IMG/VR virus record: IMGVR_UViG_2884152688_000003
Span: 1 to 64,000 of that record
Source: a virus
Lineage: Duplodnaviria; Caudoviricetes
DNA length: 64,000 nucleotides
Reading direction: 5' to 3' (one strand)
The translations under genes were made by a program, and so were the position numbers. The notes beneath the pieces were generated by a model. It was given only the letters and a program-made list of their open reading frames with translations, was not told the origin of the DNA and searched no databases. The number at the start of each line of letters is the position of its first letter. The first letter of the stretch is position 1. Below are positions 1 to 64,000 of the stretch, piece by piece.

Positions 1-799
1 CTCTCATGCCTTTTTCTATTATCCCAATGAATTCAGAGACACTTTTTCTTCCATCATAAATCATATATTCAGGTATTGAATCTTCAATAAACCTGCAACC
101 TGCATCAACTCTAGTATTTCCTCTAAAATAAAGTTTTCTGGCATCCTGTGTCGCAACACCATCTTGTATGTCTCTATCTATAACACCCGTTAAAACACAA
201 TCAAAAATGTCTGAGAATACAGATTCATAGTTCCCCTGCAAGTTTGAGGTTAATATCTGATATCCTTCTGTCCCCTCATTTCCTTTATCTATTACGGTTT
301 TTAGTTTAGTATGTCCAATGACCATTATTCCTATTCCCATTCTATGTATATCGAAGAATAGCTTTTTAATGAGAGAACAGGCTTCTGCTTGTCCTCGCCC
401 AAATCCCCCATATGCTTCATTTATGCTAGAACAAGGTTTTCTACTTTTTCTTTCCCAAGATTCGCAAACTTCTTTTTCCACTATAGGTATAAGTTCATCT
501 ACTGTATCTAAACATATCATTTTAACCTTTTTAGCATCTTCGTCCTCAGAAGTTAGCCAATCCATTAATTCTTTCAAGTCATTCCATTCTTGTATGTGAG
601 ATGAAAATAGGTTGTTTTGTAGACTATCCCCACTTTCCACTCCTGTTCCTAGATATAAAAATTCTCCTGGATTAGGAGCAACACTCTTCCCAACTCTTAT
701 ACAAAGGTCTGTTTTTCCCCACTTTTTAACACCTCTGATATAAATTCTTAATTGTGTTATGTCAACTGCAACTTTCTTAATACTTGGTTTAAACGCCAT
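1..799 (-). CDS. AAA_24/Sak4-like ssDNA-annealing ATPase (runs off window edge)
   Basis: Hand translation from ATG at 799: MAFKPSIKK...RGVKKWGKTD (Walker A), ICLDTVDE (Walker B), YGGFGRG, IGHTK; adjacent to SSB-like gene as in SPbeta yorG/yorF. Confidence 0.8.
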   Translation of the reverse strand, partial: MAFKPSIKKVAVDITQLRIYIRGVKKWGKTDLCIRVGKSVAPNPGEFLYLGTGVESGDSLQNNLFSSHIQEWNDLKELMDWLTSEDEDAKKVKMICLDTVDELIPIVEKEVCESWERKSRKPCSSINEAYGGFGRGQAEACSLIKKLFFDIHRMGIGIMVIGHTKLKTVIDKGNEGTEGYQILTSNLQGNYESVFSDIFDCVLTGVIDRDIQDGVATQDARKLYFRGNTRVDAGCRFIEDSIPEYMIYDGRKSVSEFIGIIEKGMR

Positions 800-827
800 T
801 TAATTCCCCCTTTTTTATTTTAATTTA

Positions 828-1922
828 TTAAAATGGTGTATCTTCACCGAAAATATCACGATCATCAAGTTCTGTTAGGTTAGAAGAATCGCTTTTAATT
901 TCCTCTAAAGTAACTTCTTTCGCCCCCGTTATATCTTCTAATGTAAATACCATTTCTTTCGCACCTTCAGAGTAACCTCTTATATTACTTACGAATTTAT
1001 ACTTTTTAACAAACTCCCCTTTACCAATTCCTTTTTCTTTTTTTAATGCATCAAAAGTTGTAAAACCTATATCTATCAACTCTCTGTCTTGTTTACTTAG
1101 CATATCTTCGGTAAATTCAACTTCTGGAGACCCATTTATAACTTCAACATTCAACCCAACTAAACCAAGATTGTTTGTCTTTGGTGTGTACTTATCTTTT
1201 AATATTTCAAATACTCTATCTGGATTATCACCTAATTCTATCTCAACTGATACATCGCTTGCTTCATACAAATCCTGTCCATTTGGATCTTTTTCTCTTT
1301 TTTTAGTTAATGCTTTTCCTGATAAAATTCCTACATTATCTAACTTAAAGAACGAATCTTTTTCTGTATACATTTTTATGCTTGCAAAAGAAGATTCCCT
1401 CGGAGGTGTTCCATCCTCATTCATTGGTAGTACTTCTATTTTTTTGAAATTATAATTAGCATATGTTTTTTTGATTCCATCTTTAACATAATTGTTGTAA
1501 TCTATAGAACCATTTATCTTAACAATATCATTGTTAGTTATAATCCCATCCTGTATTGCCTTGTAAAGGTCTATCATAAAATCGTATTCAGAAACATATC
1601 TTTGTTCATTTTCCCTTGTAGACAGCTTGCAATGAAGATGACTTAGCTTATCAACTTCTATTTCTTTTCTTTTTGAGAAAGCAATCTTTCTAGCCTCTTT
1701 TTCCTTGTCTACGAAATAAAATACATCCCTTGATTCATCTAACGGTTTGAAGAAAACTTTTTCTAAATTATGAATGTTATATCCACTTTTTAAAGAAAGT
1801 TTCATTTTGATCATTTCGCTTTTTGCTGTTTTCTTTTTTTCGACACTAACTTTATTAGTTAAGATTCTTCCAGTGAACACAAAAGTATTAAAGCTGTCAA
1901 AACTTGTTTTTTTATCTTCCAT
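828..1922 (-). CDS. putative single-stranded DNA-binding protein
   Basis: 364 aa, acidic C-terminal tail ending EDTPF, upstream of Sak4-like gene. Confidence 0.6.
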   Translation of the reverse strand: MEDKKTSFDSFNTFVFTGRILTNKVSVEKKKTAKSEMIKMKLSLKSGYNIHNLEKVFFKPLDESRDVFYFVDKEKEARKIAFSKRKEIEVDKLSHLHCKLSTRENEQRYVSEYDFMIDLYKAIQDGIITNNDIVKINGSIDYNNYVKDGIKKTYANYNFKKIEVLPMNEDGTPPRESSFASIKMYTEKDSFFKLDNVGILSGKALTKKREKDPNGQDLYEASDVSVEIELGDNPDRVFEILKDKYTPKTNNLGLVGLNVEVINGSPEVEFTEDMLSKQDRELIDIGFTTFDALKKEKGIGKGEFVKKYKFVSNIRGYSEGAKEMVFTLEDITGAKEVTLEEIKSDSSNLTELDDRDIFGEDTPF

Positions 1923-2086
1923 TCAATTCTCCTTTTTGTTATTCTATAATAACATAATTTTTTTGTTAAGTTCCAAGATGGACGCAAATATAGATAGTTG
2001 TTTTGTTACTATATGTACATTATATCATAATTGTAATGTTATGTCAATGAATTTAGTTGAAAATGTATAATAAAATTCAACTTTCA

Positions 2087-2290
2087 TTATTGCTTTTTCA
2101 TTTTCATTTTCTTTAAACCCACATCGAAAGCTCTGTCAATTATAATATCTCTCTTTTCTTTGTTTATTTCTCCTGTATGTTTTTCAAGTTCTACTAAGAA
2201 ACCTGTGGTTTGTGCGACCATCATGTACCAGCTTGAAATTAACAAGATTATTGTTATTATATTTAAAATTATTAATAATGTTAAAGCCAT
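2087..2290 (-). CDS. small membrane protein
   Basis: N-terminal hydrophobic helix, RBS upstream. Confidence 0.6.
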   Translation of the reverse strand: MALTLLIILNIITIILLISSWYMMVAQTTGFLVELEKHTGEINKEKRDIIIDRAFDVGLKKMKMKKQ

Positions 2291-2307
2291 TATCTCACCA
2301 CCTTCCG

Positions 2308-2994
2308 TTAATTTCCCACAATCAATTCGTTCGCATATGGCAATGCTCTTATTTCATCCAACAATACACCCCATTCTTTGTCTAATCTGTGGTTCTTTCT
2401 TTGATGATAAATGTTTCTAAGTTCTTGATAATTTGTCACTATTGTTCTGGTCTGTAAAAATGATTCTGGTAACAGTTGTTTCGCCGCCCTTAGATATTTT
2501 GCATCTTTATTGTTTTCAAAATATTCCTGTTTTGCCATATTGATATCATGTGTTACATCTTTTAATGTATCCTTAATGTCCACATATGAACCATCTAAAA
2601 AATAATCTTCAATATAGAAATCATCTAAAGTTATATCTTTATCTTTCTGAAATAATTTATGCATAGTTGAGCAGCTATTCTTTTCAACAAATTTATATGT
2701 ATCAAATTCACTCCACCAATAGCGTGGCATTGTTATGTCCATCCACACTGTTATAAATCTAAGGAATTTACAGTGTTCTGTCCCTGCTTTAATTAATTGC
2801 TGGGCTAACCTTAGATTATCTTCTCCAAAACTAAAATTATAACCTATGATATTCCTACTATCTACATCATATACTGGGTCAAGAGTGCTATCGTCTTTTC
2901 TCCAAGAGTTCATCGGATTACGCATACCTTTTATAGCCGGTTCAAATCCAGCCACTTCTAATGTTTCAGCTTTCATATTATTGTATTGTATCAT
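2308..2994 (-). CDS. ThyX-like (flavin-dependent thymidylate synthase fold) phage protein
   Basis: EHCKFLRFITV, PRYWWSEF, AKQLLPES, NYQELRNIYHQR; canonical RHRxxS motif is divergent. Confidence 0.55.
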   Translation of the reverse strand: MIQYNNMKAETLEVAGFEPAIKGMRNPMNSWRKDDSTLDPVYDVDSRNIIGYNFSFGEDNLRLAQQLIKAGTEHCKFLRFITVWMDITMPRYWWSEFDTYKFVEKNSCSTMHKLFQKDKDITLDDFYIEDYFLDGSYVDIKDTLKDVTHDINMAKQEYFENNKDAKYLRAAKQLLPESFLQTRTIVTNYQELRNIYHQRKNHRLDKEWGVLLDEIRALPYANELIVGN

Positions 2995-3402
2995 TTATAA
3001 TTTCCCTTCCTCTAACAACTTTGTCTTTTCTTCGTCTATATCTTCCTCATGTATAAAACAAATCATTGTTTCCTTTGTCTTTTCATTAACTTCAAAAAAA
3101 GAATACATTTCACATCCAGAAATAGATAACTTATAAGGTCTTATAATCTTGCCATTTTTTAGAACAACTTTTTCTACATCAGTATATTTGTGATTATACT
3201 CTGCTTTTACATTAATTTTCCCATTAATAAGCATTTTATCTTCTAATTGAACTTCTATTGCAGGGACTAATACTCCTAAGCTCCTAGCAAGTCTTGTCCT
3301 TTTAAACATAAATACTCCCTTATAACCATCTATACCAAATATCTTTCCATCTTCTACTTCACTGTTATTCTTAATTACCTCTATCTCTTTTTCTGTATAC
3401 AT
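2995..3402 (-). CDS. hypothetical protein
   Basis: ORF; start moved to ATG at 3402 behind GGAGG. Confidence 0.65.
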   Translation of the reverse strand: MYTEKEIEVIKNNSEVEDGKIFGIDGYKGVFMFKRTRLARSLGVLVPAIEVQLEDKMLINGKINVKAEYNHKYTDVEKVVLKNGKIIRPYKLSISGCEMYSFFEVNEKTKETMICFIHEEDIDEEKTKLLEEGKL

Positions 3403-3413
3403 CTTATACCTCC

Positions 3414-4034
3414 CTAATCTATTGTTCCTACAAAGCGTCCATCCTCTTGTTCTAAAAGCCAAATATCACTATTTTGTACCACTTTCAATTTTTCAATTAA
3501 TTGATTTGTTTCTGCAATAGTCTTTAAATCATATAAGTCTATATCCAATTTTTCAGAAGAAAATGAATCATCAAAAGTATGTCCTATGTCGTCAAAGAAC
3601 ATATCGCCAATATCTATAAGTTGATCTTTCACATATATATCGGTTGAAGCCTCACTCCAGTAATCCGACTCTTCCATATCAGCTTTACTTATTGATAACA
3701 AACCTTGATTCCTATTTACACATTCTGTGTTTAAATATTTCTTGTCAATTTCTGGATACAACTCCATTAGTTTATCAATATCAGATTGTTTGTCTGTGAG
3801 GCCTCCATGGACTATTCTCTTGGAATTTTTAAAATTTGACTTCTCTTTTTTATTATTATGTAGATAATCCAAAGTATCGAGTATAATATCTTGACTACCA
3901 TCTAAATACTTTAGTAATTTTATGCTCTCTATTATGCCTGGGATAGTAAACCCTTCCCAGTGATAATAAATATTACCCATTCTCTTTTTATCTTCTTTAT
4001 TTTCATATATATTAATTACTAATCTCTGTCCCAT
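3414..4034 (-). CDS. hypothetical phage protein
   Basis: 206 aa ORF with RBS; MGQRL...IYYHW N-terminus. Confidence 0.7.
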   Translation of the reverse strand: MGQRLVINIYENKEDKKRMGNIYYHWEGFTIPGIIESIKLLKYLDGSQDIILDTLDYLHNNKKEKSNFKNSKRIVHGGLTDKQSDIDKLMELYPEIDKKYLNTECVNRNQGLLSISKADMEESDYWSEASTDIYVKDQLIDIGDMFFDDIGHTFDDSFSSEKLDIDLYDLKTIAETNQLIEKLKVVQNSDIWLLEQEDGRFVGTID

Positions 4035-4806
4035 TCTTATTCTCCTTAACCCATAAATTTAATTCTACTTCTTTGTTATTAGGAAACCAATTTTGCCATG
4101 GGTCTCTAACAGAAACATTATCATAGTCATAGTAATCTTTACTTTTTTCTTTTAAAGGTGTTAAAATTAGAGGATGTTTAGCTAAACATACAGTTTTATA
4201 TCTGTGATCATTTAGAAGTAACTTTTTAATCTCTTTTATTTTATCTATCTCAACACCATAACTATATAGTACTCTTGTTATATTTTGATTTTCTCTTTTC
4301 ATTTCTAGTAATTTTTCGTTAGACTCTAAAACTTCTTTTATAATTTCAGTTTGTTCATATCCCTTTAATGTTTTAATCATATACAGTGTATCTAGTTCCG
4401 AAGCTTTAGTAATACTGTTTGATAATCTTACCTCGTCACCTTCAATAATTTCGACATCCAATGTTTCATTATGAAAAACATCAATTGAAATACTTCTATA
4501 TATCTCTTCTTTATCATTATATGAACAGTCTAAATATGTAGGAACATCCCTTTTTATATTTTCATTAAATATTTTTATGGTTTCATTTTTAGAGAGTTTC
4601 CCTCTAAGGTATTTAATCATTAATCCATGTAGTGCATGAATATCTATTAATGAATTTTTATAAATAAATCTCCCATAATCATCATGTTCTCTTAATATCA
4701 ATGGGTTTTGCAAACTTAATATTTTTGCAAAGTTTTTATCTAGTGGCATTTTACAACTTTTCTTTAATTGTCTTCCGTTTGTTAGCAAAAAATTAAAACA
4801 TCCCAT
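4012..4806 (-). CDS. hypothetical protein
   Basis: 264 aa ORF, coupled to neighbours. Confidence 0.7.
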   Translation of the reverse strand: MGCFNFLLTNGRQLKKSCKMPLDKNFAKILSLQNPLILREHDDYGRFIYKNSLIDIHALHGLMIKYLRGKLSKNETIKIFNENIKRDVPTYLDCSYNDKEEIYRSISIDVFHNETLDVEIIEGDEVRLSNSITKASELDTLYMIKTLKGYEQTEIIKEVLESNEKLLEMKRENQNITRVLYSYGVEIDKIKEIKKLLLNDHRYKTVCLAKHPLILTPLKEKSKDYYDYDNVSVRDPWQNWFPNNKEVELNLWVKENKNGTEISN

Positions 4807-5226
4807 TTAAATTGTCTCATCTATATTTATCTTAATTTCTTTTTTCCAATCCAACATTTCCTTTGGATCCATCTTGTAACATTCAAATTTTATTTTTGTT
4901 ATCTCTTCTATTTTCTCAATATTCTCTTTTATTCTTTCGATATTCAAGAAATCTTCTAACTCATATTCCTTTATATGATTTTCTATATAAGAAATATAAT
5001 CTTCTTTATTTTCCACTTCTAGCTTTAATATTTCTGAAATCAGAACATCACATTCATTTTTTAAGTGCTGAAGATTAAAAATATATTCTGGCAGCCTATC
5101 AAATAATAATGCTTGTTCTTTTTCTTCTGCATACGTCCATTCTTTTTTGAACGTTAAATTCATATTTGACATAATTTCACATCTTTCATCTCTTATTGCT
5201 TCAATTATTGTTTGTCTTAAATTCAT
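4807..5226 (-). CDS. hypothetical protein whose last 20 aa are identical to those of the 53325..54209 protein
   Basis: ORF with AAGGAG RBS before ATG 5226; ends DPKEMLDWKKEIKINIDETI. Confidence 0.7.
   Translation of the reverse strand: MNLRQTIIEAIRDERCEIMSNMNLTFKKEWTYAEEKEQALLFDRLPEYIFNLQHLKNECDVLISEILKLEVENKEDYISYIENHIKEYELEDFLNIERIKENIEKIEEITKIKFECYKMDPKEMLDWKKEIKINIDETI
4808..4879 (-). repeat. 72-bp inverted copy of 54137..54208
   Basis: 71/72 identical by direct comparison. Confidence 0.95.
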
Positions 5227-5239
5227 ATATTCTCCTTTA

Positions 5240-5554
5240 TTATTTATTTTGATTTTCAATCATATGATTCATAATCTTGCATCTCAAATCTAAAGGAAAC
5301 TCTTTTAGATTAATAGTTGTTGTAAGGTTATGTTTTTTATCAAACTCCATCATACCTTCTGCTAATTTAAATGCCAATGTATTCTCTCTCACTTCAATTT
5401 CATCGACTCTATTATTGGCATGGTAACACTTTTCGCCTAAACTAGCTATCTTTTCCAATAATAACTGGATTTCAAGTCTTCTAAACTTATCGTCCCCAGA
5501 TATTTCAAATTCTTCGTTTTCTATATCTTCTTGTACATCTCTTGTTAAACCCAT
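5240..5554 (-). CDS. hypothetical protein
   Basis: ORF with AAGGAG RBS. Confidence 0.7.
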   Translation of the reverse strand: MGLTRDVQEDIENEEFEISGDDKFRRLEIQLLLEKIASLGEKCYHANNRVDEIEVRENTLAFKLAEGMMEFDKKHNLTTTINLKEFPLDLRCKIMNHMIENQNK

Positions 5555-5660
5555 ATATTCTCCTTTATTTTATTAATTATTTTGCTTTTTACTTGTTTTA
5601 TTAAGTTTATATCGAATTAAATTTTATTTATTTAAGTGTACTCACAATAAAACATCTCTT

Positions 5661-6305
5661 TTATTGCACTATATGTTCACTCATTTTTCCACCTTTAAAT
5701 CGAACATATTTTTTTATTTCATTTCCATTTCTTATCACAAATCCTTCCACGTGTCTATCCTTAGTCTTTATATATTCGCTGTATATTTCGTCTAATTCTG
5801 ATAAACATGGATAATTTTCTAATTGTGCTACAATAGGAACAACTTCCATAAAGTTTGGTATCTCTTGATTTATAAAAACATATTTGATTAAGCCTAAATC
5901 ATAATTTAATTTCGAAATCTCATATTCTTCATTTATATTTGCTTTTGCAAAAGGATTAAATCTACAGAATTCTTTTCCATATTTAATTCTTCCCATGGCT
6001 ATCCATTCTCCAAATACGCAACTCTTTTCATTTATATTATTTCTAAGTTCTTCACCATGTTCTTGCAACCATTCATAAAGACCTTTGTATAATTCTTTAT
6101 ATAAATCTTCGTGTTGTTCCAATCTATCTATGTTATAAATTCTATTTCTTGTAGCAATATGTAATTCTCCATCTAATTTGAAAAACCCTAAGTTAGAACC
6201 ATCTAATTTTTCTGTTAGAACTATTCCTTTACTTGTTCCTACTCTTTGTGTTTTTGGGTATAAGGACTTCTTTACCCAACCTTTATCTTTTATGTCTTCT
6301 CTCAT
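5661..6305 (-). CDS. RNA ligase family protein
   Basis: Nucleotidyltransferase motifs EKLDGSN (I), VFGEW (III), EGFVIR (IV). Confidence 0.8.
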   Translation of the reverse strand: MREDIKDKGWVKKSLYPKTQRVGTSKGIVLTEKLDGSNLGFFKLDGELHIATRNRIYNIDRLEQHEDLYKELYKGLYEWLQEHGEELRNNINEKSCVFGEWIAMGRIKYGKEFCRFNPFAKANINEEYEISKLNYDLGLIKYVFINQEIPNFMEVVPIVAQLENYPCLSELDEIYSEYIKTKDRHVEGFVIRNGNEIKKYVRFKGGKMSEHIVQ

Positions 6306-6312
6306 TGTTCCC

Positions 6313-6903
6313 CTATACTTTCTCTATATCTTCTTTAAATACAAGCATTGCACCATATGTACTTTTAAATTCAATTGTGTAACATTCTGTGTTCATCTCA
6401 ATATAAGCTTTTGTGATAACTGCTGTCTCACCATATTCACGAATCTTTTCATTGATTAATTTTACTTTATCACCTTTTTTGAATTTCATTCTGTTAATTA
6501 TTCGATTAATTCTTTCGTTTTCAATTTCCAAATATTCAGCTACTTCTTCTAAACTTTTAAAGTATCTTCCACCATTTCTGTTAACCATTTCTCCCACTTG
6601 ATTTAATGATCTGTATTTCCCTTTAGTCCAACCATTACCAGTGTTGCCTAATAGGCAAAAAATTGTTTTCTCAGGTTTTTTGTTACTATCATCTATAACT
6701 TCTGCTATAGAATAAACACCTGTCATTTCTGGTGTGATTACATACAAACAAAAATCACAAATTTCTCTTTGTTCCCTCTCTTCTTCCATACACTCCTCTG
6801 TCCAGTCACCTACAACTGGATTAAAGTAATTAATTGTAAGCATTGGCATTAAATCATCTCTCCATGTACTATTATTGCAAGTACCACCTAAGAATACTTT
6901 CAT
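6313..6903 (-). CDS. nucleoside 2-deoxyribosyltransferase-like protein with C-terminal SH3-like extension
   Basis: VFLGGTC..STWR, YFNP, GVYSIAEV; tail FKKGDKVK. Confidence 0.75.
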   Translation of the reverse strand: MKVFLGGTCNNSTWRDDLMPMLTINYFNPVVGDWTEECMEEEREQREICDFCLYVITPEMTGVYSIAEVIDDSNKKPEKTIFCLLGNTGNGWTKGKYRSLNQVGEMVNRNGGRYFKSLEEVAEYLEIENERINRIINRMKFKKGDKVKLINEKIREYGETAVITKAYIEMNTECYTIEFKSTYGAMLVFKEDIEKV

Positions 6904-6906
6904 ATA

Positions 6907-7122
6907 TTACTCCTTTGTCTTATTATTAAAATATATATTCTTTTTAGTCTTTTCTATAAATTCCTCTGATTTTTTAATATTTTTCTCAAAATCTTCATTA
7001 AAAATCTTTTTATTATCTTTTTTAAAATCTTTGATTGCCCATATCATTATTCCAACCATAATTATAAATACTATAAATTGAAAGACTATCCACATTAATG
7101 CCACTATCCCTAATTGTTCCAT
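6907..7122 (-). CDS. small membrane protein
   Basis: ORF, one TM helix. Confidence 0.6.
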   Translation of the reverse strand: MEQLGIVALMWIVFQFIVFIIMVGIMIWAIKDFKKDNKKIFNEDFEKNIKKSEEFIEKTKKNIYFNNKTKE

Positions 7123-7132
7123 TTATTTCTCC

Positions 7133-7366
7133 TTACATAAATTTATTTGTTATTAAATTCATTACTTCTGGTAATAGTTGCTCATCTATTGACTCTTCTT
7201 GGAATAGGCTTTGTAATGTATACTTAAATCGTTTACCACATTCTATTAAATTTTCTTCACTTAGATAAACTTCTTTTCGTAAACTTTCAGTTTTCGTTGT
7301 GGCTATTTTGTAAACATTATATTTTCTTCCACCAATTCTTATCTCAGTTATTTTGACATTTTCCAT
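7133..7366 (-). CDS. hypothetical protein
   Basis: ORF in operon. Confidence 0.6.
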   Translation of the reverse strand: MENVKITEIRIGGRKYNVYKIATTKTESLRKEVYLSEENLIECGKRFKYTLQSLFQEESIDEQLLPEVMNLITNKFM

Positions 7367-7570
7367 TTACTTCTCCCTAGATTTCTCAAGTTCTTTTTTT
7401 ATACTTTTCTCTAATTTACTATAATTATCATCTATACATTCCCCTAACATCTTTATACGTTTGTCTAAACATTCAAGCATGATACCAACACTATATCTAA
7501 GTATTAAAATAGATATTATTTGGGTCGTTAAGACAAAGATAAATATTGATAATTTTATAAACACTTCCAT
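7367..7570 (-). CDS. small membrane protein
   Basis: ORF, one TM helix. Confidence 0.6.
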   Translation of the reverse strand: MEVFIKLSIFIFVLTTQIISILILRYSVGIMLECLDKRIKMLGECIDDNYSKLEKSIKKELEKSREK

Positions 7571-7938
7571 TAAGAACTCACTCCAAATTCTCCAATTTTG
7601 TCATTTACTCTAATTAAACAGGGTTCTTCCATTGTATTCTGAATTAATATTGAAACTTCTTCATATGGATAAATATTTAAGTTGGATATTTTAATTGGAC
7701 TAACCGAACATCCTTTAAGCTTAGAACTCACCCAGTGCCCTTCTCCAAAATCTAATATATGTCCTGTTCCACATATTATCGCTTCTAGTGGCTTTAGAAT
7801 ATAATGGTTATCTTTTAAATCAACTATCCTCCCTTTTTTATTTATAATTTTAAATTTTTTTACAAATAAGTCATTCCAACTCTCTGTTTCTTTTTCTTTT
7901 TTTGGAAATGTTGCTATATCTTTTATTTTTTTTATCAT
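7570..7938 (-). CDS. degenerate dUTPase-fold protein (tentative)
   Basis: YILKPLE..ICGTG and EVSILIQN...IRVNDKIG resemble dUTPase but catalytic motifs are absent. Confidence 0.35.
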   Translation of the reverse strand: MIKKIKDIATFPKKEKETESWNDLFVKKFKIINKKGRIVDLKDNHYILKPLEAIICGTGHILDFGEGHWVSSKLKGCSVSPIKISNLNIYPYEEVSILIQNTMEEPCLIRVNDKIGEFGVSS

Positions 7939-7992
7939 AATTTACCTCTTTCTATTTATTATTCTATTCTTCTACTCAATAAAAGAGTGATT

Positions 7993-8298
7993 TTAACCAA
8001 CTTCTACTTCTTGCCAAAAGGACATTTTAGCAGCCCCTTCAATTAATTCGTCTAACTCTTTTATTTTTTCTTCCGTTTCTTCACAAAAATAATCTGCTAA
8101 AACATATAATTTTAAAACATCTGTAGCAAGAGAAAAACTTCTACCCGATAGTCTTGGATTTGGTGCTGTTCTTATCATCTCTTTTACTGCTTCTCTATCT
8201 ATTACACCATTTTTTATTTTTCCGTCATCTTTCAGTTTTAATAAAATCTGAGCCACTCTATAATCTGGATTAGTCATTATTACTATGTTTTTATCCAT
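7993..8298 (-). CDS. hypothetical protein
   Basis: ORF with RBS. Confidence 0.65.
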   Translation of the reverse strand: MDKNIVIMTNPDYRVAQILLKLKDDGKIKNGVIDREAVKEMIRTAPNPRLSGRSFSLATDVLKLYVLADYFCEETEEKIKELDELIEGAAKMSFWQEVEVG

Positions 8299-8641
8299 TG
8301 ATCTTTCCCCTCAATAATTCTTCAACTTTTCTAATTTCTTCTAAATACTGACTCTTTAATTTATCTAAATATTCTTCTTTTGTGTAAATAGAAAGTCTAT
8401 ACTCTATGGGTTCATCCCAATCACCATCAGACTCTAATGTAATGGTATTTATATTACCTTTAATGAACTCGAATATCTCCCCTTTTTCTTCTAGCGCCTC
8501 ATTTTCATCTATGTTGATCCAATCACATATCACTTCTCTTCTGTTATCTTCACAATCACTTATTTTCTCTTTACCATAATTCTCTTCAAAGCTCCCGCCT
8601 CTATATTTATTTTCAATCACCAATATTTTTTTGTTCTTCAT
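8291..8641 (-). CDS. hypothetical acidic protein
   Basis: Start at ATG 8641 behind AAGGAG. Confidence 0.65.
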   Translation of the reverse strand: MKNKKILVIENKYRGGSFEENYGKEKISDCEDNRREVICDWINIDENEALEEKGEIFEFIKGNINTITLESDGDWDEPIEYRLSIYTKEEYLDKLKSQYLEEIRKVEELLRGKING

Positions 8642-8676
8642 ATCATTCTCCTTATCACAATCACTTAATGAGTTTA

Positions 8677-9198
8677 TTAGATGGAAAAAGACGCTATTAT
8701 TATAATTATTGTTATATATATCAACCATAGTAGGGATTTTTGAGCCTTGTTATATTCATTGTTTTTATCACTATTAACCTTACCATTATATTTTATGCAT
8801 TCTAGCATGTTCTCCATATCTACCTTATACATTTTTTTCACTAACTCAAGGTTTTCTTCTCCATGTATTTTTTCTAATTCTTTATATTTTTCATAAACTC
8901 CCTTTGTTTGAATTTGTATATATTTTTCTCCTTTTAAGAATTTGTGTGTTTTGAAAATATAGTTTAAAAAAAATATTAAAAACAAAGTAATCACTATTGA
9001 ATGTAATGGCAACTGATAAATATCAATTATTATATTAAGTCCTCCAAATCTTTGTATTATATTTTCAATAATGAAATTAATAATTATTGAAATACCTAAA
9101 AGAATGATAATATGACTTTGTTTCTTTTTTATCAAGTCATTTCTTTTTTCTTCTTCTTTTTTATAAAATTTTTCAATTAAATTATGCAATTCATTCAT
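8677..9198 (-). CDS. membrane protein, paralog of 9731..10216
   Basis: MNELH...MLECIKYNGKVN; three hydrophobic segments. Confidence 0.7.
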   Translation of the reverse strand: MNELHNLIEKFYKKEEEKRNDLIKKKQSHIIILLGISIIINFIIENIIQRFGGLNIIIDIYQLPLHSIVITLFLIFFLNYIFKTHKFLKGEKYIQIQTKGVYEKYKELEKIHGEENLELVKKMYKVDMENMLECIKYNGKVNSDKNNEYNKAQKSLLWLIYITIIIIIASFSI

Positions 9199-9223
9199 AT
9201 ATTAATCTCCCACTCCTATATTT

Positions 9224-9658
9224 CTACTCCTTTTCACAAATATCATATATTTTTATACTATCTAAGACTAAAGGTATAGTGGCTGCGTAGCCATACAAAA
9301 GACCGACATAGTAATATGTACTTGTATATTTAATAGATATAAAACTTATTAATATTGCTACTATGGAACTTACAAAAAATAACCTTATCCAGTAAAATCT
9401 TTTATAATATTCTTTCAAATAGTCATTTCTTTTTAACCTTGCAACTCTTGGTTTATCTGAATTGCATTTGAGTCTATCCTCATTTTTGTTTAAAGTCCAA
9501 AGTCCAAATATATATGCTATTATTAATACGATTCTTTCAAATGTTTCTATATTTCTAAACTCATCTTCTCTGAAATATGCAAGAACCATAAATAATAATG
9601 AACCAATTATAAAAGGGTGATATATCCTAATCTTTCTCTTAAACTCTTTTATGTTCAC
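9224..9658 (-). CDS. membrane protein
   Basis: Four hydrophobic segments. Confidence 0.65.
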   Translation of the reverse strand: MNIKEFKRKIRIYHPFIIGSLLFMVLAYFREDEFRNIETFERIVLIIAYIFGLWTLNKNEDRLKCNSDKPRVARLKRNDYLKEYYKRFYWIRLFFVSSIVAILISFISIKYTSTYYYVGLLYGYAATIPLVLDSIKIYDICEKE

Positions 9659-9730
9659 TATTTGTAACCAACTCCTTATTCCACTTTATTTTTTCTTTAT
9701 TTTTTTACCTCAATAAAATATTGTTTTTAA

Positions 9731-10216
9731 CTAAATTAATAAATACACTGTCATAAATATAGCCGCACCTATCAACAATAGCAATGCTTCTTGCACTTCA
9801 TTGTATTTGTTATTTTTCATATCATTTATCTTAGCGTTACACTCTATACACTCCAGCATATCATTTATATTTGTTTCACACATATCTTTTGTTGTCTTGA
9901 CTATATCTAGCTCATTGTACTTTTCTAATTCCTTATAATATCTATTATAGTCGCCACTGTTTATTTGCTTGTATGGATTCTTTCCCATAAAATCTACTGC
10001 GTTAAATCCATAGTTCAAAAAAAATGCGAGTTGTATTATCCCAAACAAAAAAACATTGTTACTATATTTAGAAATAATTTCTTTGAAGAAAATATAAGAA
10101 AGCACTGTCACTACCAACAAGATAATAATATTAATCTGCTTGTTTTTAATTAACTCTTTTCTCTTTTCATCCTCCTCAATATATAAATTATGGACTATTC
10201 TATACAATTCGTTCAT
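9731..10216 (-). CDS. membrane protein, paralog of 8677..9198
   Basis: MNELY...MLECIECNAKIN. Confidence 0.7.
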   Translation of the reverse strand: MNELYRIVHNLYIEEDEKRKELIKNKQINIIILLVVTVLSYIFFKEIISKYSNNVFLFGIIQLAFFLNYGFNAVDFMGKNPYKQINSGDYNRYYKELEKYNELDIVKTTKDMCETNINDMLECIECNAKINDMKNNKYNEVQEALLLLIGAAIFMTVYLLI

Positions 10217-10227
10217 TTTATGCTCCC

Positions 10228-10464
10228 TTACTCATCTATTAACTCAAATCTATATTTTTGTTCTGAATTAGGATATTTCTCTTTATCTACTTCTGACACA
10301 AACATATCGTATGGTCTTACATACCAGCCATAATCACCGTATAAGGCTTGATATACTACAAGTGTTTCACCGGTTTCTGTATGTTCAGCTACTGTTAAAA
10401 CCCTATATTCCTTGTTCTTAAAATGCTTGTAAATTCCACCTTGTTTTATTATTCTCTTAGTCAT
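10228..10464 (-). CDS. DUF1653 domain protein
   Basis: YKHFK..Y.V...[16 protein letters not shown]...VRPYDMF. Confidence 0.9.
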
Positions 10465-10466
10465 AA

Positions 10467-11219
10467 TTACTCTCCTATTTTAGTATTTAATAACTTTTTA
10501 ATTTCTGTTGGTTCTTTGTCTTCTGCTTTAATTTCTTCAAACAAATCACTCCTTACCTCATGTTTTTGATAAAGTTCATATACATATTTTCTCCACTTTC
10601 CCTTTTTATAAATAGGTTTTTCATAAAATAATTCTAATTTCCCATTTTTATCTCTTGCAATCCATTTCTCTTGATTCCTAAATACTATAAAGTTTTCTCT
10701 TGAATCAAGTAACTCCTGAAATCTTTCAATATTTTTAATCTTTAGCTCTTCCATAACGTTCATTAAATCGTCAGGGTTGGAGTTTTTAATTAAATCTGTC
10801 TTATACTCGTCTACTTTTGGATAATAAATCATTTCATCTTTATCTAGTATATAGTCAGTAAAGTTATACCTATAATTATATAGAAGCCCTGTAACCACTC
10901 TCAATTTATCTTCAACTACAACAATATCACCTATCATATACTTCGGACGTCTACATGGAATCACATCATTAATTACATCTTCTAATTTTACCCATGTTTT
11001 TTTCCAACTCCAACTCATGCTATTAATCTGGGAATACTCCAAAACTCCATCATTTAATCTGAAAGTAGAGTATATTTCATCATTGCTTATACGAAATGGT
11101 TCTTTGTTCTTTATTCCGTATAACAGTAATAATTCACTCTCACTCATATTTTTTATTTTCTCTTTTTCCAATCCTAATTTAATCTTCTCTATTTCGTAAT
11201 CCCTTATTCCAAATCCCAT
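10467..11219 (-). CDS. hypothetical phage protein, C-terminal domain shared with 16658..17293
   Basis: [14 protein letters not shown] motif. Confidence 0.7.
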
Positions 11220-11260
11220 AATTATTCTCCTATTTTAGTTTAAATGTTTCTTTATTCTCT

Positions 11261-11893
11261 TTACCATCTGTCTTGACTTACCATGTCGCAGGCATATGAT
11301 ATATAACTTAATATGCTTTCTTTTAAGGGAAAGTCTGCTCTATCATTATTAAGTAGACTTTCTATATCAAAACTATCCCAATCATCTTCAAATTTTAGAA
11401 TAATGTCTCTAGATATTTTTTGGGTTTCAGCAATCGTACTTGTGCATAATCTATCCCAATTCTTAATAATAAATTCTTCCGAGAAGTCTTGTTTCTCTCC
11501 CAACTCGTACCAATCTATCTTATCTTCAAATTCATATATGAATTTTTCTCCCATGTTTTGTGTTCTAGACAGTAGTTTCCAATCTAGGATAGATTCGTAT
11601 TTTCTCATGAATGGTTCAGTTAAATTTACAACTTCATATAAAGTTACTGTTTTCATTTCATCTTCCATTTTAGAAATGAGGCTTAAGAAAAGTTCTTCCG
11701 ATATCTTAGATTTTATATATTTCAATTCACAACAGTTTACTTTATGAATATATTTTTTTATAAAATCATCTGATAAGTTTTGATGTTTAAAAGCTAAATT
11801 TATATCTAAATATTCAATATTCTCTTCTATGAAGTTTTCTTCCAATTCTTCTTCTTTCACTAATCTACACCAATCCACATATTTATTTTTCAT
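11261..11893 (-). CDS. tryptophan-repeat protein
   Basis: Repeats of lDW..ls..Q.lsE.FI. Confidence 0.7.
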   Translation of the reverse strand: MKNKYVDWCRLVKEEELEENFIEENIEYLDINLAFKHQNLSDDFIKKYIHKVNCCELKYIKSKISEELFLSLISKMEDEMKTVTLYEVVNLTEPFMRKYESILDWKLLSRTQNMGEKFIYEFEDKIDWYELGEKQDFSEEFIIKNWDRLCTSTIAETQKISRDIILKFEDDWDSFDIESLLNNDRADFPLKESILSYISYACDMVSQDRW

Positions 11894-11905
11894 TATTTAT
11901 CTCTC

Positions 11906-12586
11906 CTAGTCCAATCTTATTATTTTTTTATATACACATACGTGTTTTTCGTCATATTCTAAATCTTTATGGTAGTGTCCAAAGAACCACTTATCATATT
12001 TAACATTTATTTTAATATCGTTGAAATAATCTAATAGGTAATTGTCATATGCTCTATTAAATATGCTATTCTCAAAGTCTTTAATAAAGCAATGAGTTAA
12101 TATATAATCTACTTTATTGTTGCATTCACTAAGACTTTCTAGCCCATTGGTTAATTCCCTGTAATTAGGCAGCTCTTCTTTCCACCAAGATATATTTTCT
12201 TTCCTATACACCTTATCTATTGATTCAGCTCCACCCATACAGAAGAAACTCTTTCCTTCTATCTCAAAAATTTCTCCTCTCATAAGGTGTAACACATTAT
12301 CTCTTATCTTATGTACTTTACCACCTTTAAATTTTGCTATTGGATATTGGTTGAGAAGATTGAAATTTTCGTGGTTTCCATCTATAAATAAAGTAGTAAA
12401 TGGTTTGTTATTCAACCAATCTAACCAATAATTATCTGCTTTATTACCATTCCAAACTACACCAAAATCACCTAATACTATTAAAAGATCATTTTCATTT
12501 AACTTTTCCCTTGTTTTGTTTTTGGAATAAGAAAGCCTAGTTCCTATTCCTTCCCATCCATGTATATCCCCAGTTATATAAATCAT
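11906..12586 (-). CDS. calcineurin-like metallophosphoesterase
   Basis: GDIHG, LGDFG, GNHE, ILTH, FGHYH motifs. Confidence 0.92.
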   Translation of the reverse strand: MIYITGDIHGWEGIGTRLSYSKNKTREKLNENDLLIVLGDFGVVWNGNKADNYWLDWLNNKPFTTLFIDGNHENFNLLNQYPIAKFKGGKVHKIRDNVLHLMRGEIFEIEGKSFFCMGGAESIDKVYRKENISWWKEELPNYRELTNGLESLSECNNKVDYILTHCFIKDFENSIFNRAYDNYLLDYFNDIKINVKYDKWFFGHYHKDLEYDEKHVCVYKKIIRLD

Positions 12587-12588
12587 TG

Positions 12589-13011
12589 TTAAATTCGTCT
12601 TTCTTTAATGACATCTGGTAATAATGTGTGAGATATAATTTTATCTACATTCATGTGTATTTCAATCTTATCATCTAAAACACTTACTTTATATTTATGT
12701 TTTTTTATTTCTTCTAAAACCCCAAAAGAATGTTTTTCCCAATCTGACTGATTCATAACTATTACTAAAGTATATTCTTCCTTATACGAGCCTTCTACTA
12801 TATATTCAACTTCTACGGACTTTAAATCCCTTAAGACATCCTCTAATACATATTTATGGTATAAATATATTTGATGTTTAGCCATCTTTTCTTGCACATA
12901 ATTTAATTCACTTTCTAAAAACGCTTTATTCATATGATTGTCTAAAAACATAAAAAATATTATTATAAATAATACAGTGAATGTTACTATTACTCCTGTT
13001 TCAAATGACAT
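12589..13011 (-). CDS. membrane-anchored hypothetical protein
   Basis: ORF, N-terminal TM. Confidence 0.65.
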   Translation of the reverse strand: MSFETGVIVTFTVLFIIIFFMFLDNHMNKAFLESELNYVQEKMAKHQIYLYHKYVLEDVLRDLKSVEVEYIVEGSYKEEYTLVIVMNQSDWEKHSFGVLEEIKKHKYKVSVLDDKIEIHMNVDKIISHTLLPDVIKERRI

Positions 13012-13012
13012 A

Positions 13013-13531
13013 TTAATCCTCCTTTAAATGAGTCACACTATTCTCCAGTTGTTCTTTAAAAATAATTATATCTTCCGCTGTAAGTCTTGGTACATCTTCA
13101 CTAACAGCTATTCTTAAAATATCTTGTAATCTATTATTTGCTTTTATGAATAAGTAGATATCATATCCAAGTAAAACAGTTAAGCAACTTATCATAGGGA
13201 CAAAGCTTTGTTTCCAACCTATGAGATCAAGGAATAACTCAAACCCTACTATAACCAATATACATACTGAATAACTAAAGCTTTTATCTATACACTTCTT
13301 CCTCTTTTTGATTATGCCTGTCCCATTTAGTTTTACCATTATCCCTGTTTTAGATATTAATAGTAAACCTTTCATTAAATCTGCTGAAAACTTACACAAG
13401 CATAAACCACTTAGGCAAAAGAATATTAAATAATCATAATAATTCTCTCTACTTGGTTGTATTATTAGCGATAGTACAGTTGCCAACAATATACCTAAAA
13501 ATATTTCCTTATTTTTCTTTATAAACTTCAT
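13013..13531 (-). CDS. membrane protein
   Basis: ORF, four hydrophobic segments. Confidence 0.65.
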   Translation of the reverse strand: MKFIKKNKEIFLGILLATVLSLIIQPSRENYYDYLIFFCLSGLCLCKFSADLMKGLLLISKTGIMVKLNGTGIIKKRKKCIDKSFSYSVCILVIVGFELFLDLIGWKQSFVPMISCLTVLLGYDIYLFIKANNRLQDILRIAVSEDVPRLTAEDIIIFKEQLENSVTHLKED

Positions 13532-13561
13532 ATATTACCTTTCTTAATTAAAATAAATAAT

Positions 13562-14005
13562 TTATTGTTCCTTTTTTGTCTCAGTCAATATTTCTAAAAA
13601 TTCTAATATATCGGAAAGATGATTATCATGTTTTATAAACTCCATTTCTTCATGTAGTATTCTATAAAACTTTTCTTTACTTATAAAAGAATCCTCTAAA
13701 CATCCTTCTGCATCTATTCCATTCATATAAATATTTGCAATCTCTTCTAGATTTTTCTTTAATATTCCTGTGTAAAATCCATTTCCATAATCCTCATGGA
13801 CATCTATATCTTCTATAATTTCACAAATATCTCTTGAACTATATCTATATTCATACAAAATCCAATCATATCTCAATTTTACATTTTCTATTTTAAACAG
13901 TGTATCCAAAGTCCATTCATCATCTCTATATCTTGCATCAGCTATTATGTTGCCTATATCTTCTAGCCTACTCAACTCTATCAATTGTATTATTTCGTCT
14001 TCCAT
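13562..14005 (-). CDS. hypothetical acidic protein
   Basis: ORF with AAGGAG RBS. Confidence 0.65.
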   Translation of the reverse strand: MEDEIIQLIELSRLEDIGNIIADARYRDDEWTLDTLFKIENVKLRYDWILYEYRYSSRDICEIIEDIDVHEDYGNGFYTGILKKNLEEIANIYMNGIDAEGCLEDSFISKEKFYRILHEEMEFIKHDNHLSDILEFLEILTETKKEQ

Positions 14006-14042
14006 TACTTACTCCTTATCATTAAACTAATATTTATAAAAC

Positions 14043-14444
14043 TTATTTGTGCATTTTATCTGTAATGTGTTTTAAATTTCGTGTATATCTTCTAAGGTTC
14101 TTTTTTTCACCCTCATATGTTGTTGTCATCCTATCTAAGCGTCCATCCAGAGTCCAAATAGTCAAAGAATAACAACTTGGAGCTACCGATATAAAGTCAA
14201 TAATTGCACCGAATCTTTCTCTGTTTTTATCTGTCAAATCTCCTGTAATTTCAATTAGATATCCTTTGGTACTCATAGATATATTTATCATCTCTAGTTC
14301 GGCATCTGAATACTCATTTAAATGTATTTCAAAACCTCGAGTCTTATCTATATCAATACTTACTGTTTCCGACCTCCTTCTTCTTGCACTCCCAATATTC
14401 GTTGCCTCTTTATCAGCATCTATACATGTTACTCTTTTTATCAT
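14043..14444 (-). CDS. hypothetical protein (MIKR family)
   Basis: Start ATG 14444 behind AAGGAGG. Confidence 0.65.
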   Translation of the reverse strand: MIKRVTCIDADKEATNIGSARRRRSETVSIDIDKTRGFEIHLNEYSDAELEMINISMSTKGYLIEITGDLTDKNRERFGAIIDFISVAPSCYSLTIWTLDGRLDRMTTTYEGEKKNLRRYTRNLKHITDKMHK

Positions 14445-14537
14445 TTTACTCCTCCTTTTTTTTAACATACCCAAACCCTTGCAATACACCACTTTGTTGA
14501 CGTCAACAAAATGGGTAATTTAAATAAAATGCTGTTT

Positions 14538-14705
14538 TTATTCATCATTCCATATTTCTTTCATCTTGTTCCCCTCTTTTTCCTTAACTGATAATAATTC
14601 AGTTTCTCCATTTTCTTTTATCCGAATTACTGTTTTGTATTTTTTATCTTTGTCTCCTATCATTGCTGTTAAAATAAGATCTTTCTTATCTTTTGCCTTT
14701 TTCAT
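14538..14705 (-). CDS. 55-aa hypothetical protein
   Basis: Hand-read MKKAKDKKDLILTAM...EIWNDE*, AAAGGA RBS, flanked on both sides by the junction motif. Confidence 0.55.
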   Translation of the reverse strand: MKKAKDKKDLILTAMIGDKDKKYKTVIRIKENGETELLSVKEKEGNKMKEIWNDE

Positions 14706-14727
14706 ATTAATCCTTTTTTAATAAAAA

Positions 14728-15102
14728 TTACATTTTATGTAATAATACTTTTTCCTTACCATCTTCAACTATCCAAACTGCTTTTAAAAATAAATCTTCA
14801 GATGTTATAACTATAGAATGCTTATTTGATAATAAAGATATTTTTTGACAAAGTTCATGAAATATATTATTCGCAACATCCTCGTCTTGTTCGTTATTTA
14901 CCTTTATCCTTACATTCAATTCATCGCCTTTTTTGTTTTTCAGAAACCACCAAAAAGTATCGCCACGTCCTATGCAAGTTTCCATGTTGAAATCTCCTAT
15001 ATTTTCCATATCAATATTTTCAACATAAGTTCCTTTTTCTCCCATAATTCCATCTACTTCTTCTCCAGCTATTCTATCTATCCATGTTATTCTTTTAATC
15101 AT
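14728..15102 (-). CDS. hypothetical protein (MIKR family)
   Basis: ORF with RBS. Confidence 0.65.
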   Translation of the reverse strand: MIKRITWIDRIAGEEVDGIMGEKGTYVENIDMENIGDFNMETCIGRGDTFWWFLKNKKGDELNVRIKVNNEQDEDVANNIFHELCQKISLLSNKHSIVITSEDLFLKAVWIVEDGKEKVLLHKM

Positions 15103-15437
15103 TATTTTTTCTCCTTATATGTCACTAATTCATTTTCCATAATATTTATAAGTTCTTTTAATCTTGAAAATTTTCCATAACTATCTTTAATCGCTCTTCT
15201 TATTACTAAAGGAATAATATTCTCATTTACACCTATTTCTTCCAGTATTTGAATTGTATGACGATAGCCTGCATTGTTACTATATAATTCAACTAAACCA
15301 TCTATATCATTTAAATCAACTATACTCCCAATACATCCACCACTATCTCCACAAGTTTCGCATTGTAATTCTTCCCAACTTAATTCTTCACTATCTGTAA
15401 AAATCTCTCCGGTACAAGCTTCATATATATAAATCAT
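15102..15437 (-). CDS. CxxC-containing protein, tandem paralog
   Basis: MIYIYEACTGE...CETCGDS. Confidence 0.7.
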   Translation of the reverse strand: MIYIYEACTGEIFTDSEELSWEELQCETCGDSGGCIGSIVDLNDIDGLVELYSNNAGYRHTIQILEEIGVNENIIPLVIRRAIKDSYGKFSRLKELINIMENELVTYKEKK

Positions 15438-15784
15438 CTACTTCCCTTTCTTATACTTTTTAATTCATTACCTACAATCCTTATTGTTTTTTTTGCATCT
15501 GCTATTTCTTCATATTTATCCCATATACATCTATTCAATATCATAACTATGGTATTTTTAGACACACCTATATTTAATAATTGTTGAAAAGCATTATTGC
15601 CACCACCCACAAAACGATAATATAGAGATAACAAATCATCTATGTCATTCAAATCCCTTATTATTCCTATAGGTGTATGACTGTCCCCACAGCCATCACA
15701 ATCTTTAACCTTCAACTCATCCCAATTTAATTCTTTTTCACTCGTTATAAGTTCGCCAGTGCATTTTTCATATACATAAATCAT
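15434..15784 (-). CDS. CxxC-containing protein, tandem paralog
   Basis: MIYVYEKCTGE...CDGCGDS. Confidence 0.7.
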   Translation of the reverse strand: MIYVYEKCTGELITSEKELNWDELKVKDCDGCGDSHTPIGIIRDLNDIDDLLSLYYRFVGGGNNAFQQLLNIGVSKNTIVMILNRCIWDKYEEIADAKKTIRIVGNELKSIRKGSR

Positions 15785-16031
15785 CTTCTATACCTCTTTT
15801 TTTACTAAATTTATCTCTTACACCTCTCAATATAATTGTCATTTTATTGTTTATTATTGAATATTCCGATATTCTTTATATATTTTTTTACATTTTCTCT
15901 TCTTATTTCTTTATTTAATCGTTTTTTTTGATTAACTAATATCAATTTTCTATATTTATCAGGTTCTTCTTCCATTAAATATAATAATTTCCAAAATTTC
16001 ACATTTATATGTCCTTCTCATCTTAATGAAA

Positions 16032-16463
16032 CTAAACTTTCATTGATTTTCTTATTTCTTCTATATCATATAAAAGAGTTCTTTCTATTCCATTCAATAA
16101 GATATTAAATTGATTTTTTGTAATATCTAAAAATTTGAAACAGTTAACAATTTTTGCCATAGAACAACGTTCTGTATAATACAACCTATCAAATATTAGT
16201 GTTAAATCATTCAAATTATTAACATCATCTATTTGAGCAATAGTATCTCTAGTTTCCTCTAAAGAAAGAGAAATTCTTTCCCAAAATGAATTATAGTTAA
16301 CAAATCCTTTTTCTCCCGCACTTATTCTTTCCCCTATTTCTATTTCTGGAATTTCTTCTCTTAATATTTGTTCAAACTCTTCATTTGACATATTATCTAA
16401 TATTTCTTCTATTCTCTCCACTTGCTCTTTCATTGTCTTTTTCATATATCTCTCATTTCCCAC
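16032..16463 (-). CDS. hypothetical protein
   Basis: ORF in operon. Confidence 0.6.
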   Translation of the reverse strand: MGNERYMKKTMKEQVERIEEILDNMSNEEFEQILREEIPEIEIGERISAGEKGFVNYNSFWERISLSLEETRDTIAQIDDVNNLNDLTLIFDRLYYTERCSMAKIVNCFKFLDITKNQFNILLNGIERTLLYDIEEIRKSMKV

Positions 16464-16645
16464 TCATCACATTCATTCGGGACTTCTATTTCATATTCAA
16501 TTTCATCGAAGTCTAATTCTGTTAATTCTTTTGAAATCGTTTTCCCTAATAAATATAATCCTTCACTATCAAGTTCACCATAATCATCTTCATCAACTTC
16601 ATAGTAACAAGTCATATTTTTATGTATTATTATTTCTCTGCTCAT
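16442..16645 (-). CDS. small acidic protein
   Basis: ORF in operon. Confidence 0.6.
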   Translation of the reverse strand: MSREIIIHKNMTCYYEVDEDDYGELDSEGLYLLGKTISKELTELDFDEIEYEIEVPNECDEWEMRDI

Positions 16646-16657
16646 CTACTCTCTTTC

Positions 16658-17293
16658 TTAAATATTCTCTAATCTCACTATTTTTACTGGTTCACTATTA
16701 TACCATTGGATAGACTCAAAAGAATTATCTTCTAAAGGTAATTCTTTCTCTAATCCTACACTTTCCCACTCTTCACAATTGCAAGAATCACCACAAGAGG
16801 TTTTAGCAGGTTCTTTTTCAAATAAGATTAATGCTTCATTCCTACCTTCTCGTTCATTTTTGGCTATCCAGTTGTATTCTTTATCGATATATTTCATTAT
16901 CCTTAACTCATCATCGCTACATTTTTGAACTGTTTTAGTCGCTTCGTGGTCTATACAACTATTCCCGACCATTTTGTTATCGCCTACATAATACCAAATT
17001 TTATCAAGACAATCTTTAGTTATACTGTTGATGTAATATATTTTGTATCCATGTTTAATATTTCCACAAACAACCTTATCTCTAACTTTATACATTACCT
17101 TTCGTTCGTTTTCAATTGAATGATCTATATCTGTTAAGTTCAGGCTTTCACACTCCTCCCAGATTACACCCCTAAGTATAAATAATTCTCCATTAAATAT
17201 ATTGTATTTCTCATTACTTATTCTAAAAATTTGTCCTTCTTCTAAATCGTAATGTTCTTTAATTAATTCTAATATTCTTCCACTTAATTTCAT
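16658..17293 (-). CDS. hypothetical phage protein, paralog of 10467..11219
   Basis: FRISNE, WIAKN...LILFEKEP. Confidence 0.7.
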   Translation of the reverse strand: MKLSGRILELIKEHYDLEEGQIFRISNEKYNIFNGELFILRGVIWEECESLNLTDIDHSIENERKVMYKVRDKVVCGNIKHGYKIYYINSITKDCLDKIWYYVGDNKMVGNSCIDHEATKTVQKCSDDELRIMKYIDKEYNWIAKNEREGRNEALILFEKEPAKTSCGDSCNCEEWESVGLEKELPLEDNSFESIQWYNSEPVKIVRLENI

Positions 17294-17320
17294 AAGACCT
17301 CCTATTCCTTAATAAAATGA

Positions 17321-17539
17321 CTATTTTAACTTGTTTTTATACTCACTTAAAAGATTATATCTTTTTATCGGATTAAATTCTTTATAGTTAAACCTATAAT
17401 TTAAATATCCTCTAGCGTCCAAATTAAAATTCGGTTCAAAATCTTGAATCCTACTGCTAGGATACGTATATCCTGTTCTTTTATTCACTAATACCATATC
17501 GGCTGTATCAGAGCTAATTTTAAATGTTAGTAAGTTCAT
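17321..17539 (-). CDS. hypothetical protein
   Basis: ORF with AAGGAGGTG RBS. Confidence 0.65.
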   Translation of the reverse strand: MNLLTFKISSDTADMVLVNKRTGYTYPSSRIQDFEPNFNLDARGYLNYRFNYKEFNPIKRYNLLSEYKNKLK

Positions 17540-17593
17540 TAAATATCACTCCTTTTTAATATAATCATACTTTTATCATAAATACGCATTTTA

Positions 17594-18058
17594 TTACATT
17601 GCGTACATACCATTACTTAAATCTTTTTTATGCTGTTCTATGAAATCATTAATTTCTTCAAATATTTTTTTATATGATTTATCGCAAACATTACCTTCGA
17701 TTTTTATACATGGAGTCACAAAATTGATTTTAGACTCATTCTTATATGTCTGATATTGTTTGTAATATCCATTTTCTAATACTATTATCAAAACTTCATC
17801 ATTAGAATTTATTATTTTGTTCATAATCCTATCAGATATTTTTCTTACATCTTCTATTGTAAAATCTTCCGTAACTTTGAATTTTATTTTTACTGAAATT
17901 ATCTCCTGTATTGGATTACACATCTGAATATCCAAACATGGTTCAGTATATAATTGTGTTTTTAACTCTCCACCTGAAAAATCATATTTTTCTAAATCAT
18001 TATGAAACCACAATGTACTTTCTTCTTTCAAACTCTTAATAACCATTTTTTTTATCAT
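17594..18058 (-). CDS. hypothetical protein
   Basis: ORF with AAGGAG RBS. Confidence 0.65.
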   Translation of the reverse strand: MIKKMVIKSLKEESTLWFHNDLEKYDFSGGELKTQLYTEPCLDIQMCNPIQEIISVKIKFKVTEDFTIEDVRKISDRIMNKIINSNDEVLIIVLENGYYKQYQTYKNESKINFVTPCIKIEGNVCDKSYKKIFEEINDFIEQHKKDLSNGMYAM

Positions 18059-18121
18059 ATATTCTCCTTTAATTCACCCTATTTTTATATTTTTCTTATA
18101 TAGTATAATTATGTTTTTTTA

Positions 18122-18634
18122 TTATCCATCTATTAGCAAAGGTTCGATACACCTTTTATAGTAGTCTGGTATATATTCTTTTGTTACATCTAATAAACAA
18201 GATGGTTCAACGTCTAAACCCAAGTCGAAGTCTTTAGACATCTGTAATATATATTTCTTATCTTCTTTGTCTTCTCTCATGTAGTCATTCAATTTCTCTA
18301 TTTCATATTCTGTAATCAATCTATTTGTTTCTATGAAATACATTCGTTCTTTCATAAACATTGACACTTCTAAATCCTCGCCTATCCCTTTCGGGAAAAT
18401 ATCATCAAACATTTCTTTTATAACATCCCTAGGTTCATTCAACAAAGACCCTACTATATCAACCTTTACTTTTTCAATTTCCGTCAATCTGTTGTAATCT
18501 AAGTTTATCAAGTCGACACCGATTCTTTCTCCACAGTAACTTAATAATGAGTTTAAATTCTTCCTTAAAATTTCTTGATATTCAAACGCATGAACAACTT
18601 TTAAATTACCTATTGCATAATAATATTTTTTCAT
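18122..18634 (-). CDS. hypothetical protein, paralog of 19183..19662
   Basis: Ends PDYYKRCIEPLLIDG; start ATG 18634. Confidence 0.65.
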   Translation of the reverse strand: MKKYYYAIGNLKVVHAFEYQEILRKNLNSLLSYCGERIGVDLINLDYNRLTEIEKVKVDIVGSLLNEPRDVIKEMFDDIFPKGIGEDLEVSMFMKERMYFIETNRLITEYEIEKLNDYMREDKEDKKYILQMSKDFDLGLDVEPSCLLDVTKEYIPDYYKRCIEPLLIDG

Positions 18635-18671
18635 ATTCAATAAAACCTTCCTTTTATTTAAAATACTTCTT

Positions 18672-19172
18672 TTATTTAATCCTTTCACTCCATTTAAACT
18701 TTTTTATATCATCATATCTAATTAATATAGATTCAGAGTAAACCGACTTTAACTTACCACCATACTTAATTTCCACAATTTCTGATTTTACGTTAAATGG
18801 TATCATAAACTCAAAAAATGGGTCATTCCCTAAGAAAGATTCTATGCTAAATACTTCATCTAAATCTATTTCCCATATACTCACTGATTCTTCTAAATCT
18901 TCTTCTAAATAAAACATTCCTCTAACAAAATAATATTTCATCTCTACATCTAATTCATCTCGGATAGCTCCATATATTTCAACTAAATCATCTGAACGAC
19001 CCTTTATAAATACTACTCCATCTCTCTCCATTTCATCTTGAAATTCATTAAAATTATATGATAAATCTAGTCCGTTTAATCTTTTCTTCCACTTATTTAA
19101 TACATTTATTTCTTCTGAACGTTTACGATGTTCATTCTTTATTTCTATTACATCCTCCAGCATCGTTTTCAC
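18672..19172 (-). CDS. hypothetical phage protein
   Basis: VFIKGRSDDLVEIYGAIRDE motif. Confidence 0.65.
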   Translation of the reverse strand: MKTMLEDVIEIKNEHRKRSEEINVLNKWKKRLNGLDLSYNFNEFQDEMERDGVVFIKGRSDDLVEIYGAIRDELDVEMKYYFVRGMFYLEEDLEESVSIWEIDLDEVFSIESFLGNDPFFEFMIPFNVKSEIVEIKYGGKLKSVYSESILIRYDDIKKFKWSERIK

Positions 19173-19182
19173 TTACTTCTCC

Positions 19183-19662
19183 TTATATGTCTAATAATAA
19201 TGGTCTAATATGTTTGTCATAGTAGCTCGGATTATCCTCTTTCAACTTATCTAATAAGTATCCTCCGTTTAAATTATCTGGAATATCATCTAACTTCTCA
19301 CAAAATAACAGTTCCATTTCATCTTCTGTTAATTCTCTATTTACTCCCAATACATATATACCACCACCATATTGTATTTCGATTGTTAAGTTTTCAATAT
19401 CCATATCTAATTGATTAAAGTATTCTCTAGCTTTCAACTCAAAATAACCTGCATCTTTTGTCTTGTTGAAAATAAAATGAGTTTCTAACAACCTTATTAA
19501 TTCCATTTCGCTAAGATTTTCTTCGTCTAGAGTATCTAGAGTTATTCCTGTTTTCCTTTCATAAAATTCAAACATTCTAGTTCTACTCATCCCTATTATT
19601 GCTTCTATCTCAAATGCTCTTATTAGTTCTTGATTTGTTGTTTTATATAAATATTCTATCAT
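19183..19662 (-). CDS. hypothetical protein, paralog of 18122..18634
   Basis: Ends PSYYDKHIRPLLLDI. Confidence 0.65.
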   Translation of the reverse strand: MIEYLYKTTNQELIRAFEIEAIIGMSRTRMFEFYERKTGITLDTLDEENLSEMELIRLLETHFIFNKTKDAGYFELKAREYFNQLDMDIENLTIEIQYGGGIYVLGVNRELTEDEMELLFCEKLDDIPDNLNGGYLLDKLKEDNPSYYDKHIRPLLLDI

Positions 19663-19664
19663 CC

Positions 19665-19698
19665 ACTTCTCCTTCATTATGTAAAATTCACTAGCTTT
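19665..19698 (-). repeat. 34-bp leader/RBS repeat, second copy at 20326..20359
   Basis: acttctccttcattatgtaaaattcactagcttt identical at both sites. Confidence 0.9.
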
Positions 19699-19723
19699 TA
19701 TTTGCCAACTTCTGCCGAATTAG

Positions 19724-19972
19724 TTAAATCCCAACTATTGTAGGAATTATTATAAACAGAATAAAACCGACAATAGCTATTACAATTGTTATATTTAATT
19801 TCCTTGATTTATCTTTATATAATGTTTTTTGTTCCTCAATAGTTTCTTTTGAGTAATTATATCGTTCGTATATCTCTAAAATCCTATAGGTTTCATTTTT
19901 TTTGATTGTATACTCAAATATAAAGCAAAAATTGAACACCCATGTAATAAATAAGAACGCAATTAGCGGCAT
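19724..19972 (-). CDS. small membrane protein
   Basis: Two TM segments. Confidence 0.6.
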   Translation of the reverse strand: MPLIAFLFITWVFNFCFIFEYTIKKNETYRILEIYERYNYSKETIEEQKTLYKDKSRKLNITIVIAIVGFILFIIIPTIVGI

Positions 19973-20042
19973 AATTCCCCCCCAACTTAGATTTTTCTAT
20001 AAATCCATAAGAATACCTATCTTTTATTTTCTCCTAATATTA

Positions 20043-20321
20043 CTATTTATTTACTATTTTAAATTTCCCATATTTACCAAATAATTCAAGATCATATCTA
20101 TGTACTAACTCTTTAATTTCCCTTGGACTGAATTCTGTCACTTCACAATTGAAATTTTGTATGTCTATTAAAGTTATTTTTTCTGAAGTTATATTTTTAT
20201 TGGCAAACTTGTTATAAGATGTTATTTTAGCTATTCCTATAAAAAATTTATCTCCACGCATATTTTCTACAATATCTCCTGCATAAATATTGTAATATTC
20301 TGGTGTAATATTTATTTCCAT
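20043..20321 (-). CDS. hypothetical protein
   Basis: ORF with RBS. Confidence 0.65.
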   Translation of the reverse strand: MEINITPEYYNIYAGDIVENMRGDKFFIGIAKITSYNKFANKNITSEKITLIDIQNFNCEVTEFSPREIKELVHRYDLELFGKYGKFKIVNK

Positions 20322-20374
20322 TTCTACTTCTCCTTCATTATGTAAAATTCACTAGCTTTATTTAATCTACTTCC

Positions 20375-20689
20375 TTATAAGTTAAATATCCAATCCCTCA
20401 TACCTCTATAATACTCATCTAACTCTTCAAGTAAGACCTTTTCAGTTGTCATTCTTATACTTATTGCTGAAACTCCGTCTTCTCTTTCTCCACTACATTC
20501 TATCCACACTGAATCTTCTTCCCCATTTAAAAATGCTTCTTTGTCGAATACAAAATCTTTGGGATTTGAATAGTAATTCAAGACAAGTTCTCTCATTGTC
20601 TCATTGTCTTCGTACTTTTTTAAATTTAACAAGTCACTGACATCATCACCTACTCCATAATGCCTTTTCATTTCAAAAATCTTTTTCAT
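20375..20689 (-). CDS. hypothetical protein
   Basis: Start ATG 20689 behind GAGG. Confidence 0.65.
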   Translation of the reverse strand: MKKIFEMKRHYGVGDDVSDLLNLKKYEDNETMRELVLNYYSNPKDFVFDKEAFLNGEEDSVWIECSGEREDGVSAISIRMTTEKVLLEELDEYYRGMRDWIFNL

Positions 20690-20761
20690 ATAATTTCCTC
20701 TCAATAAAATAAGAATTTCATTCAATTAAAAACACCAAAATACTAACTTTACTATATATCT

Positions 20762-20790
20762 ATTATAACATAATTTTTTTGTTATGTCAA
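20762..20790 (-). promoter_or_regulatory. consensus sigma-A promoter with overlapping ACATAA-N8-TTATGT palindrome
   Basis: Minus strand TTGACA-taacaaaaaaattatgt-TATAAT (17-bp spacer). Confidence 0.85.
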
Positions 20791-21020
20791 TTATTCTTAT
20801 ATATAGTATTAAATTATTTTTGGTGTCCCTTATAACTGTTTTTTTATTCGATTTTTACACGTAGTTTCGGATACTATGTCTGCATGTAACTATTTTACCT
20901 AAAATCACATGGGTAAAGAAGGGAGATTGACTCTCTTTTTTACTTAAAAGCATCTTTTTTGCAAGTTGCATCTATATAAAGTATTATAATATCCTCGCAT
21001 ATTAATATTTCTTGATCCAT

Positions 21021-21326
21021 TTATATTACCTTTCTCTCTGGTAAGTTATCTATTAGAAATTTACACTTATCGACACAATCTTGACATGACAGGTTTTCAC
21101 TTAATCTAAATCCTATGAATATACCATAATCATTTCCTTCAAATATATCCCAGTCTAATTCTGGTGTATCATCTAAATATTCGGCAAATTCTTTTTTTTC
21201 ATATATAGAATAATCTTCTATTAGAAACACTACACTTTCATAGTATTTCTTTGAGATATAATCATAGTCTTCACCTTCAAAATATCTAATTCCTTTGTAT
21301 ATTCCTTTTTCAATTAAATTTCTCAT
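21021..21326 (-). CDS. hypothetical protein
   Basis: ORF. Confidence 0.6.
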   Translation of the reverse strand: MRNLIEKGIYKGIRYFEGEDYDYISKKYYESVVFLIEDYSIYEKKEFAEYLDDTPELDWDIFEGNDYGIFIGFRLSENLSCQDCVDKCKFLIDNLPERKVI

Positions 21327-21356
21327 TTGTTTATACCTATCTAGAAACTACAAACA

Positions 21357-21668
21357 CTAAACATATTTACAACTCATTATACTTGTCTCAACTTTAAAGT
21401 GCTTATCTAGATTCCCCTCTGTATAATATTTTGTAATTTCTTTCATTAGATCATCAAACTCATTGAGACCTTCCCTACTATGTTCTTCAAGCGTTATAAT
21501 TAAACATCTACCTTCATCCAAATAAATTTTTATTCGATAGCAATTGCTTTCATATGTTTTTTCTAAAAACTGTATTTTATAAAACGGAACTCTGAAAGAA
21601 GATTCCTTTCTCCCTATAATTGATGATACTATTAAACATGGATATTCTCCCCTTATTTCTTGCCACAT
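21357..21668 (-). CDS. hypothetical protein
   Basis: ORF with AAGGAG RBS. Confidence 0.65.
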   Translation of the reverse strand: MWQEIRGEYPCLIVSSIIGRKESSFRVPFYKIQFLEKTYESNCYRIKIYLDEGRCLIITLEEHSREGLNEFDDLMKEITKYYTEGNLDKHFKVETSIMSCKYV

Positions 21669-21713
21669 AATTTTTCTCCTTTTTTTATATTAAAAACTTG
21701 ATTTTATTTACTT

Positions 21714-22109
21714 TTAAAATAATTCTCTTATCTCTTCTTTAGTCATTTTCTCATATTCTACTTCAACCATTTTGCCACGTTCTTCACTTATTCTTTCAGC
21801 TTCTTTAAGTGCATTTACTTTATTTTCTAGATCAATCACTTGTGAAAAGTGATAATCTAAGTCCATATCCACATATACCAATGATTCATTTTCTTTTAAT
21901 TTAAAATCTTTATCTAAAGTGGTTGAAGGATATTCTTCAATAGGTATATCATATAATAATAGCGATATTACTTCTTCTGCGTAGACTACAGCTTTACCAT
22001 AAGTACTGGCATATGTTACCATCTCTCTATCTTCAAATGTTGGTAAAGTTACATAAAAAACGTTATCTTCTTTATTTTTTTCAATTACAACTGGATATAC
22101 GATATTCAT
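21714..22109 (-). CDS. hicB: HicB-family antitoxin-like protein
   Basis: YPVVI...FYVTLP.F...T....A...AEEVI.L.L. Confidence 0.7.
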   Translation of the reverse strand: MNIVYPVVIEKNKEDNVFYVTLPTFEDREMVTYASTYGKAVVYAEEVISLLLYDIPIEEYPSTTLDKDFKLKENESLVYVDMDLDYHFSQVIDLENKVNALKEAERISEERGKMVEVEYEKMTKEEIRELF

Positions 22110-22683
22110 ATTGTTCTCCTTTTCTTTCCCATTGCCTAATTATTAGAGCATTTCGTTTAAGCTCAACATTAGGATATTTTGCCAATAGTTTCCTTGTGTC
22201 AAATCCATGTGGAGTTACAACTGAAAACCCATTTGGGGTCTGATAAATTTCATATAAATCGTCACTCCCTAATATATTAACTAAATCATTTGTAAAGTCA
22301 TGGCTATAATCATTATTCTTTATGTTATCCAAGTCAAACAGGAACTTCTTTGTAATAGCCATATTAGGTTTTCCTGCAATCTTCTTGATTTTTCTCATAA
22401 TATTATCTAATCTTGTATCTTCAAAATCTATTAAATGATGGATCAACTCTTTTCGTATTTTTTCACCATCTCTTAAGTCTATGTATTCGTACCACCTAGA
22501 CATTTCACCATCAACACCTTCTTCTATGAATTTAATCCATTGCTCTTCCAATATTTCCCAGTCTTGCATTGTTGGTATATCTGGCAATAATAGTGTTTTT
22601 CCTCTTTCTTTAAACCCCTCAAGTTCTCTATTATCCTTGTTTCTTGACTTGAAAAGTATAAGTTTATAATTATTTTCAAACAT
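22081..22683 (-). CDS. hypothetical phage protein
   Basis: LFKSRNKDN, KKFLFDLD, TPNGF...HGFDTR; GAGGAGG RBS. Confidence 0.7.
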   Translation of the reverse strand: MFENNYKLILFKSRNKDNRELEGFKERGKTLLLPDIPTMQDWEILEEQWIKFIEEGVDGEMSRWYEYIDLRDGEKIRKELIHHLIDFEDTRLDNIMRKIKKIAGKPNMAITKKFLFDLDNIKNNDYSHDFTNDLVNILGSDDLYEIYQTPNGFSVVTPHGFDTRKLLAKYPNVELKRNALIIRQWERKGEQYEYRISSCN

Positions 22684-22706
22684 TTTATTCCTCCTCAATA
22701 AAATAA

Positions 22707-22820
22707 CTATTTTAACTCGTTTTTTGCCTTATCTTCAAGAAAAAGCATGATTGATATTATTATTACTTTATAAATTGCAACACCTGCAAATACCGGTATC
22801 CAGTTTTTAAATTCATCCAT
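22707..22820 (-). CDS. 37-aa hydrophobic peptide
   Basis: Hand-read MDEFKNWIPVFAGVAIYKVIIISIMLFLEDKAKNELK*, GAGGAGG RBS, first gene behind the promoter near 22935. Confidence 0.5.
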   Translation of the reverse strand: MDEFKNWIPVFAGVAIYKVIIISIMLFLEDKAKNELK

Positions 22821-22968
22821 ACTAATCCTCCTCATTGACTTACTTTTTAATTTATGGCATCTTAATAAGACATAAGTATCCCACTTTTCTTATTAACTAT
22901 AAGCATATTTTAACACAATTTATTCGTTATGTCAATGTCAGTTTATAAAGAAGGATTCTTTATCTCTA

Positions 22969-23646
22969 TTATTTTTTTTTAGAATTATTTTCAATTCTGT
23001 CTTGTCTTATTATCGCTGTAATAATCTTACCCATAACCTTGTAGTCTATATGTTCGCTTCCATTGACTACTATGTCTATATATCTATCTTCCGCTGAGTT
23101 AGGTCTTAATACAACCTTATCACCATATAGTAAAACACGTCTAATCTCATATACACCTTCTAGTTTGACTAATACTAAATCTTTATTTTGTAATCTATTT
23201 ACTCTAGAATATTCTTTGTCTATAACAATCCACGAACCATTAGGAATTTCTTTATTCATACTTTCGCTTGTATTTTTCAAGGTGGTTAAAGTTTTCTTTC
23301 CACCATATTCATCTAAAAATACATTTGGTAATTTTTTTTCATCAAGTTCTTTATTTTTAGGTATGTTTTCCTCATTAAGTTTTTCATGGAAAGTTTTTGT
23401 AGGTGCATTATATTCTAATGTATGTTCATATTCATCAAAAGCCAATAACCAATCCACTTCAACTTTAAATATATCTGAAAGTTTCTTTATTGTGCTTCTT
23501 TTCATATTTTCTACTTGTCCAGCCTCATATTTATTTATAGCGGCACGCTGTACCCCAACTATATTTCCTAGTTCTTCTTGAGTTAGTCCTAACTTTAACC
23601 TCATTTCCTTTATTCTATTTCCCATTAAATCTGTAGATTTCTTCAT
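22969..23646 (-). CDS. XRE HTH plus degenerate S24 domain repressor
   Basis: LTQEELG..VGV.R.AINKYE; SESMNKEIPNGS; EIRRV where the catalytic Lys is expected. Confidence 0.85.
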   Translation of the reverse strand: MKKSTDLMGNRIKEMRLKLGLTQEELGNIVGVQRAAINKYEAGQVENMKRSTIKKLSDIFKVEVDWLLAFDEYEHTLEYNAPTKTFHEKLNEENIPKNKELDEKKLPNVFLDEYGGKKTLTTLKNTSESMNKEIPNGSWIVIDKEYSRVNRLQNKDLVLVKLEGVYEIRRVLLYGDKVVLRPNSAEDRYIDIVVNGSEHIDYKVMGKIITAIIRQDRIENNSKKK

Positions 23647-23852
23647 AAATACACCCCTTTCTATATTATGTATTGTATCATATTATTTAACATATAGTCA
23701 ATAATTTTATTTTTTGTAATAAATTTAATACAAATCTCTTGACATATAATCTTAAAAAATATATGATATATGTATCTTAATAAGAACATATTATTTTTAT
23801 ATGTTTATTTTGTAGTACATTTAAGATATATAATAAAAAATAGGAGGTAATT

Positions 23853-24596
23853 ATGCAAGAATTAATTAGGGTAGAAACAAATGAAAACATGGAACCAATT
23901 ATAAGTGGTAGAGAATTACACGAAAGGTTAGAAGTTAAGAGCAAATATAATGACTGGATCAAAAGGATGTTAGAGTACGGATTTACTGAAGGCGTTGATT
24001 TTACACTATTTACTCAAAAAAAAGTAAGTAGTAACGCAAGTGGATTTAAAACAATAACAGACCACATTCTAAAACTAGATATGGCAAAAGAAATTGCGAT
24101 GATACAAAGAAATGAAAAAGGAAAACAGATTAGAAAATATTTCATTGAGGTAGAAAAAGAGTTTAATAGTCCAGAAAGAATAATACAAAGAGCATTAGTA
24201 TATGCAAATAATCAGATAGATACTTTGAAATTAGAAAGTAAAATAAAGGATCAGCAAATAGCAGAATTGAAACCTAAAGCTGATTATACTGATATCATAT
24301 TGAAAAATAAAGGTTTAGTAACAGTCTCACAAATAGCTAAGGATTATGGTATGTCTGGAAATGCTTTGAATAAGATACTAAATGCCTTAAAGATACAATA
24401 TAAGCAAAGTGGACAATGGTTGTTATACGCAAAATACCAAAATAATGGCTATACTCATTCAGAAACTATTCCATTGCTTGGGGTAAATGGATTTGACATA
24501 GTTAGTATGCATACGAAATGGACACAAAAAGGAAGATTATTTCTATATGAATTGCTAAAAGAAAACAATATATTACCAAAAATTGAACAAAACTAA
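23853..24596 (+). CDS. phage antirepressor (AntA/AntB plus KilAC/ANT)
   Basis: SGRELHE.L, DMAKEIAMIQR, LKPKADY, TKWTQKGRLF. Confidence 0.92.
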   Translation: MQELIRVETNENMEPIISGRELHERLEVKSKYNDWIKRMLEYGFTEGVDFTLFTQKKVSSNASGFKTITDHILKLDMAKEIAMIQRNEKGKQIRKYFIEVEKEFNSPERIIQRALVYANNQIDTLKLESKIKDQQIAELKPKADYTDIILKNKGLVTVSQIAKDYGMSGNALNKILNALKIQYKQSGQWLLYAKYQNNGYTHSETIPLLGVNGFDIVSMHTKWTQKGRLFLYELLKENNILPKIEQN

Positions 24597-24606
24597 GGAG
24601 AAAATA

Positions 24607-24846
24607 ATGAAATCATTTGAAATAACTTACAAGAATGGAATTAAAAATACTATAACACCTTTAAATTTAAGAACTATTCAAGTCGATGGATTCACTTTCA
24701 TGTTCCATGAACACATAAATCTTTGCCAAGTCTATTTAGGTTATGAATACCTTGAGTTATTAAGAGAATTTACTATATCAGAGTTTGATTTAGTATTTTG
24801 CATTAACTATCTTAAAAATTATGTCAATACTGGAATAAGAATGTAA
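24607..24846 (+). CDS. hypothetical protein
   Basis: ATG behind AAGGAG. Confidence 0.6.
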   Translation: MKSFEITYKNGIKNTITPLNLRTIQVDGFTFMFHEHINLCQVYLGYEYLELLREFTISEFDLVFCINYLKNYVNTGIRM

Positions 24847-24856
24847 TATAAACACA

Positions 24857-24888
24857 AAAAACTAGCACAATTGTGCTAGTTTTATTTT
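24857..24888. terminator. bidirectional intrinsic terminator
   Basis: aaaactagcac-aatt-gtgctagtttt between convergent genes. Confidence 0.8.
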
Positions 24889-25551
24889 TTACGCTAAACC
24901 ATTTATCTCTCTTAACATTTTTTTTGAATTCTCATATACTATATTTATAGAACCATATTTGTATGATATCTCAAATGGCAAATCAGAATCTTTTTCTGAA
25001 TCCTTTAAAAATAATAATATATGTGACTTAGAACCATATTTTGCTATTCTAAGGCTATATCTATCTGAGTCTAAACCTATTTTATTCATTATGTCTTTAT
25101 AGTCATTAACTTCATAATCTTCTCCTAAATTTACCTTTATTGATTGGATTTCTCCATCTTCAAAAAAACCAAAAGTATAATCTAAACCATTTTTTTTATA
25201 ATACAAGTAGTCAATCATCATTGTCCCATCATTTATTTCTTTATAAGGTTTTCCCCATTCCCCATTTTCTGATGTTAGGTCATTTCTTGTCATTGATATA
25301 TATTCATTAGCATCAATGATTTTTTTATTATTTTCAAAAAATTCAAACAATCCTGCTGTAATAACAAAAAAAATAATTAATATGCAACCAATAGTATATT
25401 TAGTATTCTTATTTTTCTTGAGTTTAAATTTTTTATGAGATTTTATTCCTAAAAATTCTTTCTTTTTTAGATCAAATTCTTCTTGTGTGATAATTCCATC
25501 ATCTAATAACTTCTTTAAATCAATTAAATCATCAGCATTTATTTTCTTCAT
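24889..25551 (-). CDS. SHOCT-domain membrane protein (possible superinfection exclusion)
   Basis: LKKLLDDGIITQEEFDLKKKEFL followed by a TM helix. Confidence 0.8.
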   Translation of the reverse strand: MKKINADDLIDLKKLLDDGIITQEEFDLKKKEFLGIKSHKKFKLKKNKNTKYTIGCILIIFFVITAGLFEFFENNKKIIDANEYISMTRNDLTSENGEWGKPYKEINDGTMMIDYLYYKKNGLDYTFGFFEDGEIQSIKVNLGEDYEVNDYKDIMNKIGLDSDRYSLRIAKYGSKSHILLFLKDSEKDSDLPFEISYKYGSINIVYENSKKMLREINGLA

Positions 25552-25641
25552 AACATTCTCCCTTTAAAATTGTATAATTACTATAATAGGATAACGCTTT
25601 TTACTTATTTTATCAACCATATATTTAAAAATATGGTTAAA

Positions 25642-25947
25642 TTATCTTAAAATCTTTACCAAATCAACTATGATTTTTAGTTTCTCTTCATCAAGTCCTA
25701 CAATCTCACGTGCAATTATATCTATCTTATCAGTTAATGAATCTTTACCAGTAATTATATATTCCATAGAAACCCCTAACACATTGGCTACAGAATATAA
25801 TTTATCTGCTGATGGCAAACTTTTATCCCAATTTCTTATTGTTCCATGTCCAACATTTGCCTTTCTTTCAAGTTCAGCAATGGTCATTCTTTTATTTTTT
25901 GTAATAATTTTCAAACGATCTAAAACACTTGATTTAATATTATTCAT
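25642..25947 (-). CDS. XRE family HTH regulator
   Basis: TIAELERKANVG.GTIRNW...PSADKL..VA..LGVS. Confidence 0.9.
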   Translation of the reverse strand: MNNIKSSVLDRLKIITKNKRMTIAELERKANVGHGTIRNWDKSLPSADKLYSVANVLGVSMEYIITGKDSLTDKIDIIAREIVGLDEEKLKIIVDLVKILR

Positions 25948-26066
25948 TTACCTATCTCCTTAAACCCACTTGAATTACTAGATTCACATTTTTGTGAAAG
26001 TAGTGTAAAATCAACGCCTTCAGCAAATACACATTCTTCATGTTAAAAGAAGTCTTTTATTAAGTT

Positions 26067-26402
26067 TTATCTAAATATACTATTTAGAAATTCTATAGCG
26101 TCAATTAATTCTAAGTAATTGTTTTCCTCTAATGTTAAAAAGTCTTTTATATCTAATCTTAGATAGTATTTTGTTGAAAAGAAAGATTGTTCATAATTTA
26201 TGATTTTAAATTTTCTTTCTTTTATCATTATGAAATCTTCTTGATACATATTCTCTTTTAAATATTCTTTTTTTTCATCATTATTTAATATCATTATTAT
26301 ATTTAGTTCTTCAAGATCTACTTTTTCATCCAAACATTCTTGTAAATCAGTATTTTTCTCAATTTTGTTATCTCTTCCATTGTTTATTTTTTTTAAAATC
26401 AT
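26067..26402 (-). CDS. hypothetical protein
   Basis: ORF, AAAGG RBS. Confidence 0.5.
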   Translation of the reverse strand: MILKKINNGRDNKIEKNTDLQECLDEKVDLEELNIIMILNNDEKKEYLKENMYQEDFIMIKERKFKIINYEQSFFSTKYYLRLDIKDFLTLEENNYLELIDAIEFLNSIFR

Positions 26403-26608
26403 TATCAAACCTTTCTTTAATCCAAAATATATTTTCAAAAGAAATTTTAACTTAATTATAGTTAATTTGTTCTTTTATGTTTATCTTGTTTATATGATAT
26501 AATAAAAGTATATGTATTGTCAATATGTATGTTAGTTTTTATTTTATTATATTGCAACATATATGTTGGGTAATTAGATAATTCAATGATTCAAGAAAGG
26601 ATTTTTTT

Positions 26609-27262
26609 ATGAACATAATTGAGAAGAGAAGATTAGAACTTGGATATAATAAAAAACTTTTTGCAAAATTGGTAGGAGTAAGTGAGATGACTGTAACTCG
26701 TTGGGAATCAGGTGATGTAGAAAATATGAAATCTAACAATATTATATCTGTAGCTAATGTCCTACAAATTTCACCTTTAGATATATTAAGTATAAATAAC
26801 CAAGGACAAGAATTTAAGAAAGAAAGAGTTACAGAAGACATTAATTATGTCTATGATAAATTACCTATTTCGGTCGCAGCAGGTATTCCTTTAGATTATG
26901 AATCGGGATACAAATTTGAAAAAATGCATATTCCAGATGATATTTTAGGAAAAAGAGCTGGAAAAAAAGAAATCGGTATTGCAAGAGTAAATGGTGACTC
27001 AATGAATAAAGATATACCAGATGGTTCATGGATCATTATAGATAGATATTATAATGATTTAAGTAAGGTTAAAAATAATGACATTGTATTAGTAAAAGAT
27101 ACAGCTGGATATACTATTAAAAGAATCGTTAAGTTAGGAGATAGAGTTGTTTTAAAACCAAATTCAACAGATGATAGTTTTACAGATATAATTATCACAA
27201 AATACAATGTGGAAGATTTTAAACTAATTGGAAAAGTAATAACATATATAGTTAATCTATAA
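26609..27262 (+). CDS. CI/LexA-like repressor (HTH plus S24 autopeptidase)
   Basis: HTH; VAAG cleavage site; GDSM catalytic Ser; IKR catalytic Lys. Confidence 0.92.
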   Translation: MNIIEKRRLELGYNKKLFAKLVGVSEMTVTRWESGDVENMKSNNIISVANVLQISPLDILSINNQGQEFKKERVTEDINYVYDKLPISVAAGIPLDYESGYKFEKMHIPDDILGKRAGKKEIGIARVNGDSMNKDIPDGSWIIIDRYYNDLSKVKNNDIVLVKDTAGYTIKRIVKLGDRVVLKPNSTDDSFTDIIITKYNVEDFKLIGKVITYIVNL

Positions 27263-27374
27263 TTATTTTAGAGAGTTATATTATATACTCTCTTTTTTGT
27301 TGTAAGAATTTAATCGAAATTATTTATCAAACTCTCTAATTCAAACATTTATGTATCAATTATAAGTTGATTTT

Positions 27375-27700
27375 TATACCATTCCGGAACTTGTTTGAAG
27401 GCATAATTTCACCCTTGTCAGGATGAAAAAAATAAGTATTCCGTATACTGCCATCGTCAATCTGTTCAGCAATCTAACTAAGTAACGCACTAGCATCTTC
27501 AATCGCTTTTTCACTTTCCCACCATAAAAATGGTCGCTACACCTCCAGCATAATTTATTCATCGGTCATGCAAACCCGACTGACGTATTACCTTGTGTCT
27601 ACAGACATGGCACAGTGGTAACCGATTAGACTTTCTAGCATTGGCTCTAATTAACCTATCGTTTTTATACTGCTTTCGGCTTGCAGTGATATAACAAATA
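27375..27700 (-). ncRNA. candidate structured non-coding RNA
   Basis: GC-elevated intergenic island with several hairpins; TTGACT promoter-like element at 27750-27745 pointing into it. Confidence 0.4.
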
Positions 27701-27842
27701 AATTATGCAATTTAACATCTATATTAACACTAATTCGATAGTTAAGTCAAGATATTATTTATATAAAAAATAAAATATATTTATATTTTTTAACATCATC
27801 AGTATAACCTAGTATTTTCAATATGTCAACAACATTTTTCGA

Positions 27843-28131
27843 GTGTTTACATGTTTACATGTTTACACGTTGTCATGTTTACGTGTGCATATGTTTACAA
27901 AACATGGTGTTTACGTGTTGTCATGTTTACGTGTTTACACGTTTACATGTTTATATGTTGTATTTTTATTTTTTTTTATAGCATTGATATTTCAATATTA
28001 TTTTACATATAACTGTTTACGTGTTTATGTGTTTACGTGTTTACACGTTTACATGTTTATGCATTTACGTGTTGTCATGTTTACGTGTTTATGTGTTTAC
28101 GTGTTTATGCGTTTATGTGTTGTCATGTTTA
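27843..28131 (+). repeat. parS-like centromere: two arrays of 8-bp RTGTTTAC repeats
   Basis: Tandem gtgtttac/atgtttac units at about 27843-27958 and 28014-28131, directly upstream of parA. Confidence 0.85.
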
Positions 28132-28184
28132 CAAAAAATAAAAGTTATGATATAATTATATTATTAAAATATTAGGAGGACGTT

Positions 28185-29012
28185 ATGGCTGAAAAAATAT
28201 TATTTGCTAATTTTAAAGGTGGAACTGGGAAAACTACAAATGCTTGCATGATATCTCTTAGACTTGCAGAATTAGGTAATAAAACCTTACTAATAGACTT
28301 GGATCCTCAAGCAAATGCAACTGGAATGTTGTTATTAACGAAACAAAGAAATACAGGTGAAATAACCAAGTTTAATTCAACACTAATGACGGCACTAGAT
28401 GATGGCAATTTAGAGAGTATCATTACAAGCATTAAGCAAAATCTAGATATAATCCCTACATTTGTAGACTTTGCGGGATATCCATATTATCTGATGGATA
28501 AATTTGAAGATGAAAGAGACAGGGTGTATTATTTGAAAACCTTAATTGATAAAATCGAAGATAAATATGATTATATTATTTTTGACGTACCACCTACTAT
28601 CTCTATATTTACAGATTCAGCAGTAGTGGCATGTGACGCTGTTACTATAGTTCTTCAGACACAAGAACATTCATTCTTAGGTTCTCAAATGTTTATAGAA
28701 TACCTACAAAAACTAGTTAATAAGTATTCGTTTGAAATAGATATATTGGGAATATTACCAGTTTTATTAAAAAACACATCTAAAGTAGATCAAGCTGTAT
28801 TGGAGAACGCAAAAGAAGAGTTTGGTGAAGTTAATTTTTTTGAGAATGTTGTAAAAAACATGGAAAGAATAAAAAGATATAGCATGCAAGGCGTTCCTGA
28901 TATGACAAATAGAAATGATTATGACATGCATGATGTTAAAGTATATGACATGTATAAACATGTCACGGATGAATTTTTAGAAAGGCTAAATAGAATTGAA
29001 GGTGAACAATAA
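28185..29012 (+). CDS. parA: ParA/Soj partition ATPase (type Ib-like)
   Basis: KGGTGKTT, LIDLDPQAN, IIFDVPP. Confidence 0.95.
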   Translation: MAEKILFANFKGGTGKTTNACMISLRLAELGNKTLLIDLDPQANATGMLLLTKQRNTGEITKFNSTLMTALDDGNLESIITSIKQNLDIIPTFVDFAGYPYYLMDKFEDERDRVYYLKTLIDKIEDKYDYIIFDVPPTISIFTDSAVVACDAVTIVLQTQEHSFLGSQMFIEYLQKLVNKYSFEIDILGILPVLLKNTSKVDQAVLENAKEEFGEVNFFENVVKNMERIKRYSMQGVPDMTNRNDYDMHDVKVYDMYKHVTDEFLERLNRIEGEQ

Positions 29013-29357
29013 ATGAAATTACAACCAGAAAATAAAAAGAAAAAAGATATTTATGACTTAAAAAGTAACGGAATAATAAGACCAGAGAAACAATATGAAG
29101 AGTCAGAGCACTTAAAAATATCCCCAAAAAAAGAAGTAAAAAAAGAAATTATAAAACCTAAAAAAATAAAATACAAATACATTAGAGGTGAAGAAGATTC
29201 TGTCAATCTAGCAAACGCAGTTGTTCTTACGTCTTCATATAAAAGCGTAGGAGAATATGTTAAAATATTAATAGAAAATGACTTTCAAGAAAAAACAAAA
29301 GAGGAGCAAGAACAAATAAAAATAGCATTGCAAATGATAGAAAGTAAAAATAAATAA
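29013..29357 (+). CDS. putative centromere-binding partner of ParA
   Basis: Small ORF coupled to parA; possible RHH-like C-terminus. Confidence 0.55.
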   Translation: MKLQPENKKKKDIYDLKSNGIIRPEKQYEESEHLKISPKKEVKKEIIKPKKIKYKYIRGEEDSVNLANAVVLTSSYKSVGEYVKILIENDFQEKTKEEQEQIKIALQMIESKNK

Positions 29358-29725
29358 TAATTTGTATACATTTACATTTTTACATATTTACATTTATGTT
29401 AATTTACATTTTTACATATTTTAAAGTTAAGATGCACGTAGTAGAATCATCATCATTTTGGTAGGATATATAGCATAAATTAATGATATTGCAAACAGGT
29501 ATACCTGTTATACATATTATACCTGTTATACCATTAAAAATGCTTTTATCTTCGGAATATATAGACGAAACTATTTAAAGTAATATAGTAAAATCGTCAT
29601 CAATTTGGATGGAGTAGAGTGGAATAGAGTAGTGAGTAATAATTATATTATATAGTATTTTAACCATCATTTTGGGAAGATTATAATATATATAATAAAT
29701 CTATCATCATTTTGGATAGATTTAT

Positions 29726-29755
29726 AAAAAAGGAAGGTCAATAACCTTCCTTTTT
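29726..29755. terminator. bidirectional intrinsic terminator
   Basis: aaaaaggaagg-tcaataa-ccttcctttt. Confidence 0.8.
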
Positions 29756-31076
29756 ATTTCTTATATATTTTTTCATACCACTTCATCATATCTGTTACAT
29801 TAAACTTCAATGGCAATCTAGGATTATCTTCTTTTAAACTCTTTGAATCCCAAGGGATACCAGTATCTTGTTCAATTACATACATTCTATATAATATACC
29901 ACTTCTTTTTAAATCGGTTCTGGTTACAGCGTTATCAACTCCAAATAGAATTTCATTAGCTTCTCTAAGCATGAACCTTGCTTTTTCAAAAGAAATAGGA
30001 TCGAACCCATCATTGTTATTTCTAAGTCTTCTAGCCTTTATTATATATTCAGATTCCATATTGTAGTCCATGAATACTTCTACAGGATTCATCCTTATAG
30101 GATCATCTCTAAATACTGTTTTTCCTCTAGTTTCATTACATTTTTTTGCTAATTCTATGAAATATTCATCTATTTCTATCTGGAAATTATGTTCGCCATC
30201 TGTAACATTTGCCACCATATTTACTTCATCAATATCACTCATTTTTAATAGCGTTAAAGGTTTATACTGAAGTTCACCAAAGCCTAAGAATGTAGCATAC
30301 ATCAAAAATGCTTGTTGTGGATCTTCTAATTCTTCACAATATGCAACTATTTCATCTCTTGAAGCATATTTCCTTGGCTCAATGAAGTTGACAAAGTATT
30401 CTGTTTTCACATTAAAGTCGACACCTAATAACAAGAATAATCTATTGTAACTTCTAACTTTTGTTGCCGCAAAGCCAACAGAGGATACTTTTAAATCTGT
30501 AAAATATTTTAGAAAATCTGAATTACTCAAGTTAAGAAAAATATTTTCATGATTTGATTCCACATCAAAACTATCACCTTTAAAATATCTAATGAAATGA
30601 TTATAAACAGCCGTAATTTCGTTAAACGTTGGAATCGTATCATGTTTTAATTCTTCTTGAACAAATTGCAAAGTTCTAAAATTATACGCTTTTTTCTCAT
30701 CAGAATTAAATGGATTCAATTCCAATAGCATTGGATTATATGCTATATTACTTTCCTCATCTTTATCATCATTTAATGCAATTACCATATTAGCTTTAAA
30801 AAATATTTGATCTGGTTTCAATGGGTTTATATCACTCCATTTATCTATGAACTCTGGATACTGCCTAGATATACTATATTGGCTGTTAAATCCATAATGT
30901 TTCCATATATCACACAGAGGAATTGATACAACTCTACCATCCTCGTAGAATACATCAATTGGCTTTGTATAAGATACAATATATCTAGTTGGAGTTTGCT
31001 CTTCATCAGCCCAATACTTGCGCATAAAGTAAGAATCAATATATCTAGTTAAATATTCTTCATATGTTTCTTTCAT
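29754..31076 (-). CDS. tyrosine-recombinase-fold protein, SPbeta MrpR/YopR-like repressor candidate
   Basis: FLG......L..LKMSDID and TRTDLKRSG resemble an integrase catalytic domain lacking canonical R and HxLR residues. Confidence 0.6.
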   Translation of the reverse strand: MKETYEEYLTRYIDSYFMRKYWADEEQTPTRYIVSYTKPIDVFYEDGRVVSIPLCDIWKHYGFNSQYSISRQYPEFIDKWSDINPLKPDQIFFKANMVIALNDDKDEESNIAYNPMLLELNPFNSDEKKAYNFRTLQFVQEELKHDTIPTFNEITAVYNHFIRYFKGDSFDVESNHENIFLNLSNSDFLKYFTDLKVSSVGFAATKVRSYNRLFLLLGVDFNVKTEYFVNFIEPRKYASRDEIVAYCEELEDPQQAFLMYATFLGFGELQYKPLTLLKMSDIDEVNMVANVTDGEHNFQIEIDEYFIELAKKCNETRGKTVFRDDPIRMNPVEVFMDYNMESEYIIKARRLRNNNDGFDPISFEKARFMLREANEILFGVDNAVTRTDLKRSGILYRMYVIEQDTGIPWDSKSLKEDNPRLPLKFNVTDMMKWYEKIYKK

Positions 31077-31598
31077 TTTATTACACCTACTTTCTATTAA
31101 AAAGCATTATCTTAACAATTTAATTATATTGTTAACAACATAATAACACTAACAAGTTGTTATGTCAATTAAAATCAACATTTTATTTATATAATTATTG
31201 CAAAAAGGCGAACATTAAGACTAATCTAATTAATTAGATATCTCAAGTCATCATATTTGACTCATATATATTAAATTAACAACCTTTAAATTGGTGTTCT
31301 AAGCAATTGTAAAACCTCTTTGATACTTATATATGGCAAAGTATCCATATACCTTAAAATCGATTTTAGAAGGTTATACAAGTTGTTTAAAGATACAGCA
31401 TAAAGAGTATATTTGAGTTTTAAGAGGTGGAAGACGTGAAGGTACTACAATATTAAATATTAATTAAAACGCCTTAAAATCGATTTTAGAAGGTCATATT
31501 TTTAGTAGCATATACAAAAAAGACTTGTAGAAAATCCACAAGCCTAGTATTAATATATTTATCATTTTTGGGGATCCTCCTTTATATATTTTTAATCT

Positions 31599-32117
31599 TT
31601 AAAAAAGGAATAATCTTTTTTTATTTTTAATTAAAACACCTTTATTAGTCGGGTAGAATCCCTTGAATGATTTTACATTGTCAATATAATATTTTTCAAA
31701 ATCTATATATCTTTTCATTTTTGGATCAGCTTTTTTATGAGTCAAATTAAACAGCAAGCGACCTGCACCACGCTTAGTAACAACGCCTTTTTTTAGTTGG
31801 TATTGACTGTATACATCGTCAAATACACCTGTTGCAATATCCCTCAAGGATATTTTACCTTTAACTAAACAGAAGGCAATTATTAAGTCAGTGTTGCCAA
31901 ATAACCTAATATCATCAACTATATTTTTTAGCAAATATAAATTAAAATTTACACCATTTAAACTAAAATCAATATATTTATATTTTGTCATCATCCTTTT
32001 TGACACTTTTACATTGTCAATTGTCCAGCCTTCTTCGATTAGATCCACGATTGAATTATAATCCTTGTCTATATTATAAAATTTATCTTTTATTTTAATT
32101 AAAAACATCTTAACCAC
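31599..32117 (-). CDS. hypothetical protein with ArdA-like C-terminal motif
   Basis: RYIDFEKY......F.PTNKGV resembles the ArdA C-terminus. Confidence 0.45.
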   Translation of the reverse strand: MVKMFLIKIKDKFYNIDKDYNSIVDLIEEGWTIDNVKVSKRMMTKYKYIDFSLNGVNFNLYLLKNIVDDIRLFGNTDLIIAFCLVKGKISLRDIATGVFDDVYSQYQLKKGVVTKRGAGRLLFNLTHKKADPKMKRYIDFEKYYIDNVKSFKGFYPTNKGVLIKNKKRLFLF

Positions 32118-32126
32118 TCCTTATTA

Positions 32127-32483
32127 TTATTTTTTACCTGATCCACCTAAAATTATACTTACTAAAAATACTATCATTGCTACAAAACCGGTAAAGAGTC
32201 CCCTGCCTACATCTGAAGCAACTTCTACAGCTTTTTCTTTGTATGCATTTTCTTGTACTTCTTCTTGTGGTGGATATTGTCCCCATGCAATTAATAATTG
32301 TCTTTCACTCATTTCTAAAAAAGTCAAATTATCATTAGCTATATAATACATCTCTTCATCTGTGTGTCCATAATCTAGAGAGTCTTGTATTATTTTTAAT
32401 TGATCCGCATTAAAATTGCCCTTGATATTGTGTTGTTTTAACCATTCTTTTGCTACCTTTGGTTTAAAATCAAAATTATACAT
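32127..32483 (-). CDS. membrane-anchored hypothetical protein
   Basis: C-terminal TM. Confidence 0.65.
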   Translation of the reverse strand: MYNFDFKPKVAKEWLKQHNIKGNFNADQLKIIQDSLDYGHTDEEMYYIANDNLTFLEMSERQLLIAWGQYPPQEEVQENAYKEKAVEVASDVGRGLFTGFVAMIVFLVSIILGGSGKK

Positions 32484-32499
32484 ATTTTTACCATCCTTT

Positions 32500-33057
32500 T
32501 TAATAAATGTAACGTATATTGTACAAGTCAGTTACTGTATTATCATTGTTTGATATTCTCAAATAATTAAATTCAGTACATTCTATTGGTGTTGTCTCAA
32601 CAAATTGTTGATATAATTCTTTTGGAGCATCTATATATATTTCCCTATCATTTTTGAATGAGTCATATATTTGAAAGTGCATATCACAATATACAATATC
32701 AACAGTTATATTATATTTTTTTATACGATCTTTTAAGATACTAGGTATTATTACTTTTTTTATCTGATGTGGTCTTACCTCATCAATGATATACTCATCA
32801 TATTTACCTTTGTTATAATCTAAGTCACTTAAATTATTTAAGGTTGCATCTGTCACATCAATCTCTAATAATACAATTCCGTATTGCGTAAATGTATTAA
32901 GTTCGGTTTTTGGATTAAACAAGTATACAACTTCTTTAGAATTTTTTGCCCGCTTATTATAATCCCAACTATCATTACCACATCTAGATATAGGCAAAAT
33001 ACCATCTTTTAGTATGCTATTCAAATCTTTTATATCAACATTTTTATACAATTTCAT
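32500..33057 (-). CDS. possible ADP-ribosyltransferase/Tpt1-fold protein
   Basis: KLYK...DLNSILKDGILP, VVYL, VLLEID, DEYI pattern. Confidence 0.4.
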   Translation of the reverse strand: MKLYKNVDIKDLNSILKDGILPISRCGNDSWDYNKRAKNSKEVVYLFNPKTELNTFTQYGIVLLEIDVTDATLNNLSDLDYNKGKYDEYIIDEVRPHQIKKVIIPSILKDRIKKYNITVDIVYCDMHFQIYDSFKNDREIYIDAPKELYQQFVETTPIECTEFNYLRISNNDNTVTDLYNIRYIY

Positions 33058-33075
33058 TTTCAAAACCTCCATATA

Positions 33076-33384
33076 TTATATTAAATCTTTGTATTTTTCG
33101 TTTAAATCATCAATTAAATTTAATATATCAGTCATATCAAAACCGTTGTAGCTTATTTCTTTCTTTTCTATATACTCTTTTTTCATTTCTTCAGGATAAA
33201 AATCTAGTTCCCTTTCAAAGTCTTCTATCTTTTCGTATGCATTAGCTAAATCATTCCACCAATTAAATGTATTTTCATTTTCCCAATAATAACCGTTTTC
33301 GTCTTCTTTTGCTTCTGTATATATTTCCTCATGTACTTCTACTAGCTCCAAGTTTTCTATATCTGATAAATAATATTTTTTCAT
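33076..33384 (-). CDS. highly acidic hypothetical protein
   Basis: ORF with AAGGAG RBS. Confidence 0.65.
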   Translation of the reverse strand: MKKYYLSDIENLELVEVHEEIYTEAKEDENGYYWENENTFNWWNDLANAYEKIEDFERELDFYPEEMKKEYIEKKEISYNGFDMTDILNLIDDLNEKYKDLI

Positions 33385-33470
33385 TTTTTTACACTCCTTT
33401 TTAAAATTAATTGTTAAGATTATACTTTATATTATACTATATATTTAATGATTGTTGTTTTAAAATTTAA

Positions 33471-33809
33471 CTATAATTCTTCAATTATACAATTATATTC
33501 TGTGTGAAAATCATGGTAAAAGCAATCTGATAAACTTGAAAATAAATTACTTAATTGACTGTTTAAAATTTCTATTTTTTCTATAAAATAAAGTTCATCA
33601 TCATGCAGCCTATTGATTTTAAATTCACTATATTTTAACTTATCTATAATATCTTCAGCGGTATTTATTAATTCTTTGTAAAACAAAATTTTGTCTATGT
33701 TTGGATATCTTGTATTTTCTTTCAATGCAGTTTCTAAAGTTTTTTTAATTTCTATTTCTGTATTTTCTACAAGTGTATTTAATTCTTTTAATATATTTTC
33801 TTTATTCAT
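33471..33809 (-). CDS. acidic hypothetical protein
   Basis: ORF with RBS. Confidence 0.65.
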   Translation of the reverse strand: MNKENILKELNTLVENTEIEIKKTLETALKENTRYPNIDKILFYKELINTAEDIIDKLKYSEFKINRLHDDELYFIEKIEILNSQLSNLFSSLSDCFYHDFHTEYNCIIEEL

Positions 33810-33813
33810 TTTT

Positions 33814-34161
33814 CTACTCCTTATATACTGTATAAATATCCGTATTCTGTAAATTGTCCACCTTGTTCCATATTGCTAAAAACTTATTAAAATCATATTC
33901 GCTTAATTTTTCTACCTCCTCTACAAGTTCGTCCAATGTATATATATTTTCATATTCGCTAAATCCCTCAAATATTTCAGGATGATTACAATCATAATCA
34001 GATATGAAAATTTCTTCACTATCTTCACCAATTCCAATATTATTAAATACTTCTTGTATTTCTTCTGTTGTCGCTGGTAACGTCAACCACTCACCAACTA
34101 ATTTACCATTATTGTATTCGTGCAAGTTTGTTATATATATTTTAAAATTTAAGTTTTTCAT
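33814..34161 (-). CDS. ardA: antirestriction protein ArdA (N-terminal part only)
   Basis: IYITNL..YN.G.LVGEW.TLP, EEIFISDYD, EYENI..L. Confidence 0.85.
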   Translation of the reverse strand: MKNLNFKIYITNLHEYNNGKLVGEWLTLPATTEEIQEVFNNIGIGEDSEEIFISDYDCNHPEIFEGFSEYENIYTLDELVEEVEKLSEYDFNKFLAIWNKVDNLQNTDIYTVYKE

Positions 34162-34189
34162 TGTTTATTTCCTCCTCTTATTTGATTTG

Positions 34190-34426
34190 TTAAATATTCC
34201 CAACCTTCATTATTTCACTAAAATAATATTTCTGCTTATATCTAACAACATATGAGTCGCCCTTACCGTCATAATGGACTTTGCTAGTATATTTGTTGGT
34301 GATTTTACCTCCAGAATAAAAAGCTGTTGTTACCTTTTCGCCTACATTCCCATCCTCATCATCTAAAACAACAAGGGCGTCAAAGGCTGTTAAATTATAA
34401 AATCCCACTATCTTATTTTTTTTCAT
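34190..34426 (-). CDS. hypothetical protein
   Basis: ORF with GGAGG RBS. Confidence 0.65.
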   Translation of the reverse strand: MKKNKIVGFYNLTAFDALVVLDDEDGNVGEKVTTAFYSGGKITNKYTSKVHYDGKGDSYVVRYKQKYYFSEIMKVGNI

Positions 34427-34439
34427 TTTTTTGTACCTC

Positions 34440-34706
34440 CTAATATCTATACAGCGTATTGTTTTCTATAAATTCAACGCCCATTTTTTTTAAATCATTT
34501 ATAATAAAAGATCTTTCTTCCGCGCTATGCTCATTTAAGTCTTTAAGTTCGGTTGTTTCATAATACATGCCTGTATCAGTTGGATGTATTACTTTTATTT
34601 CTTCCAATATGTTTTTAGCTATATTATTAATATTTTTCTTGTATCTTCTAAAGTCATGGATATTATTAATACCAACAACGCTTTTTGCATAATCCTGTAT
34701 TTTCAT
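34440..34706 (-). CDS. hypothetical protein
   Basis: ORF with GAGGAGG RBS. Confidence 0.65.
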   Translation of the reverse strand: MKIQDYAKSVVGINNIHDFRRYKKNINNIAKNILEEIKVIHPTDTGMYYETTELKDLNEHSAEERSFIINDLKKMGVEFIENNTLYRY

Positions 34707-34870
34707 TTTTTTGTTCCTCCTCTTATTTTATATCTGTAAATTAAATATATAGTTATTAATGATATTATAATTATGCTAAATATATTAATCGCTATATTAT
34801 CGCTTATTACTGTTATTAACGCCAATATTGTAGATATTGTTGTTAATGTTGCTGTTGTTTTATTATTCAT
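34703..34870 (-). CDS. 55-aa hydrophobic peptide
   Basis: Hand-read MNNKTTATLTTISTILALITV...YKIRGGTKK*, ATGA overlap with next gene. Confidence 0.5.
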   Translation of the reverse strand: MNNKTTATLTTISTILALITVISDNIAINIFSIIIISLITIYLIYRYKIRGGTKK

Positions 34871-34911
34871 TTTATATTGTAAATATGCGTTATTTGTGGT
34901 ATAATGGTTAC

Positions 34912-35082
34912 ATAATGTAAATATCTAGAGAGGTTTTGCAACCTCTCATCACTTAATTTAATAAGTGTAGTATCAATTTGATAATTACCGTTATCAAAGT
35001 ATTGATACTTATCAAGAGATTTATTAGTTTAACACGCTTGTACTCTTGACGTTTAGGATACCTTTTAGGTGTCCTTTTTTTA
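34912..35082 (+). ncRNA. putative antisense antitoxin RNA
   Basis: TTGTAA-17-TATAAT promoter 34877-34905 and aggatacc/ggtgtcct plus T-run terminator 35056-35082. Confidence 0.55.
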
Positions 35083-35111
35083 TGCAACTTTTTATTATTT
35101 ACACGTCGCAT
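34953..35111 (-). CDS. 52-aa basic/hydrophobic peptide, putative type I toxin
   Basis: MRRVNNKKLHKKRTPKRYPKRQEYKRVKLINLLISINTLITVIIKLILHLLN*; AAGGGG RBS; TTGACT-17-TATACT promoter 35203-35175. Confidence 0.6.
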   Translation of the reverse strand: MRRVNNKKLHKKRTPKRYPKRQEYKRVKLINLLISINTLITVIIKLILHLLN

Positions 35112-36498
35112 ATTTTCCCCCTTTCTCAATCAATTTTATATATTTTATTTCTTTGATTGCTATTTGTTAATTCAAGTATATCATTATTATTATGTTAAGT
35201 CAAGCAACTTTTTGATATATTTTTTAATTCTTTTTTTAATCCTATTTAAATATGCAACAATCGTATTTAATGTATATGTTGTAATATCAAGGATTGATGT
35301 ATTTAATTAAGTTGCTTGTTTGATTTGTTAATTACATCTTACCGCTATATTTAAACAATGTCAACAGTTATTTTAAAATAATTTTAAATATATTTTTTGC
35401 TGGTTATCGCATATAATGTAAGTAATATATGTGGTGATTGATATCTGGCTGAGTCATTGCAATACATACACAAGTTAATTAGTACTTGATAAAATTAATA
35501 GTTGTGTGGTACTATTGAAGTAGTTGGTAACTAGCTGAGTGTAACCCTTGTGTGTTAAACAAGAGGAAGAAGAGAAGGATAAAAAAAGAACGATTGAAAG
35601 AAAAAGAAAAGAAGAGAGTTGAAAAGTTAGAAAATTCTAAAAATAAAGAAAAATATAAATTTAAAGAAAATTAAAAAATGAACGATTAAACAGAATGTTG
35701 AAATATTGTTCGTGTTCTGATAATTTTATAAAAGTCAATACTTGACAAATTAAGTTAAATGTGATTTGAGTTGTTGGACTGTGGATAGGTTAAAAGTGTT
35801 AAGCATTTTCAATTTTTATATAAACTTGTATATACAAGTTGGAACAAAAAACATCATTTTATAAATTAAACTTCTAAAAAGATTTTATAAAATAAATTGT
35901 GTCGTTACGATAAAAAATTCTGAAATTTATATCATTTTTATATCGTTTTATAACTTTTTCGCAACTTCACAAAAAGGAAACGCCTATACGCTAGTGTTTT
36001 CAATGCATATAGGTTTTATTTAAACAATGATATATTATATATTTGATAATGTGGGGGGATATTTTCTACAGTTATCAGAATATTCTGAAAATTATACATA
36101 ACGTACCTCACGACTTACAACAAGAATTTTTTATAAATGTACGGATATTACCCACAAAATTGAGGTGTAAAAAATAGAGAGTACTTTTGAAGGTGATAGC
36201 CATATATTTTTTTGTAGGCATTATCCACAAATATTGAGCCTTAAATTTCAATTATTTTGAAGAAATCGTAAAAAACACCAATTATCCTATTAAAATTGTA
36301 GGTAACACCCACAAGTGAAGACGTATATAATTAAAAGAGGGAGGAAGAATTTCTATTTAACTAGTTAAAGATCTTTCCGAGACCAATGTTGTATATACAA
36401 GTAAAAAAATATTACAGGATAGAAAGTAAATAGATAATTTTGTAGATACCTTAGAATCGAAAATAAAACGTTTGCCTAGATAAGATTATTTGCACATA

Positions 36499-36527
36499 TT
36501 GACATAACAGAGTAATTATGGTATAAT
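36499..36527 (+). promoter_or_regulatory. consensus sigma-A promoter with operator-like palindrome
   Basis: TTGACA-taacagagtaattatgg-TATAAT. Confidence 0.85.
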
Positions 36528-36612
36528 ATGTATATATCGAAGTTTTTACTTTAATATATGTATCGTGAGAAATCATAATATATAAAATAATTTAATTTAG
36601 GGGGATAAAATA

Positions 36613-37713
36613 ATAGAAACAAAAGATTTAAAGAAAACAATAAAGGATAAGTTAAAAGAATTAATCAGTAAACTTGATTACAATATAAAGAGTTATAATG
36701 AGAGATTAACTTTAATAGAAGAAATACTGGGGATACAAATGAATAATGGAATAGAGTTTCCAGATGAGTTTTGGATAGATTTATTTGAACAAACAATAGA
36801 TCCCATAACCAAAACAGATAATTCAAGTATTAAACTATGCCTAGACCAAAAGGATAAGATTTACTCAAATACAAATGTAGCAATATTCTTAGAAAAGATA
36901 GCAAGTTATTTGATAAATTGTCCTGAGGTAAAGGAAGAAGAGACTTTAACTTATAAAATATATCACAGTAAGGAAATGTTTGATAAAAGTATTAAAGATG
37001 AAAAAGAAGTAAGAAAGTTATCAATGACTACAGAGGATAAATTAACTATGTCTATATTTAAGAAAGAAAGAAACTTTAAGAAAGCTAAAGATGTAGTAAT
37101 TAAACCAAGAGATATAAGACTCTGTAACCAATTAAGAGATTATGATTACTCATTAAATAAACTTAAAGATTTAAATAGAAACTCTAAGGTAATAAGAATA
37201 ATGAGTGAAATTAAGAAAGATATGCTATTAGTATATGATTCATTCTTTAGGCCTATTAGGTTTAAAAGTCCATTAAGAGATGAAGGTGAACCAGATTGGT
37301 CTAAGTTAGATATGATGGATAAAGGTACTATGAAAGAATTAATAAAGTTAAAAAGAACAGATGAAATACACAAAGATATTAACTGTATATTATTAGATGT
37401 TGAATTATTAATAAATAGAACAAACTTAAAAGATAAACATAGAGAAATATTAACATTATATAGAGAAGGTTATAGCAATAAAGAGATTGCAGATAAGCTT
37501 GATACATCAAAACAGAATATAGGTAAATATATAGATAGATGTGTAGAGAACCTTACAGACCAATACCATAGTGAATATGAAGATTGGTACTATCTTAATA
37601 TATCTAAAGGTAAATATCATAGATGTAAAGTATGTGGTGAAGTTAAGTTGGATACTAAATTTTATAAACATACTACAAGGAAGAGAAAGAATACTTGTAA
37701 AGAGTGTATCTAG
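36613..37713 (+). CDS. sigma-factor-like HTH protein with C-terminal Zn ribbon (putative late activator)
   Basis: EGYSNKEIADKL.TSKQNI; CKVC..CKEC; frame open upstream of ATG 36739 to an ATA behind a GGGGG RBS. Confidence 0.7.
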   Translation: METKDLKKTIKDKLKELISKLDYNIKSYNERLTLIEEILGIQMNNGIEFPDEFWIDLFEQTIDPITKTDNSSIKLCLDQKDKIYSNTNVAIFLEKIASYLINCPEVKEEETLTYKIYHSKEMFDKSIKDEKEVRKLSMTTEDKLTMSIFKKERNFKKAKDVVIKPRDIRLCNQLRDYDYSLNKLKDLNRNSKVIRIMSEIKKDMLLVYDSFFRPIRFKSPLRDEGEPDWSKLDMMDKGTMKELIKLKRTDEIHKDINCILLDVELLINRTNLKDKHREILTLYREGYSNKEIADKLDTSKQNIGKYIDRCVENLTDQYHSEYEDWYYLNISKGKYHRCKVCGEVKLDTKFYKHTTRKRKNTCKECI

Positions 37714-37763
37714 TATTATCTTTTATCTATCTTAATCTATTTATCTTTAATGATTTTGACCTT

Positions 37764-37924
37764 GTATTAAAAGTATTAAAAGTATTAAAAGTATTAGGAG
37801 AGCTAAAAGCAAGTAGTTCCAAAGGTTAGAGGGGTGTAAGGGCGACTTTTTGTCACATTTTGGCGACTTTTTGTCACATTTTGGCGACTTCTTATCACAT
37901 TTTGGCGACTTTTTGTCACATTTT
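37764..37924 (+). repeat. iteron replication origin: 4 x 21-bp ggcgactttttgtcacatttt plus AT-rich 9-mers
   Basis: Iterons 37841-37924; gtattaaaa x3 at 37764-37790; immediately upstream of rep. Confidence 0.9.
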
Positions 37925-37961
37925 AGATGTTATTTTACGAAAGGAGTGGTACGTATAAATA

Positions 37962-38600
37962 TTGTTAGTGAAATGTAAAAAAATATTAAATGAACAAAAT
38001 ATATCTATGTTTACTAAAGTGGAAATGAATGTATTTTTTTCATTAATTTATGTGGTTACGGAGAATCCTGAAGTTAATGAAATAGAATTAAAAGCAATTA
38101 AAAAACTATCTAGAGATAGTAAAAATGGTTATAACGATTTAAAAAAACAAATATCTTCAATAAATTCAAAGTTACAGAAAATGACATTCGTAGGGGAAGA
38201 TGGAAAAAAAACTCCGTTTCTATTATTTGAGACTTTACATGTATCCGACAAAGTTTTAGAAGTAAAAATATCCAAGCAGTTTGAGTATTTATTTATTGAT
38301 TTGTTCAATGAAAAAAAATCTATAGCCATATTTGATCTTGAAGAACTTACTATGATAGAAAGTAAATACAGCAAAACTTTATATAGAAAATTAAGTTGTT
38401 TTAAGAGAAGTAAGTGGTTCAAGAAAGAGTTTGATGAATTGGTGACAGAATTAGGATTTAACTCTAAATACAAAAAAAAAGATATAAAGGTAAAATTAAA
38501 AGATGCCATCAAAAAGTTAGATGTATATTTTAGAGATATTTCTATTAGTTATGAGAAAAAAACAATAAGTGGGGAAAATTGTGTAATTAAATGGAAATAA
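37962..38600 (+). CDS. repB: Rep_3 (RepB) family replication initiator
   Basis: FT.VEMNVFFSLI, F.LEEL...ESKYSKTLYR.L; adjacent iterons. Confidence 0.8.
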   Translation: MLVKCKKILNEQNISMFTKVEMNVFFSLIYVVTENPEVNEIELKAIKKLSRDSKNGYNDLKKQISSINSKLQKMTFVGEDGKKTPFLLFETLHVSDKVLEVKISKQFEYLFIDLFNEKKSIAIFDLEELTMIESKYSKTLYRKLSCFKRSKWFKKEFDELVTELGFNSKYKKKDIKVKLKDAIKKLDVYFRDISISYEKKTISGENCVIKWK

Positions 38601-38690
38601 CTGAATATTTTATACAATTGGGAAAAAAGAGGTTTACTTTTCCGGTAGTTAGCATATATATATATAGAGGGGGTAATTAAGTAAATTAAA

Positions 38691-39074
38691 ATGGAAGAAA
38701 ATAAGAGATTATCAAACACAATGTTGACTCTTTACTTAACAGAATTGTTACAAAGAGAATACAATTTAAAATTCAGCGAAAGACAAATGAAAAAAATTCT
38801 GGATGGAATGGAATATGGGATAAAAACTTTAATAGAAGATGGCTATAGTTTTAAGTTATTAGATACCAATTATGAACCATATGTCAAGAAACCAGTTATC
38901 TATAAAGAAATAAGAAGTGGTGAAATTAAAAAGAGTGATGCTCGATTTGACGTTAGAACTTATATGTCTAGAAGTTATAGAAAAGAATTGGGAAAGAAAA
39001 CAAAGCACAAAACCAATGAAGAACCTAGGGTCATAGGCTTATATGAATCTGAAGTTCCGAAAAATTTGAAATAA
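38691..39074 (+). CDS. HU/IHF-like DNA-binding protein (divergent)
   Basis: Helical N-terminus then beta-arm ...IRSGE; position like SPbeta yonN. Confidence 0.5.
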   Translation: MEENKRLSNTMLTLYLTELLQREYNLKFSERQMKKILDGMEYGIKTLIEDGYSFKLLDTNYEPYVKKPVIYKEIRSGEIKKSDARFDVRTYMSRSYRKELGKKTKHKTNEEPRVIGLYESEVPKNLK

Positions 39075-39097
39075 ATAAATATATTTATAAAAAGATA

Positions 39098-39126
39098 TTG
39101 ACATAACAATTAGCTTATGTTATAAT
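39098..39126 (+). promoter_or_regulatory. consensus sigma-A promoter with ACATAA-N8-TTATGT palindrome
   Basis: TTGACA-taacaattagcttatgt-TATAAT. Confidence 0.85.
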
Positions 39127-39318
39127 ATGATTATGTCAAAGAAAGACTTAGCAAACTAGCTAAAAATATAAAGGTGTATTCGCACAGGATTTACTTTTTT
39201 TATTTTTTAACTAATTTGGCAGAAGTCGCCTATCCTCTATAGGTGGATGATGAATGCCTTGTTTTTTTTATTCAAAAAATGTTATAATCAGTCTATATTA
39301 GAAAAGAGTTGATATAAC

Positions 39319-39723
39319 ATGGAATTAGATACAAATAATCATTCAGTATTTCTTCTATATTATCACCTTGTGTTGGTAACTAAATATCGTAGACAGGTGA
39401 TTGATGATGAAATATCTGATTACGCAAAAGCTACTTTTGAAAGAATTTCAGAATCTTATAACATTACTTTAGTTGAGTGGAATCACGATAAAGACCATAT
39501 TCATATTATGTTCAAAGCTCAACCTAAAACAGAAATGACAAAATTCATAAACGCCTACAAGAGTGCTAGTTCACGTTTGATAAAACGGAACTTTCCAAGA
39601 GTTAAACAGTTTCTTTGGAAAGAGATGTTCTGGTCTAAAAGTTTTTGTCTTTTGACAACTGGTGGAGTTCCAATTGATGTGATTAAGAAATACATTCAAA
39701 GTCAAGGAAGTAATCATAAATAG
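39319..39723 (+). CDS. tnpA: Y1 HUH transposase
   Basis: YHLVLVTKYRR, DHIH, KKYIQSQ. Confidence 0.95.
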   Translation: MELDTNNHSVFLLYYHLVLVTKYRRQVIDDEISDYAKATFERISESYNITLVEWNHDKDHIHIMFKAQPKTEMTKFINAYKSASSRLIKRNFPRVKQFLWKEMFWSKSFCLLTTGGVPIDVIKKYIQSQGSNHK

Positions 39724-39730
39724 AAAGTAG

Positions 39731-40882
39731 GTGAACCTCATGAAACAATTAAAAGCATATAAATTCAGAATATCTCCAACAGAAGAACAAGAAATATTCT
39801 TCGCTAAGTCTTTTGGTTGTGTTCGTAAGGTCTACAATCTAATGCTTGATGACCGAATGAAATCTTATGAAGAGACTAAGGATGATACATCTAAAAAAAT
39901 GAAATTTCCAACACCTGCAAAATATAAGAAAGAATTTCCTTTCTTGAAAGAAGTAGATAGCCTTGCTTTAGCAAATGCTCAACTAAATCTAGATAAGGCT
40001 TATAGGAACTTCTTTCGAGATAAATCAATTGGATTTCCTCGTTTCAAAAGCAAAAAAAATCCTGTTCAAAGCTACACAACAAATAATCAAAATGGAACAA
40101 TAACATTGGTTGACGGTAAGTTTATTAAGTTGCCTAAATTAAAGTCATTAGTTAGAATTAAACTGCATAGGCAAATTAAAGGAATTATCAAATCAGCAAC
40201 AATATCACGTCTTGCAAGTGGCAAATACTTTGTGTCTATTCTATGCGAAGAAGATATACAAGAATTGCCAAAGACTAACTCTACTATTGGCATCGACTTA
40301 GGAATATCTCACTTTGCTATACTATCTGACGGTCAAAAGATAGATAACCATAAATTTACTTCTAAGATGGAACAAAAACTTAAACGTGAACAACGCAAAC
40401 TATCCAAACGTTGCCTTATGGCTAAAAAGAAAGGCATTAAACTTTCTGATGCTAAAAACTACCAGAAACAAAAAAATAAAGTAGCTAAGCTACACGAAAA
40501 AGTAATGAACCAACGTGAAGATTTTCTGAACAAGTTAAGTACATCTATTGTCAAAAACCACGATACTATTTGTATAGAAGACTTAAATATCAAAGGAATG
40601 TTACGTAACCATAAATTAGCAAAATCTATATCTGATGTATCATGGTCTAGATTTGTAACTAAATTAGAATACAAAGCCAACTGGTACGGAAGAAAAGTTA
40701 TAAAAGTAGATAAATGGTATCCGTCTAGTCAAATTTGTTCTAACTGTGGACACAATGATGGCAAGAAAGAGTTAACCATAAGAGAATGGACTTGCTCTAA
40801 TTGCAACACGAATCATGATAGAGATATAAATGCAAGTATAAATATAAAAACCGAAGGAATTAGGTTACTAGAAATATCGTAG
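39731..40882 (+). CDS. tnpB: RNA-guided endonuclease TnpB
   Basis: GIDLG, IEDL, Zn finger, DRDINAS; RuvC triad intact. Confidence 0.95.
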
Positions 40883-41112
40883 ATAACATAAAAATCAAAG
40901 ATTTTCGTGTCTAACATATGTGAGAACCATAGGAACTATGGGGATAGCTTGGTAAATAAGAGAAACCTCTGTAAGTAAAGAAATACGCTTACAAGTATGT
41001 TCTGTTCCCAAGAAGCTCCCACTTCTAGCGTTAGCTAAGAGGAGAGTAGTTCACGATGTGGCAAAAAGCTTAAATGCTTTCAAAGGGAGGGGCGTGCTCC
41101 TTCCCCAGATTT

Positions 41113-41188
41113 GGATTAGTAGCTCAGTTGGTAGAGCATTCGGCTGTTAACCGAAGGGTCACAGGTTCGAGTCCTGTCTTTTCCGCCA
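41113..41188 (+). tRNA. tRNA-Asn(GTT)
   Basis: D arm gctc/gagc, anticodon ttcgg-ctGTTaa-ccgaa, T arm acagg-ttcgagt-cctgt, encoded CCA; two U-U mismatches in acceptor stem. Confidence 0.9.
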
Positions 41189-41200
41189 ACAAGTTGAATT

Positions 41201-41320
41201 TTCCACCAAGTGAATTTAAATGTATCTATGATATTTAGACGCCCTCCTTTCATCATACGTTTTTATTCTTAGTCTATTACAAAGGGTATCGTAGATATGT
41301 TTAAGTTCACTTATGGTGAA
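41201..41320 (+). ncRNA. long hairpin RNA with anti-Shine-Dalgarno loop
   Basis: 26-bp stem 41208-41233/41287-41312 with only WC and G-U pairs. Confidence 0.5.
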
Positions 41321-41375
41321 TTTATAATTAAATTTATTTTGCATATTATTTAACTGTTTGTTATAGGATGCATAA

Positions 41376-41434
41376 ATGAAGATGGTAATGTTTAATTAAT
41401 TATTAAACAAGTAGGTTCAATTCCTACACTTCAT
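41376..41434 (+). pseudogene. tRNA-like element lacking a D arm
   Basis: atgaag/cttcat stem; T arm gtagg-ttcaatt-cctac. Confidence 0.45.
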
Positions 41435-41486
41435 CTGTTCCAGCTTGGAACAAAGTTGTAAAAAAATACACAAAATTTTATGAGAT

Positions 41487-42050
41487 TTTCTAGTGTCATT
41501 AAGGTACACAATTAAACCTTGCAATCTTCACGTTGTCAAGGAAATTACGACCCACTACGTCTGGGTACTAATGAATGTAGAGTCGTAAGACTCATCTAAG
41601 CCTTGCAGGTTTGACGACTGTCAAGGATATCATAATCCATTCTAGCCTCTTTATAGTGATGGATAAATGCTCATTAAGAATGGACTTTTGAGAGATGCGG
41701 TTAAGCTTCCTTGTTAATGTGACAAAAGCTAAAATTTACCGTACGAACACCACTACAACTTTGGTATTCATCACATTAAGGTTGTAGTTAAAAGACTGGC
41801 TAAATGTCTATAAAGAATAGCTGACACCTTGGGACTGATGGTATTCCAATTAAGCGTAATCTAAGTACGCCAGTGAGGTGGCTAGTAAATCTAGTTCTTC
41901 CCAAAAAAACAACGTGTTCGGGTATACTAGTTGTGAAACACCGAGGCACACTAACAGCAAAACCTTAGCAAGTACGCTCCCCAACATCAGGGTTCAGCCA
42001 AAAGCTAGGGTCACGAGACTAACTTTAGTCCTTACGTGGGGCTAAAGAAA
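41487..42050 (+). ncRNA. large structured RNA, ROOL-like
   Basis: About 565 nt, no ORF, 5' and 3' ends pair, many hairpins, downstream of tRNA, terminator 42062-42091. Confidence 0.65.
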
Positions 42051-42091
42051 TATAAAAATCCTAGACATGATTTTAAACTGTCTATTTTTTT

Positions 42092-43279
42092 GTGGAGAAA
42101 ATGGGAGAAATTATGGAGAAGAAAGAAAAAATTGACTTAATGTTGGGTAGACTCAACAGAGAAAATGATTATCCCTGGGAAGAGATATCTAAAATGGTTG
42201 GGTTGAATTTTTCAGGGGATCATGTTAGAAAAATGAGTTATGGCATGAAAATGCTAGACGACTATAACAAAGAAAATAGTTCAGAAAGATATAGTGGTCA
42301 AGATTTAAAAGAGATAAAAGAGAAAATCTTAGAATTAAAAAGAACTAGACAACAACTATCCGATGAAAGAACCTTTACCAATAAAAAGATAAGAGGTCTT
42401 GCAAGAATAGAGGACTTTATAAATTTACTAAGAGATGAATTAGAGCTTCTTGCGTATGAAAAACCAATGATAGTTAAATCTGAAGATTTAAACTCATTAG
42501 GGTTCAGTTGTCAAGATAATGTAGGGATACTATTATTGTCAGATATTCATTATGGCATAGAGAGTGACAATATAGCAAATAAGTACAACACTGAAATCGC
42601 AATAGAAAGAATGAATTCTTTAATAAATGATACTATAAAATATTCAAATCTACATGGTATTGACGAGATATATGTTTTTGAACTAGGGGATAGCATTTCA
42701 GGACATATACATAACAATTTAAGATTAGAGAATAGAATAGATGTAGCTCAACAAATAATAGGTATATCAGAATTGTTATCAAGTGCTATGTTTGAACTAT
42801 CTAAGAGTATCAAGAAAGTCAACTTCTGTATGGTTGAAGGAAATCATGATAGAATTTTGCCTAAGAAGGATGATAATTTAAATAAAGACAGTTTTGCAGT
42901 GTTGGTGCAAGAACTTATCAAACAAAGAACTAAAAATATAGAAAACTTCAATTTTATTGACAGTATTGGGAAAACGTTTTCTAAAGTTGAGATAAAAAAC
43001 AAAACGTGTTTTGCAGTTCATGGAGACAAAGATAGTTCAAAATCAGTCGAGGGGTTACAAGCAATATCTGGTATCAAGCCAGATTATGTATTTATGGGGC
43101 ATTTTCATAATGCTAATGAATACACAATTAATCAATCGGAAATAATAGTAAATGGTGCGTTTAGTGGCGTTGATGAATATGCTTACAATATAAGAAAAAA
43201 TTCACCACCTATTCAAAAGTTCATTATTATGAATGAGAATGGAAGATTATGTACGTATAATTTCAATTTAAGCAATTAG
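42092..43279 (+). CDS. metallophosphoesterase (SPbeta YonJ-like)
   Basis: LSDIHYG, LGD, GNHD, HGD, GHFH. Confidence 0.85.
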   Translation: MEKMGEIMEKKEKIDLMLGRLNRENDYPWEEISKMVGLNFSGDHVRKMSYGMKMLDDYNKENSSERYSGQDLKEIKEKILELKRTRQQLSDERTFTNKKIRGLARIEDFINLLRDELELLAYEKPMIVKSEDLNSLGFSCQDNVGILLLSDIHYGIESDNIANKYNTEIAIERMNSLINDTIKYSNLHGIDEIYVFELGDSISGHIHNNLRLENRIDVAQQIIGISELLSSAMFELSKSIKKVNFCMVEGNHDRILPKKDDNLNKDSFAVLVQELIKQRTKNIENFNFIDSIGKTFSKVEIKNKTCFAVHGDKDSSKSVEGLQAISGIKPDYVFMGHFHNANEYTINQSEIIVNGAFSGVDEYAYNIRKNSPPIQKFIIMNENGRLCTYNFNLSN

Positions 43280-43422
43280 GGATTCGTCCCTTTTTGAAAA
43301 AAGGGCATTATATTTTATAGTGTCTTTTTTTCAGTTACTTAGGTAACTGGCATAATTTCCTCCATTCTCCTTATGATGTTGGGTGGTTAACGCCACCCGG
43401 TGTCATATTTTAGAAAGGAAAA

Positions 43423-44298
43423 ATGGAGATGGAAGTAAATAAGAAAATAAAAAACTTAGGAACGGTTATAAAGTGCCACTCTTGTGGTAGTGGAAAAATT
43501 GTTTCTGAATACTACAAAACAAACAATAAATTCAATGCAGATGAAGGCTATCTTCCTATATGTAAAAAATGTTTATCAACTATGTTTTCAAAATTGATAA
43601 AGTTATATGAAAAAGATATTAGGAAGGCCTTTATGCATTTATGCATGATGATGGACTTTGAAATTAATCAAGATGCATTTGATAAAAATATAGATAAAGA
43701 AAATCCAGAAATTAGTATATTAGCGTACTTTGATCATATAACAAGAACAGCAGGAAGAAGAAAAATAACCTCTATGAATGAGGAAAGTATACATAGTATT
43801 ATTGAACTTTCTAAGGGTCTAAAATTAGAAAATAATGATTATGAAATGATTATAGAAAGCTTTGAAGTCACCCCTGAAATGTATAAATTATGGGGAAAAT
43901 CATACACTAAAGAAGAAATATATTTCTTAGAAGAGCAATTTGAAGAAATAAAAGAAACTCACTCTGGAAAAACGCCAATGGAATTTAACTGGTATAGAGA
44001 TTATGCAGTCATGGAATTAAATAAAAGAAAAGCTCAAGACGCTGGAGAGCATAAGGAATACATGGCATATAATAAAGCACAATCAAGTTTGATGAAAGAG
44101 GCGGGATTAAATCCTTCTAAGAATGATATGGCAGAGAGCGATTCAGCTTTAGCAGGAATGATGGCAAAGGCACTAGAAAATGAGGCTCCTATAGGTGAGG
44201 TATCGGAAGATTTTAATGATGTAGATAAAATAGAAGAATATATGAATACTCTTTATTGTCCACCTCTAGCAAGATCCATAGGTGGTGTTTTAAAATAA
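43423..44298 (+). CDS. Zn-finger protein, putative terminase small subunit
   Basis: CxxC...ICKKC; directly upstream of terL. Confidence 0.55.
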   Translation: MEMEVNKKIKNLGTVIKCHSCGSGKIVSEYYKTNNKFNADEGYLPICKKCLSTMFSKLIKLYEKDIRKAFMHLCMMMDFEINQDAFDKNIDKENPEISILAYFDHITRTAGRRKITSMNEESIHSIIELSKGLKLENNDYEMIIESFEVTPEMYKLWGKSYTKEEIYFLEEQFEEIKETHSGKTPMEFNWYRDYAVMELNKRKAQDAGEHKEYMAYNKAQSSLMKEAGLNPSKNDMAESDSALAGMMAKALENEAPIGEVSEDFNDVDKIEEYMNTLYCPPLARSIGGVLK

Positions 44299-46034
44299 CG
44301 GAATTCAAATTATTTACTAAAACAAAAAAAAGAGAAAATGTGCCAAAGAATCCTATAGAGGCATATAAGAAGTCCATGAAAGAATGGATTCAGTTTTGGA
44401 GAGCTAACCCACATAGGTTTGCACAAGACTATTTACAGTTGAGGTTAAAACCATTTCAACAAGTAATGTTATATATGTTTAATAAGAATAAAACTAATAT
44501 TTTAATAGCAACTAGAGGTATTGGGAAGTCATTTATGACAGCAGTTTACGCCTGTTGCATGGCTATACTTTATCCAAACTCAAAAATAGTAGTAGTTTGC
44601 AAGACTACATACCAATCAAAACTATTTATCAGTCAGAAGATAGAAAATGAGTTATATCAAATGTCTGTAATGCTAAGAAGAGAAATAAAAGAAATAAGAT
44701 CTGAAAGTGAACAAAAAGTTGTTCATTTTAAAAACGGGTCTACTATAACAGCAGTCAACGCAGCCGAAAACAGGAGAGGTCTAAGAGCCACAATTTTAAT
44801 AGTGGATGAGGCAGTAAAAATTGAACAAAGTATATTGGAATCTGTTTGTCTTCCATTTTTAAATGGGGCTGTAAGACAAAGAGGGTATAAGAAAAAGCCT
44901 GAGTATGCTAGTTATGTAGAAAAAGAGAATCAGACTATATATCTAACATCAGCATGGTTTAAGAATCATTATTTTTACAAAGAATATTACCTTAGAAGTA
45001 TAAAAGAGATGCTTAATAAAGAAAGTTCCTTTGTGTTATGCTTTGACGAAAAAATGCCTCTAATGGAAAACTTAACAACAGAATCCGAAATAGCAGATTT
45101 AAAGAAAAAACTTAATCCAATGCGATATGACATGGAAATGAGATCTATATTCTGGGGCGAAGATATAGATGCATTTTTTAAGGTTGATTTATTTAATAAA
45201 TGTAGGACTGGAGTAGATGTATATTATCCACCAAGCAATCTTGATTATGTAAGCGATGCTAGAAGTAAATATGAGATAGCCAAAAAAGATGGTGAGGCTA
45301 GAGTGCTGTCAGCCGATATAGCGGTAGCGGCAGGAAGAAAAAATGATAACTCTATATATTCTTTAATGAGAGTATTACCGATATCAGGAAGTGGATTTAG
45401 AACGCATTTAGCACATATGGAGTCACATAATGGATTAAAGCCTGAAAAACAAGCACTTCAAATTAAGAGGCTTTTTTATGATTTTAAATGTGACAGAGCT
45501 GTAATAGATGCTCATGGTGTAGGAATTTCTGTTTACAACGAACTAAAGAAAGAAACCTACGATCCCGAGAGAAATGAAAGATACCCTGAATGGGGTGCTT
45601 ACAATGAAGATAGTATGGTTCCTGGAACAGTGGTTAATGATGTCCACTATGTTTTATATGCTATGAAAGCCAGTGCAGATTCAAACCATGAAATGGCTAT
45701 GCATCTAAATGGTGATATCATGAGTGAAAAAATTGTTTTTCCTATGAGTGAGACAGAGGCGGAAGAAATATTGCAAGAGAGATATGGATATTCTTCTTTA
45801 ATCGGTTCAATGCAAGCAAAATTATTAGAACCATTCATTCAAACAACATTATTAATGGGGGAAATGGTAAACCTAAAAGGCGAATGGCCTAATGGAAAAA
45901 TAAAATTAAAAGAAAAGGCTGGAGCAAGAAAAGATAGATACTCAAGTTTGGCTTATGGTAATTTCATATGCCATCAGATAATAGAAGAAAGAACAAAGAA
46001 AGTTACGAAGAGCAAATTTATGTTCTTCACATAA
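44256..46034 (+). CDS. terL: terminase large subunit
   Basis: TRGIGKS (Walker A), LIVDEA (Walker B), SADIA...ND, KDRYSS; real start may be ATA 44295. Confidence 0.92.
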   Translation: MSTSSKIHRWCFKITEFKLFTKTKKRENVPKNPIEAYKKSMKEWIQFWRANPHRFAQDYLQLRLKPFQQVMLYMFNKNKTNILIATRGIGKSFMTAVYACCMAILYPNSKIVVVCKTTYQSKLFISQKIENELYQMSVMLRREIKEIRSESEQKVVHFKNGSTITAVNAAENRRGLRATILIVDEAVKIEQSILESVCLPFLNGAVRQRGYKKKPEYASYVEKENQTIYLTSAWFKNHYFYKEYYLRSIKEMLNKESSFVLCFDEKMPLMENLTTESEIADLKKKLNPMRYDMEMRSIFWGEDIDAFFKVDLFNKCRTGVDVYYPPSNLDYVSDARSKYEIAKKDGEARVLSADIAVAAGRKNDNSIYSLMRVLPISGSGFRTHLAHMESHNGLKPEKQALQIKRLFYDFKCDRAVIDAHGVGISVYNELKKETYDPERNERYPEWGAYNEDSMVPGTVVNDVHYVLYAMKASADSNHEMAMHLNGDIMSEKIVFPMSETEAEEILQERYGYSSLIGSMQAKLLEPFIQTTLLMGEMVNLKGEWPNGKIKLKEKAGARKDRYSSLAYGNFICHQIIEERTKKVTKSKFMFFT

Positions 46035-46052
46035 AATATATAGAGAAAAGAG

Positions 46053-47525
46053 GTGAGAGTAATAGAAAATGAAAAAGTAAACACAGTTGAGACCATCACA
46101 AAGGAAGAGCGTGAAAAAAGAGAACAAAGCACAAAAATGTTCGCATCTAGAGCGGGACGTGACTCAAGGGGAATATCTTCTATAGAAGAAGTCTATAAGA
46201 AAATTTATTCAAATTCCACGATAACACCTGATATGTTGCAAAACTATTTAAGAAATCCTATAGCTAACACCTCTGGATTGCAAGATGTTTCTCAGAAAAT
46301 GTTACTATCCAATGGTATTCTAAAAGAGTTTATAAATTATAAAGCTACGATTCTCACTCAAGATCATTATATTTATGCATCCGACTCTTTTCGATATAAG
46401 GATAAAGATTCAATTTTAAAAGATGAATTAAAAGTGGCTCTTCATCTAGAAAAATTCCATGTAAAAACACTTATTAGATGGATAACCGAGAGACTTTTAA
46501 TAAATGGTGAAGTATATATTTATAAAAGAGAACTAAAAGATGGAATATTAATGCAAGAAATTCCACAAAAGTTCTGCAAGATTGTACAACTCGATGAGTT
46601 TGGTGTATTTAGGTATGGCATTGACTTGGGGAAAATAGATGATAAAGATATAGAATTTTATCCGGATGAAATTCAAAAAGCTAAAAAGTTGAAAAACAAA
46701 ACCAATAAAAAGAAATTTAAAGGTAACTATTATATTGTAGGTGAAAACGGAATAGCTTTTCAAATGAACCAATGGGATTCCAAAGGTTTACCATATTATA
46801 TGCATTTGTTCCCAGCTTTGATGAATTTATCGGAATCTGAAAATATAGATAATCTTAGTAATGAGTTGGATAACTACAAACTTTTACATCAGAAAATAGA
46901 CACTGATAAAGATGGAAACATACTAGTTGAATCAGACACAGCGGAAATGTATCATGAGGCATTAAAGCAGAAAGCACCAGATGGGGTAGGGGCGATAACA
47001 ACTCCATACACCATTAAACCAATAACGCTTGGTGATGGCAAATTAAAAAATTATGAACACACAAATAAGATTAAAGAAAGTATATATGACAACGCTGGTA
47101 TCGCCAACGATTTATTTAATGGAAATTCAAAAACGAATGAAGCTACAATACTTAGTGCTATTATAGATACCTTAATTCCACTAAAGATCCAATCACTGGT
47201 AGAAACCTATTTAAACTATGAACTGAAATTAAAGTTTAAAAGGGGTGGATGGAAAGTACAATTTGTCTCAACAACTCATTATAATAGGTCAAAGATGATG
47301 CAAGAAGAAAGAGAAAATTCGGCAGTATATACTTCTAAAAAAAGATATTTAGCTATACAAGGACACACACCTTTACAAGCTTTAAATATATTATATTCTG
47401 AAAACTTAATGGGATTAGAAGAATGGATGAAACCAATGCAGACAGCCCATACATTAAGTGGTAAGGGTAGACCAACTAATTCGGAAAACCCAAATTCTGA
47501 CAGCGTTGGTGAACAAGGAGATTAG
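46053..47525 (+). CDS. portal protein
   Basis: Size and synteny after terL; C-terminal GRP motif. Confidence 0.75.
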   Translation: MRVIENEKVNTVETITKEEREKREQSTKMFASRAGRDSRGISSIEEVYKKIYSNSTITPDMLQNYLRNPIANTSGLQDVSQKMLLSNGILKEFINYKATILTQDHYIYASDSFRYKDKDSILKDELKVALHLEKFHVKTLIRWITERLLINGEVYIYKRELKDGILMQEIPQKFCKIVQLDEFGVFRYGIDLGKIDDKDIEFYPDEIQKAKKLKNKTNKKKFKGNYYIVGENGIAFQMNQWDSKGLPYYMHLFPALMNLSESENIDNLSNELDNYKLLHQKIDTDKDGNILVESDTAEMYHEALKQKAPDGVGAITTPYTIKPITLGDGKLKNYEHTNKIKESIYDNAGIANDLFNGNSKTNEATILSAIIDTLIPLKIQSLVETYLNYELKLKFKRGGWKVQFVSTTHYNRSKMMQEERENSAVYTSKKRYLAIQGHTPLQALNILYSENLMGLEEWMKPMQTAHTLSGKGRPTNSENPNSDSVGEQGD

Positions 47526-47527
47526 GG

Positions 47528-47749
47528 GTGATAAAAATGAGTAAAGAAAATATCCCAGACCTTAGAGATTATTATTTGTACATTATTTCAGAAGTTAAAA
47601 TTTTGGAACAAATGGGTTATAAATTGATATGTGAATACCCTCAATCAAATGGGAAAACATATTATGCATTTCACAACAATGGTAGTCATAGCAAGGTGTT
47701 GGATGAAATGAAAGAGAAGTTTTATTACACAAATGAGCTATTCTTATAG
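47528..47749 (+). CDS. hypothetical protein
   Basis: ORF in head operon. Confidence 0.6.
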   Translation: MIKMSKENIPDLRDYYLYIISEVKILEQMGYKLICEYPQSNGKTYYAFHNNGSHSKVLDEMKEKFYYTNELFL

Positions 47750-47812
47750 GCTAACGCCTATTTTTTTTATATTCAAAAACAAAGACAAAATACAAAAGTA
47801 GGAGGTGATACC

Positions 47813-49072
47813 TTGAAGAATAAAAAATTATTTATGCAATGTGACCTTTCCGAGGGGAAGAGTGAAGTAGTAAATGGAAATCTTGTCCCGGTTAAGATTG
47901 CACTAATGCATGATAATGTCAATAAGCATGATTTAAATATAGACCTTGAAGTTATAAAATCAGCTTCAGAATCTATTAAAAATAAACCAATTCTAGCTTA
48001 TATAAGACAGAAGGAAGACGGATCGTATGATTTCGCCGGACATGAATTTAAGCTTCAAGAAGATTATTACAGTGGGGAAATTAAAAGAGAATTTTTTGAA
48101 CACCCTATTGGGTTAATACCAGAGTCAACGGAAATTGACTATGTTGAACATGATGGAAAAACATATATGACTTGCACAGGTTATATATATGAAGGGTATT
48201 CTAATCAAGCGTTAGATATCATTAAAGAAACTGGATCAAAATGTGTGAGTGTTGAAATTGAACATTCAGCGGAAAAACCAAATTCTGAATACTCAGGGGT
48301 TTCAGATATAGAAGCATTTACTTTTTTAGGAGTGACTATACTTTCTGATGAAATTGAACCTGGTATGGATGATAACTGTAGAATATCTTTTTCAAAAGAT
48401 TCAAGCAAATTTGAAAGCTTTATAGCAAATGCAAATAAAGAACTTAGCGAGTTTGAATTGAAAAAGAAAAAAGAGGATGAACATTCCGAAGATGAGGGTG
48501 AGAATGACGATTCTAAAAACGACCCAGATACAACAAATGAACCTGAAGATGAAAATGAGTCTAAGGGTGAAGATGCTGAGCCGGAAGAAGATTTTGCTTG
48601 TAAAAAGAAGAAGAAAAAGACTTATACAAAAGAAGATGTTATGGCTTTAAATGAAGCCTTGTTTACTTGCTATTCTACAGAGATGGATACAAGTATCGAG
48701 ACAATCGAAGATTTAAAGGAAAAAATATTAAATTCTTTCTCTTCTTTGATTAATGAAAACAAAGAACTTTCTGAATACAAAAAGGAAAATGAAAATAAGA
48801 AAAATGCAGAAGCTGTAGGAAACTTGGTTTCAGAATTCCCACTTTCAGAAGACGAAACATCAAGCTTGAAAGAAAAGGCCTTAAATGGTGAGTTAAGTTT
48901 AGAGGACTTAGAGAAAGAACTATATGTTCTTGTAGGAAAGAAAAACTTAAAGAAAAACAGTGAAAAAGAATTTAGTGCAAATGGGATAATGATGCACGAT
49001 TTCAATGAGCCAGAAGAAGAAAATGAAGTCGCACAATATGGGCCTTCATTAAGAAAATATTTAGGATTTTAG
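47813..49072 (+). CDS. prohead protease/scaffold
   Basis: H.FK, SVEI, FLGVTIL...EPGM then acidic coiled coil. Confidence 0.75.
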   Translation: MKNKKLFMQCDLSEGKSEVVNGNLVPVKIALMHDNVNKHDLNIDLEVIKSASESIKNKPILAYIRQKEDGSYDFAGHEFKLQEDYYSGEIKREFFEHPIGLIPESTEIDYVEHDGKTYMTCTGYIYEGYSNQALDIIKETGSKCVSVEIEHSAEKPNSEYSGVSDIEAFTFLGVTILSDEIEPGMDDNCRISFSKDSSKFESFIANANKELSEFELKKKKEDEHSEDEGENDDSKNDPDTTNEPEDENESKGEDAEPEEDFACKKKKKKTYTKEDVMALNEALFTCYSTEMDTSIETIEDLKEKILNSFSSLINENKELSEYKKENENKKNAEAVGNLVSEFPLSEDETSSLKEKALNGELSLEDLEKELYVLVGKKNLKKNSEKEFSANGIMMHDFNEPEEENEVAQYGPSLRKYLGF

Positions 49073-49086
49073 GAGGATTTAAAAAT

Positions 49087-49566
49087 ATGGCATTAATAAA
49101 TGTAAATAGAGACACAAATGATAGACCTATTTCGGTCGAATTAAAGGATATAGCGAATAAAGAATGTGTGAATGGACAGTTTATATCAATATCACACCCA
49201 ACTGATGAGGCAAATCAAGAATTATTTGAAGGTGTAAAGCTGGATGCGTCTTTACCAGTAGGTATAATTGATGAACCTTTTCATCCATATGAAAAGTCTG
49301 AACAATATAATGATATGGCTTTTCCTGTTGGGGCAAGAGTTAGAGTGCGTTATATCGAACCAGGTTTAGAAATGACAGTTTCTAAAGCAGACTCAATAAA
49401 AGGGCAAATCGCATTAGGGGATTTTGTAACAATAGTACCAGGGGATCACAAACTTACAAAAGTTGCAGCTCCAAAAGAAGGCGAAACAGCAGGTGTTGCT
49501 GTGGGAAGAATAACGAGAGTCTATAAATTTAATAGACAAGATTCAGTAAAAATAGAATTTTTATAA
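49087..49566 (+). CDS. capsid decoration/stabilising protein
   Basis: Synteny between scaffold and major capsid. Confidence 0.55.
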   Translation: MALINVNRDTNDRPISVELKDIANKECVNGQFISISHPTDEANQELFEGVKLDASLPVGIIDEPFHPYEKSEQYNDMAFPVGARVRVRYIEPGLEMTVSKADSIKGQIALGDFVTIVPGDHKLTKVAAPKEGETAGVAVGRITRVYKFNRQDSVKIEFL

Positions 49567-49588
49567 AATAGAGGAGAGTGGTATATAA

Positions 49589-50569
49589 ATGAGTAATGAA
49601 ATTACAGCTTTAGCGTTAGAAATATATGAAGGGAAGAAGACATATTTTACAAATGCTAAAAAAGAAAAAGTTGATGCGAATGAAACATTAAGAGGAATGA
49701 TAATGGAACAATGTGGTGGAAAGTGGAACCACAGAAGTTTTGATTTAGTTAAGCATACATTTTTTGATTTAATAGAAGAGATAGTAACGGTAAGAGGTTC
49801 TGAACTAACTAGAGATCTTTTTTCAAATATAATGACGTTCAAAGATGTTTCTCCAGGACAAAAACCTCAGTTTAGAGTTACTAATCCAGATCTATTTGAG
49901 GTTTCAGTCGTAGCAAATGGAACTATGAACTTCAATAGACAGAGACTATTCGATAGTGTAGTTAATACTACAGCTTTTGACCTAGGGGTAGCAATATATG
50001 ACGATTGGGATTCTTTCATGTTAGGGTTAATAGATTTTAATGAAGCTGTAGACAAAGTAATTAAATCGTTTAATCATAAGATTGCTGAGTTGATAGGGAA
50101 AACGTTTACAGAAGCTTATAACACTTTAAAGAACGGACAGTTCCATGAGGTAGGTCAGTTAGATGAGACAAAACTATTAGAACTTGTTGAAAAGGTTGGT
50201 AACGGTGCTGTAATTTATGGTTCTAAGTTAGCTCTATCAAAAATACCAGGGATACAAGGTTTTGTGACTGATGCAACTGATATCAGAAATGGTGGATACT
50301 TGAGAATGTTCAAGGGTGTAAAGTGTGTTGAACTTGAAAATAGTTATAACAAGGAAAAGGAAAAGTTCGTAATCCCAGATAACATACTATACATAATACC
50401 AGAAGGTGAACATGTGTTATATGGTGGTTTTGAAGGAGACGCATTTGTTTATGATAGAACAAATATAACGGAAAGAATGGATAAGCAGCTAGAATTCTTC
50501 TATACTAGAAGATTCCATCTAGGAGTAGCAGTGGCGAATAGATTTGGTGGTTACGAGATAACAGCTTAA
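49589..50569 (+). CDS. major capsid protein
   Basis: 326 aa, synteny, strong RBS, SPbeta YonB-like pattern. Confidence 0.75.
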   Translation: MSNEITALALEIYEGKKTYFTNAKKEKVDANETLRGMIMEQCGGKWNHRSFDLVKHTFFDLIEEIVTVRGSELTRDLFSNIMTFKDVSPGQKPQFRVTNPDLFEVSVVANGTMNFNRQRLFDSVVNTTAFDLGVAIYDDWDSFMLGLIDFNEAVDKVIKSFNHKIAELIGKTFTEAYNTLKNGQFHEVGQLDETKLLELVEKVGNGAVIYGSKLALSKIPGIQGFVTDATDIRNGGYLRMFKGVKCVELENSYNKEKEKFVIPDNILYIIPEGEHVLYGGFEGDAFVYDRTNITERMDKQLEFFYTRRFHLGVAVANRFGGYEITA

Positions 50570-50623
50570 ACATAGAGGGCACAGATATCTGTGTCCTTTT
50601 TTTTAAACACAAATGGAGGTAAT

Positions 50624-51181
50624 ATGGGAAAGATAATCAGAAAAAACAAAGGTAATAATAATTTAAACGAAATGCAGATCAAACTAAAGTCAACACTAAG
50701 AGAGAGTCAAGATGAAATAAGTGTGGACTTAGTAAATCTAGGTGTAGGGGGAGTTTATTTTAAATGTCCTCTTACGAAAGAAGTATTTATGTGGAATGAA
50801 GGTGGAGATGTAAGAAATGTTCCTTTGAGGATAATATTTTCTATACAGAGTAATGCTAAGTCATTATTAGAAGATCTTCACTTAGGGATAATTGAAGCTT
50901 ACGGTATAGGTTTTGAACTTGAAGATCTTATCTGTGCAATAGGATTAAAAGAATCTTATGAACCATTTAATTTTGACGTAGGAAGTATAGATGACATAAT
51001 AATTGATTCTAATCAAGACGACTTTAGGAAGTTATGCGAAAAGTGTAGCAAAAAAATACTAGAAAGAATTGCAAAGAGATATTTATTTTTAAGAGAAGAA
51101 AATTTAATCAATGAGAGGTCAAAGGAGTTAGACTTAGAGCATTTTTTAGATGAGAGAAATATATTTATTGAGACTATATAA
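50624..51181 (+). CDS. hypothetical virion-associated protein
   Basis: ATG behind GGAGG; synteny. Confidence 0.6.
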   Translation: MGKIIRKNKGNNNLNEMQIKLKSTLRESQDEISVDLVNLGVGGVYFKCPLTKEVFMWNEGGDVRNVPLRIIFSIQSNAKSLLEDLHLGIIEAYGIGFELEDLICAIGLKESYEPFNFDVGSIDDIIIDSNQDDFRKLCEKCSKKILERIAKRYLFLREENLINERSKELDLEHFLDERNIFIETI

Positions 51182-51191
51182 GAGGTATTAG

Positions 51192-51803
51192 ATGACGAAA
51201 ACTGAAGATATTTACGAAATTTTTCTTTCTCAAATTGATGATGAATTATTTGCGATGTTAAGCCCAAATACTATGAGAAAACAATTGCATAATTACCTTG
51301 TTGGTGCGACAGCCAAGTTCAAAAAATGCAAAAAAGATCTTACTATTTTAGATTACAAGAATAAAAAAATAACTATTGACACAGATTTTCTTGACTTTGA
51401 TAAAGACGAAGTTAAAGAGTCTTTTATAAATGTTTTTGGTGAAGAAACAGGAATAGAATATAAAAAAGGAATAGATTGGGTAATGGAAGGTGAAAACAGA
51501 ATCATCTTTGAAATACCCCCACAAGAACCTGTATCAGTAGTGTTTTACAATGATGGATATTTTGAAGATACTTTAAGCAATGAAGAAGTCTTTATATTAG
51601 TAAAAGGGATGATAATCTATTGGTTGCAGCCAAAGGTTAATCGTGAAGAAAATCTAAAGAACATGGTGACAGATGGTGATTATAAAAAGCTATCTGGAGC
51701 TAATATGTTAGATAAAATGATTAAATTATATAAGACTACTTTAAGAGAATTTGAACTTGCTGTTATAAATTATACTTATAATGATTTTAAAGGATTCAAC
51801 TAA
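51192..51803 (+). CDS. putative head-tail adaptor
   Basis: T..EDIYE.FL..I.D, LS.EE..IL...M...W; synteny. Confidence 0.55.
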   Translation: MTKTEDIYEIFLSQIDDELFAMLSPNTMRKQLHNYLVGATAKFKKCKKDLTILDYKNKKITIDTDFLDFDKDEVKESFINVFGEETGIEYKKGIDWVMEGENRIIFEIPPQEPVSVVFYNDGYFEDTLSNEEVFILVKGMIIYWLQPKVNREENLKNMVTDGDYKKLSGANMLDKMIKLYKTTLREFELAVINYTYNDFKGFN

Positions 51804-51804
51804 T

Positions 51805-52806
51805 ATGTCAGATTTTTTAAATGAATATAGATCAAGAGTCGCAAACAAGGCAAAAAACGCAAAAGAAGTTGAAAAAAAAAGGGCTGAACAAGCATTTAAA
51901 TCTTATCTCGATAACACTCCTACTTCTCAAAAAGTACAAATAACAGATGTTGATGAACCATTTATCTCAAAGAAAACTAAGAAGGTTTTAGCCGCAATCA
52001 CAGATGTGACAAATAATGATAAATCTGTTCTTGATGAAAAAAATTTATTTGTAGAGCGAAATGTGAATATGGATGTCGGATGTTATGTTAAATTTGATAA
52101 TCAAACATGGTTAATTATCTTCGAGGAACATCAGCCACTTGGTGTTAAAAAACAATATATAATGAAAAAATGCAATAACTATATTACTTTGAAATATAGA
52201 GGCAATTTAGTTCAGATACCAGTGTCTATAGAAAACTTAACAATGTATTCAGATGGTATAGCTGATGATGTATATATGTCTTATATGGATTCAAAAAAGC
52301 AGATAGGATATGGAAATAACTATATAACAAGAACAATAGGTGAGGGTTTCAGAATCCTATTAACCCATGAAACAGCTTATAAAGTAACCCACATAAATGA
52401 TTTTGAATACAAGGGACTTATAAAATCTTTAGTTCTACAAACACAAATCTTGGTTGGTGATGAAACAGACATCTTCTTAGCTAATAATATTGGTTATTTT
52501 AATAATCTTTCCCCGGAAAAAAGAGTAGAAGAACCCAAAGACATAAAAGGGGAAATACTTGGTGAAAATAAATTGCTTTTAGGTGAAGAATCAGAATTTA
52601 TCTTTGAAACAAAAAACAAAGAACATGAATTTGAATGGATATTAGAAGAAGATTATATTTTTAATATAATAGAAAATAATGGAAACAAGGTTACTGTGGT
52701 GGCGACTACCAACCCAAAATATATAGGTAAAAAAGCAGTCCTAAAAATAAAAGAAAAAAAGACTGAAGAAATAATAGACAAAATAGAACTGATTTTGAGG
52801 GGGTAG
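51805..52806 (+). CDS. putative head closure protein
   Basis: Synteny; G.YV.F...WLI, M.KCN. Confidence 0.5.
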   Translation: MSDFLNEYRSRVANKAKNAKEVEKKRAEQAFKSYLDNTPTSQKVQITDVDEPFISKKTKKVLAAITDVTNNDKSVLDEKNLFVERNVNMDVGCYVKFDNQTWLIIFEEHQPLGVKKQYIMKKCNNYITLKYRGNLVQIPVSIENLTMYSDGIADDVYMSYMDSKKQIGYGNNYITRTIGEGFRILLTHETAYKVTHINDFEYKGLIKSLVLQTQILVGDETDIFLANNIGYFNNLSPEKRVEEPKDIKGEILGENKLLLGEESEFIFETKNKEHEFEWILEEDYIFNIIENNGNKVTVVATTNPKYIGKKAVLKIKEKKTEEIIDKIELILRG

Positions 52807-52810
52807 TAAA

Positions 52811-53335
52811 ATGGCACAAATAGGATATATGAATAGAATGGTAACTGAGGTTTACAATGTTTTAATTCAAGATGATTTAATTTCTAAATTCATGCATTAT
52901 TATAAAGAAAAAGATATAGACATTCCATCTCAACCAAAGGTAAAGAATCCAGTGGGTGCTTTAAAAAAACAGTTTTTTAAAAATAGAAGAATAGAAACTT
53001 TGCAAAGGGATGCGAATGTAAATATAACTATAAATATATCTAGAAAGACAAACTGGCAAGATGGCACATCTAAATGGCATGGAAAGAATTCTTTTGAAAA
53101 TATTCTTGAAATAGGGGTTTCTTGCCACAATGACTGTGACAGAACTTTAAATGGCTCAAGAACATATGCATTAATTGATTTGATAGTTAAAAAGCTATCG
53201 GGAAACTCTATAGATTCTTTAGGTGAAGTTAGGTTCATAGAAACAATAGGAATTAGAGACTTAAATCAAGAATACTCTGGATACCTTACATACTTCAGTG
53301 TATATGGGATGAAAGACGAGGGATTTGATGATTGA
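52811..53335 (+). CDS. putative tail terminator/completion protein
   Basis: Synteny. Confidence 0.45.
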   Translation: MAQIGYMNRMVTEVYNVLIQDDLISKFMHYYKEKDIDIPSQPKVKNPVGALKKQFFKNRRIETLQRDANVNITINISRKTNWQDGTSKWHGKNSFENILEIGVSCHNDCDRTLNGSRTYALIDLIVKKLSGNSIDSLGEVRFIETIGIRDLNQEYSGYLTYFSVYGMKDEGFDD

Positions 53336-54209
53336 GAGTAAATTAATGACTGGACAAGATATAGACTTGTCTCAATATGGATTAGGAGTCATAAAACAGC
53401 CAAGCTTAAAAGAACTATTAGAATTGCCAATCAAAGAATCTGATATAACATCTACTTTCATAATGATTGAAACTTTCTACGAAAAAATGACTGGGTTATC
53501 ACCGAGTGCAGACTTATATAAATTAGATTGTTTGAGTATGGTAAATGAAGCTGTGGCTCAAATGGATTCAGAGGAATACAAAAGAGAAGTCCAAACAAGG
53601 TATAATGATGTATTTTTTAAAAGAGAAATAAGGTACACTTTTTTAGAAAAATTATTCTTGCTACTAAGTTGTTTTTTTGATTGCAATATAAAGGACATAG
53701 ATATCAAAGAAGATCCTTTTGAGGACAGAAAAGATTTCAAGGGAATAGTTATCCTAATAAATAAAGGGGACTCTGAAGATGATAAAATTCTTATAGATAA
53801 AGAAAATTTCAACATACTTTTAAAGGTTATTTTTAAAATATTAGATATAGATATCAAGTCTATACTAAGTAGAACAGAAGAAGATGATGAGTGGGTAGAA
53901 AACAATGGGAGTGCAAAAGAAAGAAAATATATAGAAATATTTAAAAGAAAAGAGCGAGAAAGAAAGAAAAAAGAAGTATTACATATATGTGATTATATCA
54001 ATGTTGTAGTAAATGATTCAGGTAGAGATTATAAAGAAGTAGCCAATTGGACGTATTACCAATTGATTAATACGTTTAAAGCTAGTTTCTTGAAAGATAG
54101 ACATGATATGGATGTTAAGATGTTTACTTCTGGGAATTACAAGATAGATCCAAAGGAAATGTTGGATTGGAAAAAAGAAATTAAGATAAATATAGATGAG
54201 ACAATTTAG
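53325..54209 (+). CDS. structural-module protein (SPbeta YomV-like)
   Basis: IKQPSLKE, WTYYQL; synteny before major tail gene. Confidence 0.55.
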   Translation: MMIESKLMTGQDIDLSQYGLGVIKQPSLKELLELPIKESDITSTFIMIETFYEKMTGLSPSADLYKLDCLSMVNEAVAQMDSEEYKREVQTRYNDVFFKREIRYTFLEKLFLLLSCFFDCNIKDIDIKEDPFEDRKDFKGIVILINKGDSEDDKILIDKENFNILLKVIFKILDIDIKSILSRTEEDDEWVENNGSAKERKYIEIFKRKERERKKKEVLHICDYINVVVNDSGRDYKEVANWTYYQLINTFKASFLKDRHDMDVKMFTSGNYKIDPKEMLDWKKEIKINIDETI

Positions 54210-54256
54210 TCTTGTCTTTTTTTATATAAAAATAATGAAGGATAGGTGATTAATTA

Positions 54257-55066
54257 ATGGCATTCGCAATAAAAGACGCTGCCGATATGGGAGTATTTAA
54301 TAAAGAGACAGGAGTACCGTTGTTTTATACTGAAGCAGCGAACTCTTTTGAGTTAAAAATTGAATCAGAAGAAGTTTTTGCAAAGGCAAAAGGCGTAGAT
54401 ACAATAGGGTTTAACAGTGGTAAAAAAGTAAGTGGGAAAGCGGAGTTTGAAGTTATCCAGTTTCCACAGCTTTCTATAATTCTTGCAAGTGATGTTGCTG
54501 AAAAGAATAATTATGCAGTAGCAAAAAAACTTAAAGCAAAATTGGGAGCCGATAAGAAGGTAATACTAAAAGGAGAGTCTCCTTTAGAGGGTTCTATGAT
54601 GGCTATGCTACTAAAAGATGATGGTGCCGAACTAGGAGAAAAAGTTGAGGTAACTGTTACAAAAGTAGGTGATGATACAGAAGTTGTGTTCCCAGATACT
54701 GTAAAAGAGGGTCAGTTTGTAATACTTTTTTATCAGAATGTAGCACAAAAAGTGAAGGTAATAAAGGTTACTTCAGAAGGAGATACACCAAACCTTAGAA
54801 TTGAAGCAATAGTTTCAGCTAAAATGCAGAATGGTAAAAAGATGGCTTTAAATCTAGTTATAAATAATGCGAGAGCAAAGAATAATGCAGAACTTACATT
54901 CTCTACAGAGAATCCATCTAAGTTCCCAATGGAATTTGACTGTTTCCCAGATGAATTAGGAGAAATTTTTGAATTGACATTTATTGAAGATGATGGAACA
55001 ACAGATTTAGAAGAAAAGGTGAAAAACCTAGATCCTTCTATAAAACTTGATAATGAAGCTGCTTAG
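54257..55066 (+). CDS. major tail (tube) protein
   Basis: FAIKDAAD, NPSKFPMEFDCFPD; followed by terminator. Confidence 0.75.
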   Translation: MAFAIKDAADMGVFNKETGVPLFYTEAANSFELKIESEEVFAKAKGVDTIGFNSGKKVSGKAEFEVIQFPQLSIILASDVAEKNNYAVAKKLKAKLGADKKVILKGESPLEGSMMAMLLKDDGAELGEKVEVTVTKVGDDTEVVFPDTVKEGQFVILFYQNVAQKVKVIKVTSEGDTPNLRIEAIVSAKMQNGKKMALNLVINNARAKNNAELTFSTENPSKFPMEFDCFPDELGEIFELTFIEDDGTTDLEEKVKNLDPSIKLDNEAA

Positions 55067-55075
55067 TATTGATAT

Positions 55076-55105
55076 ACCCCACCAATTGGTGGGGTTATTT
55101 TTTTT
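55076..55105 (+). terminator. intrinsic terminator
   Basis: accccacc-aatt-ggtggggt followed by T run. Confidence 0.85.
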
Positions 55106-55185
55106 AAGTCAATTTAAAATTTTATTTAAATTCAATAAGATTTATTGGCTTTAAATATTTTTTTAAAAGAAAGGAGACAATAAAA

Positions 55186-55962
55186 TTGGTCTTTCATTCG
55201 GACAGATTTATATTCGATGGAGTCAATTCGGAGAGCATAGGGATAATGTTAGTGACTGTCGGTGAAAATGACGTGCTAATGGACTATGGGATTCCATTTG
55301 AATACAAGTTAAAAGTAGAAAGTAGTTTTGGAGATAATCCTTTTTATACCAAAGAGGAGTCTCCACCAGAACCAATCACTTTAGATTTTTGCTTAACAGA
55401 GAATAGACAAGCAATAAAGTGGAGTGATGAGTTGGAAAAAGAAATAATTAACTGGTTAACACAAGATAAATTTTGTGAATTCATTTCTTATGATAATCCA
55501 GAATTAGTTTACTATTTTAGAGCAACAAAGGTTACAAAGAAAATGACACATCAAAAAAAAGGTATTTTATCAGTAACCTTTCAACCATATTACAAACATC
55601 CAGTGAAAAAGATAAGAAAAGATTTGTTGGTCGAGGGAGAAAGATTTACAAATATAAACAATGAGTGTATTTCAAGAGAATATGTATATCCAATGCTAGA
55701 AATTGAGGCAAACGCAAGTGGAAACGTAGAAATTTTAAATGAATCAATAGAAGATTCTGAACCTCTTGTAGTAAAAGGGCTAGAGGACGGAGAAAAAATA
55801 TTTATCGACAATCAACTGTTTATAGTAATAGATGAAAATGATGAAAATAAGTTCCATAAAGTAAACAGACATTGGTTGAAACTAAAAAAGGGAACAAACA
55901 AAATAAAAATCAACGGAAATGTAAATATAAAAATTAAATGTAATTTAGAGATAAAGATATAA
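55186..55962 (+). CDS. distal tail (Dit)-like protein
   Basis: F.FDG..S...GI, II.WL, VYP.LEI, WLKLKKG.N.I. Confidence 0.7.
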   Translation: MVFHSDRFIFDGVNSESIGIMLVTVGENDVLMDYGIPFEYKLKVESSFGDNPFYTKEESPPEPITLDFCLTENRQAIKWSDELEKEIINWLTQDKFCEFISYDNPELVYYFRATKVTKKMTHQKKGILSVTFQPYYKHPVKKIRKDLLVEGERFTNINNECISREYVYPMLEIEANASGNVEILNESIEDSEPLVVKGLEDGEKIFIDNQLFIVIDENDENKFHKVNRHWLKLKKGTNKIKINGNVNIKIKCNLEIKI

Positions 55963-55972
55963 GGAGAAAATT

Positions 55973-56425
55973 ATGAGAACAATAAAATTAAGTGAACTGC
56001 CTAAGAAGGAAAAATATAGAGATATAATTTCGGTTACTATGGATGACGGTGAAATAGATTATATATACGTTTTGAATCCAACAGGCGAAATAGAAAAAGA
56101 ACTTTTAGAGGTATGCTCTGAGGTTATATTTGAAAAATGTGAACTTGACGATTCTGAATTGATGAAATTATTCATAGAAAAACTTACAAATATAGAAGTT
56201 GAATACGGATTTCAGGAAGTTCCAGAGTCCGATGCTTTAGCAAGAGTATATACTACACTAAAAACTATTTACTTTGAAATGATAGATTTTTGCTACAGAT
56301 TTTATATTTGCGAAGAATCAGCAATGAAGGCAGAAGAAAGTAGAGAAAAATTATTAAAAGAAATCAGTGCGAAAGAAGAAAAAGAAGATAAAGAAATTAT
56401 AAACGCCATAAAAGAAGATAAATAG
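55973..56425 (+). CDS. hypothetical protein (possible tail chaperone)
   Basis: Acidic ORF upstream of tape measure. Confidence 0.5.
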   Translation: MRTIKLSELPKKEKYRDIISVTMDDGEIDYIYVLNPTGEIEKELLEVCSEVIFEKCELDDSELMKLFIEKLTNIEVEYGFQEVPESDALARVYTTLKTIYFEMIDFCYRFYICEESAMKAEESREKLLKEISAKEEKEDKEIINAIKEDK

Positions 56426-56440
56426 TTATGAGGTGAAAAT

Positions 56441-56754
56441 ATGGTCTTTGGATCGATTGAAGAGTGTGAAGCTTATATAAAGAGTTGTATGACACAAACA
56501 ACCCCAGTTATGGCACAAAAAACTCAAGAAGAAGGAAAGAACATAATATCCGGACAGGTTGGTGGAATAACAGGAAGTTTGGCAAATTCAGTGTTTATAT
56601 TGGGAACATCAGCAAATTCAATGGAGGTAGGAATAGAGGATAGAGGTGGTGGAAATGATTATTCATGGACATCACAGGTTTATAGAACTCATTTCTTTCC
56701 GATGTACGGATTAGAGAAAGGCCACACATGGAATAGAGGTGCCACAACAATTAT
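56441..56754 (+). CDS. HK97 gp10-like tail protein, exon 1
   Basis: TGSLANS, GLEKG; joins in frame to 58910..58994 after IStron removal (132 aa). Confidence 0.7.
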
Positions 56755-57299
56755 AGGTTTTTCAAGCGAGAAAACCCACGATTTTAATCGTGTGGATGAA
56801 AGCTTGTCAAATACACTGTAAGCATATAGAGAAATCTGTATGTAGTGAATACATAAAACTCATGTATTCCAATTAAGAAACTGAATTGCTGGAAATTCGT
56901 AAAGCTAACTTAACTACAACGCAAAGATAATACAAAACTTAAACGTGAATGTGGCGAGAGCAGAAAAAATAAGTTAGATGGCATAAGGTTAAACCCTAAG
57001 TGCTTTAAAATTGAAAATCAGCATCCAAGCCTAGAAATAGGAAGGTTCAACGACTATTCCTCTTGAGGGAAGTACATCACAAGCCATTGGTGATGGAAGT
57101 GGTTTCGCCTTAGCACGTAATGGTGAAGGATAAGATATAGTCTGTGCTTGCACGAAAGTGTAAGAAGTTCATAAGAGAACTGTATAGATAGTAGCGAATC
57201 TATATGAACAAACTTCACACAAAAAAAAGAAAGTATAATAGTTTTAATATTGTGTATAAAACTATTGATTTCGTACACTAAATAGCATATAATAAAATT

Positions 57300-57701
57300 A
57301 TGAATAATGAATACAGAGACTCAAAAACAACTGTTTCGTTAATCAATTATCATTTTGTTTTTTGTCCAAGATATCGAAGGAAAATATTTGAAGATTCCAA
57401 AGTAGATATTAGATTTAAATCAGTCATTCAAGAAATATGTATTGAGAATGATTGGGATATTATTGCAATAGAGACAGATAAAGAGCATTGCCATTTATTC
57501 ATAAATGTACAACCTATATATTCTCCTTCTGAAATAATGAAGATAATAAAAGGTATTACATCACGAAAATTAAGGCAAGAATTTGAACATTTAAGCAAAA
57601 TGCCAAGTGTTTGGACAAGGTCATTTTTTGTTTCAACTGCTGGTGATGTATCTAGTAAAATAATTAAAAGATATGTTGAAAATCAAAGAACAAGATACTG
57701 A
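57300..57701 (+). CDS. tnpA: Y1 HUH transposase
   Basis: YHFVFCPRYRR, EHCH, KRYVENQ. Confidence 0.95.
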   Translation: MNNEYRDSKTTVSLINYHFVFCPRYRRKIFEDSKVDIRFKSVIQEICIENDWDIIAIETDKEHCHLFINVQPIYSPSEIMKIIKGITSRKLRQEFEHLSKMPSVWTRSFFVSTAGDVSSKIIKRYVENQRTRY

Positions 57702-57716
57702 TTATACGTTAAGGAG

Positions 57717-58844
57717 GTGACAGAAATGAAAAAGGCACATAAGATACGTATTTACCCAAATACTAAACAACAGATACAATTTCAAAAAACATTTGGATGC
57801 GTAAGATTTTACTGGAATTTTATTTTAAACCAAACTCAAACAAATTATAAAATGAAACAAGAAGATGAAATGTATTTAGAAGACAAGACAACATATGCAA
57901 TTCTTAAAAAACAAGAAGAATATTCATGGTTAAAAGAAGTTGAAGCTCAACCATTAAGCCAAGTGACTATGGATTTAAGAAAAGCATACAAAAATACATT
58001 TAAATCTAAGTTTGGGCTCCCTAAATTCAAGAGTAAAAAATACTCTAAAAAATCTTATAGGACAGCAGCTGGAATGAAGGTGAATGAAAACTACTGTTAT
58101 ATATCTAGAGTTGGGTGGGTAAAAATGGCGGAGAAGTTACGATTTAAAGGAAAATTAATGAATGTAACAATCAGTCAATCTAAATCTGGAAAATACTTTG
58201 CAGCATTCTTAGTAGAAACTGAAAATGTTGAACTAGAACCAGTCGAAAATAAAATTGGCTTAGATTTAGGTCTTTCTCATTTCTGTGTAGCTTCCACAGG
58301 AGAAAAAATAGATAACAAAAAATTCTATCATTCTCTTGAAAAGCGACTAATAATTGAACAAAGAAAACTTTCAAAACGTTTAGAGATAGCCAAAAAACAT
58401 AATCGTAAATTAGATGATTGTAAAAACTATCAAAAACAAAAAAAGAAAGTTGCTTTAATACATGAAAAGATATTCAATCAAAGAAATAATTTTTTACATC
58501 AAATTTCTTCAAGAATAACTGATGAAAACCAAGTCATTTGTATAGAAGATTTAAACGTAAAAAACATGATTAAAGATCATAAATTAGCGAAATCAATAGC
58601 CGATGTATCGTGGAGTGAATTCGTAAGACAATTAGAGTACAAGTCTAAATGGAAAGGAAGAAAACTTGTTAAGGTAGATAGATTCTTCCCTAGTTCTCAA
58701 ATTTGTTCTAAATGTGGACACAATGATGGCAAGAAAGAGTTAACCATAAGAGAATGGACTTGTTCTAATTGCAACACGAATCACGATAGAGATATCAATG
58801 CGAGCATAAATATTAAAACCGAAGGACTTTCGGGGTTAGCTTAG
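57717..58844 (+). CDS. tnpB: RNA-guided endonuclease TnpB
   Basis: GLDLG, IEDL, Zn finger, DRDINAS. Confidence 0.95.
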
Positions 58845-58909
58845 TAAATTTACTATCAATAGATGGTATTACCTAAGAACCCCACGATTTTAATCGTGTG
58901 GAGTGTCAG

Positions 58910-58994
58910 GATTACATGGGAATCATGGGCTTCTGGAAACTTAGATAAGATATTCTTAGAAACAATGAGTGGTCTAGGAGTACCTATAGGATAA
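58910..58994 (+). CDS. HK97 gp10-like tail protein, exon 2
   Basis: (M)ITWESWASGNLDKIFLETMSGLGVPIG*, stop abuts the tape-measure RBS. Confidence 0.7.
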
Positions 58995-59009
58995 GGAAGG
59001 AGTGATTTT

Positions 59010-61169
59010 TTGGCTGAGTTTAGAATAAAAAGTACATTAGATCTCAGTACAGATGAAGCAAAGAGCAAAATGAAAGCTCTTGAAAATGAAAAGATTAAAG
59101 CTAAATTAGAACTAGATGCCGAAAGTAGTAAGAAAGCCCTTAACAGTTTAGATAAAGCGTCAAAGCAATCTCAACAGAATAGGGTCAAAGATGCAAAGAA
59201 GGCAGAAAATGAATTAGCTGGGATAGATAGAAAAAAGCTAAATGAATATAAAAGATTAGGGCAGGAAAAAGCTTCTTTAAGTAATAAGTTTGCTAAAGCT
59301 GAAAGCGATAATGCTAGAAAGAATTTAGATAAAAATATTAGAGATAGACAACGACAGATGTCTGGACTATACAAACAAATGTCTAGTGAACAGCAAAAAA
59401 TAGCAAAACAGATGGACACTCAAATGTTCGGTGCTAAATCAGGCAATGGCTTACTGAAGGCATTTGGACGAATAGATAAAGATGCTTTAAAGATAAAAAA
59501 TACTATCAGAAGTCTAGATGGGGATATAACTAAAACCTTAGGGAATAAGCTATCTAAACAAATGGATGGATTTTATAAAGGATTAGATAAAAAACCTGTC
59601 AATAACGCTACGTATGAAAACGCTAGAAGGACGATGAATAGTTATCAACAAAGTGCTAAAGCTTTGAAAGAAATTTCCTCTCTAGAAAAATCATATGGAA
59701 GTAGACAAACGGCTGTAAACAATAGACTGGGTGGTTTAAGTAATCTAGTAACGCAAAAAGCTGGGGCTGAACTAAATAAAAATTTAAGCCAATCTTTTTC
59801 ACAAATTAGAGGAAAAGATATAACTTCAACAGCTAGTAAAATGAAAGTTTTTGGAACTGAATTAAACAGGACAGCTACAGCAAGTAAACAATTACAAGGA
59901 TTAGATAAGACAATAAATAGATTGTCTGGATTAGAAAGTGGTTTAAAACCTAAAACTATTAATGGTCTTAGACAAGGGATAGTCGATTTATCTAAATCAC
60001 CTTCATTAGGAACAGCAAGTTTTGATTCCGAATTAAAAAAAGTAAATACGCAAATGACAGTAGCGAGCCGATATCAAGGCCGAATGGCAAAACTTAAAGA
60101 TGATTTTAAGATGTCCATGTTCGGAACCTCAATGGGATATTTGGCTGGCTCTTTTTTACGTTCTCAAGTAACTGGAGCAATCCAAACTTTTAAAGATTTA
60201 GATGCTTCAATGACAGATATAAAGAAGGTAGCAAATCCTAGAGATGTAGCGACAGAATCTCAAACAAAAGCTATTAGAAAACAAGCTATCCAAATAGCGA
60301 AAGATGTTGGGATGGCTTCATCTGATGTCCAATCATCAATAGCTACAGCATTACAATCTGGTATGGGCGGTATGAAAGAGTCTATGGCAGTTGCAAGAAA
60401 ATCTATGATATTAGCTAACGTTGGTGATATGGATAAAGTTGAGGCAACAAAAGCTGTCAATACCATAGTTAAATCTTTCAACTTAGACCCTTTAGGGAAA
60501 CAAAGAGTTAACGTAAAGGGAATGTCAAAAGAAACAACACAATTAGCTAATGCAATGGACTTGCTTAACTATGCAGGTAATAATTATGCTATATCTTCAG
60601 CAGGTGTAGCCGAGGCATTACAGCGTGGTGGTGGAGTTATGAAAGCATATGGAATGAACTTAGCCGATTCTGTTGCAATGATTACAGCCACAAATGAACC
60701 AATACAGAATCCAGAAAAAGTTGGTAATGGTTTAAAATCTATTGCTATTAATATGGCTGGTATTACAACCAGTGCCAAAGATGGGACACTCCATGCGAAT
60801 AAAACAGCTAAGGCACTTCAAGAAATTGCTGGCGTTGATATATATAAAGATAAGGCAAAAGGATCTCTTAAATCCCAAGTTGAACTTTTAGATGAAGTTC
60901 AGAAAAAATGGGGTGGATTAAACGATGCTCAAAGAGCCGGTCTATCTGAGTCTATAGCAGGTAAACATAGAGCGGATATATTCCAAGCTTTAATGGGGAA
61001 TTACGAAACATTTAAGAAACTTCGTAATGAGTTTAGCCAAGGAGACCACTTTGGTTCAGCTGAAGCCGAAAACGAAAAATATGTAAACTCATTAGCTGGT
61101 AAGACAAACAAGCTAAAAGAGACCATGACTTCCATAGGAACTGGTCTTATAAATGGGAAGGCTGTTTAT
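59010..61169 (+). CDS. tape measure protein, exon 1
   Basis: TP901-like TMP domain (LDASMTDIKKV, GNNYAIS, VGNGLKSI). Confidence 0.9.
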
Positions 61170-63064
61170 TAGGAACGTAGTGATATAAACGAGAATCCTC
61201 GTGATTTTAATCATGAGATGAATCGTAAAATAGATACGTAAATAGTAAGCATATAGAGAAATCTGTATGTAGAGGTGAGAGAAATTCATCCAATACTACT
61301 TGAATTGCTGGAAACCCCTAAAGCTAGTAAAACTACAACATAGAGATGAAATATACTCAAGTGTGAATGTTGCGAAAGCAGAAAAAAATTACTAGATAAC
61401 ATAAGGTTAAATCCTAAGTGTTCTACAATAATGGGCAATCAGCAGGTAAGCTCCGAATAGGAGAAACTTCAACGACTATTCCTCTTGAGGGAAGTACACA
61501 CAAGCGTGTGGAAGTGGGTAGACCTTAACACGTAATGGTGAAGGATAAGATATAGTCTGTGCTTGCACGAAAGTGTAAGAAGTTCATAAGAGAACTGTAT
61601 AGATAGTAGCGAATCTATATGAACGAGACCTCAAAAATGATAAAGTACAAGGTTCAAGGCATTAGTCCAGAAAACTTTTACAAAAATATGGGCTTATTCA
61701 GTAAAATGCGGTACAATTGCCTTATAGAAAAGAGGTGAGAAAATGTATTTAACTGTAAAGCAACAAGTAAAACAATTATCTAAGGAAGACTATAAAAATA
61801 TAAGAGAACTATCTCATGTAGCTAAAAACTTAGCAAATGAAGCTATATATAATATTCGTCAGTATTATTTTCAAGAAGGAGAATATTTGAACTACGAAAA
61901 AAATTATGTATTACTAAAAGATAGTGAAAACTATAAAAAACTAAATTCTAATATGGCACAACAAATATTAAAAGAAGTAGATGGTTCTTTTAAGTCCTTT
62001 TTCAGTCTTATTAAATTAGCTAAGAAAGGAAAGTATTCATTTAGAAATATTAAATTGCCAAAATATCTTCCAAAAGATGGATTTACGACACTTATTATAG
62101 GATTTGTTAGATTAAAGGGAAATCTTTTAACTATACCATATTCTAATCAATTTAAAAAAGAACATTCAACTGTTACTATAAAAATCCCACAAATTCTTTT
62201 AGATAAAAAGATAAAGGAGATAAGAATTATACCTAAAGCTAAAGCTAGGTTCTTTGAGATTCAATATACTTATGAAGTTGAGAAAGAACAAAGAAATTTA
62301 GACAAAAACAAAGCACTAGCAATAGATTTAGGAATTAATAATTTAGCTACTTGTGTGGTATCAACAGGTGAATCCTTCATAGTTGATGGGAGAAGGTTAA
62401 AATCTATAAATCAAGGATATAATAAGCAAAATGCAATATTACAAAGCATTAAAGATAATCAAAAATATGGGAAAAGACCTACAAATAGACAATATAGAAT
62501 TGCTGAAAAAAGAAATAATAAAGTCAATGATTATATGTCTAAAACAGCAAGGATAATAATTAATTATTGCCTTAAAAATAATATTGGAAAAATAGTTTGT
62601 GGGTATAATGAAACATTTCAAAGAAACAGTAAACTTGGCAGAATAAACAATCAAAACTTTACAAATATACCATTTGGTAAACTAAGAGAAAAGTTGGAGT
62701 ATCTATGTGAATTATATGGTATAGAGTTTAAAAAACAAGAAGAAAGTTATACTTCTAAAGCAAGTTTCTTTGATAATGATGAAATCCCAACATATAACAA
62801 TGATAATCCAAAAGAATATGTATTCTCTGGCAAAAGAGTAAAAAGAGGATTGTATAAAACAAAAAAAGGATTAATCTTAAATGCAGATGTAAATGGAGCG
62901 TTAAACATATTAAAGAAAAGTAACGTTGTACCCTTAGAAGGGTTATACACTAGAGGCGAACTGGACACGCCAATACGTATCAAAGTAGTTTAAGCTATGG
63001 AGAACGTAAATAGGTTTAATTAATAAACCTTAGAACCCTGTGATTTTAATCATAGGAGGTTCAG
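61170..63064 (+). mobile_element. IStron 2 (group I intron plus tnpB only, non-autonomous)
   Basis: TTAT| ... TCAG| ends, gtgattttaatcat hairpins, intron core shared with IStron 1. Confidence 0.9.
61743..62993 (+). CDS. tnpB: TnpB of the rearranged-RuvC clade
   Basis: AIDLG; IVCGYN (Gly at canonical Glu); QEESYTS; NADVNGA. Confidence 0.9.
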   Translation: MYLTVKQQVKQLSKEDYKNIRELSHVAKNLANEAIYNIRQYYFQEGEYLNYEKNYVLLKDSENYKKLNSNMAQQILKEVDGSFKSFFSLIKLAKKGKYSFRNIKLPKYLPKDGFTTLIIGFVRLKGNLLTIPYSNQFKKEHSTVTIKIPQILLDKKIKEIRIIPKAKARFFEIQYTYEVEKEQRNLDKNKALAIDLGINNLATCVVSTGESFIVDGRRLKSINQGYNKQNAILQSIKDNQKYGKRPTNRQYRIAEKRNNKVNDYMSKTARIIINYCLKNNIGKIVCGYNETFQRNSKLGRINNQNFTNIPFGKLREKLEYLCELYGIEFKKQEESYTSKASFFDNDEIPTYNNDNPKEYVFSGKRVKRGLYKTKKGLILNADVNGALNILKKSNVVPLEGLYTRGELDTPIRIKVV

Positions 63065-64000
63065 GGTGGGTTAGATGCTCTTAATGCTTTTGCTGGAGGT
63101 TTAGATAAATTAGTAGGTTTTGCAGAAAAATATAATCTTCAACTACCTGTTATGGCATCAGGGCTAGGGATGTTAAAAAGTTCATTTAATGGGTTTAAGA
63201 CACCTATAAAAACGTGGGAAGAATTACTTGGGAACGATACTCCTAAGAAACATTCTAAAGCTACAAACAAACCGAAAATAACAGCAGATTCTTTCTCTAA
63301 ACCTAGAGATATAAAAGAACAAACAAATGCAGTAAATACATTGACTAAAGCTAATGATAAAAATACTCAATCTATAAGATCTAATGTCAAGGCAAGTGAA
63401 AGAACACCAGAACAAGCAAAAGCTGTTAGAAAAGAATTAGCATCTCAATTTAAGACTGTTGATTCATTAGGTAAAGCAAAAGAGAAAGATTTAGATATAA
63501 CTAAAAAAGGGATTTCAGCTAATATTAAGGCAGCCGAAAGTGCTAAACAACACAGAAAAGGGATATCTGGACAAGTCCAAGAACTTAAGTCTTTAAATAA
63601 AGTTAGTTCACAATCGTCCAAAATAGGTATAGGAGATAAAATCAGTGGAGTAACAAAAGGAATAGGTGGGGTAGCTAAAAATCTATTATCTGGTGTTGGA
63701 GGAATGTTAGCAACAGGTGCTTTATATGGTGGAGCTACTTTAGCTATATCTAAAGGATTAGAATATGGGTATAAAGGATACCAAAAGTTAACTAATGGTG
63801 TGAACATGTCTAGGCAAGCCCACATAGATAGAAGAAATGCCTTAGTAGGTGAGAACAAAGCTATTTCTTCAAATATAAACTTTTTACAAAACAATAAAAA
63901 AGAATATGATTCTTTAAGAAATAAACAAAAGCAGTTATCAAACACGCCATATGAGAATATGTCAGAATCGCAAAAGGCTGATATGGACAAATTAAAGGCA
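63065..64000 (+). CDS. tape measure protein, exon 2 (runs off window)
   Basis: Frame GGLDALNAFAGGLDKLV... open to the edge; continues ...GKAVY. Confidence 0.85.

Follow-up and report, generated by a model that had tools for sequence, protein, structure and literature searches.

A short palindrome recurs between the small genes of a clostridial phage-plasmid, which raises the question of whether it is the recombination site of an integron-like gene-cassette array, as the initial annotation proposed, or an element with some other role at gene junctions. The stretch of DNA analysed here (the window, 64 kb) belongs to contig C12, a 106-kb phage-plasmid that is a distant relative of the Clostridioides difficile phage phiCD211 and has a genome of 27-30% G+C. 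Its first part is an array of about 49 co-oriented, mostly small ORFs on the minus strand (828..22835), nearly all of which have neither a PHROG family nor any homologue among related phages. Recognisable promoters in the array are supplied not by the palindrome but by three minus-strand copies (D1) of a 43-nt sigma-A-type sequence, TTGACATAAC...TGTTAtAAT, at 22894..22936, 20749-20791 and 2006-2048. The explanation that best accommodates the observations, to which we assign a probability of roughly 45%, is that the palindrome is a conserved gene-junction ("slot-boundary") element of the phiCD211-like family, with a putative operon role, that doubles as a crossover point.

A spacer-specific dyad at gene junctions

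The window contains 15 strict copies of TAAAA-N6-TTTTA, compared to 2.53 +/- 1.43 expected from 100 dinucleotide-preserving shuffles, none of which reached 15 (the largest count was 6). With one mismatch allowed in ATAAAA-N6-TTTTAT, 24 matches were found in the window and 6.1 +/- 2.5 in shuffles. A scan of spacer lengths (k) across positions 1-23000 of C12 gave 11 copies at k=6 and 0-2 at each other k from 0 to 15, with 0-3 copies in a swapped-arm control; there was no k=6 peak in the rest of the genome (66 copies at k=6 versus 46-109 at other k). The existence of the site and its exact 6-bp spacer were confirmed. All 15 coordinates given in the initial annotation are correct, nine of its 14 sites within 2069-22716 are strict, as it had stated, and so is its site at 31168. 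Four strict copies were missing from it: 18659 (in tandem with 18641), 21564 (in an ORF), 26044 and 32077.

The nine strict sites are all on the minus strand. At 5646..5665 (AATAAAA-GAGATG-TTTTATT), ORF 5661-6305 ends on the TAA of the 5' arm, and the 5' arms at 7978..7997 (GTTAAAA-TCACTC-TTTTATT, then GAG; repeat family D4) and 14523..14542 hold the stops of ORF 7993-8298 and ORF 14538-14705, respectively, with a promoter-like TTGACG hexamer about 20 nt downstream of the latter copy. The copy at 9712..9731 (GTTAAAA-ACAATA-TTTTATT, then GAGG) begins at the G of the TAG stop of ORF 9731-10216, and an RBS-like stub without an ORF comes next. The 6-base core holds the stop of ORF 14728-15102 at 14720..14739 and the TAG stop of ORF 17321-17539 at 17311..17330 (repeat D9), the latter copy lying within a 33-nt repeat that is 91% identical to 22692-22724. 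At 18639..18676, a tandem pair of 16-mers (18641-18656 and 18659-18674, 2 nt apart) separates ORF 18672-19172 from ORF 18122-18634. The copy at 21689..21708 begins 10 nt past the stop of ORF 21714-22109, and the copy at 22697..22716, upstream of which there is a single doubtful ORF of 42 codons, immediately precedes the RBS of ORF 22081-22683, which is the first gene of appreciable size to follow promoter copy 22936-22894.

The remaining five sites, also on the minus strand, are degenerate. Two have a TGAAA 5' arm: 2069..2088, which follows the stop of ORF 2087-2290 and precedes promoter copy 2047-2019 by about 25 nt, and 20703..20722, between promoter copy 20791-20749 and the RBS of ORF 20375-20689, which would be in a 5' leader because no cistron lies upstream. 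The others are 13547..13566 (TAAAT 5' arm; junction 13562/13531), 15829..15848 (TTATA 3' arm; junction 15844/15784) and 17576..17595 (two 3'-arm mismatches; alternative reading ATAAAT-GCGT-ATTTAT). Outside the interval of the initial annotation, a strict minus-strand copy in the regulatory region (26042..26061) begins 10 nt past the stop of ORF 26067-26402. The strict copy at 31168..31187 (minus strand) has its 3' arm against the -35 hexamer (TTGACATAAC) of the promoter before ORF 29754-31076, and 20703 and 22697 both lie between a promoter and the first RBS; most copies have no promoter overlap. Strict 16-mers within ORF 21357-21668 (21564..21579, unstranded), within a terminase ORF (44489-44504) and within the first codons of ORF 31599-32108 (32077-32092) are of one kind and represent the background level.

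Strict copies occupy 9 of the 48 junctions of the array, and 14 are occupied when the degenerate sites are included. Of the 20 strict copies in C12, 15 lie in co-oriented ORF junctions and five in coding sequence, and the corresponding fractions of k=6 copies in junctions are 16/24 in G102:C3, 21/26 in phiCD211 and 16/19 in G005:C2. Seven contigs, with the junctions of G059:C34 excluded, contributed 558 co-oriented junctions whose gaps are 0-150 nt; these held 53 copies at k=6, compared to 1, 0, 0, 1, 1 and 2 at k=3, 4, 5, 7, 8 and 9. The TAA of the motif is the stop codon in 17 of these 53 copies, the motif ends 11-22 nt ahead of the start codon in 30, and by-eye counting found 13 of 18 copies in junctions of at least 60 nt to be stop-adjacent. 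The order of stop codon, site and RBS that had been described, with its recurring TTTTATTGAG, is directly visible in the sequence; the equivalent sense-strand flank in the C. difficile phages is TTTTAATA. These results support a real, spacer-specific and junction-restricted site.

The element is present in phiCD211-like phages of three host genera, in lineages whose portal proteins are only about 35-40% identical. Compared to a reversed-pattern control, phiCD211 contains 26 copies versus 7, and W03-W07 contain 18-26 versus 4-7. TAAAA/N6 is the top gapped 5-mer palindrome in C12, phiCD211 and G005:C2, while that of G102:C3, ATAAA/N8, is the same dyad read one base further out. Eight of the 29 copies of ATAAAA-N6-TTTTAT in G105 are on its phage contig C69, and two Lactococcus relatives have one copy each. 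The spacer scan found no k=6 peak in the host chromosome or in contigs C21 and C23, all equally A+T-rich, nor was there a peak or an enriched dyad in the contig of one relative, G053:C3. The element is phage-specific and common to the phiCD211-like phage-plasmid family.

Seams of gene exchange and conservation of the arms

In the C. difficile relatives, genes are inserted, deleted and replaced preferentially at the motif, with moderate enrichment. Breakpoints were found at 56 of 60 informative motif junctions (93%) but also at 142 of 202 motif-free junctions within 5 kb (70%). Alignment ends numbered 311 at 145 motif sites and 673 at 494 control junctions (1.6-fold per site). These statistics derive from non-independent genome comparisons and crude ORF calls, and the seam evidence comes only from C. 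difficile phiCD211-like phages, none of it from the lineage of the window.

Several exchanges have the motif at their edges. A two-gene module of 1,758 bp, 98.7% identical between phiCD211 and W05 against a background of 88.8%, has the motif at each end and unrelated flanks, and a 321-bp one-gene unit is likewise bounded on both sides. At a 4,395-bp indel, the empty site has one copy and the filled site two, one per insert end; the three cores (CAAATG, CATTTG and CTATTG) do not read as simple parental or hybrid forms. In phiCD211 two tandem copies lie 8 nt apart, and in W05 a small ORF separates them (motif starts 190 nt apart), a spacing that start coordinates also give for W06 and G005:C2. 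Twenty-three cores are common to at least three of seven genomes and occur in the same order at varying distances, while all sites within a genome differ in core, none being repeated. Other indels in these genomes have 3-56 nt of unrelated microhomology, one of them running from RBS to RBS, which fits a general short-homology process.

Among 83 distinct non-identical orthologous pairs, mismatch rates were 0.033 in the 5' arm and 0.019 in the 3' arm, compared to 0.106 in the core and 0.108-0.109 in the flanks, and single-mismatch arm variants at k=6 are rare. The suggestion that the sites are inert scars is not upheld, because the arms change 3-5 times slower between related phages than core and flanks. 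The uniform arms could also reflect recombination among copies instead of functional selection.

Weighing the explanations

The preferred explanation concerns a dyad, (A)ATAAAA-N6-TTTTAT(T), whose arms and spacer length are fixed and whose 6-bp core is free. It lies at or just after the stop of one cistron, often directly before the next RBS, in extended operons of small co-oriented genes with accessory, early and replication functions. It is probably a PeSL/stoperator-like junction element that is read by a protein. We infer that the element is kept for a role in running these operons, most likely through a dimeric protein reading the dyad on DNA (stoperator-like punctuation or silencing) rather than through a free RNA hairpin. 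Because the same short sequence occurs at many junctions and orthologous slots share a core, the element may in addition serve as a crossover point for exchange between co-infecting relatives via short-homology recombination. However, for homologous recombination the arms, 5-7 bp each and split by a variable core, are very short, and a homology patch needs neither a dyad nor a fixed spacer, both of which a recombinase dimer would want. No HTH regulator common to all motif-bearing lineages was found and no binding protein was identified. A classical immunity-repressor stoperator is disfavoured, since the CI-like repressors, in contrast to the motif, are either poorly conserved or undetected across the family.

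The link to stop codons, RBSs and transcribed co-oriented junctions would equally suit a role at the RNA level, an explanation that we regard as rather unlikely overall. An A/U hairpin, or A-rich and U-rich tracts at a fixed distance on the polycistronic mRNA, would serve for processing, as a 3'-end or stability element, for attenuation or to assist termination-reinitiation, and the seams would only reflect survival of joints that keep the signal. A location that coincides with the stop codon and immediately precedes the Shine-Dalgarno sequence is consistent with this, as are the conserved sense-strand flank (with G at +20 in 33/53 copies), a core starting with T (35/53) and ending with A (24/53), which would extend the stem, the 5'-arm G of sites 2069 and 20703, which would give G-U pairs in the sense RNA, and the failure to find an ordinary terminator-like hairpin on the minus (coding) strand in the part of the array scanned (1-20000). 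The predicted hairpins are nevertheless marginal (0 to -2.0 kcal/mol for 20-mers), and several 32-mers fold no better than shuffles. The stem sequence is always identical, with no covariation, junction and gapped-palindrome counts revealed no enriched stems of other sequence, G-U arm variants are not clearly favoured (6 versus 3.3 in controls), and the element has no Rfam match. In addition, the loop is free, though RNA-binding proteins usually read loops, and the host's own genes are without the element, so host translation and decay machinery alone does not demand it.

Use of the dyad by a site-specific recombinase is, in our estimation, improbable. The arms would bind a dimer of an Xer-like tyrosine recombinase, or another enzyme, with exchange in the 6-bp core; since every slot has its own core, exchange would take place only between equally "addressed" slots of co-infecting relatives, and gene order would be kept while contents are swapped. 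A 7-6-7 dyad with a fixed 6-bp core does have the geometry of a recombinase core site, and the ordered, slot-specific cores, the modules bounded by sites with unrelated flanks and the two copies around the 4.4-kb insert agree with such exchange. The layout of promoter, site and first gene resembles Pc-attI, a tyrosine recombinase was found in all eight full-length relatives searched (homologues 25-31% identical; no match in a ninth contig, the 21-kb fragment G059:C34), and the family-wide proteins included no other candidate with a dyad-binding mode. However, the arms are short for such enzymes, the three cores at the 4.4-kb indel are unexpected, and excision does not predict the tandem copies, which lie 2-8 nt from each other. 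With a different core at every site, a classical tyrosine recombinase would be unable to act between slots. Within these regions, numerous seams and indels also fall at motif-free junctions and use other microhomology, and G053:C3 carries the enzyme although its contig shows no peak at k=6. C12 has a single clear tyrosine recombinase (84434-85579, outside the window), which is generic and Xer-like (PF00589, E 1e-24), has no motif-like site beside its gene, and is of a type that a phage-plasmid needs anyway for dimer resolution. It was rejected as an integron integrase, because its match to the integron-integrase model is confined to the final 70 residues and scores 55.7 bits, below the cut-off of 265.

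Finally, that the dyad is a by-product of TAA stops, A-/T-rich intergenic DNA and AU-rich leaders is scarcely credible even where junctions of a 27-30% G+C genome start and finish in this way, being already refuted by the enrichment of the 6-base spacer alone (11 versus 0-2; 53 versus 0-2) and opposed by the shuffles, the equally A+T-rich sequences lacking a peak and the conserved arms.

Comparison with known systems

The cassette interpretation is partly supported, in that the site is real and marks seams in sister lineages, while integron machinery and inert scars are not. As in integrons, co-oriented and mostly promoterless small ORFs are each followed by a palindromic site, a promoter lies upstream of the first site, and gene-sized units are gained or lost at sites. 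Unlike integrons, the system has no IntI and no attC-type R''-L''...L'-R' structure, and the element is only 16-20 bp, compared to 57-141 bp for attC. It conserves arm sequence rather than folded structure, occurs in tandem and often bounds multi-gene units. Xer/dif systems share the dyad arms about a 6-bp centre and the Xer-like recombinase, present here in every full-length family member examined; however, dif arms are about 11 bp rather than 5-7 bp, and the present element occurs in dozens of copies whose cores all differ. We know of no sequence likeness to Firmicute dif sites.

Stoperators are reportedly asymmetric, orientation-dependent sites that are bound by the immunity repressor and co-vary with it; many copies are said to be spread over the operons, in short gaps between genes close to or at stop codons, with none in the host. 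The present element is similarly numerous through temperate-phage operons, intergenic at or near stop codons and absent from the host. It differs in being a dyad that is constant across lineages with repressors that are not detectably conserved. As far as the source describes them, the stoperators of mycobacteriophage L5 and Cluster A are 13-bp sites acting in transcription regulation (PMC3203893). According to the same account, the SAS of Cluster K mycobacteriophages is a 13-bp asymmetric, G/C-rich sequence that includes the RBS, and the ESAS consists of inverted repeats with 17 bp arms and a spacer of 4-13 bp (Pope et al. 2011, PMC3203893). Like the dyad, these are described there as phage-family-specific repeats associated with the starts of genes in the genome's non-structural half, kept across subclusters, absent from the host and of unknown function; the dyad differs from that description in its 5-7 bp arms, its spacer of exactly 6 and its anchor, which is the upstream stop more often than the start.

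The promoter-early stem-loops (PeSLs) of T4-type phages are described as a strong sigma-70 promoter combined with a stable, often G/C-rich, stem-loop terminator, both activities having been demonstrated experimentally (Arbiol et al. 2010, PMC2839356; Comeau et al. 2014, PMC4122927). Within what these papers report, PeSLs share with the present element a repeated short intergenic motif reaching from the stop codon to the Shine-Dalgarno sequence of the next gene, hyperplastic regions rich in small ORFans, the bounding of indels and replacements between related phages, and a position that also flanks plastic core genes such as DNA polymerase (PMC2839356, PMC4122927). Compared to PeSLs as described, the present element consists of nothing more than an A/T dyad of 16-20 bp whose core is free, forms no stable hairpin, has no promoter of its own but separate 43-nt promoter copies, and occurs in temperate siphovirus-like phage-plasmids of Clostridia. 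In our reading, it would follow the same logic as the T4-type PeSL cassettes while involving no integron-type enzyme.

The junction element and the array that carries it

The strict palindrome TAAAA-N6-TTTTA occurs 15 times in the window, compared to 2.5 ± 1.4 times in shuffled sequences, and its spacer length is not free: in C12:1-23000 (C12 being the contig of the window), a 6-nt spacer gave 11 copies, while each other spacer from 0 to 15 gave 0-2 copies and a swapped-arm control gave 0-3. An excess over chance and an exact 6-bp spacer had both been proposed in the initial annotation, and all 15 of the coordinates it listed hold, with nine of the 14 sites inside 2069..22716 being strict, as it had counted, and the other five degenerate. 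Strict copies at 18659, 21564, 26044 and 32077 had been overlooked. The order of stop codon, site and ribosome-binding site (RBS) that it described on the coding strand is likewise seen, the stop often being the TAA of the 5' arm. No peak at the 6-nt spacer is present in the rest of the genome outside C12:1-23000, nor is there one in two contigs of the same assembly, C21 and C23, despite their high raw motif density.

The sites lie in an array of approximately 49 co-oriented, mostly small open reading frames on the minus strand (828-22835), nearly all of which have neither a PHROG family nor a homologue in related phages. Based on gene boundaries that are simple ORF calls made for this analysis, a strict copy is found at nine of the 48 array junctions, and at 14 of 48 when degenerate sites are added. 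Two longer repeats also occur at junctions. One, of 33 nt and 91% identity (17306-17338 and 22692-22724), comprises the last codons of unrelated upstream ORFs, the dyad and the RBS; since it spans more than the dyad, a larger junction piece has been copied within the array. The other, of 51 nt and 86% identity (19662-19712 and 20323-20373), precedes two different small ORFs and reads AAATAAA(A)GCTAGTGAATTTTACATAATGAAGGAG on the coding strand, an A-run/T-run pair with a longer spacer rather than the 6-spacer dyad. In addition, array gene 6313-6903 has a second copy, 82% identical over window 6323-6904, on another contig of the same assembly (G000:C15:308-889), and a 77% identical piece is found in a genome of another genus (G088:C12:182485-182729).

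Contig C12 (106,300 bp, 29.7% G+C, its first 64 kb being the window) is part of a 2.15-Mb, 30% G+C assembly and looks like a phage-plasmid by its gene content. It carries plasmid and control genes (ParA, a Rep3-type initiator, CI/LexA-like repressors and an anti-repressor), phage genes (a sigma factor, terminase, portal, tail genes and a tape-measure gene interrupted by IS200/IS605 copies) and, in its far arm, genes for a tyrosine recombinase, a RuvC-like resolvase, DNA ligase, NrdD, a PolIII-alpha-type polymerase and RtcB. The C12 portal and that of Clostridioides difficile phage phiCD211/phiCDIF1296T share 35% identity, and the two genomes have the same gene order (par, sigma, tRNA, exonuclease, terminase, portal). 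Close relatives of C12 were found neither by megablast against phages and plasmids, nor in a DNA search of 112 genomes of the host family (which gave scattered gene-sized matches), nor by scans of IMG/VR and GTDB contigs that took the portal and one array gene as protein seeds. The single IMG/VR gene family recovered has loci with no peak at the 6-nt spacer. Three IS200/IS605-type insertions are present in the window (39319-40882, 57300-58844 and 61743-62993, with tnpA/tnpB or tnpB alone), and two of them split the tape-measure gene (with pieces at 59634-61172 and 63983 onwards); this copy of the phage may therefore fail to make tails. The ends of these insertions in the window are unlike the motif.

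Distribution in the phage family and conservation of the arms

The element is a family trait that is not confined to C12. A portal homologue was identified in 10 of the 112 species genomes of the host family (the assembly carrying C12 counted). Whole-genome motif counts across the family are drowned by background. The co-oriented junctions of the family contigs hold 53 copies with a 6-nt spacer compared to 1, 0, 0, 1, 1 and 2 copies for spacers of 3, 4, 5, 7, 8 and 9 nt. Phage phiCD211 has 26 copies (7 for a reversed-pattern control), and five further C. difficile phage records have 18-26 (4-7 for the control). The same spacer peak is seen in two phage contigs from the 10 portal-bearing genomes, G102:C3 (24 copies; other spacers 1-10) and G005:C2 (19 copies), and in genome G105, 8 of the 29 copies of the wider pattern ATAAAA-N6-TTTTAT are on the phage contig C69. 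Among gapped palindromes, TAAAA with a 6-nt spacer ranks first in C12, phiCD211 and G005:C2; in G102:C3 first place goes to ATAAA with an 8-nt spacer, which is the same dyad one base further out, so the full element is approximately AATAAAA-N6-TTTTATT. Phage contig G053:C3 has no peak, contig G059:C34 (a 21-kb fragment with late genes only) has no copy, and two Lactococcus relatives have one copy each of the wider pattern. A scan of IMG/VR with the C12-type 24-nt pattern gave 29 loci with zero second 6-spacer copies in 104,181 flanking bases, and these are thus isolated matches.

The position of the element within junctions is also regular. A stop codon lies inside the motif in 17 of the 53 copies, 30 of the 53 end 11-22 nt upstream of the following start codon, and in long junctions the motif is next to the stop codon in 13 of 18 cases (counted by eye). 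The promoter scan was at shuffle level (130 versus 132), and a -35-like hexamer follows the site only at 2069, 14523 and 31168, the last of which abuts it. The array has a 43-nt sigma-A-type promoter repeat of its own on the minus strand (2006-2048, 20749-20791 and 22894-22936; 72-100% identical), with a TG-extended -10 and a conserved TTGACATAAC -35 region, and sites 20703 and 22697 have a promoter copy on one side and the first RBS on the other. A similar TTGACATAAC promoter adjoins site 31168. The promoter repeat may carry an operator-like inverted repeat of its own (ACATTA...TAATGT, in copy 2006-2048).

Across 83 distinct, non-identical orthologous pairs from seven C. difficile-group genomes, 1.9-3.3% of positions differ in the arms, compared to 10.6% in the 6-bp core and approximately 10.9% in the flanks. 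Arm variants with a single mismatch are rare at the 6-nt spacer, and stems of other sequence show no enrichment; arms and spacer length therefore matter, while the sequence of the core does not. The initial annotation had suggested scars or substrates of a cassette acquisition system, but the arms change more slowly than core and flanks between relatives, and by this comparison the sites are not inert scars. Homogenisation of copies by recombination could add to arm uniformity. The seven genomes contain 63 distinct cores, none of which is repeated within a genome, and 23 cores are common to at least three of the seven, with their order kept and the distances between them variable. At one site the core is CAAATG in phiCD211 (100695) and CATTTG in the related record W03 (98301), an exact reverse complement that could represent a hairpin-type flip or two point changes; as this is one of 41 differing orthologous core pairs, core inversion was rejected as a general process.

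The element as a seam of gene exchange

Because no close relative was found for the lineage of the window, seams were examined in the C. difficile phages. The proposal that gene gain and loss would break at the site is borne out there: 56 of 60 informative motif junctions are synteny or homology breakpoints relative to at least one of five relatives, compared to 142 of 202 (70%) motif-free control junctions lying within 5 kb (Fisher p 1e-4, a value overstated by the relatedness of the genomes, with the same direction in all six). Alignment ends are likewise 1.6-fold more frequent per site at motif sites (311 at 145 sites) than at control junctions (673 at 494). Individual examples give a clearer picture than these statistics. 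A two-gene module of 1,758 bp is 98.7% identical between phiCD211 and the related record W05 against a background of 88.8%, with a motif at each end and unrelated sequence beyond, and a one-gene unit of 321 bp has a motif on both sides. At a 4,395-bp indel, the empty site has one copy and the filled site one copy per insert end. Record W07 has a hybrid site that combines the core of a tandem copy with the flank of the copy after it. Tandem copies lie 8 nt apart in phiCD211, and in W05 the same pair encloses a small ORF, with motif starts 190 nt apart; start coordinates in W06 and G005:C2 give the same 190-nt spacing. W07 also lacks a 3.4-kb DNA polymerase segment relative to phiCD211 82786-86140 and has a 14.7-kb replacement approximately 9 kb upstream; the replication module itself is thus exchanged among these phages, and a dyad marks one of the breakpoints.

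These findings show that the element is a conserved junction signal with constrained arms and a preferred seam of gene exchange. Against a dedicated exchange mechanism, other indels in the same genomes used 3-56 nt of unrelated microhomology (one ran from RBS to RBS) and 70% of the motif-free junctions are also seams.

Candidate readers of the dyad and related systems

Conserved arms around a fixed spacer with a free core are classically the mark of a dyad bound by a dimeric protein, and we favour a reading in which a protein would recognise the element on DNA. Three features speak for it: the element is a dyad, its spacer is fixed while its core is free, and covariation is lacking while the hairpin is marginal. 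The seam role would then follow secondarily from the presence of one short sequence in many copies, by analogy with the PeSLs of T4-type phages. Among the weak points of this reading, the homology involved is very short, the association with stop codons would fit a role in RNA, and no conserved regulator was found. A tblastn search (E 1e-4) gave no regulator common to C12, G102:C3 and phiCD211, the CI-like repressor of C12 has weak matches in some relatives only, and the only proteins present in all motif-bearing lineages and absent from G053:C3 are an exonuclease, a primase, a 107-aa ORF and transposase pieces. A host protein may read the dyad; to our knowledge, global-regulator boxes (CodY, LexA, ComK AT-box and others) do not match the element.

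A site-specific recombinase acting at the dyad keeps real weight as an alternative to a DNA-binding protein. The 7-6-7 dyad with an exact 6-bp spacer fits tyrosine-recombinase core-site geometry, each of the eight full-length relatives searched encodes an Xer-like tyrosine recombinase, and the 4.4-kb indel resembles integration into a site. Against this reading, the cores at this indel do not correspond to simple products of recombination, it leaves the tandem copies without an explanation, the dyad is not enriched in G053:C3 although the enzyme is encoded there, and no motif like the dyad lies beside the recombinase gene. The C12 enzyme (C12:84434-85579) is not an integron integrase: its TIGR02249 score is 55.7 bits (cut-off 265; match limited to residues 303-373) and its NF011946 score 30.3 (cut-off 435), with all Xer models also below cut-off. 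The ORF at 29754-31076 (minus strand, 440 aa) may be a divergent second tyrosine recombinase (PHROG families 10004 and 5830, integrase, E 4e-13; no Pfam or NCBIfam family); it has weak homologues in some relatives, is missing in others, and has a dyad copy abutting its promoter. Since cores are unique within a genome and often shared by orthologous slots of different genomes, exchange across slots would be disfavoured and exchange between equal slots allowed. A more specific, and in our view unlikely, version is "addressed-slot" exchange, in which the arms would be the recruiting sites for the tyrosine recombinase conserved in the family, or for another dedicated enzyme, and the unique core would act as an address, such that co-infecting phage-plasmids swap genes between equally addressed junctions with their order unscrambled. 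If true, it would give a phage an enzyme-driven cassette system different from integrons.

A Rho-independent terminator was rejected, as the element has no G+C-containing hairpin with a separate U-tract: its stems are A/U only, the T-run itself is the 3' arm, and the 20-mers fold as RNA at 0 to -2.0 kcal/mol. No element site was called terminator-like, and no terminator-like hairpin was found on the coding strand of the array (1-20000 scanned); ordinary G/C hairpins occur elsewhere on C12 (e.g., C12:85657-85686). A G-U wobble test for an RNA stem gave 6 compared to 3.3 in controls (small numbers), and the sole Rfam match was the tRNA, with no family matching the element. For the integron-like array proposed in the initial annotation, neither an IntI nor an attC structure was found. 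The attC boxes (consensus GTTRRRY/RYYYAAC) are absent from this 16-20 bp element with sequence-conserved arms and a 6-nt core, and integron attC and dif-type sites resemble it in form only. The array is similar in form to integron cassettes (14 of 48 junctions with a site, and sites following two of three promoter copies); unlike them, its units may hold a single ORF or several, and the majority of junctions lack a site.

Among known systems, PeSLs, which are composite promoter-terminators, have the same placement and evolutionary role. A seam role arising from many repeated copies has been shown for PeSLs in T4-type phages (PMC2839356). Like PeSLs, the element is intergenic, lies between stop codon and Shine-Dalgarno sequence, is enriched in hyperplastic ORFan regions and, in C. 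difficile phiCD211-like phages, bounds indels and replacements between relatives. Unlike PeSLs, it has no internal sigma-70-type promoter, the strong promoters of the array being the separate 43-nt repeat, and no stable stem-loop. As in an operator or stoperator of a dimeric DNA-binding protein, its symmetric half-sites are conserved and its spacer is constant in length but free in sequence. Unlike this dyad, the stoperators of Cluster A mycobacteriophages, a large set of intergenic sites close to stop codons that the repressor binds, are asymmetric and co-vary with it. The SAS/ESAS of Cluster K phages are described in PMC3203893 as family-specific, start-associated repeats of unknown function. 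No published description of the element was found in a search with incomplete literature coverage; the phiCD211-like phage paper (PMC5786514), which was included, makes no mention of palindromes, intergenic sequence, motif, terminator or promoter.

Joints in mosaic phage genomes coincide strikingly well with gene boundaries. Whether this reflects only selection on random joints or recombination-directing sequences is an old question, and the element offers a compact, countable handle on their origin. This dyad of 16-20 bp is conserved across a clostridial phage-plasmid family of approximately 105-135 kb that includes C. difficile prophages, and its copies mark gene slots that keep their order while their contents vary among relatives. 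If the element is protein-binding punctuation, it would add a regulatory layer in a little-studied phage group; if it is a recombination substrate, it would represent a new way of moving accessory genes among the phages of a gut pathogen and its kin.

Follow-up and report, generated by a model that had tools for sequence, protein, structure and literature searches.

The stretch of viral DNA analysed here (the window, 64,000 nucleotides) contains two group A (IS200/IS605-type) IStrons inserted in phage tail genes: IStron A, at positions 56755-58909, and IStron B, at 61170-63064. They interrupt neighbouring genes and carry different RNA-guided nuclease genes, and it is very likely that they have recently copied pieces of ribozyme between each other. 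Elements of this kind were known before, and the pair is a clear further instance of them; the IStron literature already covers cargo turnover, target motifs and the coexistence of two IStrons in one genome.

Anatomy of the two IStrons and their host genes

A and B share an orientation and are separated by 2.3 kb (all features described here are on the + strand). They occupy the tail module of a region of phage origin, and the genome, a draft of 29 contigs, contains no further copies.

IStron A (2155 bp; group I ribozyme, IS200/IS605 tnpA and tnpB) interrupts a small tail-module gene. Exon 1 of this gene in the ORF list (56441-56754) consists of 104 codons and two bases of a split ATG codon, and matches PHROG 11057, a family of unknown function (E 2.4e-22). 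Exon 2 (58910-58994) supplies the third base of the split codon, 27 further codons and a TAA stop. An intron-less homologue in a genome of the same genus (G059) aligns with residues 1-98; in it exon 2 has the same frame as exon 1, with 14 codons at the junction against 9 expected, and the split codon, which encodes Met, is also Met in the homologue. IStron B (1895 bp; group I ribozyme and a lone tnpB, without tnpA) interrupts the tape-measure gene, whose exon 1 (59010-61169, 720 codons) matches Pfam PhageMin_Tail (E 3e-23) and PHROG tape-measure families. Exon 2 (63065-64000) is in frame with exon 1 and runs out of the window; the two exons are contiguous in the G059 homologue, with 7 codons against 7 residues expected. 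Removal of A and B restores both genes, each in a single frame as in the uninterrupted homologues. All three ORFs of the elements and both host genes are intact.

Element A is inserted 3′ of ATTAT (exon end 56754) and B 3′ of TTTAT (exon end 61169), and both terminate in TCAG. The ribozyme part ends at GAACAA (57206-57211) in A and at GAACGA (61621-61626) in B, and the IS ORFs come after this motif. These features fit the published definition of group A IStrons (Tourasse et al., 2014; PMC4227781), which are inserted directly 3′ of TTGAT, ATTAT or TTTAT, have a TCAG 3′ terminus, and carry their IS200/IS605 ORFs after P9.2, behind GAACGA, GAACAA or a similar motif (section 14 of that paper). The end palindromes also fit: they are found subterminally at both ends of A and B, and the 5′ one is part of P1.

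The subterminal hairpins are related and have a TTTA loop, and the preliminary description was correct in giving the two elements the same TTAT and TCAG ends and related hairpins, although the stems of B differ from those of A. The left-end hairpin of A (56775-56795, from DNA and RNA folds) would form the tip of an extended P1 stem in the RNA, and recurs at the right end (96% match over 25 nt) as the hairpin at 58881-58901. The 3′ arm of the latter (58896-58904) can alternatively pair with 57212-57220 and so close the cargo loop, with a predicted energy of -13.7 kcal/mol for the duplex as against -9.1 kcal/mol for the hairpin. In B the predicted left-end hairpin is at 61198-61217, again at the tip of an extended P1, and the right-end hairpin at 63037-63056; here the alternative partner of the 3′ arm and the bases following it is 61627-61641, which would likewise close the cargo loop (-10.8 kcal/mol, as against -9.5 kcal/mol for the hairpin).

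The ribozyme cores extend from P2 to the GAAC that follows P9.2, at 56818-57209 in A and at 61245-61624 in B. Both match the Rfam group I family RF00028 over the full model (1-253), with 63.3 bits for A (56818-57164) and 69.5 bits for B (61245-61579), compared to a gathering score of 50. The matches arose only when stretches of 501 bases were searched; scans of the whole window or of 7 kb missed both ribozymes, which we attribute to the speed filters. A structure from P2 to P9.2, including the P3/P7 pseudoknot, has standard pairs in 97.1% of 5297 cells across 56 sequences, a percentage that is inflated by the fact that this alignment also helped to define the structure. On both sides of the pair, changes are seen in 72 of the 96 modelled pairs; when the structure was slid along the alignment 33-41% of cells were paired, and none of 500 shuffles scored as high. 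P7 is invariant in this alignment because it formed part of the search pattern. The additional elements of IA2 introns (the P7.1 and P7.2 hairpins and an extended P9 domain with P9.0, P9.1 and P9.2, as listed in section 14 of PMC4227781) are present and covary; helix names follow, in part, the text of that paper. Among the 96 modelled pairs, A has one broken pair (U.U in P4), and B has one (A.A in P5a) plus a gap at one P7.2 pair. Judged by score, core and covariation, both introns are group I introns of IA2 type, and are predicted to splice.

The internal guide sequence, which forms the 3′ strand of P1, is CUGUAA in A (56815-56820) and UAGUAA in B (61243-61248). In A it pairs with UUAU followed across the splice site by AG, and in B with UUAU followed by UA. 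Both introns have a U.G pair at the 5′ splice site and G as the last base, as expected for group I. Two base pairs of P1 are altered on both sides between A and B, which bears out the compensatory difference noted earlier, AG/CU in one and UA/UA in the other. Of the 119 related introns, 33 have a P1 3′ strand that fits a narrow search pattern; 30 of these 33 have a matching 5′ site, comprising 17 UA/UA, 9 AG/CU and 4 others (3 UG, 1 AG/UU).

Two divergent TnpB cargos

The cargo content is as originally described, namely tnpA and a canonical TnpB in A, and a lone rearranged TnpB in B. The tnpA gene (57300-57701) encodes a Y1 (HUH) transposase of 133 aa (Pfam Y1_Tnp, E 1e-37; NCBIfam transpos_IS200, 141 bits with a cut-off of 55). 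It is followed by tnpB (57717-58844), for which the ATG at 57726, behind GGAGGTG, is the likelier start. Its product has a helix-turn-helix (HTH), a RuvC domain with DRDIN and four zinc-finger cysteines, and matches ISDra2 TnpB in the PDB (E 1e-70). Residues D183, E277, D359 (in HDRDIN) and Cys330, 333, 349 and 352 are invariant in alignment A4. The protein misses the cut-off of NCBIfam NF038281 (421.7 vs 425 bits) and passes that of the wider NF040570 (335.9 vs 100), and by sequence it is classed as a typical TnpB and not as the NF038281 equivalog.

TnpB of B (61743-62993, 416 aa) has NADVN in RuvC-III and an invariant Gly at the position of the canonical RuvC-II Glu, and is without the zinc-finger cysteines. 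In a profile alignment the invariant G287 is opposite E277 of the typical set, and D382 is invariant. Two further invariant residues, E333 and E334, are candidates for a displaced RuvC-II glutamate. An AlphaFold model has a pLDDT of 80, and its best fold matches in the PDB are Cas12f and TnpB. The motifs (NADXN, canonical Glu replaced) identify it as a derived, RuvC-II-rearranged TnpB. The two cargos had been described as unrelated nucleases. This is not the case, as both belong to the TnpB family (BLASTP 24% identity, E 2e-5; hhalign probability 88%).

Ribozyme lineages and identical tracts

Two tracts are identical between the ribozymes, at 124 of 124 positions, confirming the shared sequence and identical block noted previously. 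The shorter, of 28 nt, covers the end of P1 and the entire P2 hairpin (56818-56845 = 61245-61272). The longer, of 96 nt, runs from apical P8 through J8/7, the P7 3′ strand, P9, P9.1 and P9.2 (57114-57209 = 61529-61624), and stops at GAAC, the junction between ribozyme and IS part described in PMC4227781 (section 14).

In the region between the tracts, 180 of 252 kept columns agree (71.4% identity), and P3, P5, P6 and P2.1 differ by compensatory changes. In this middle region A is 86.0% identical to the viral element L209, and it groups with four other elements that carry tnpA and a typical TnpB (a clade of five, support 99); its nearest relatives are viral elements of the L162/L209 type and an E. 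faecium plasmid element (L007). B is 89.0% identical to a CdISt1-like element (L143) and 82-83% to the main group of introns with B-type cargo. The ribozymes thus appear to belong to different sublineages, A with EfISt1-like elements and B nearest to CdISt1-like ones. For B this assignment is favoured but not proven, since neither alternative is rejected: constraining B to the main B-cargo group lowers the likelihood by 33.8 lnL units (AU p 0.112), and making A and B sisters lowers it by 35.7 (AU p 0.09).

Across 119 related ribozymes, the 15 introns with B-type cargo are rejected as a single clade (AU p 7.8e-6), and the starred branches of the ribozyme tree force at least five changes of the B-cargo label; in these sequences cargo does not follow the ribozyme tree. 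Core and cargo, for which separate trees were suggested at the outset, are incongruent across the family as a whole, but for intron B alone (p 0.112) the incongruence is no more than suggestive. Likewise, of the suggestion of one chassis with swapped cargo, what stands is that there is one ribozyme family, with TnpBs from different major clades and cargo that departs from the ribozyme tree; what does not is a common chassis, given ribozymes of 71.4% identity in different sublineages.

The divergent middle and the separate groupings of A and B indicate that the identical tracts are recombination patches, and they are best read as recent gene conversion between the two copies. The lineage-telling sites, defined as those that separate the A lineage (A-type) from the CdISt1-like lineage (C-type), give a similar picture. 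In intron A, 43 are A-type and 13 C-type in the middle, as against 4 and 11 in the tracts (Fisher p 0.0005), while intron B has no such shift (p 0.76). The direction of conversion was probably from B to A, based on 15 informative sites. The middle of B itself has 20 A-type and 40 C-type sites, among them a short P7.2 identical to the A-lineage consensus, so exchange extends beyond the two tracts. A tree made from the 96 columns of the block alone did not resolve. Long identical runs are uncommon: among 1906 family pairs of 70-80% overall identity, 14 have a run of at least 96 and the median run is 30.

Several other explanations were considered. A and B could derive from a single recent IStron copy in which one IS part was exchanged, the identical tracts being what remains of the shared parent. 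Perfect identity over 124 positions, with the longer tract adjoining the cargo, would be accounted for in this way, as would the A-type sites and P7.2 in the middle of B, and a sister relationship in the middle is not rejected (p 0.09). However, just 71.4% identity over 252 columns where each element has relatives at 86-89%, a well-supported clade that holds A and excludes B, and compensatory changes in four helices indicate that the two have been apart for a long time, instead of having decayed from a single recent copy, making this origin quite unlikely. It is highly improbable that functional constraint on the ribozyme 3′ domain, without recombination, has kept the tracts identical. The block does contain the invariant P7 3′ strand and J8/7, and conservation among the 117 other family members reaches 90% or more in 49 of its 96 columns; the remaining 47 fall below this level, 18 of them varying in over half of the family, and these variable columns are in the freely covarying P8, P9 and P9.2 stems. 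The nearest of the 117 other sequences has 10 differences from the block, and the median is 21.

An artefact of assembly or polishing is scarcely credible, even in a genome of 29 contigs, as both copies are placed on a single contig, between unique flanking sequences and with the reading frames restored. Two direct repeats so placed should permit just one linear path, an argument against a mis-join, and similar mosaic runs are found in other pairs from independent assemblies. A different question is whether A and B are inactive remnants within a defective prophage, no longer able to splice or move, in tail genes that are dead. The lack of tnpA in B and the presence of only two copies in the genome could be read in this way. 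We consider it unlikely, because all the ORFs concerned are intact, the 96 modelled pairs are broken only at the few positions listed above, and recent conversion implies recent co-residence. Gene conversion between two co-resident IStrons is our preferred reading.

Proposed mechanism and related systems

At the DNA stage, the Y1 transposase of A would move A by way of its subterminal hairpins, inserting it 3′ of (A/T)TTAT. It might also mobilise B in trans, which is a guess, given that tnpA is missing from B and that the hairpin stems of the two elements differ. Guided by an RNA that is read from the right end into the 3′ exon, each TnpB would cleave an unoccupied site and thereby bring about renewed copying of the element. 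At the RNA stage each IA2-type ribozyme, folded from the left part, would splice the element out, P1 pairing the UUAU exon end with the internal guide and the element ending in G; this would restore the 132-codon tail gene and the tape-measure gene. Double splicing of one tail transcript, put forward in the preliminary description as a requirement, is plausible from the anatomy, provided that the two genes are transcribed together.

Tentatively, we suggest that co-resident IStrons may trade self-contained ribozyme modules by gene conversion, perhaps triggered by breaks made by their own TnpBs, and that the single tnpA of A might mobilise both. The units exchanged would be complete hairpins (P2 and the P8-P9.2 domain, for example), and long-range helices, P3 among them, remain specific to their lineage. 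The 96-nt patch stops at GAAC, the point at which ribozyme gives way to non-homologous IS cargo; because homology stops at this junction, the same recombination could also transfer TnpB cargo between ribozyme lineages. If so, it would explain how a CdISt1-like ribozyme comes to carry a zinc-finger-less, RuvC-II-rearranged TnpB.

The closest known system to A is EfISt1 of Enterococcus faecium, a group A element with ORF A, ORF B and an IA2 ribozyme (Table 1 of PMC4227781), of 2140 bp compared to 2155 bp for A. The plasmid element L007, which from its host, size and gene content we take to be EfISt1 itself, aligns with A from the first base of the element, with identities of 82% (TnpA), 79% (TnpB) and about 77% (ribozyme). 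A differs from it in its two tracts of B-like sequence, and in the middle region is closer to the elements L162 and L209 of uncultured viruses (81-86%) than to the enterococcal clade (74%).

The ribozyme of B resembles CdISt1 of Clostridioides difficile (Braun et al., 2000; Hasselmayer et al., 2004; both as cited in PMC4227781 and bioRxiv 10.1101/2023.11.20.567912), with the same architecture and TCAG end, and its core is 85-86% identical to multi-copy elements of genus g4 and to a C. difficile plasmid element (L009). However, the target given for CdISt1 is TTGAT and B sits after TTTAT, and CdISt1-like elements have a typical TnpB (44-47% identical to TnpB of A), unlike the derived, zinc-finger-less protein of B. 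In CboIStron (Zedaveinyte et al., bioRxiv 10.1101/2023.11.20.567912), one transcript serves as both ribozyme and TnpB guide RNA. The predicted folds of A and B suggest a similar conflict, in which the right-end hairpin competes with the cargo-closing stem, although CboIStron is a group B, IS607-type element with a serine TnpA and a TGGG target. The same work describes recurrent gene gain and loss between closely related introns.

Altae-Tran et al. (2023; PMC10691335) describe typical TnpBs with a DRDXN motif, like that of A, and a "derived" major clade with NADXN, without the canonical RuvC-II Glu and without the C4 zinc finger, like that of B; the word "intron" has 0 occurrences in the main text of that paper. 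As listed in Table 1 of PMC4227781, FnISt2 of Fusobacterium nucleatum, a group A IStron with a second type of ORF B, is comparable to B in having a lone ORF B that is not ISBth17-like and in sharing its genome with a different IStron, but it is listed with a truncated ORF A, none of which was seen in B. IStrons with B-type TnpB are found in Fusobacterium too (L014).

Two IStrons in phage tail genes

On the plus strand, 56441-64000 begins with a small gene that is split by an insertion of 2155 bp. Next comes a tape-measure gene, itself split after 720 codons by an insertion of 1895 bp. The first insertion (A, 56755-58909) and the second (B, 61170-63064) are both IStrons. The tape-measure assignment comes from Pfam PhageMin_Tail (E 3e-23) and from PHROG tape-measure families, and the upstream neighbours are phage structural genes, for a virion structural protein and for a DUF6558 tail protein. 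Two genes of unknown PHROG families lie just before the tape measure, at 55973-56425 and 56441-56754 + 58910-58994, the second being the gene split by A. In siphoviruses the tail assembly chaperones usually sit directly before the tape-measure gene; no family match named a function for either of these two small genes.

Both host genes have uninterrupted homologues in G059, a genome of the same genus. For the tape measure, one frame accommodates both the final 194 aligned residues of exon 1 and residues 2-30 of exon 2, with a gap of 7 codons where 7 residues are expected. The exons of the small gene also match in one frame, with 14 codons between them where 9 are expected, and the split AT|G codon gives Met, which is also the residue found there in the homologue. 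If unspliced, the small gene would terminate once 22 intron-coded residues had been added, and the tape measure would meet a TAG immediately after codon 720.

The single strong terminator-like site on the plus strand, at 55076, lies ahead of the tail genes, and a terminator scan of 55186-64000 gave only one weak site, which is actually the left-end hairpin of B. This makes it plausible that one transcript would span both insertions. A promoter-like sequence (TTGATT, 17 nt, TATAAT; 57265-57293) is present inside A just 5' of tnpA, and could give the A cargo a transcript of its own; promoter-like sites in the scan showed no excess over shuffled sequence. In a family-level genome search the ribozyme core was matched in 59 of 112 genomes, and in 2 of the 14 genomes of the window's own genus, these matches being of 38 bases (E about 1e-4). 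The two elements probably arrived with the phage region.

According to Tourasse et al. (2014; PMC4227781), group A IStrons insert after TTGAT, ATTAT or TTTAT, end in TCAG, and have an IA2 ribozyme; their IS200/IS605 ORFs lie 3' of P9.2 behind GAACGA or GAACAA, and there are subterminal palindromes at each end. All five features, including the GAAC junction, are common to A and B. The preliminary description had pointed to TTAT/TCAG ends, related hairpins and an identical 96-bp block shared by the two, and these are borne out: the target sites are ATTAT/TTTAT, the hairpins are the palindromes, and the sequences are identical over a 28-mer (56818-56845 = 61245-61272) as well as the 96-mer (57114-57209 = 61529-61624). 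The conclusion is that A and B are two well-preserved group A IStrons that belong to separate sublineages, carry TnpBs of different clades and bear the footprint of a fresh recombination. Previous publications cover this kind of element and its target motifs, as well as cargo turnover and the coexistence of two IStrons in one genome, so the locus adds an instructive example rather than a new principle.

The window also contains a third IS200/IS605 element, which is intron-less (39319-40882; tnpA 39319-39723, tnpB 39731-40882). A tRNA gene (41113-41185) lies next to it, and a guide RNA would fit in the approximately 230 bases that separate this gene from tnpB. The TnpB of the third element shares 53% identity with the TnpB of A and clears the NF038281 cut-off at 504.7 bits; the TnpAs of the two elements share only 25% identity.

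Ribozyme structure and predicted splice sites

In searches of 501-base stretches, the Rfam group I model scored 63.3 bits for A (56818-57164) and 69.5 bits for B (61245-61579), with a gathering score of 50. Rfam scans of the whole window and of 7 kb found no group I intron, and missed both ribozymes. The structure tested consisted of P2, P2.1, P3, P4, the P5 domain, P6, P7, P7.1, P7.2, P8, P9, P9.1 and P9.2, with the P3/P7 pseudoknot. Counted over 56 diverse relatives, standard pairs occupy 97.1% of 5297 cells, a figure to be read in the knowledge that the structure came largely from RNAalifold on the same family. Both-sided changes occur at 72 of 96 pairs in these relatives, none of 500 shuffles matched the observed pairing, and sliding the partners by 1-3 columns reduced pairing to 33-41%. 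P7 is invariant in the sample because it belonged to the search pattern.

P1 folds in both elements as a long stem, the left-end transposon hairpin forming its tip. The base of the stem is made in A by UUAU|AG and CUGUAA and in B by UUAU|UA and UAGUAA, with a U.G at the splice site; the covariation of AG/CU with UA/UA reported earlier therefore holds. The last base of each intron is G. The P1 pattern fitted 33 of 119 rows, the remaining 86 being mostly elements with another guide sequence. Inspection by eye gave no convincing P10 pairing with the 3' exon for A or B.

An alternative partner for the 3' arm of the right-end hairpin is a segment just 3' of GAAC, at -13.7 kcal/mol compared to -9.1 kcal/mol for the hairpin in A, and -10.8 compared to -9.5 kcal/mol in B. 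In this predicted fold the cargo is looped out and the 3' splice site is placed at the core, in A and B alike. The folds for IStron guide RNA and for splicing have been described as mutually exclusive (bioRxiv 10.1101/2023.11.20.567912), and the same kind of exclusion is predicted here for both elements.

Cargo and its turnover

The cargo of A consists of a Y1 transposase (Pfam E 1e-37) and a TnpB with HTH, OrfB_IS605 and TNB domains, an HDRDIN motif and 4 invariant zinc-finger cysteines. This TnpB matches ISDra2 TnpB structures (E 1e-70) and scores 421.7 bits, below the NF038281 cut-off of 425. The sole ORF of B is a TnpB of 416 amino acids, which passed only the broad NF040570 model. Its RuvC-III reads NADVN, and across 127 family members the zinc-finger cysteines are not conserved, C276 and C322 being the only conserved cysteines. 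In a profile alignment an invariant Gly287 lies opposite the RuvC-II Glu of the typical set; D195, E333, E334 and D382 are also invariant. The AlphaFold model (pLDDT 80, with low confidence over the region corresponding to the zinc finger) matches Cas12f and TnpB structures, the top match being AsCas12f (E 4e-17).

Altae-Tran et al. (2023; PMC10691335) refer to DRDXN proteins as "typical" and NADXN proteins as "derived" TnpB. In these terms, and judged by sequence, the TnpB of A is typical and that of B is derived, with a RuvC-II rearrangement. The difference described earlier between tnpA plus a canonical TnpB and a lone rearranged TnpB is borne out. The two cargos had also been called unrelated, which is not correct: the TnpBs align with 24% identity across 245 residues (E 2e-5), as expected of distant relatives.

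Related loci were sampled in two ways. A pattern of two conserved ribozyme motifs gave 38 viral and at least 121 metagenome stretches, with flanks for 80 of the latter. Sampling by cargo gave 321 candidate stretches from genome_contigs, 280 of which code for B-type TnpB relatives (80 were kept), and viral loci numbering 42 for B and 29 for A. There were 131 usable ribozyme cores, 119 of them unique. Their cargo was a TnpB at 30-50% identity to the A protein (C-cargo; CdISt1-like and others) in 52 cases and the same with tnpA in 5, no ORF in 39, a B-type TnpB in 17, A-type with tnpA in 11, and unknown in 7.

Between the identical tracts, A and B agree at 180 of 252 compared columns (71.4%), and P2.1, P3, P5, P5a, P6 and P7.2 differ, mostly by compensatory changes. 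A quick IQ-TREE analysis of these columns (273 kept) places A in a clade of 5 A-type elements (support 99) and B within a 15-row CdISt1-like group (support 85-89, not starred), and puts 12 of the 15 B-cargo rows in a separate 33-row clade (support 99). Forcing all 15 B-cargo introns together cost 125 lnL (AU p 7.8e-6; this test was run after the tree had been seen). Narrower AU tests were not significant, either for B with the main 7-row B-cargo group (p 0.112) or for A and B as sisters (p 0.0915). Intron B is 89.0% identical to a CdISt1-like relative, compared to 82-83% for the main B-cargo group. Because the overall grouping is rejected and the narrower ones are not, cargo turnover within the ribozyme family is firm, and the placement of B is less so; a CdISt1-like ribozyme in B is favoured by identity and by the best tree, and not by a decisive test. 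Ribozyme tree and cargo are therefore not congruent. The proposal of one ribozyme chassis with swapped cargo is right in part: cargo turns over across the family, but between the tracts A and B belong to different sublineages on the best tree, and for intron B alone the incongruence is suggestive.

Tourasse et al. (PMC4227781) found IStron ORFs to be non-monophyletic, which they took as multiple origins, and gene gain and loss is described as recurring between closely related introns, with many intron-associated tnpB clades (bioRxiv 10.1101/2023.11.20.567912). Two different IStrons are also reported to coexist in C. botulinum and in F. nucleatum (PMC4227781). In our sample, three viral contigs each have two sampled loci of different cargo. 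Two of them carry a B-cargo and a C-cargo IStron (L193 with L228, and L212 with L224), and the third a C-cargo IStron (L202) with B-type tnpB genes (L116, L117), for which no upstream intron was found. B-like elements may already be listed in the supplements of IStron papers.

In the TnpB tree, 22 of 130 rows are marked as intron-bearing, all within a 51-row set (support 99) and none in a 79-row clade; the marks are rough, as the pattern for introns upstream of B-type tnpB genes undercounts (blastn finds a core at loci L017, L018 and L025). Locus L353 (G010:C1:1075349-1079685, genus g4, locus approximately 1290-2875) was considered as an intron-less ancestor of B and rejected. It lies after TTTAT and retains the left-end hairpin, P1, P2, P2.1 and the 5' strands of P3 and P4, then jumps to the last P9.2 bases and GAAC, followed by tnpB, with 78% DNA identity to B. 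By its sequence it is a B-type element which has lost its ribozyme by deletion, from P4 to P9.2.

Identical tracts and probable exchange between the introns

The identity of the 96-nt tract is unlikely to reflect general conservation: among 117 other sequences, 47 of its columns are under 90% conserved and 18 under 50%, the variable columns being those of the covarying stems of P8, P9 and P9.2. The closest other sequence has 10 differences, and the median is 21. Among 1906 family pairs at 70-80% overall identity, the longest identical run has a median of 30 and a 99th percentile of 85, and reaches at least 96 in 14 pairs, so that mosaicism recurs in the family. These figures argue that the identical tracts are recombination patches.

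The direction was examined at sites separating the A lineage from the CdISt1-like lineage. In intron A the ratio of A-type to CdISt1-type sites is 43:13 between the tracts and 4:11 within them (Fisher p 0.0005), while in intron B it is 20:40 and 4:11 (p 0.76). The change of type in A, with B unchanged, suggests that A received sequence from B or a B-like element, on the evidence of 15 tract sites only. P7.2 is short in B, as in the A-lineage consensus, and long in A, suggesting that exchange may have gone in both directions. A tree of the 96-nt block alone, with its few columns, was not resolved. The 96-nt tract begins inside apical P8 and stops at GAAC, where the homology of A and B also stops; the IS part begins after the GAAC motif in all IStrons (PMC4227781). 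The long-range helix P3 has kept lineage-specific partners on both strands.

IStrons have been proposed to arise by recombination between similar ends (PMC4227781). In the literature searched (main texts in journals open without subscription) no description was found of exchange between two IStron copies, and "gene conversion" in the passages of PMC13565253 means homing. The locus presents two different IStrons soon after exchange, with patch edges that can be read against RNA structure and the ribozyme/IS junction. To our knowledge, IStrons are the single known case in which one DNA segment serves ribozyme, transposase and guide RNA together, and swapping of parts without loss of the three functions had previously been argued solely from incongruent trees. 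A and B form a natural pair for asking whether the target-adjacent motif, (A/T)TTAT, is of one kind for a typical TnpB and a rearranged one, and whether two splicing events are needed for phage tail assembly.

Many close ribozyme copies with no ORF within 1.5 kb downstream were also seen on metagenome contigs BNJS, BNJT, BNJU and BNJV (L229-L308). Several copies share one contig, and pairs have identical runs of up to 229 nt with 76-78% identity elsewhere. They could represent ORF-less derivatives of IStrons, or free-standing introns, with frequent recombination.

Follow-up and report, generated by a model that had tools for sequence, protein, structure and literature searches.

The tape measure gene of the prophage analysed here is split by a complete group A (IS200/IS605-type) IStron of 1895 nt (61170-63064; the window is the whole 64,000-nt stretch of DNA that was analysed), the single gene of which encodes a TnpB of 416 aa. 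It is the second IStron of the window and clearly a new representative of an established type of element, the sequence of which has to suit a ribozyme, an RNA-guided nuclease and a transposase at once. We consider it likely that this second IStron is a non-autonomous group A element, which is spliced as a group I intron, carries a TnpB with a rearranged RuvC domain and is moved by a TnpA acting in trans. The matches to the ribozyme core (E = 1.6e-17) and to the two TnpB domains (1.2e-29 and 1.7e-10) exceed chance. Group A IStrons have been described as CdISt1 of Clostridioides difficile, FnISt1/2, EfISt1 and others; they insert at TTGAT, ATTAT or TTTAT and leave a 5' exon that ends in U (Tourasse et al., 2014, PMC4227781). 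The features of the locus are collected in Table 1.

Table 1. Features of the second IStron, its host gene and the first IStron (window coordinates).
Feature	Position	Strand	Basis and remarks
First IStron	56755..58909	+	Follows ATTAT, ends GTCAG; TnpA 57300-57701, canonical TnpB 57717-58844
Tape measure gene, exon 1	59010..61169	+	720 codons; ORF list; blastp against full-length homologues
TTTAT, transposon target and presumed TAM; also 5'-exon strand of P1	61165..61169	+	Sequence
Second IStron, presumed to be one group I intron	61170..63064	+	1895 nt; start UAGG..., end ...UCAG
Left-end subterminal hairpin CTCGTGAT-TTTA-ATCATGAG	61198..61217	+	Followed by GATGAAT; within the P1 loop
Putative internal guide sequence UAGUAAGC	61243..61250	+	Inferred; sequence read by eye
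Group I intron core, P2-P9	61245..61579	+	Rfam RF00028
TGAACGA motif, end of the ribozyme part	61620..61626	+	Sequence
GACCUC, 5' strand of the helix closing off the IS part	61627..61632	+	Pairing with 63056-63061
tnpB, 416 aa	61743..62993	+	D195, G287, E333/E334 and D382 (NADVN); zinc-finger cysteines absent
Stem-loop 1 of the 3' untranslated part, GGTTTA-ATTAA-TAAACC	63013..63029	+	Covariation
Right-end hairpin GAACCCTGTGAT-TTTA-ATCATAGGAGGTTC	63033..63062	+	RNAfold -12.2 kcal/mol
GAGGUU, 3' strand of the closing helix	63056..63061	+	Pairs with 61627-61632, 6 bp
Terminal G, 3' splice site of the intron and final base of the right end of the transposon	63064	+	Ends of relatives
Tape measure gene, exon 2	63065..64000, onward past the window to C12:69175	+	2036 codons

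The frame of exon 1 (59010..61172) closes with ...GKAVY and the TAG at 61170-61172 (TAT|TAG), and a reading frame reopens at 63065 (GGT GGG TTA GAT GCT CTT, GGLDAL) directly after ...GGTTCAG. Exact deletion of the 1895 nt fuses the two frames into a tape measure protein of 2756 aa, which is colinear and gap-free with uninterrupted homologues. By blastp, exon-1 residue 720 corresponds to residue 1108 of P0015 and exon-2 residue 1 to its residue 1109, and on P0007 the junction falls at the residue pair 800/801; P0001 and P0008 agree with this position (the alignments of exon 1 reach 714/707 and 719/712, and that of exon 2 starts at 714). Where P0015 reads ...SSKAVYGVIDGINGMAEGLDKAV, the window has ...NGKAVY|GGLDALNAFAGGLDKLV. 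The original prediction had held that an IStron splits the tape measure gene, that the unspliced frame stops at TAT|TAG, and that splicing to TCAG|GGT would restore GKAVY-GGLDAL; these borders and the frame they would restore are borne out by the colinearity of the homologues, the exact abutment on P0015 and P0007, and a contig from a related phage in which the site is empty. The identity of the host gene is further indicated by the Pfam domain PhageMin_Tail at residues 423-651 of exon 1 (3e-23) and by the PHROG tape measure families that match the same exon.

The empty site lies in the contig L136, which reads GTTTAT|GGTG at the insertion point (AAATTAGTTTAT|GGTGCATTAGATGG). There is no target duplication, as the 3' flank GGTGG is unrelated to TTTAT, and U is the last base of the 5' exon. 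The search of the phage collection yielded no near-identical phage without the IStron; megablast returned three short matches that cover 6-8% of the query at 82-85% identity, each of them on the intron, and no close phage relative. The genome G002 of the same genus was considered as a carrier of the same insertion and rejected, since its TnpB relative is a plain element at another place; its tape measure homologue is uninterrupted and has no TTTAT at the site.

The 5' part of the element matches the group I intron model RF00028 over its full length (model positions 1-253 of 253) with 69.5 bits, where the gathering score is 50. This match was obtained with a 701-base piece, whereas a scan of 14 kb with the same model missed the intron. 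A third intron was sought with Rfam on 38500-39400 and with nhmmer on the whole genome, and none was found. The internal guide sequence UAGUAAGC may pair with exon GUUUAU and intron UA to form P1, in which the last U of TTTAT would stand opposite G61245 as the U-G wobble of the splice site (read by eye). The sequence AUAGUAAGC directly precedes P2 in the second IStron and in 13 of its 16 IStron relatives, and the first IStron carries CUGUAAGC in its place. The ribozyme part ends with the GAACGA motif that has been described for all IStrons (PMC4227781).

As RNA, the whole 1895 nt would behave as one group I intron, enabled by three helical parts, namely P1, the core and the closing helix. The latter, a helix of 6 bp, would loop out the tnpB part and bring the terminal G63064 to the core, and splicing would then join TAT to GGT to give the 2756-aa protein. 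An unspliced transcript would meet an immediate stop at the TAG, so the assembly of the prophage tail should depend on splicing, and it is plausible that virion production does likewise, as had been proposed.

A dead insertion would account for the same arrangement if the prophage were defective, the ribozyme no longer spliced efficiently and the tape measure gene were simply broken. The IStron is present in a single copy in this genome. A search of sequencing runs for this stretch listed no RNA run, and four DNA runs shared 0.05-0.06 of its words. Copies of CdiIStron are reported to vary widely in splicing efficiency despite conserved introns (bioRxiv 10.1101/2023.11.20.567912). Yet the full Rfam model is matched above its gathering score, and the element retains the partner strand of P1, its terminal G and the closing helix. 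Moreover, both exons are open over 720 and 2036 codons, exon 2 is similar to its homologues up to the final residue, and the adjacent tail genes are intact, all of which leaves this explanation only an outside chance.

Alternatively, the gene might yield two separate polypeptides without splicing, one of 720 aa and another restarted within exon 2. Such a division would be in line with phrog_13137 (541 positions), which matches residues 25-568, with phrog_21411 and phrog_10871, which begin at residue 582, and with the many database homologues that are N-terminal fragments. However, the first ATG of exon 2 comes 29 codons in (63152) with no Shine-Dalgarno-like sequence ahead of it. Other fragments stop at conserved motifs and continue into unrelated tails, as unannotated introns would give, and in L136 the gap at residue 523/524 is itself a group I intron. 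We regard two polypeptides as hardly credible and splicing of the IStron as the preferred reading.

The protein of the second IStron matches the Pfam domains OrfB_IS605 (1.2e-29) and Cas12f1-like_TNB (1.7e-10), and scores 191.4 bits with the NCBIfam model guided_TnpB (NF040570; cut-off 100). In the AlphaFold2 model (pLDDT 87.7) G287 lies at the end of the strand 281-288 and E333 at the end of the strand 328-333. Full-length Foldseek matches include AsCas12f (6.6e-19), TnpB of ISFba1 (1.9e-14), TnpB of ISDra2 (4.6e-14) and Fanzor2 (8.1e-10); for the first three proteins the E-values span 1e-19 to 1e-11. The residues D195, Gly287 (IVCGYNE), Glu333/Glu334 (QEESYTS) and Asp382 (NADVN) are invariant in 40/40 aligned relatives, which come from many bacterial families. 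Gly287 aligns to the Glu of IQMERL in the solved Cas12f structure 9nzo by profile alignment, a placement that is not unanimous, as the single-sequence alignment with AsCas12f is shifted by a few residues. The profile search of solved structures was used in preference to a comparison by hhalign with the canonical TnpB of the first IStron, which gave 74% probability and was unreliable at RuvC-II. As a displaced catalytic residue, E290 (GYNE) was rejected, as the position varies among relatives (V, Q, K, P, R).

On these alignments the protein is assigned to the published class of RuvC-II-rearranged TnpBs, which have Gly or Pro at the canonical Glu and an alternative Glu downstream. The rearranged TnpBs ('TnpB2', TvTnpB; RIIr) and Fanzors have their alternative Glu about 45 residues downstream, compared with 46-47 residues past G287 here, and the NADXN form of RuvC-III that marks the 'derived' clade is also present in our protein (PMC10530073; PMC10691335). 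The RIIr-5 group, judged by its description, keeps the zinc finger, which argues against placing the zinc-finger-less protein there (PMC10691335). The Gly at the RuvC-II Glu and the shifted Glu of EESYTS had been predicted, and their invariance in the aligned relatives upholds that reading. The further claim, that the rearranged clade usually goes with IS607 or Fanzor relatives and that IS605-type ends would hence be odd, does not hold, as the whole family has IS605-type ends; similarly, the rearranged TvTnpB lies in an IS605 element and is accompanied by an IS605 TnpA (PMC10530073).

The TnpB is intact and most likely active as a nuclease. The opposing view, with a slightly slimmer chance than that of a dead insertion, is that it is not a DNA nuclease and serves as an RNA-binding regulator of splicing or rides along as an inactive passenger. 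Binding of TnpB is reported to repress splicing in an IS607 IStron (bioRxiv 10.1101/2023.11.20.567912), and the protein has neither a zinc finger nor the canonical Glu of RuvC-II. However, loss of the zinc finger is known in large TnpB branches (PMC10691335), and rearranged TnpB and Fanzor enzymes cut DNA, for which the alternative Glu about 45 residues downstream is required (PMC10530073). The conservation of D195, E333/E334 and D382 across such diverse relatives also speaks for a nuclease.

The two ends of the element carry subterminal hairpins. The sequence GATTTTAATC occurs four times in the 64-kb window, compared with 0.84 expected, and is confined to the four end hairpins of the two IStrons; these hairpins belong to the direct-repeat families D3/D4. 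The right-end hairpin is presumed to be the recognition hairpin of TnpA as DNA and the terminal stem-loop of the omega-RNA as RNA, and a similar hairpin is predicted in 18/18 IStron ends, with differing stem sequences. Stem-loop 1 has six predicted pairs, each of which is changed on both sides and still paired in 9-14 of 40 sequences, and it is probably part of the guide-RNA scaffold. RNAalifold on the 40 right ends resolved stem-loop 1 alone because MAFFT placed the variable right-end hairpin poorly. On the + strand directly upstream of tnpB, a scan for consensus promoters found none, and the number of terminator-like sites was unremarkable (2 compared with 2.4 expected).

The closing helix has an RNAduplex energy of -8.8 kcal/mol, compared with -4.6 +/- 2.3 for shuffles; across elements, the energies beat the shuffles modestly, by about 0.4 to 3.8 sd. 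The helix is kept in 17/18 elements, with changes on both sides in L021 and L129. Its 3' strand and the right-end hairpin have the 4 nt at 63058-63061 in common. The last bases would thus serve both the hairpin of the right end and omega-RNA and a helix of the intron, and a given transcript should be able either to splice or to form the guide, but not both. Competition between splicing and formation of the omega-RNA, as originally predicted, is plausible, and is argued here from this 4-nt overlap of alternative helices; such competition is on record for an IS607 IStron, with the suggestion that it extends to IS605 IStrons (bioRxiv 10.1101/2023.11.20.567912).

By analogy with published TnpBs, the omega-RNA would be formed from the 3' end of the same transcript, with the first ~16-20 nt of exon 2 as the guide. 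TnpB and omega-RNA would then cut tape measure alleles in which TTTAT is followed by the start of exon 2, and repair from a copy bearing the element would restore or spread the IStron, as may be supposed from published work on IS605 and IS607. The empty site of L136 has five mismatches to the presumed guide in the first 20 bases, of which two fall at positions 5-6, and TnpB would probably spare this site.

Movement of the element would require a Y1 TnpA in trans. There is no tnpA in 61170-63064, where tnpB is the sole ORF of at least 100 aa, in agreement with the original prediction. The genome has two matches to Y1 transposases, at 39343 and 57330, and the TnpA of 57300 appears the likeliest mover, because its own element shares the hairpin core and the TCAG end. 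That element, the first IStron, lies 2.3 kb upstream in a neighbouring tail gene. An assignment of the second IStron to the IS607 type, or group B, was rejected: there is no ORF for a serine-recombinase TnpA, the target TTTAT does not end in GG, the right end is TCAG and not CGG, and the TnpB scores 18.3 bits with the NCBIfam model IS607_TnpB (cut-off 350).

The relatives of the TnpB element place the intron in a wider family. Among 122 relatives, 92 are intron-less and end in TTCAC, while 16 are IStrons and end in TTCAG, and thus the right end is a hairpin followed by TTCAC or TTCAG in 108/122. The last transposon base is therefore C in plain elements and G in IStrons, and all 16/16 intron-bearing relatives have the TTCAG end. 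TnpA adjoins almost none of the 122. At the left end, similarity begins exactly at TTTAT in 6/13 close intron-less pairs, followed by the hairpin and GATGAAT, and TTTAT is found at the equivalent position in 11/16 IStron relatives. Introns in the relatives were called with nhmmer; an Rfam gathering scan of 20 loci was uninformative because it missed the three positive controls L125, L017 and L118.

The introns of the two IStrons are 80% identical, with a block of 116 nt at 96%. A speculative reading, which we consider rather unlikely as a whole, is that ribozyme and nuclease are exchangeable modules, that one ribozyme-plus-hairpin module (80% overall, blocks at 96-100%) accompanies two unrelated TnpB lineages in this prophage, and that the intron state has switched at least three times in the family, each time with a C/G switch of the last base. 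The IStron might in that case act as an RNA-guided homing drive, possibly as a weapon against co-infecting phages with an uninterrupted allele, like intron-borne homing endonucleases.

The anatomy of the second IStron follows the published group A description closely: a group I intron on the 5' side, an IS200/IS605 ORF B located past P9.2 and the GAACGA motif, a T-rich pentanucleotide target, a TCAG end, subterminal hairpins at both ends, a helix of 6-10 bp enclosing the ORF region, and an ORF A that is often missing (PMC4227781). Its ORF B is zinc-finger-less and RuvC-II-rearranged, a type that listed group A elements such as FnISt2, with an ORF B nearest to ISSoc6, may or may not share. The host gene differs, being a prophage tape measure gene, which the group A paper does not mention (PMC4227781).

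The proposed combination of intron, tnpB mRNA and omega-RNA in one transcript has its counterpart in the IS607-type CboIStron of Clostridium botulinum (Zedaveinyte et al., bioRxiv 10.1101/2023.11.20.567912; Mortman and Sternberg, 2026, PMC13521648). In both elements the right end doubles as the 3' splice site, and the terminal bases are under several constraints. In CboIStron, which encodes a serine TnpA, the target is TGGG, the element ends in CGG and the 5' exon closes with G. The second IStron lacks a TnpA and is of Y1/IS605-type anatomy; its target is TTTAT, its end is TCAG and its 5' exon closes with U. Experiments have demonstrated antagonism between splicing and guide-RNA formation in CboIStron, while in the second IStron it is suggested by the sequence.

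Introns in tape measure genes are themselves known. For example, TMP-IVS1/2/3 of Bacillus cereus-group prophages are self-splicing introns at alternative positions in a conserved part of the gene (Tourasse and Kolsto, 2008, PMC2504315); these are plain introns and not transposon chimeras, and their host lineage differs from that of the second IStron. A literature search for IStrons within tape measure genes led to plain introns in such genes, and an association of rearranged TnpBs with introns is not mentioned in PMC10691335; published supplements may list this TnpB type among intron-associated clades.

The trade-off within an IStron has so far been dissected only in an IS607-type element, on reporter plasmids. 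The present locus has an IS605-type IStron with a rearranged-RuvC TnpB in a gene that is indispensable for tail building. Since the tape measure is required for the tail, phage yield would be a natural read-out of splicing against guide formation. Likewise, the 108 relatives in which the right end could be read (92 with C, 16 with G) form a comparative set for changes from plain IS to intron. For annotation, Rfam scans of long stretches can overlook such introns, and what look like tape measure 'fragments' in the large phages of Firmicutes frequently turn out to be exons.

The gene interrupted by the second IStron, which inserts 1895 nt, is that of a phage tape measure protein, as the frame of exon 1 matches Pfam PhageMin_Tail (3e-23) and the PHROG tape measure families; PHROG also has families whose start falls at residue 582 of this protein. 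Its homologues, full-length at 2650-3290 aa, number 367 proteins at E <= 0.001, and the best of them share 67-69% identity over residues 400-720. In blastp, exons 1 and 2 adjoin to the residue on two homologues (P0015 at 1108/1109 and P0007 at 800/801), and the alignments of two others, P0001 and P0008, are consistent with the same joint. At this joint P0015 reads SSKAVYGVIDGINGMAEGLDKAV and the window NGKAVY|GGLDALNAFAGGLDKLV. The conserved Tyr-Gly, together with the last exon base U and the last intron base G, fixes the borders at 61169|61170 and 63064|63065. Hence, the coordinates of the original prediction (61170-63064) are exact, in line with the blastp colinearity. The spliced product would be a tape measure protein of 2756 aa.

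As defined in PMC4227781, group A (IS200/IS605-type) IStrons have a TTGAT, ATTAT or TTTAT target, a 3' end in TCAG and a 5' exon ending in U; their IS part follows GAACGA, their ORF region is closed off by a short helix, and loss of ORF A is frequent. By its sequence, the stretch 61170-63064 matches this definition in every listed point (see table). The prediction of an IStron was thus right, as the ribozyme, the TTTAT/TCAG ends, the TnpB and the tape measure joint are all confirmed, and its claim of a missing tnpA holds, TnpB being the sole ORF of the IS part. An IS607-type (group B) reading was rejected, since the element is without a TGGG-type target, a CGG end or a serine TnpA. The ribozyme core was missed in a 14-kb scan (window 50000-64000) and found in a 701-base scan. 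The Rfam speed filters lose these IStron ribozymes in long stretches, with those of three relatives (L125, L017, L118) missed in a 115-kb scan. The internal guide sequence UAGUAAGC could form a helix with the exon end GUUUAU and the first two intron bases, with a U-G wobble at the cut. The motif AUAGUAAGC stands directly before P2 in 13 of 16 related IStrons, and the first IStron has CUGUAAGC there. The near-universal 3'-UTR motif of the family, CAAACTTCTTAAAT, is replaced by GAGAACGTAAATAG (62998-63012) in the second IStron and its closest relative, L013; ACGTAAATAG is also found at 61236-61245, adjoining the internal guide sequence.

Features of the two IStrons, the plain IS element and the tape measure gene (window positions; C12 is the full contig)
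Feature	Position	Remarks
Plain IS200/IS605 element	39200-41054	TnpA match 39343-39705; canonical TnpB 39758-40849
First IStron	56755-58909	Best-fitting borders: 3' of ATTAT (56750-56754) and 3' of GTCAG (58909)
Tape measure exon 1	from 59010 (+)	Ends ...GKAVY, then TAG at 61170-61172
Left-end hairpin, second IStron	61198-61217	Inside loop of P1; followed by GATGAAT
Internal guide sequence	61243-61250	Directly before P2; read by eye
Group I ribozyme core	61245-61579	Rfam RF00028, 69.5 bits vs gathering score 50, E = 1.6e-17, whole model
TGAACGA motif	61620-61626	IS part starts after it
tnpB	61743-62993	416 aa
Small stem-loop	63013-63029	Within 71-nt tail
Right-end hairpin	63033-63062	Within 71-nt tail, which ends TCAG
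Tape measure exon 2	from 63065	GGLDAL..., directly 3' of ...GGTTCAG; 2036 codons open to C12:69175, past the window

The TnpB matches Pfam OrfB_IS605 (1.2e-29) and Cas12f1-like_TNB (1.7e-10), and NCBIfam guided_TnpB at 191 bits (cut-off 100). Across an alignment of 40 relatives (62-79% identity, plus one at 38%), D195, G287, E333, E334, S335-S338, N380, D382 and N384 are invariant, and E290 varies. Against solved structures, the alignment profile matches G287 with the IQMERL Glu of a Cas12f, and QEESYTS with DPYHTSQ. This RuvC-II column assignment is somewhat uncertain, because the single-sequence alignment to AsCas12f is offset by a few residues and the hhalign comparison with the canonical TnpB of the neighbouring first IStron is unreliable at this site. 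The AlphaFold2 model (pLDDT 87.7) has strands at 281-288 and 328-333, which places G287 and E333 each at a strand end; over its whole length its fold matches AsCas12f (6.6e-19), ISFba1 TnpB, ISDra2 TnpB and Fanzor2 (8.1e-10). Inspection of residues 338-380 found no zinc-finger cysteines. PMC10530073 describes a rearranged class that has Gly or Pro in place of the canonical Glu, and an alternative Glu about 45 residues downstream; a Fanzor needs this alternative Glu to cleave, and TvTnpB, an active member of the class, sits in an IS605 element. Altae-Tran et al. describe TnpB branches with a Glu-to-Gly change, and a 'derived' clade whose motif is NADXN. Judged by these residues, the TnpB is of this already described RuvC-II-rearranged class.

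The 122 loci collected as encoding relatives of this TnpB comprise 80 in genomes and 42 in viral contigs, and they span many Firmicute families and Fusobacterium. A group I intron lies upstream in 16 of them (nhmmer), six from the viral collection. All 16 end in TTCAG and none in C, and the last transposon base of the second IStron (63064) is likewise G; 92 intron-less loci end in TTCAC. This association concerns related rows and is not a statistical test. Five further intron-less loci were scored as TTCAG, three real (L117, L119, L120) and two search-pattern artefacts (L116, L134), and nine more loci without the intron fall in neither class, six being contig ends and the rest TTCTC (L030), TTCAT (L031) and TTCAA (L122). 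The three real cases, intron-less and ending in G, are close to IStron relatives; L119 and L120 are two family copies about 5 kb apart on one 203-kb viral contig. A quick maximum-likelihood tree was built from 115 proteins, with eight partial or broken ones left out (L031, L075, L084, L086, L102, L128, L130, L134). The intron label requires seven changes on it, at least three of them forced by well-supported branches. The left ends of the 16 IStron relatives are TTTAT| in 11, GTTAT in two and AATAT in one; one more has only TTAT in view and one is without a clear border. In 6 of 13 intron-less close pairs the similarity starts exactly at TTTAT, followed by the hairpin and GATGAAT. A Y1 TnpA adjoins only two of the 122, as a weak match on the opposite strand. 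These left ends, right ends and the scarcity of TnpA indicate that IS605-type ends with a missing tnpA are the rule in this family rather than the oddity of one copy. Thus, the predicted combination of a rearranged TnpB with IS605-type ends stands but its peculiarity does not, the more so as TvTnpB sits in an IS605 element.

The original prediction also held that splicing competes with omega-RNA formation at the shared 3' end. GACCUC (61627-61632), just 3' of the ribozyme, and GAGGUU (63056-63061), lying three bases ahead of the splice site, are predicted to form a duplex of -8.8 kcal/mol; shuffles give -4.6 +/- 2.3, and the margin is modest. Of 18 elements, 17 have a similar predicted closing helix and only L028, whose record also has Ns, lacks it; both sides of the helix are changed in L021 (AAUCUC/GAGAUU) and L129 (ACUUC/GAAGU). 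The outer stem of the right-end hairpin (-12.2 kcal/mol) takes in 63058-63062, so four bases are common to the two structures. In an IS607 IStron, omega-RNA structure and TnpB binding are described as repressing splicing, and IS605 IStrons are suggested to behave likewise (bioRxiv 10.1101/2023.11.20.567912); IStron terminal bases are described as a point of convergence (PMC13521648). The four shared bases agree with this picture, and splicing may compete with omega-RNA formation in the second IStron. The functions proposed in the original prediction follow published models.

In the 2.15-Mb genome (29 contigs), the matches to Y1 TnpA (two) and to TnpB (three) are confined to this contig and belong to three elements: the plain IS, which lies in the same prophage, and the two IStrons. 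No group I intron was found in the plain IS (~39.2-41.05 kb), whose right end ...AGTAGTTCAC (TTCAC at 41050-41054) is as in the intron-less relatives. Joining the exons of the first IStron gives a predicted 132-aa protein of PHROG family 11057 (140 positions, 1-102 matched by exon 1), and its P1 would pair UUAU|AG with CUGUAA. Both IStrons have TTAT-type targets, TCAG ends and the hairpin core GATTTTAATC, whose four occurrences in the window (0.84 expected; 2 of 100 shuffles reach four) lie only in their four end hairpins. The proposed mobilisation of the second IStron by the TnpA at 57300 is, on sequence grounds, reasonable. The two TnpBs are of different lineages. Identity between the introns is 80% over their whole length but rises to 96% in a 116-nt block (57094-57209 vs 61509-61624) and to 100% in a 28-nt block (56818-56845 vs 61245-61272), a pattern suggestive of exchange between the ribozyme modules by recombination or gene conversion.

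As a host gene, the tape measure gene is not particularly unusual. The literature search found no published report of an IStron in such a gene, and supplementary tables may list one. For prophages of the Bacillus cereus group, PMC2504315 describes tape measure genes that group I introns interrupt at three positions. The homologues P0124-P0137 include N-terminal fragments, from contigs of 88-127 kb, in which the similarity breaks off at residue 656 (after AIAGK) or 696 (after SAEAE) of the window's protein and unrelated tails follow. In L136, a related-phage locus, a free 298-nt group I intron (4373-4670) splits the tape measure gene at residue 523/524, and the site of the second IStron is empty (GTTTAT|GGTG); its 55-kb viral contig also carries an IStron (L106). 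Peptostreptococcus is the probable host: the left end of an element in a same-genus genome (G002) reads like that of a P. anaerobius sequence, and the closest tape measure fragment that carries a species name is likewise labelled P. anaerobius.
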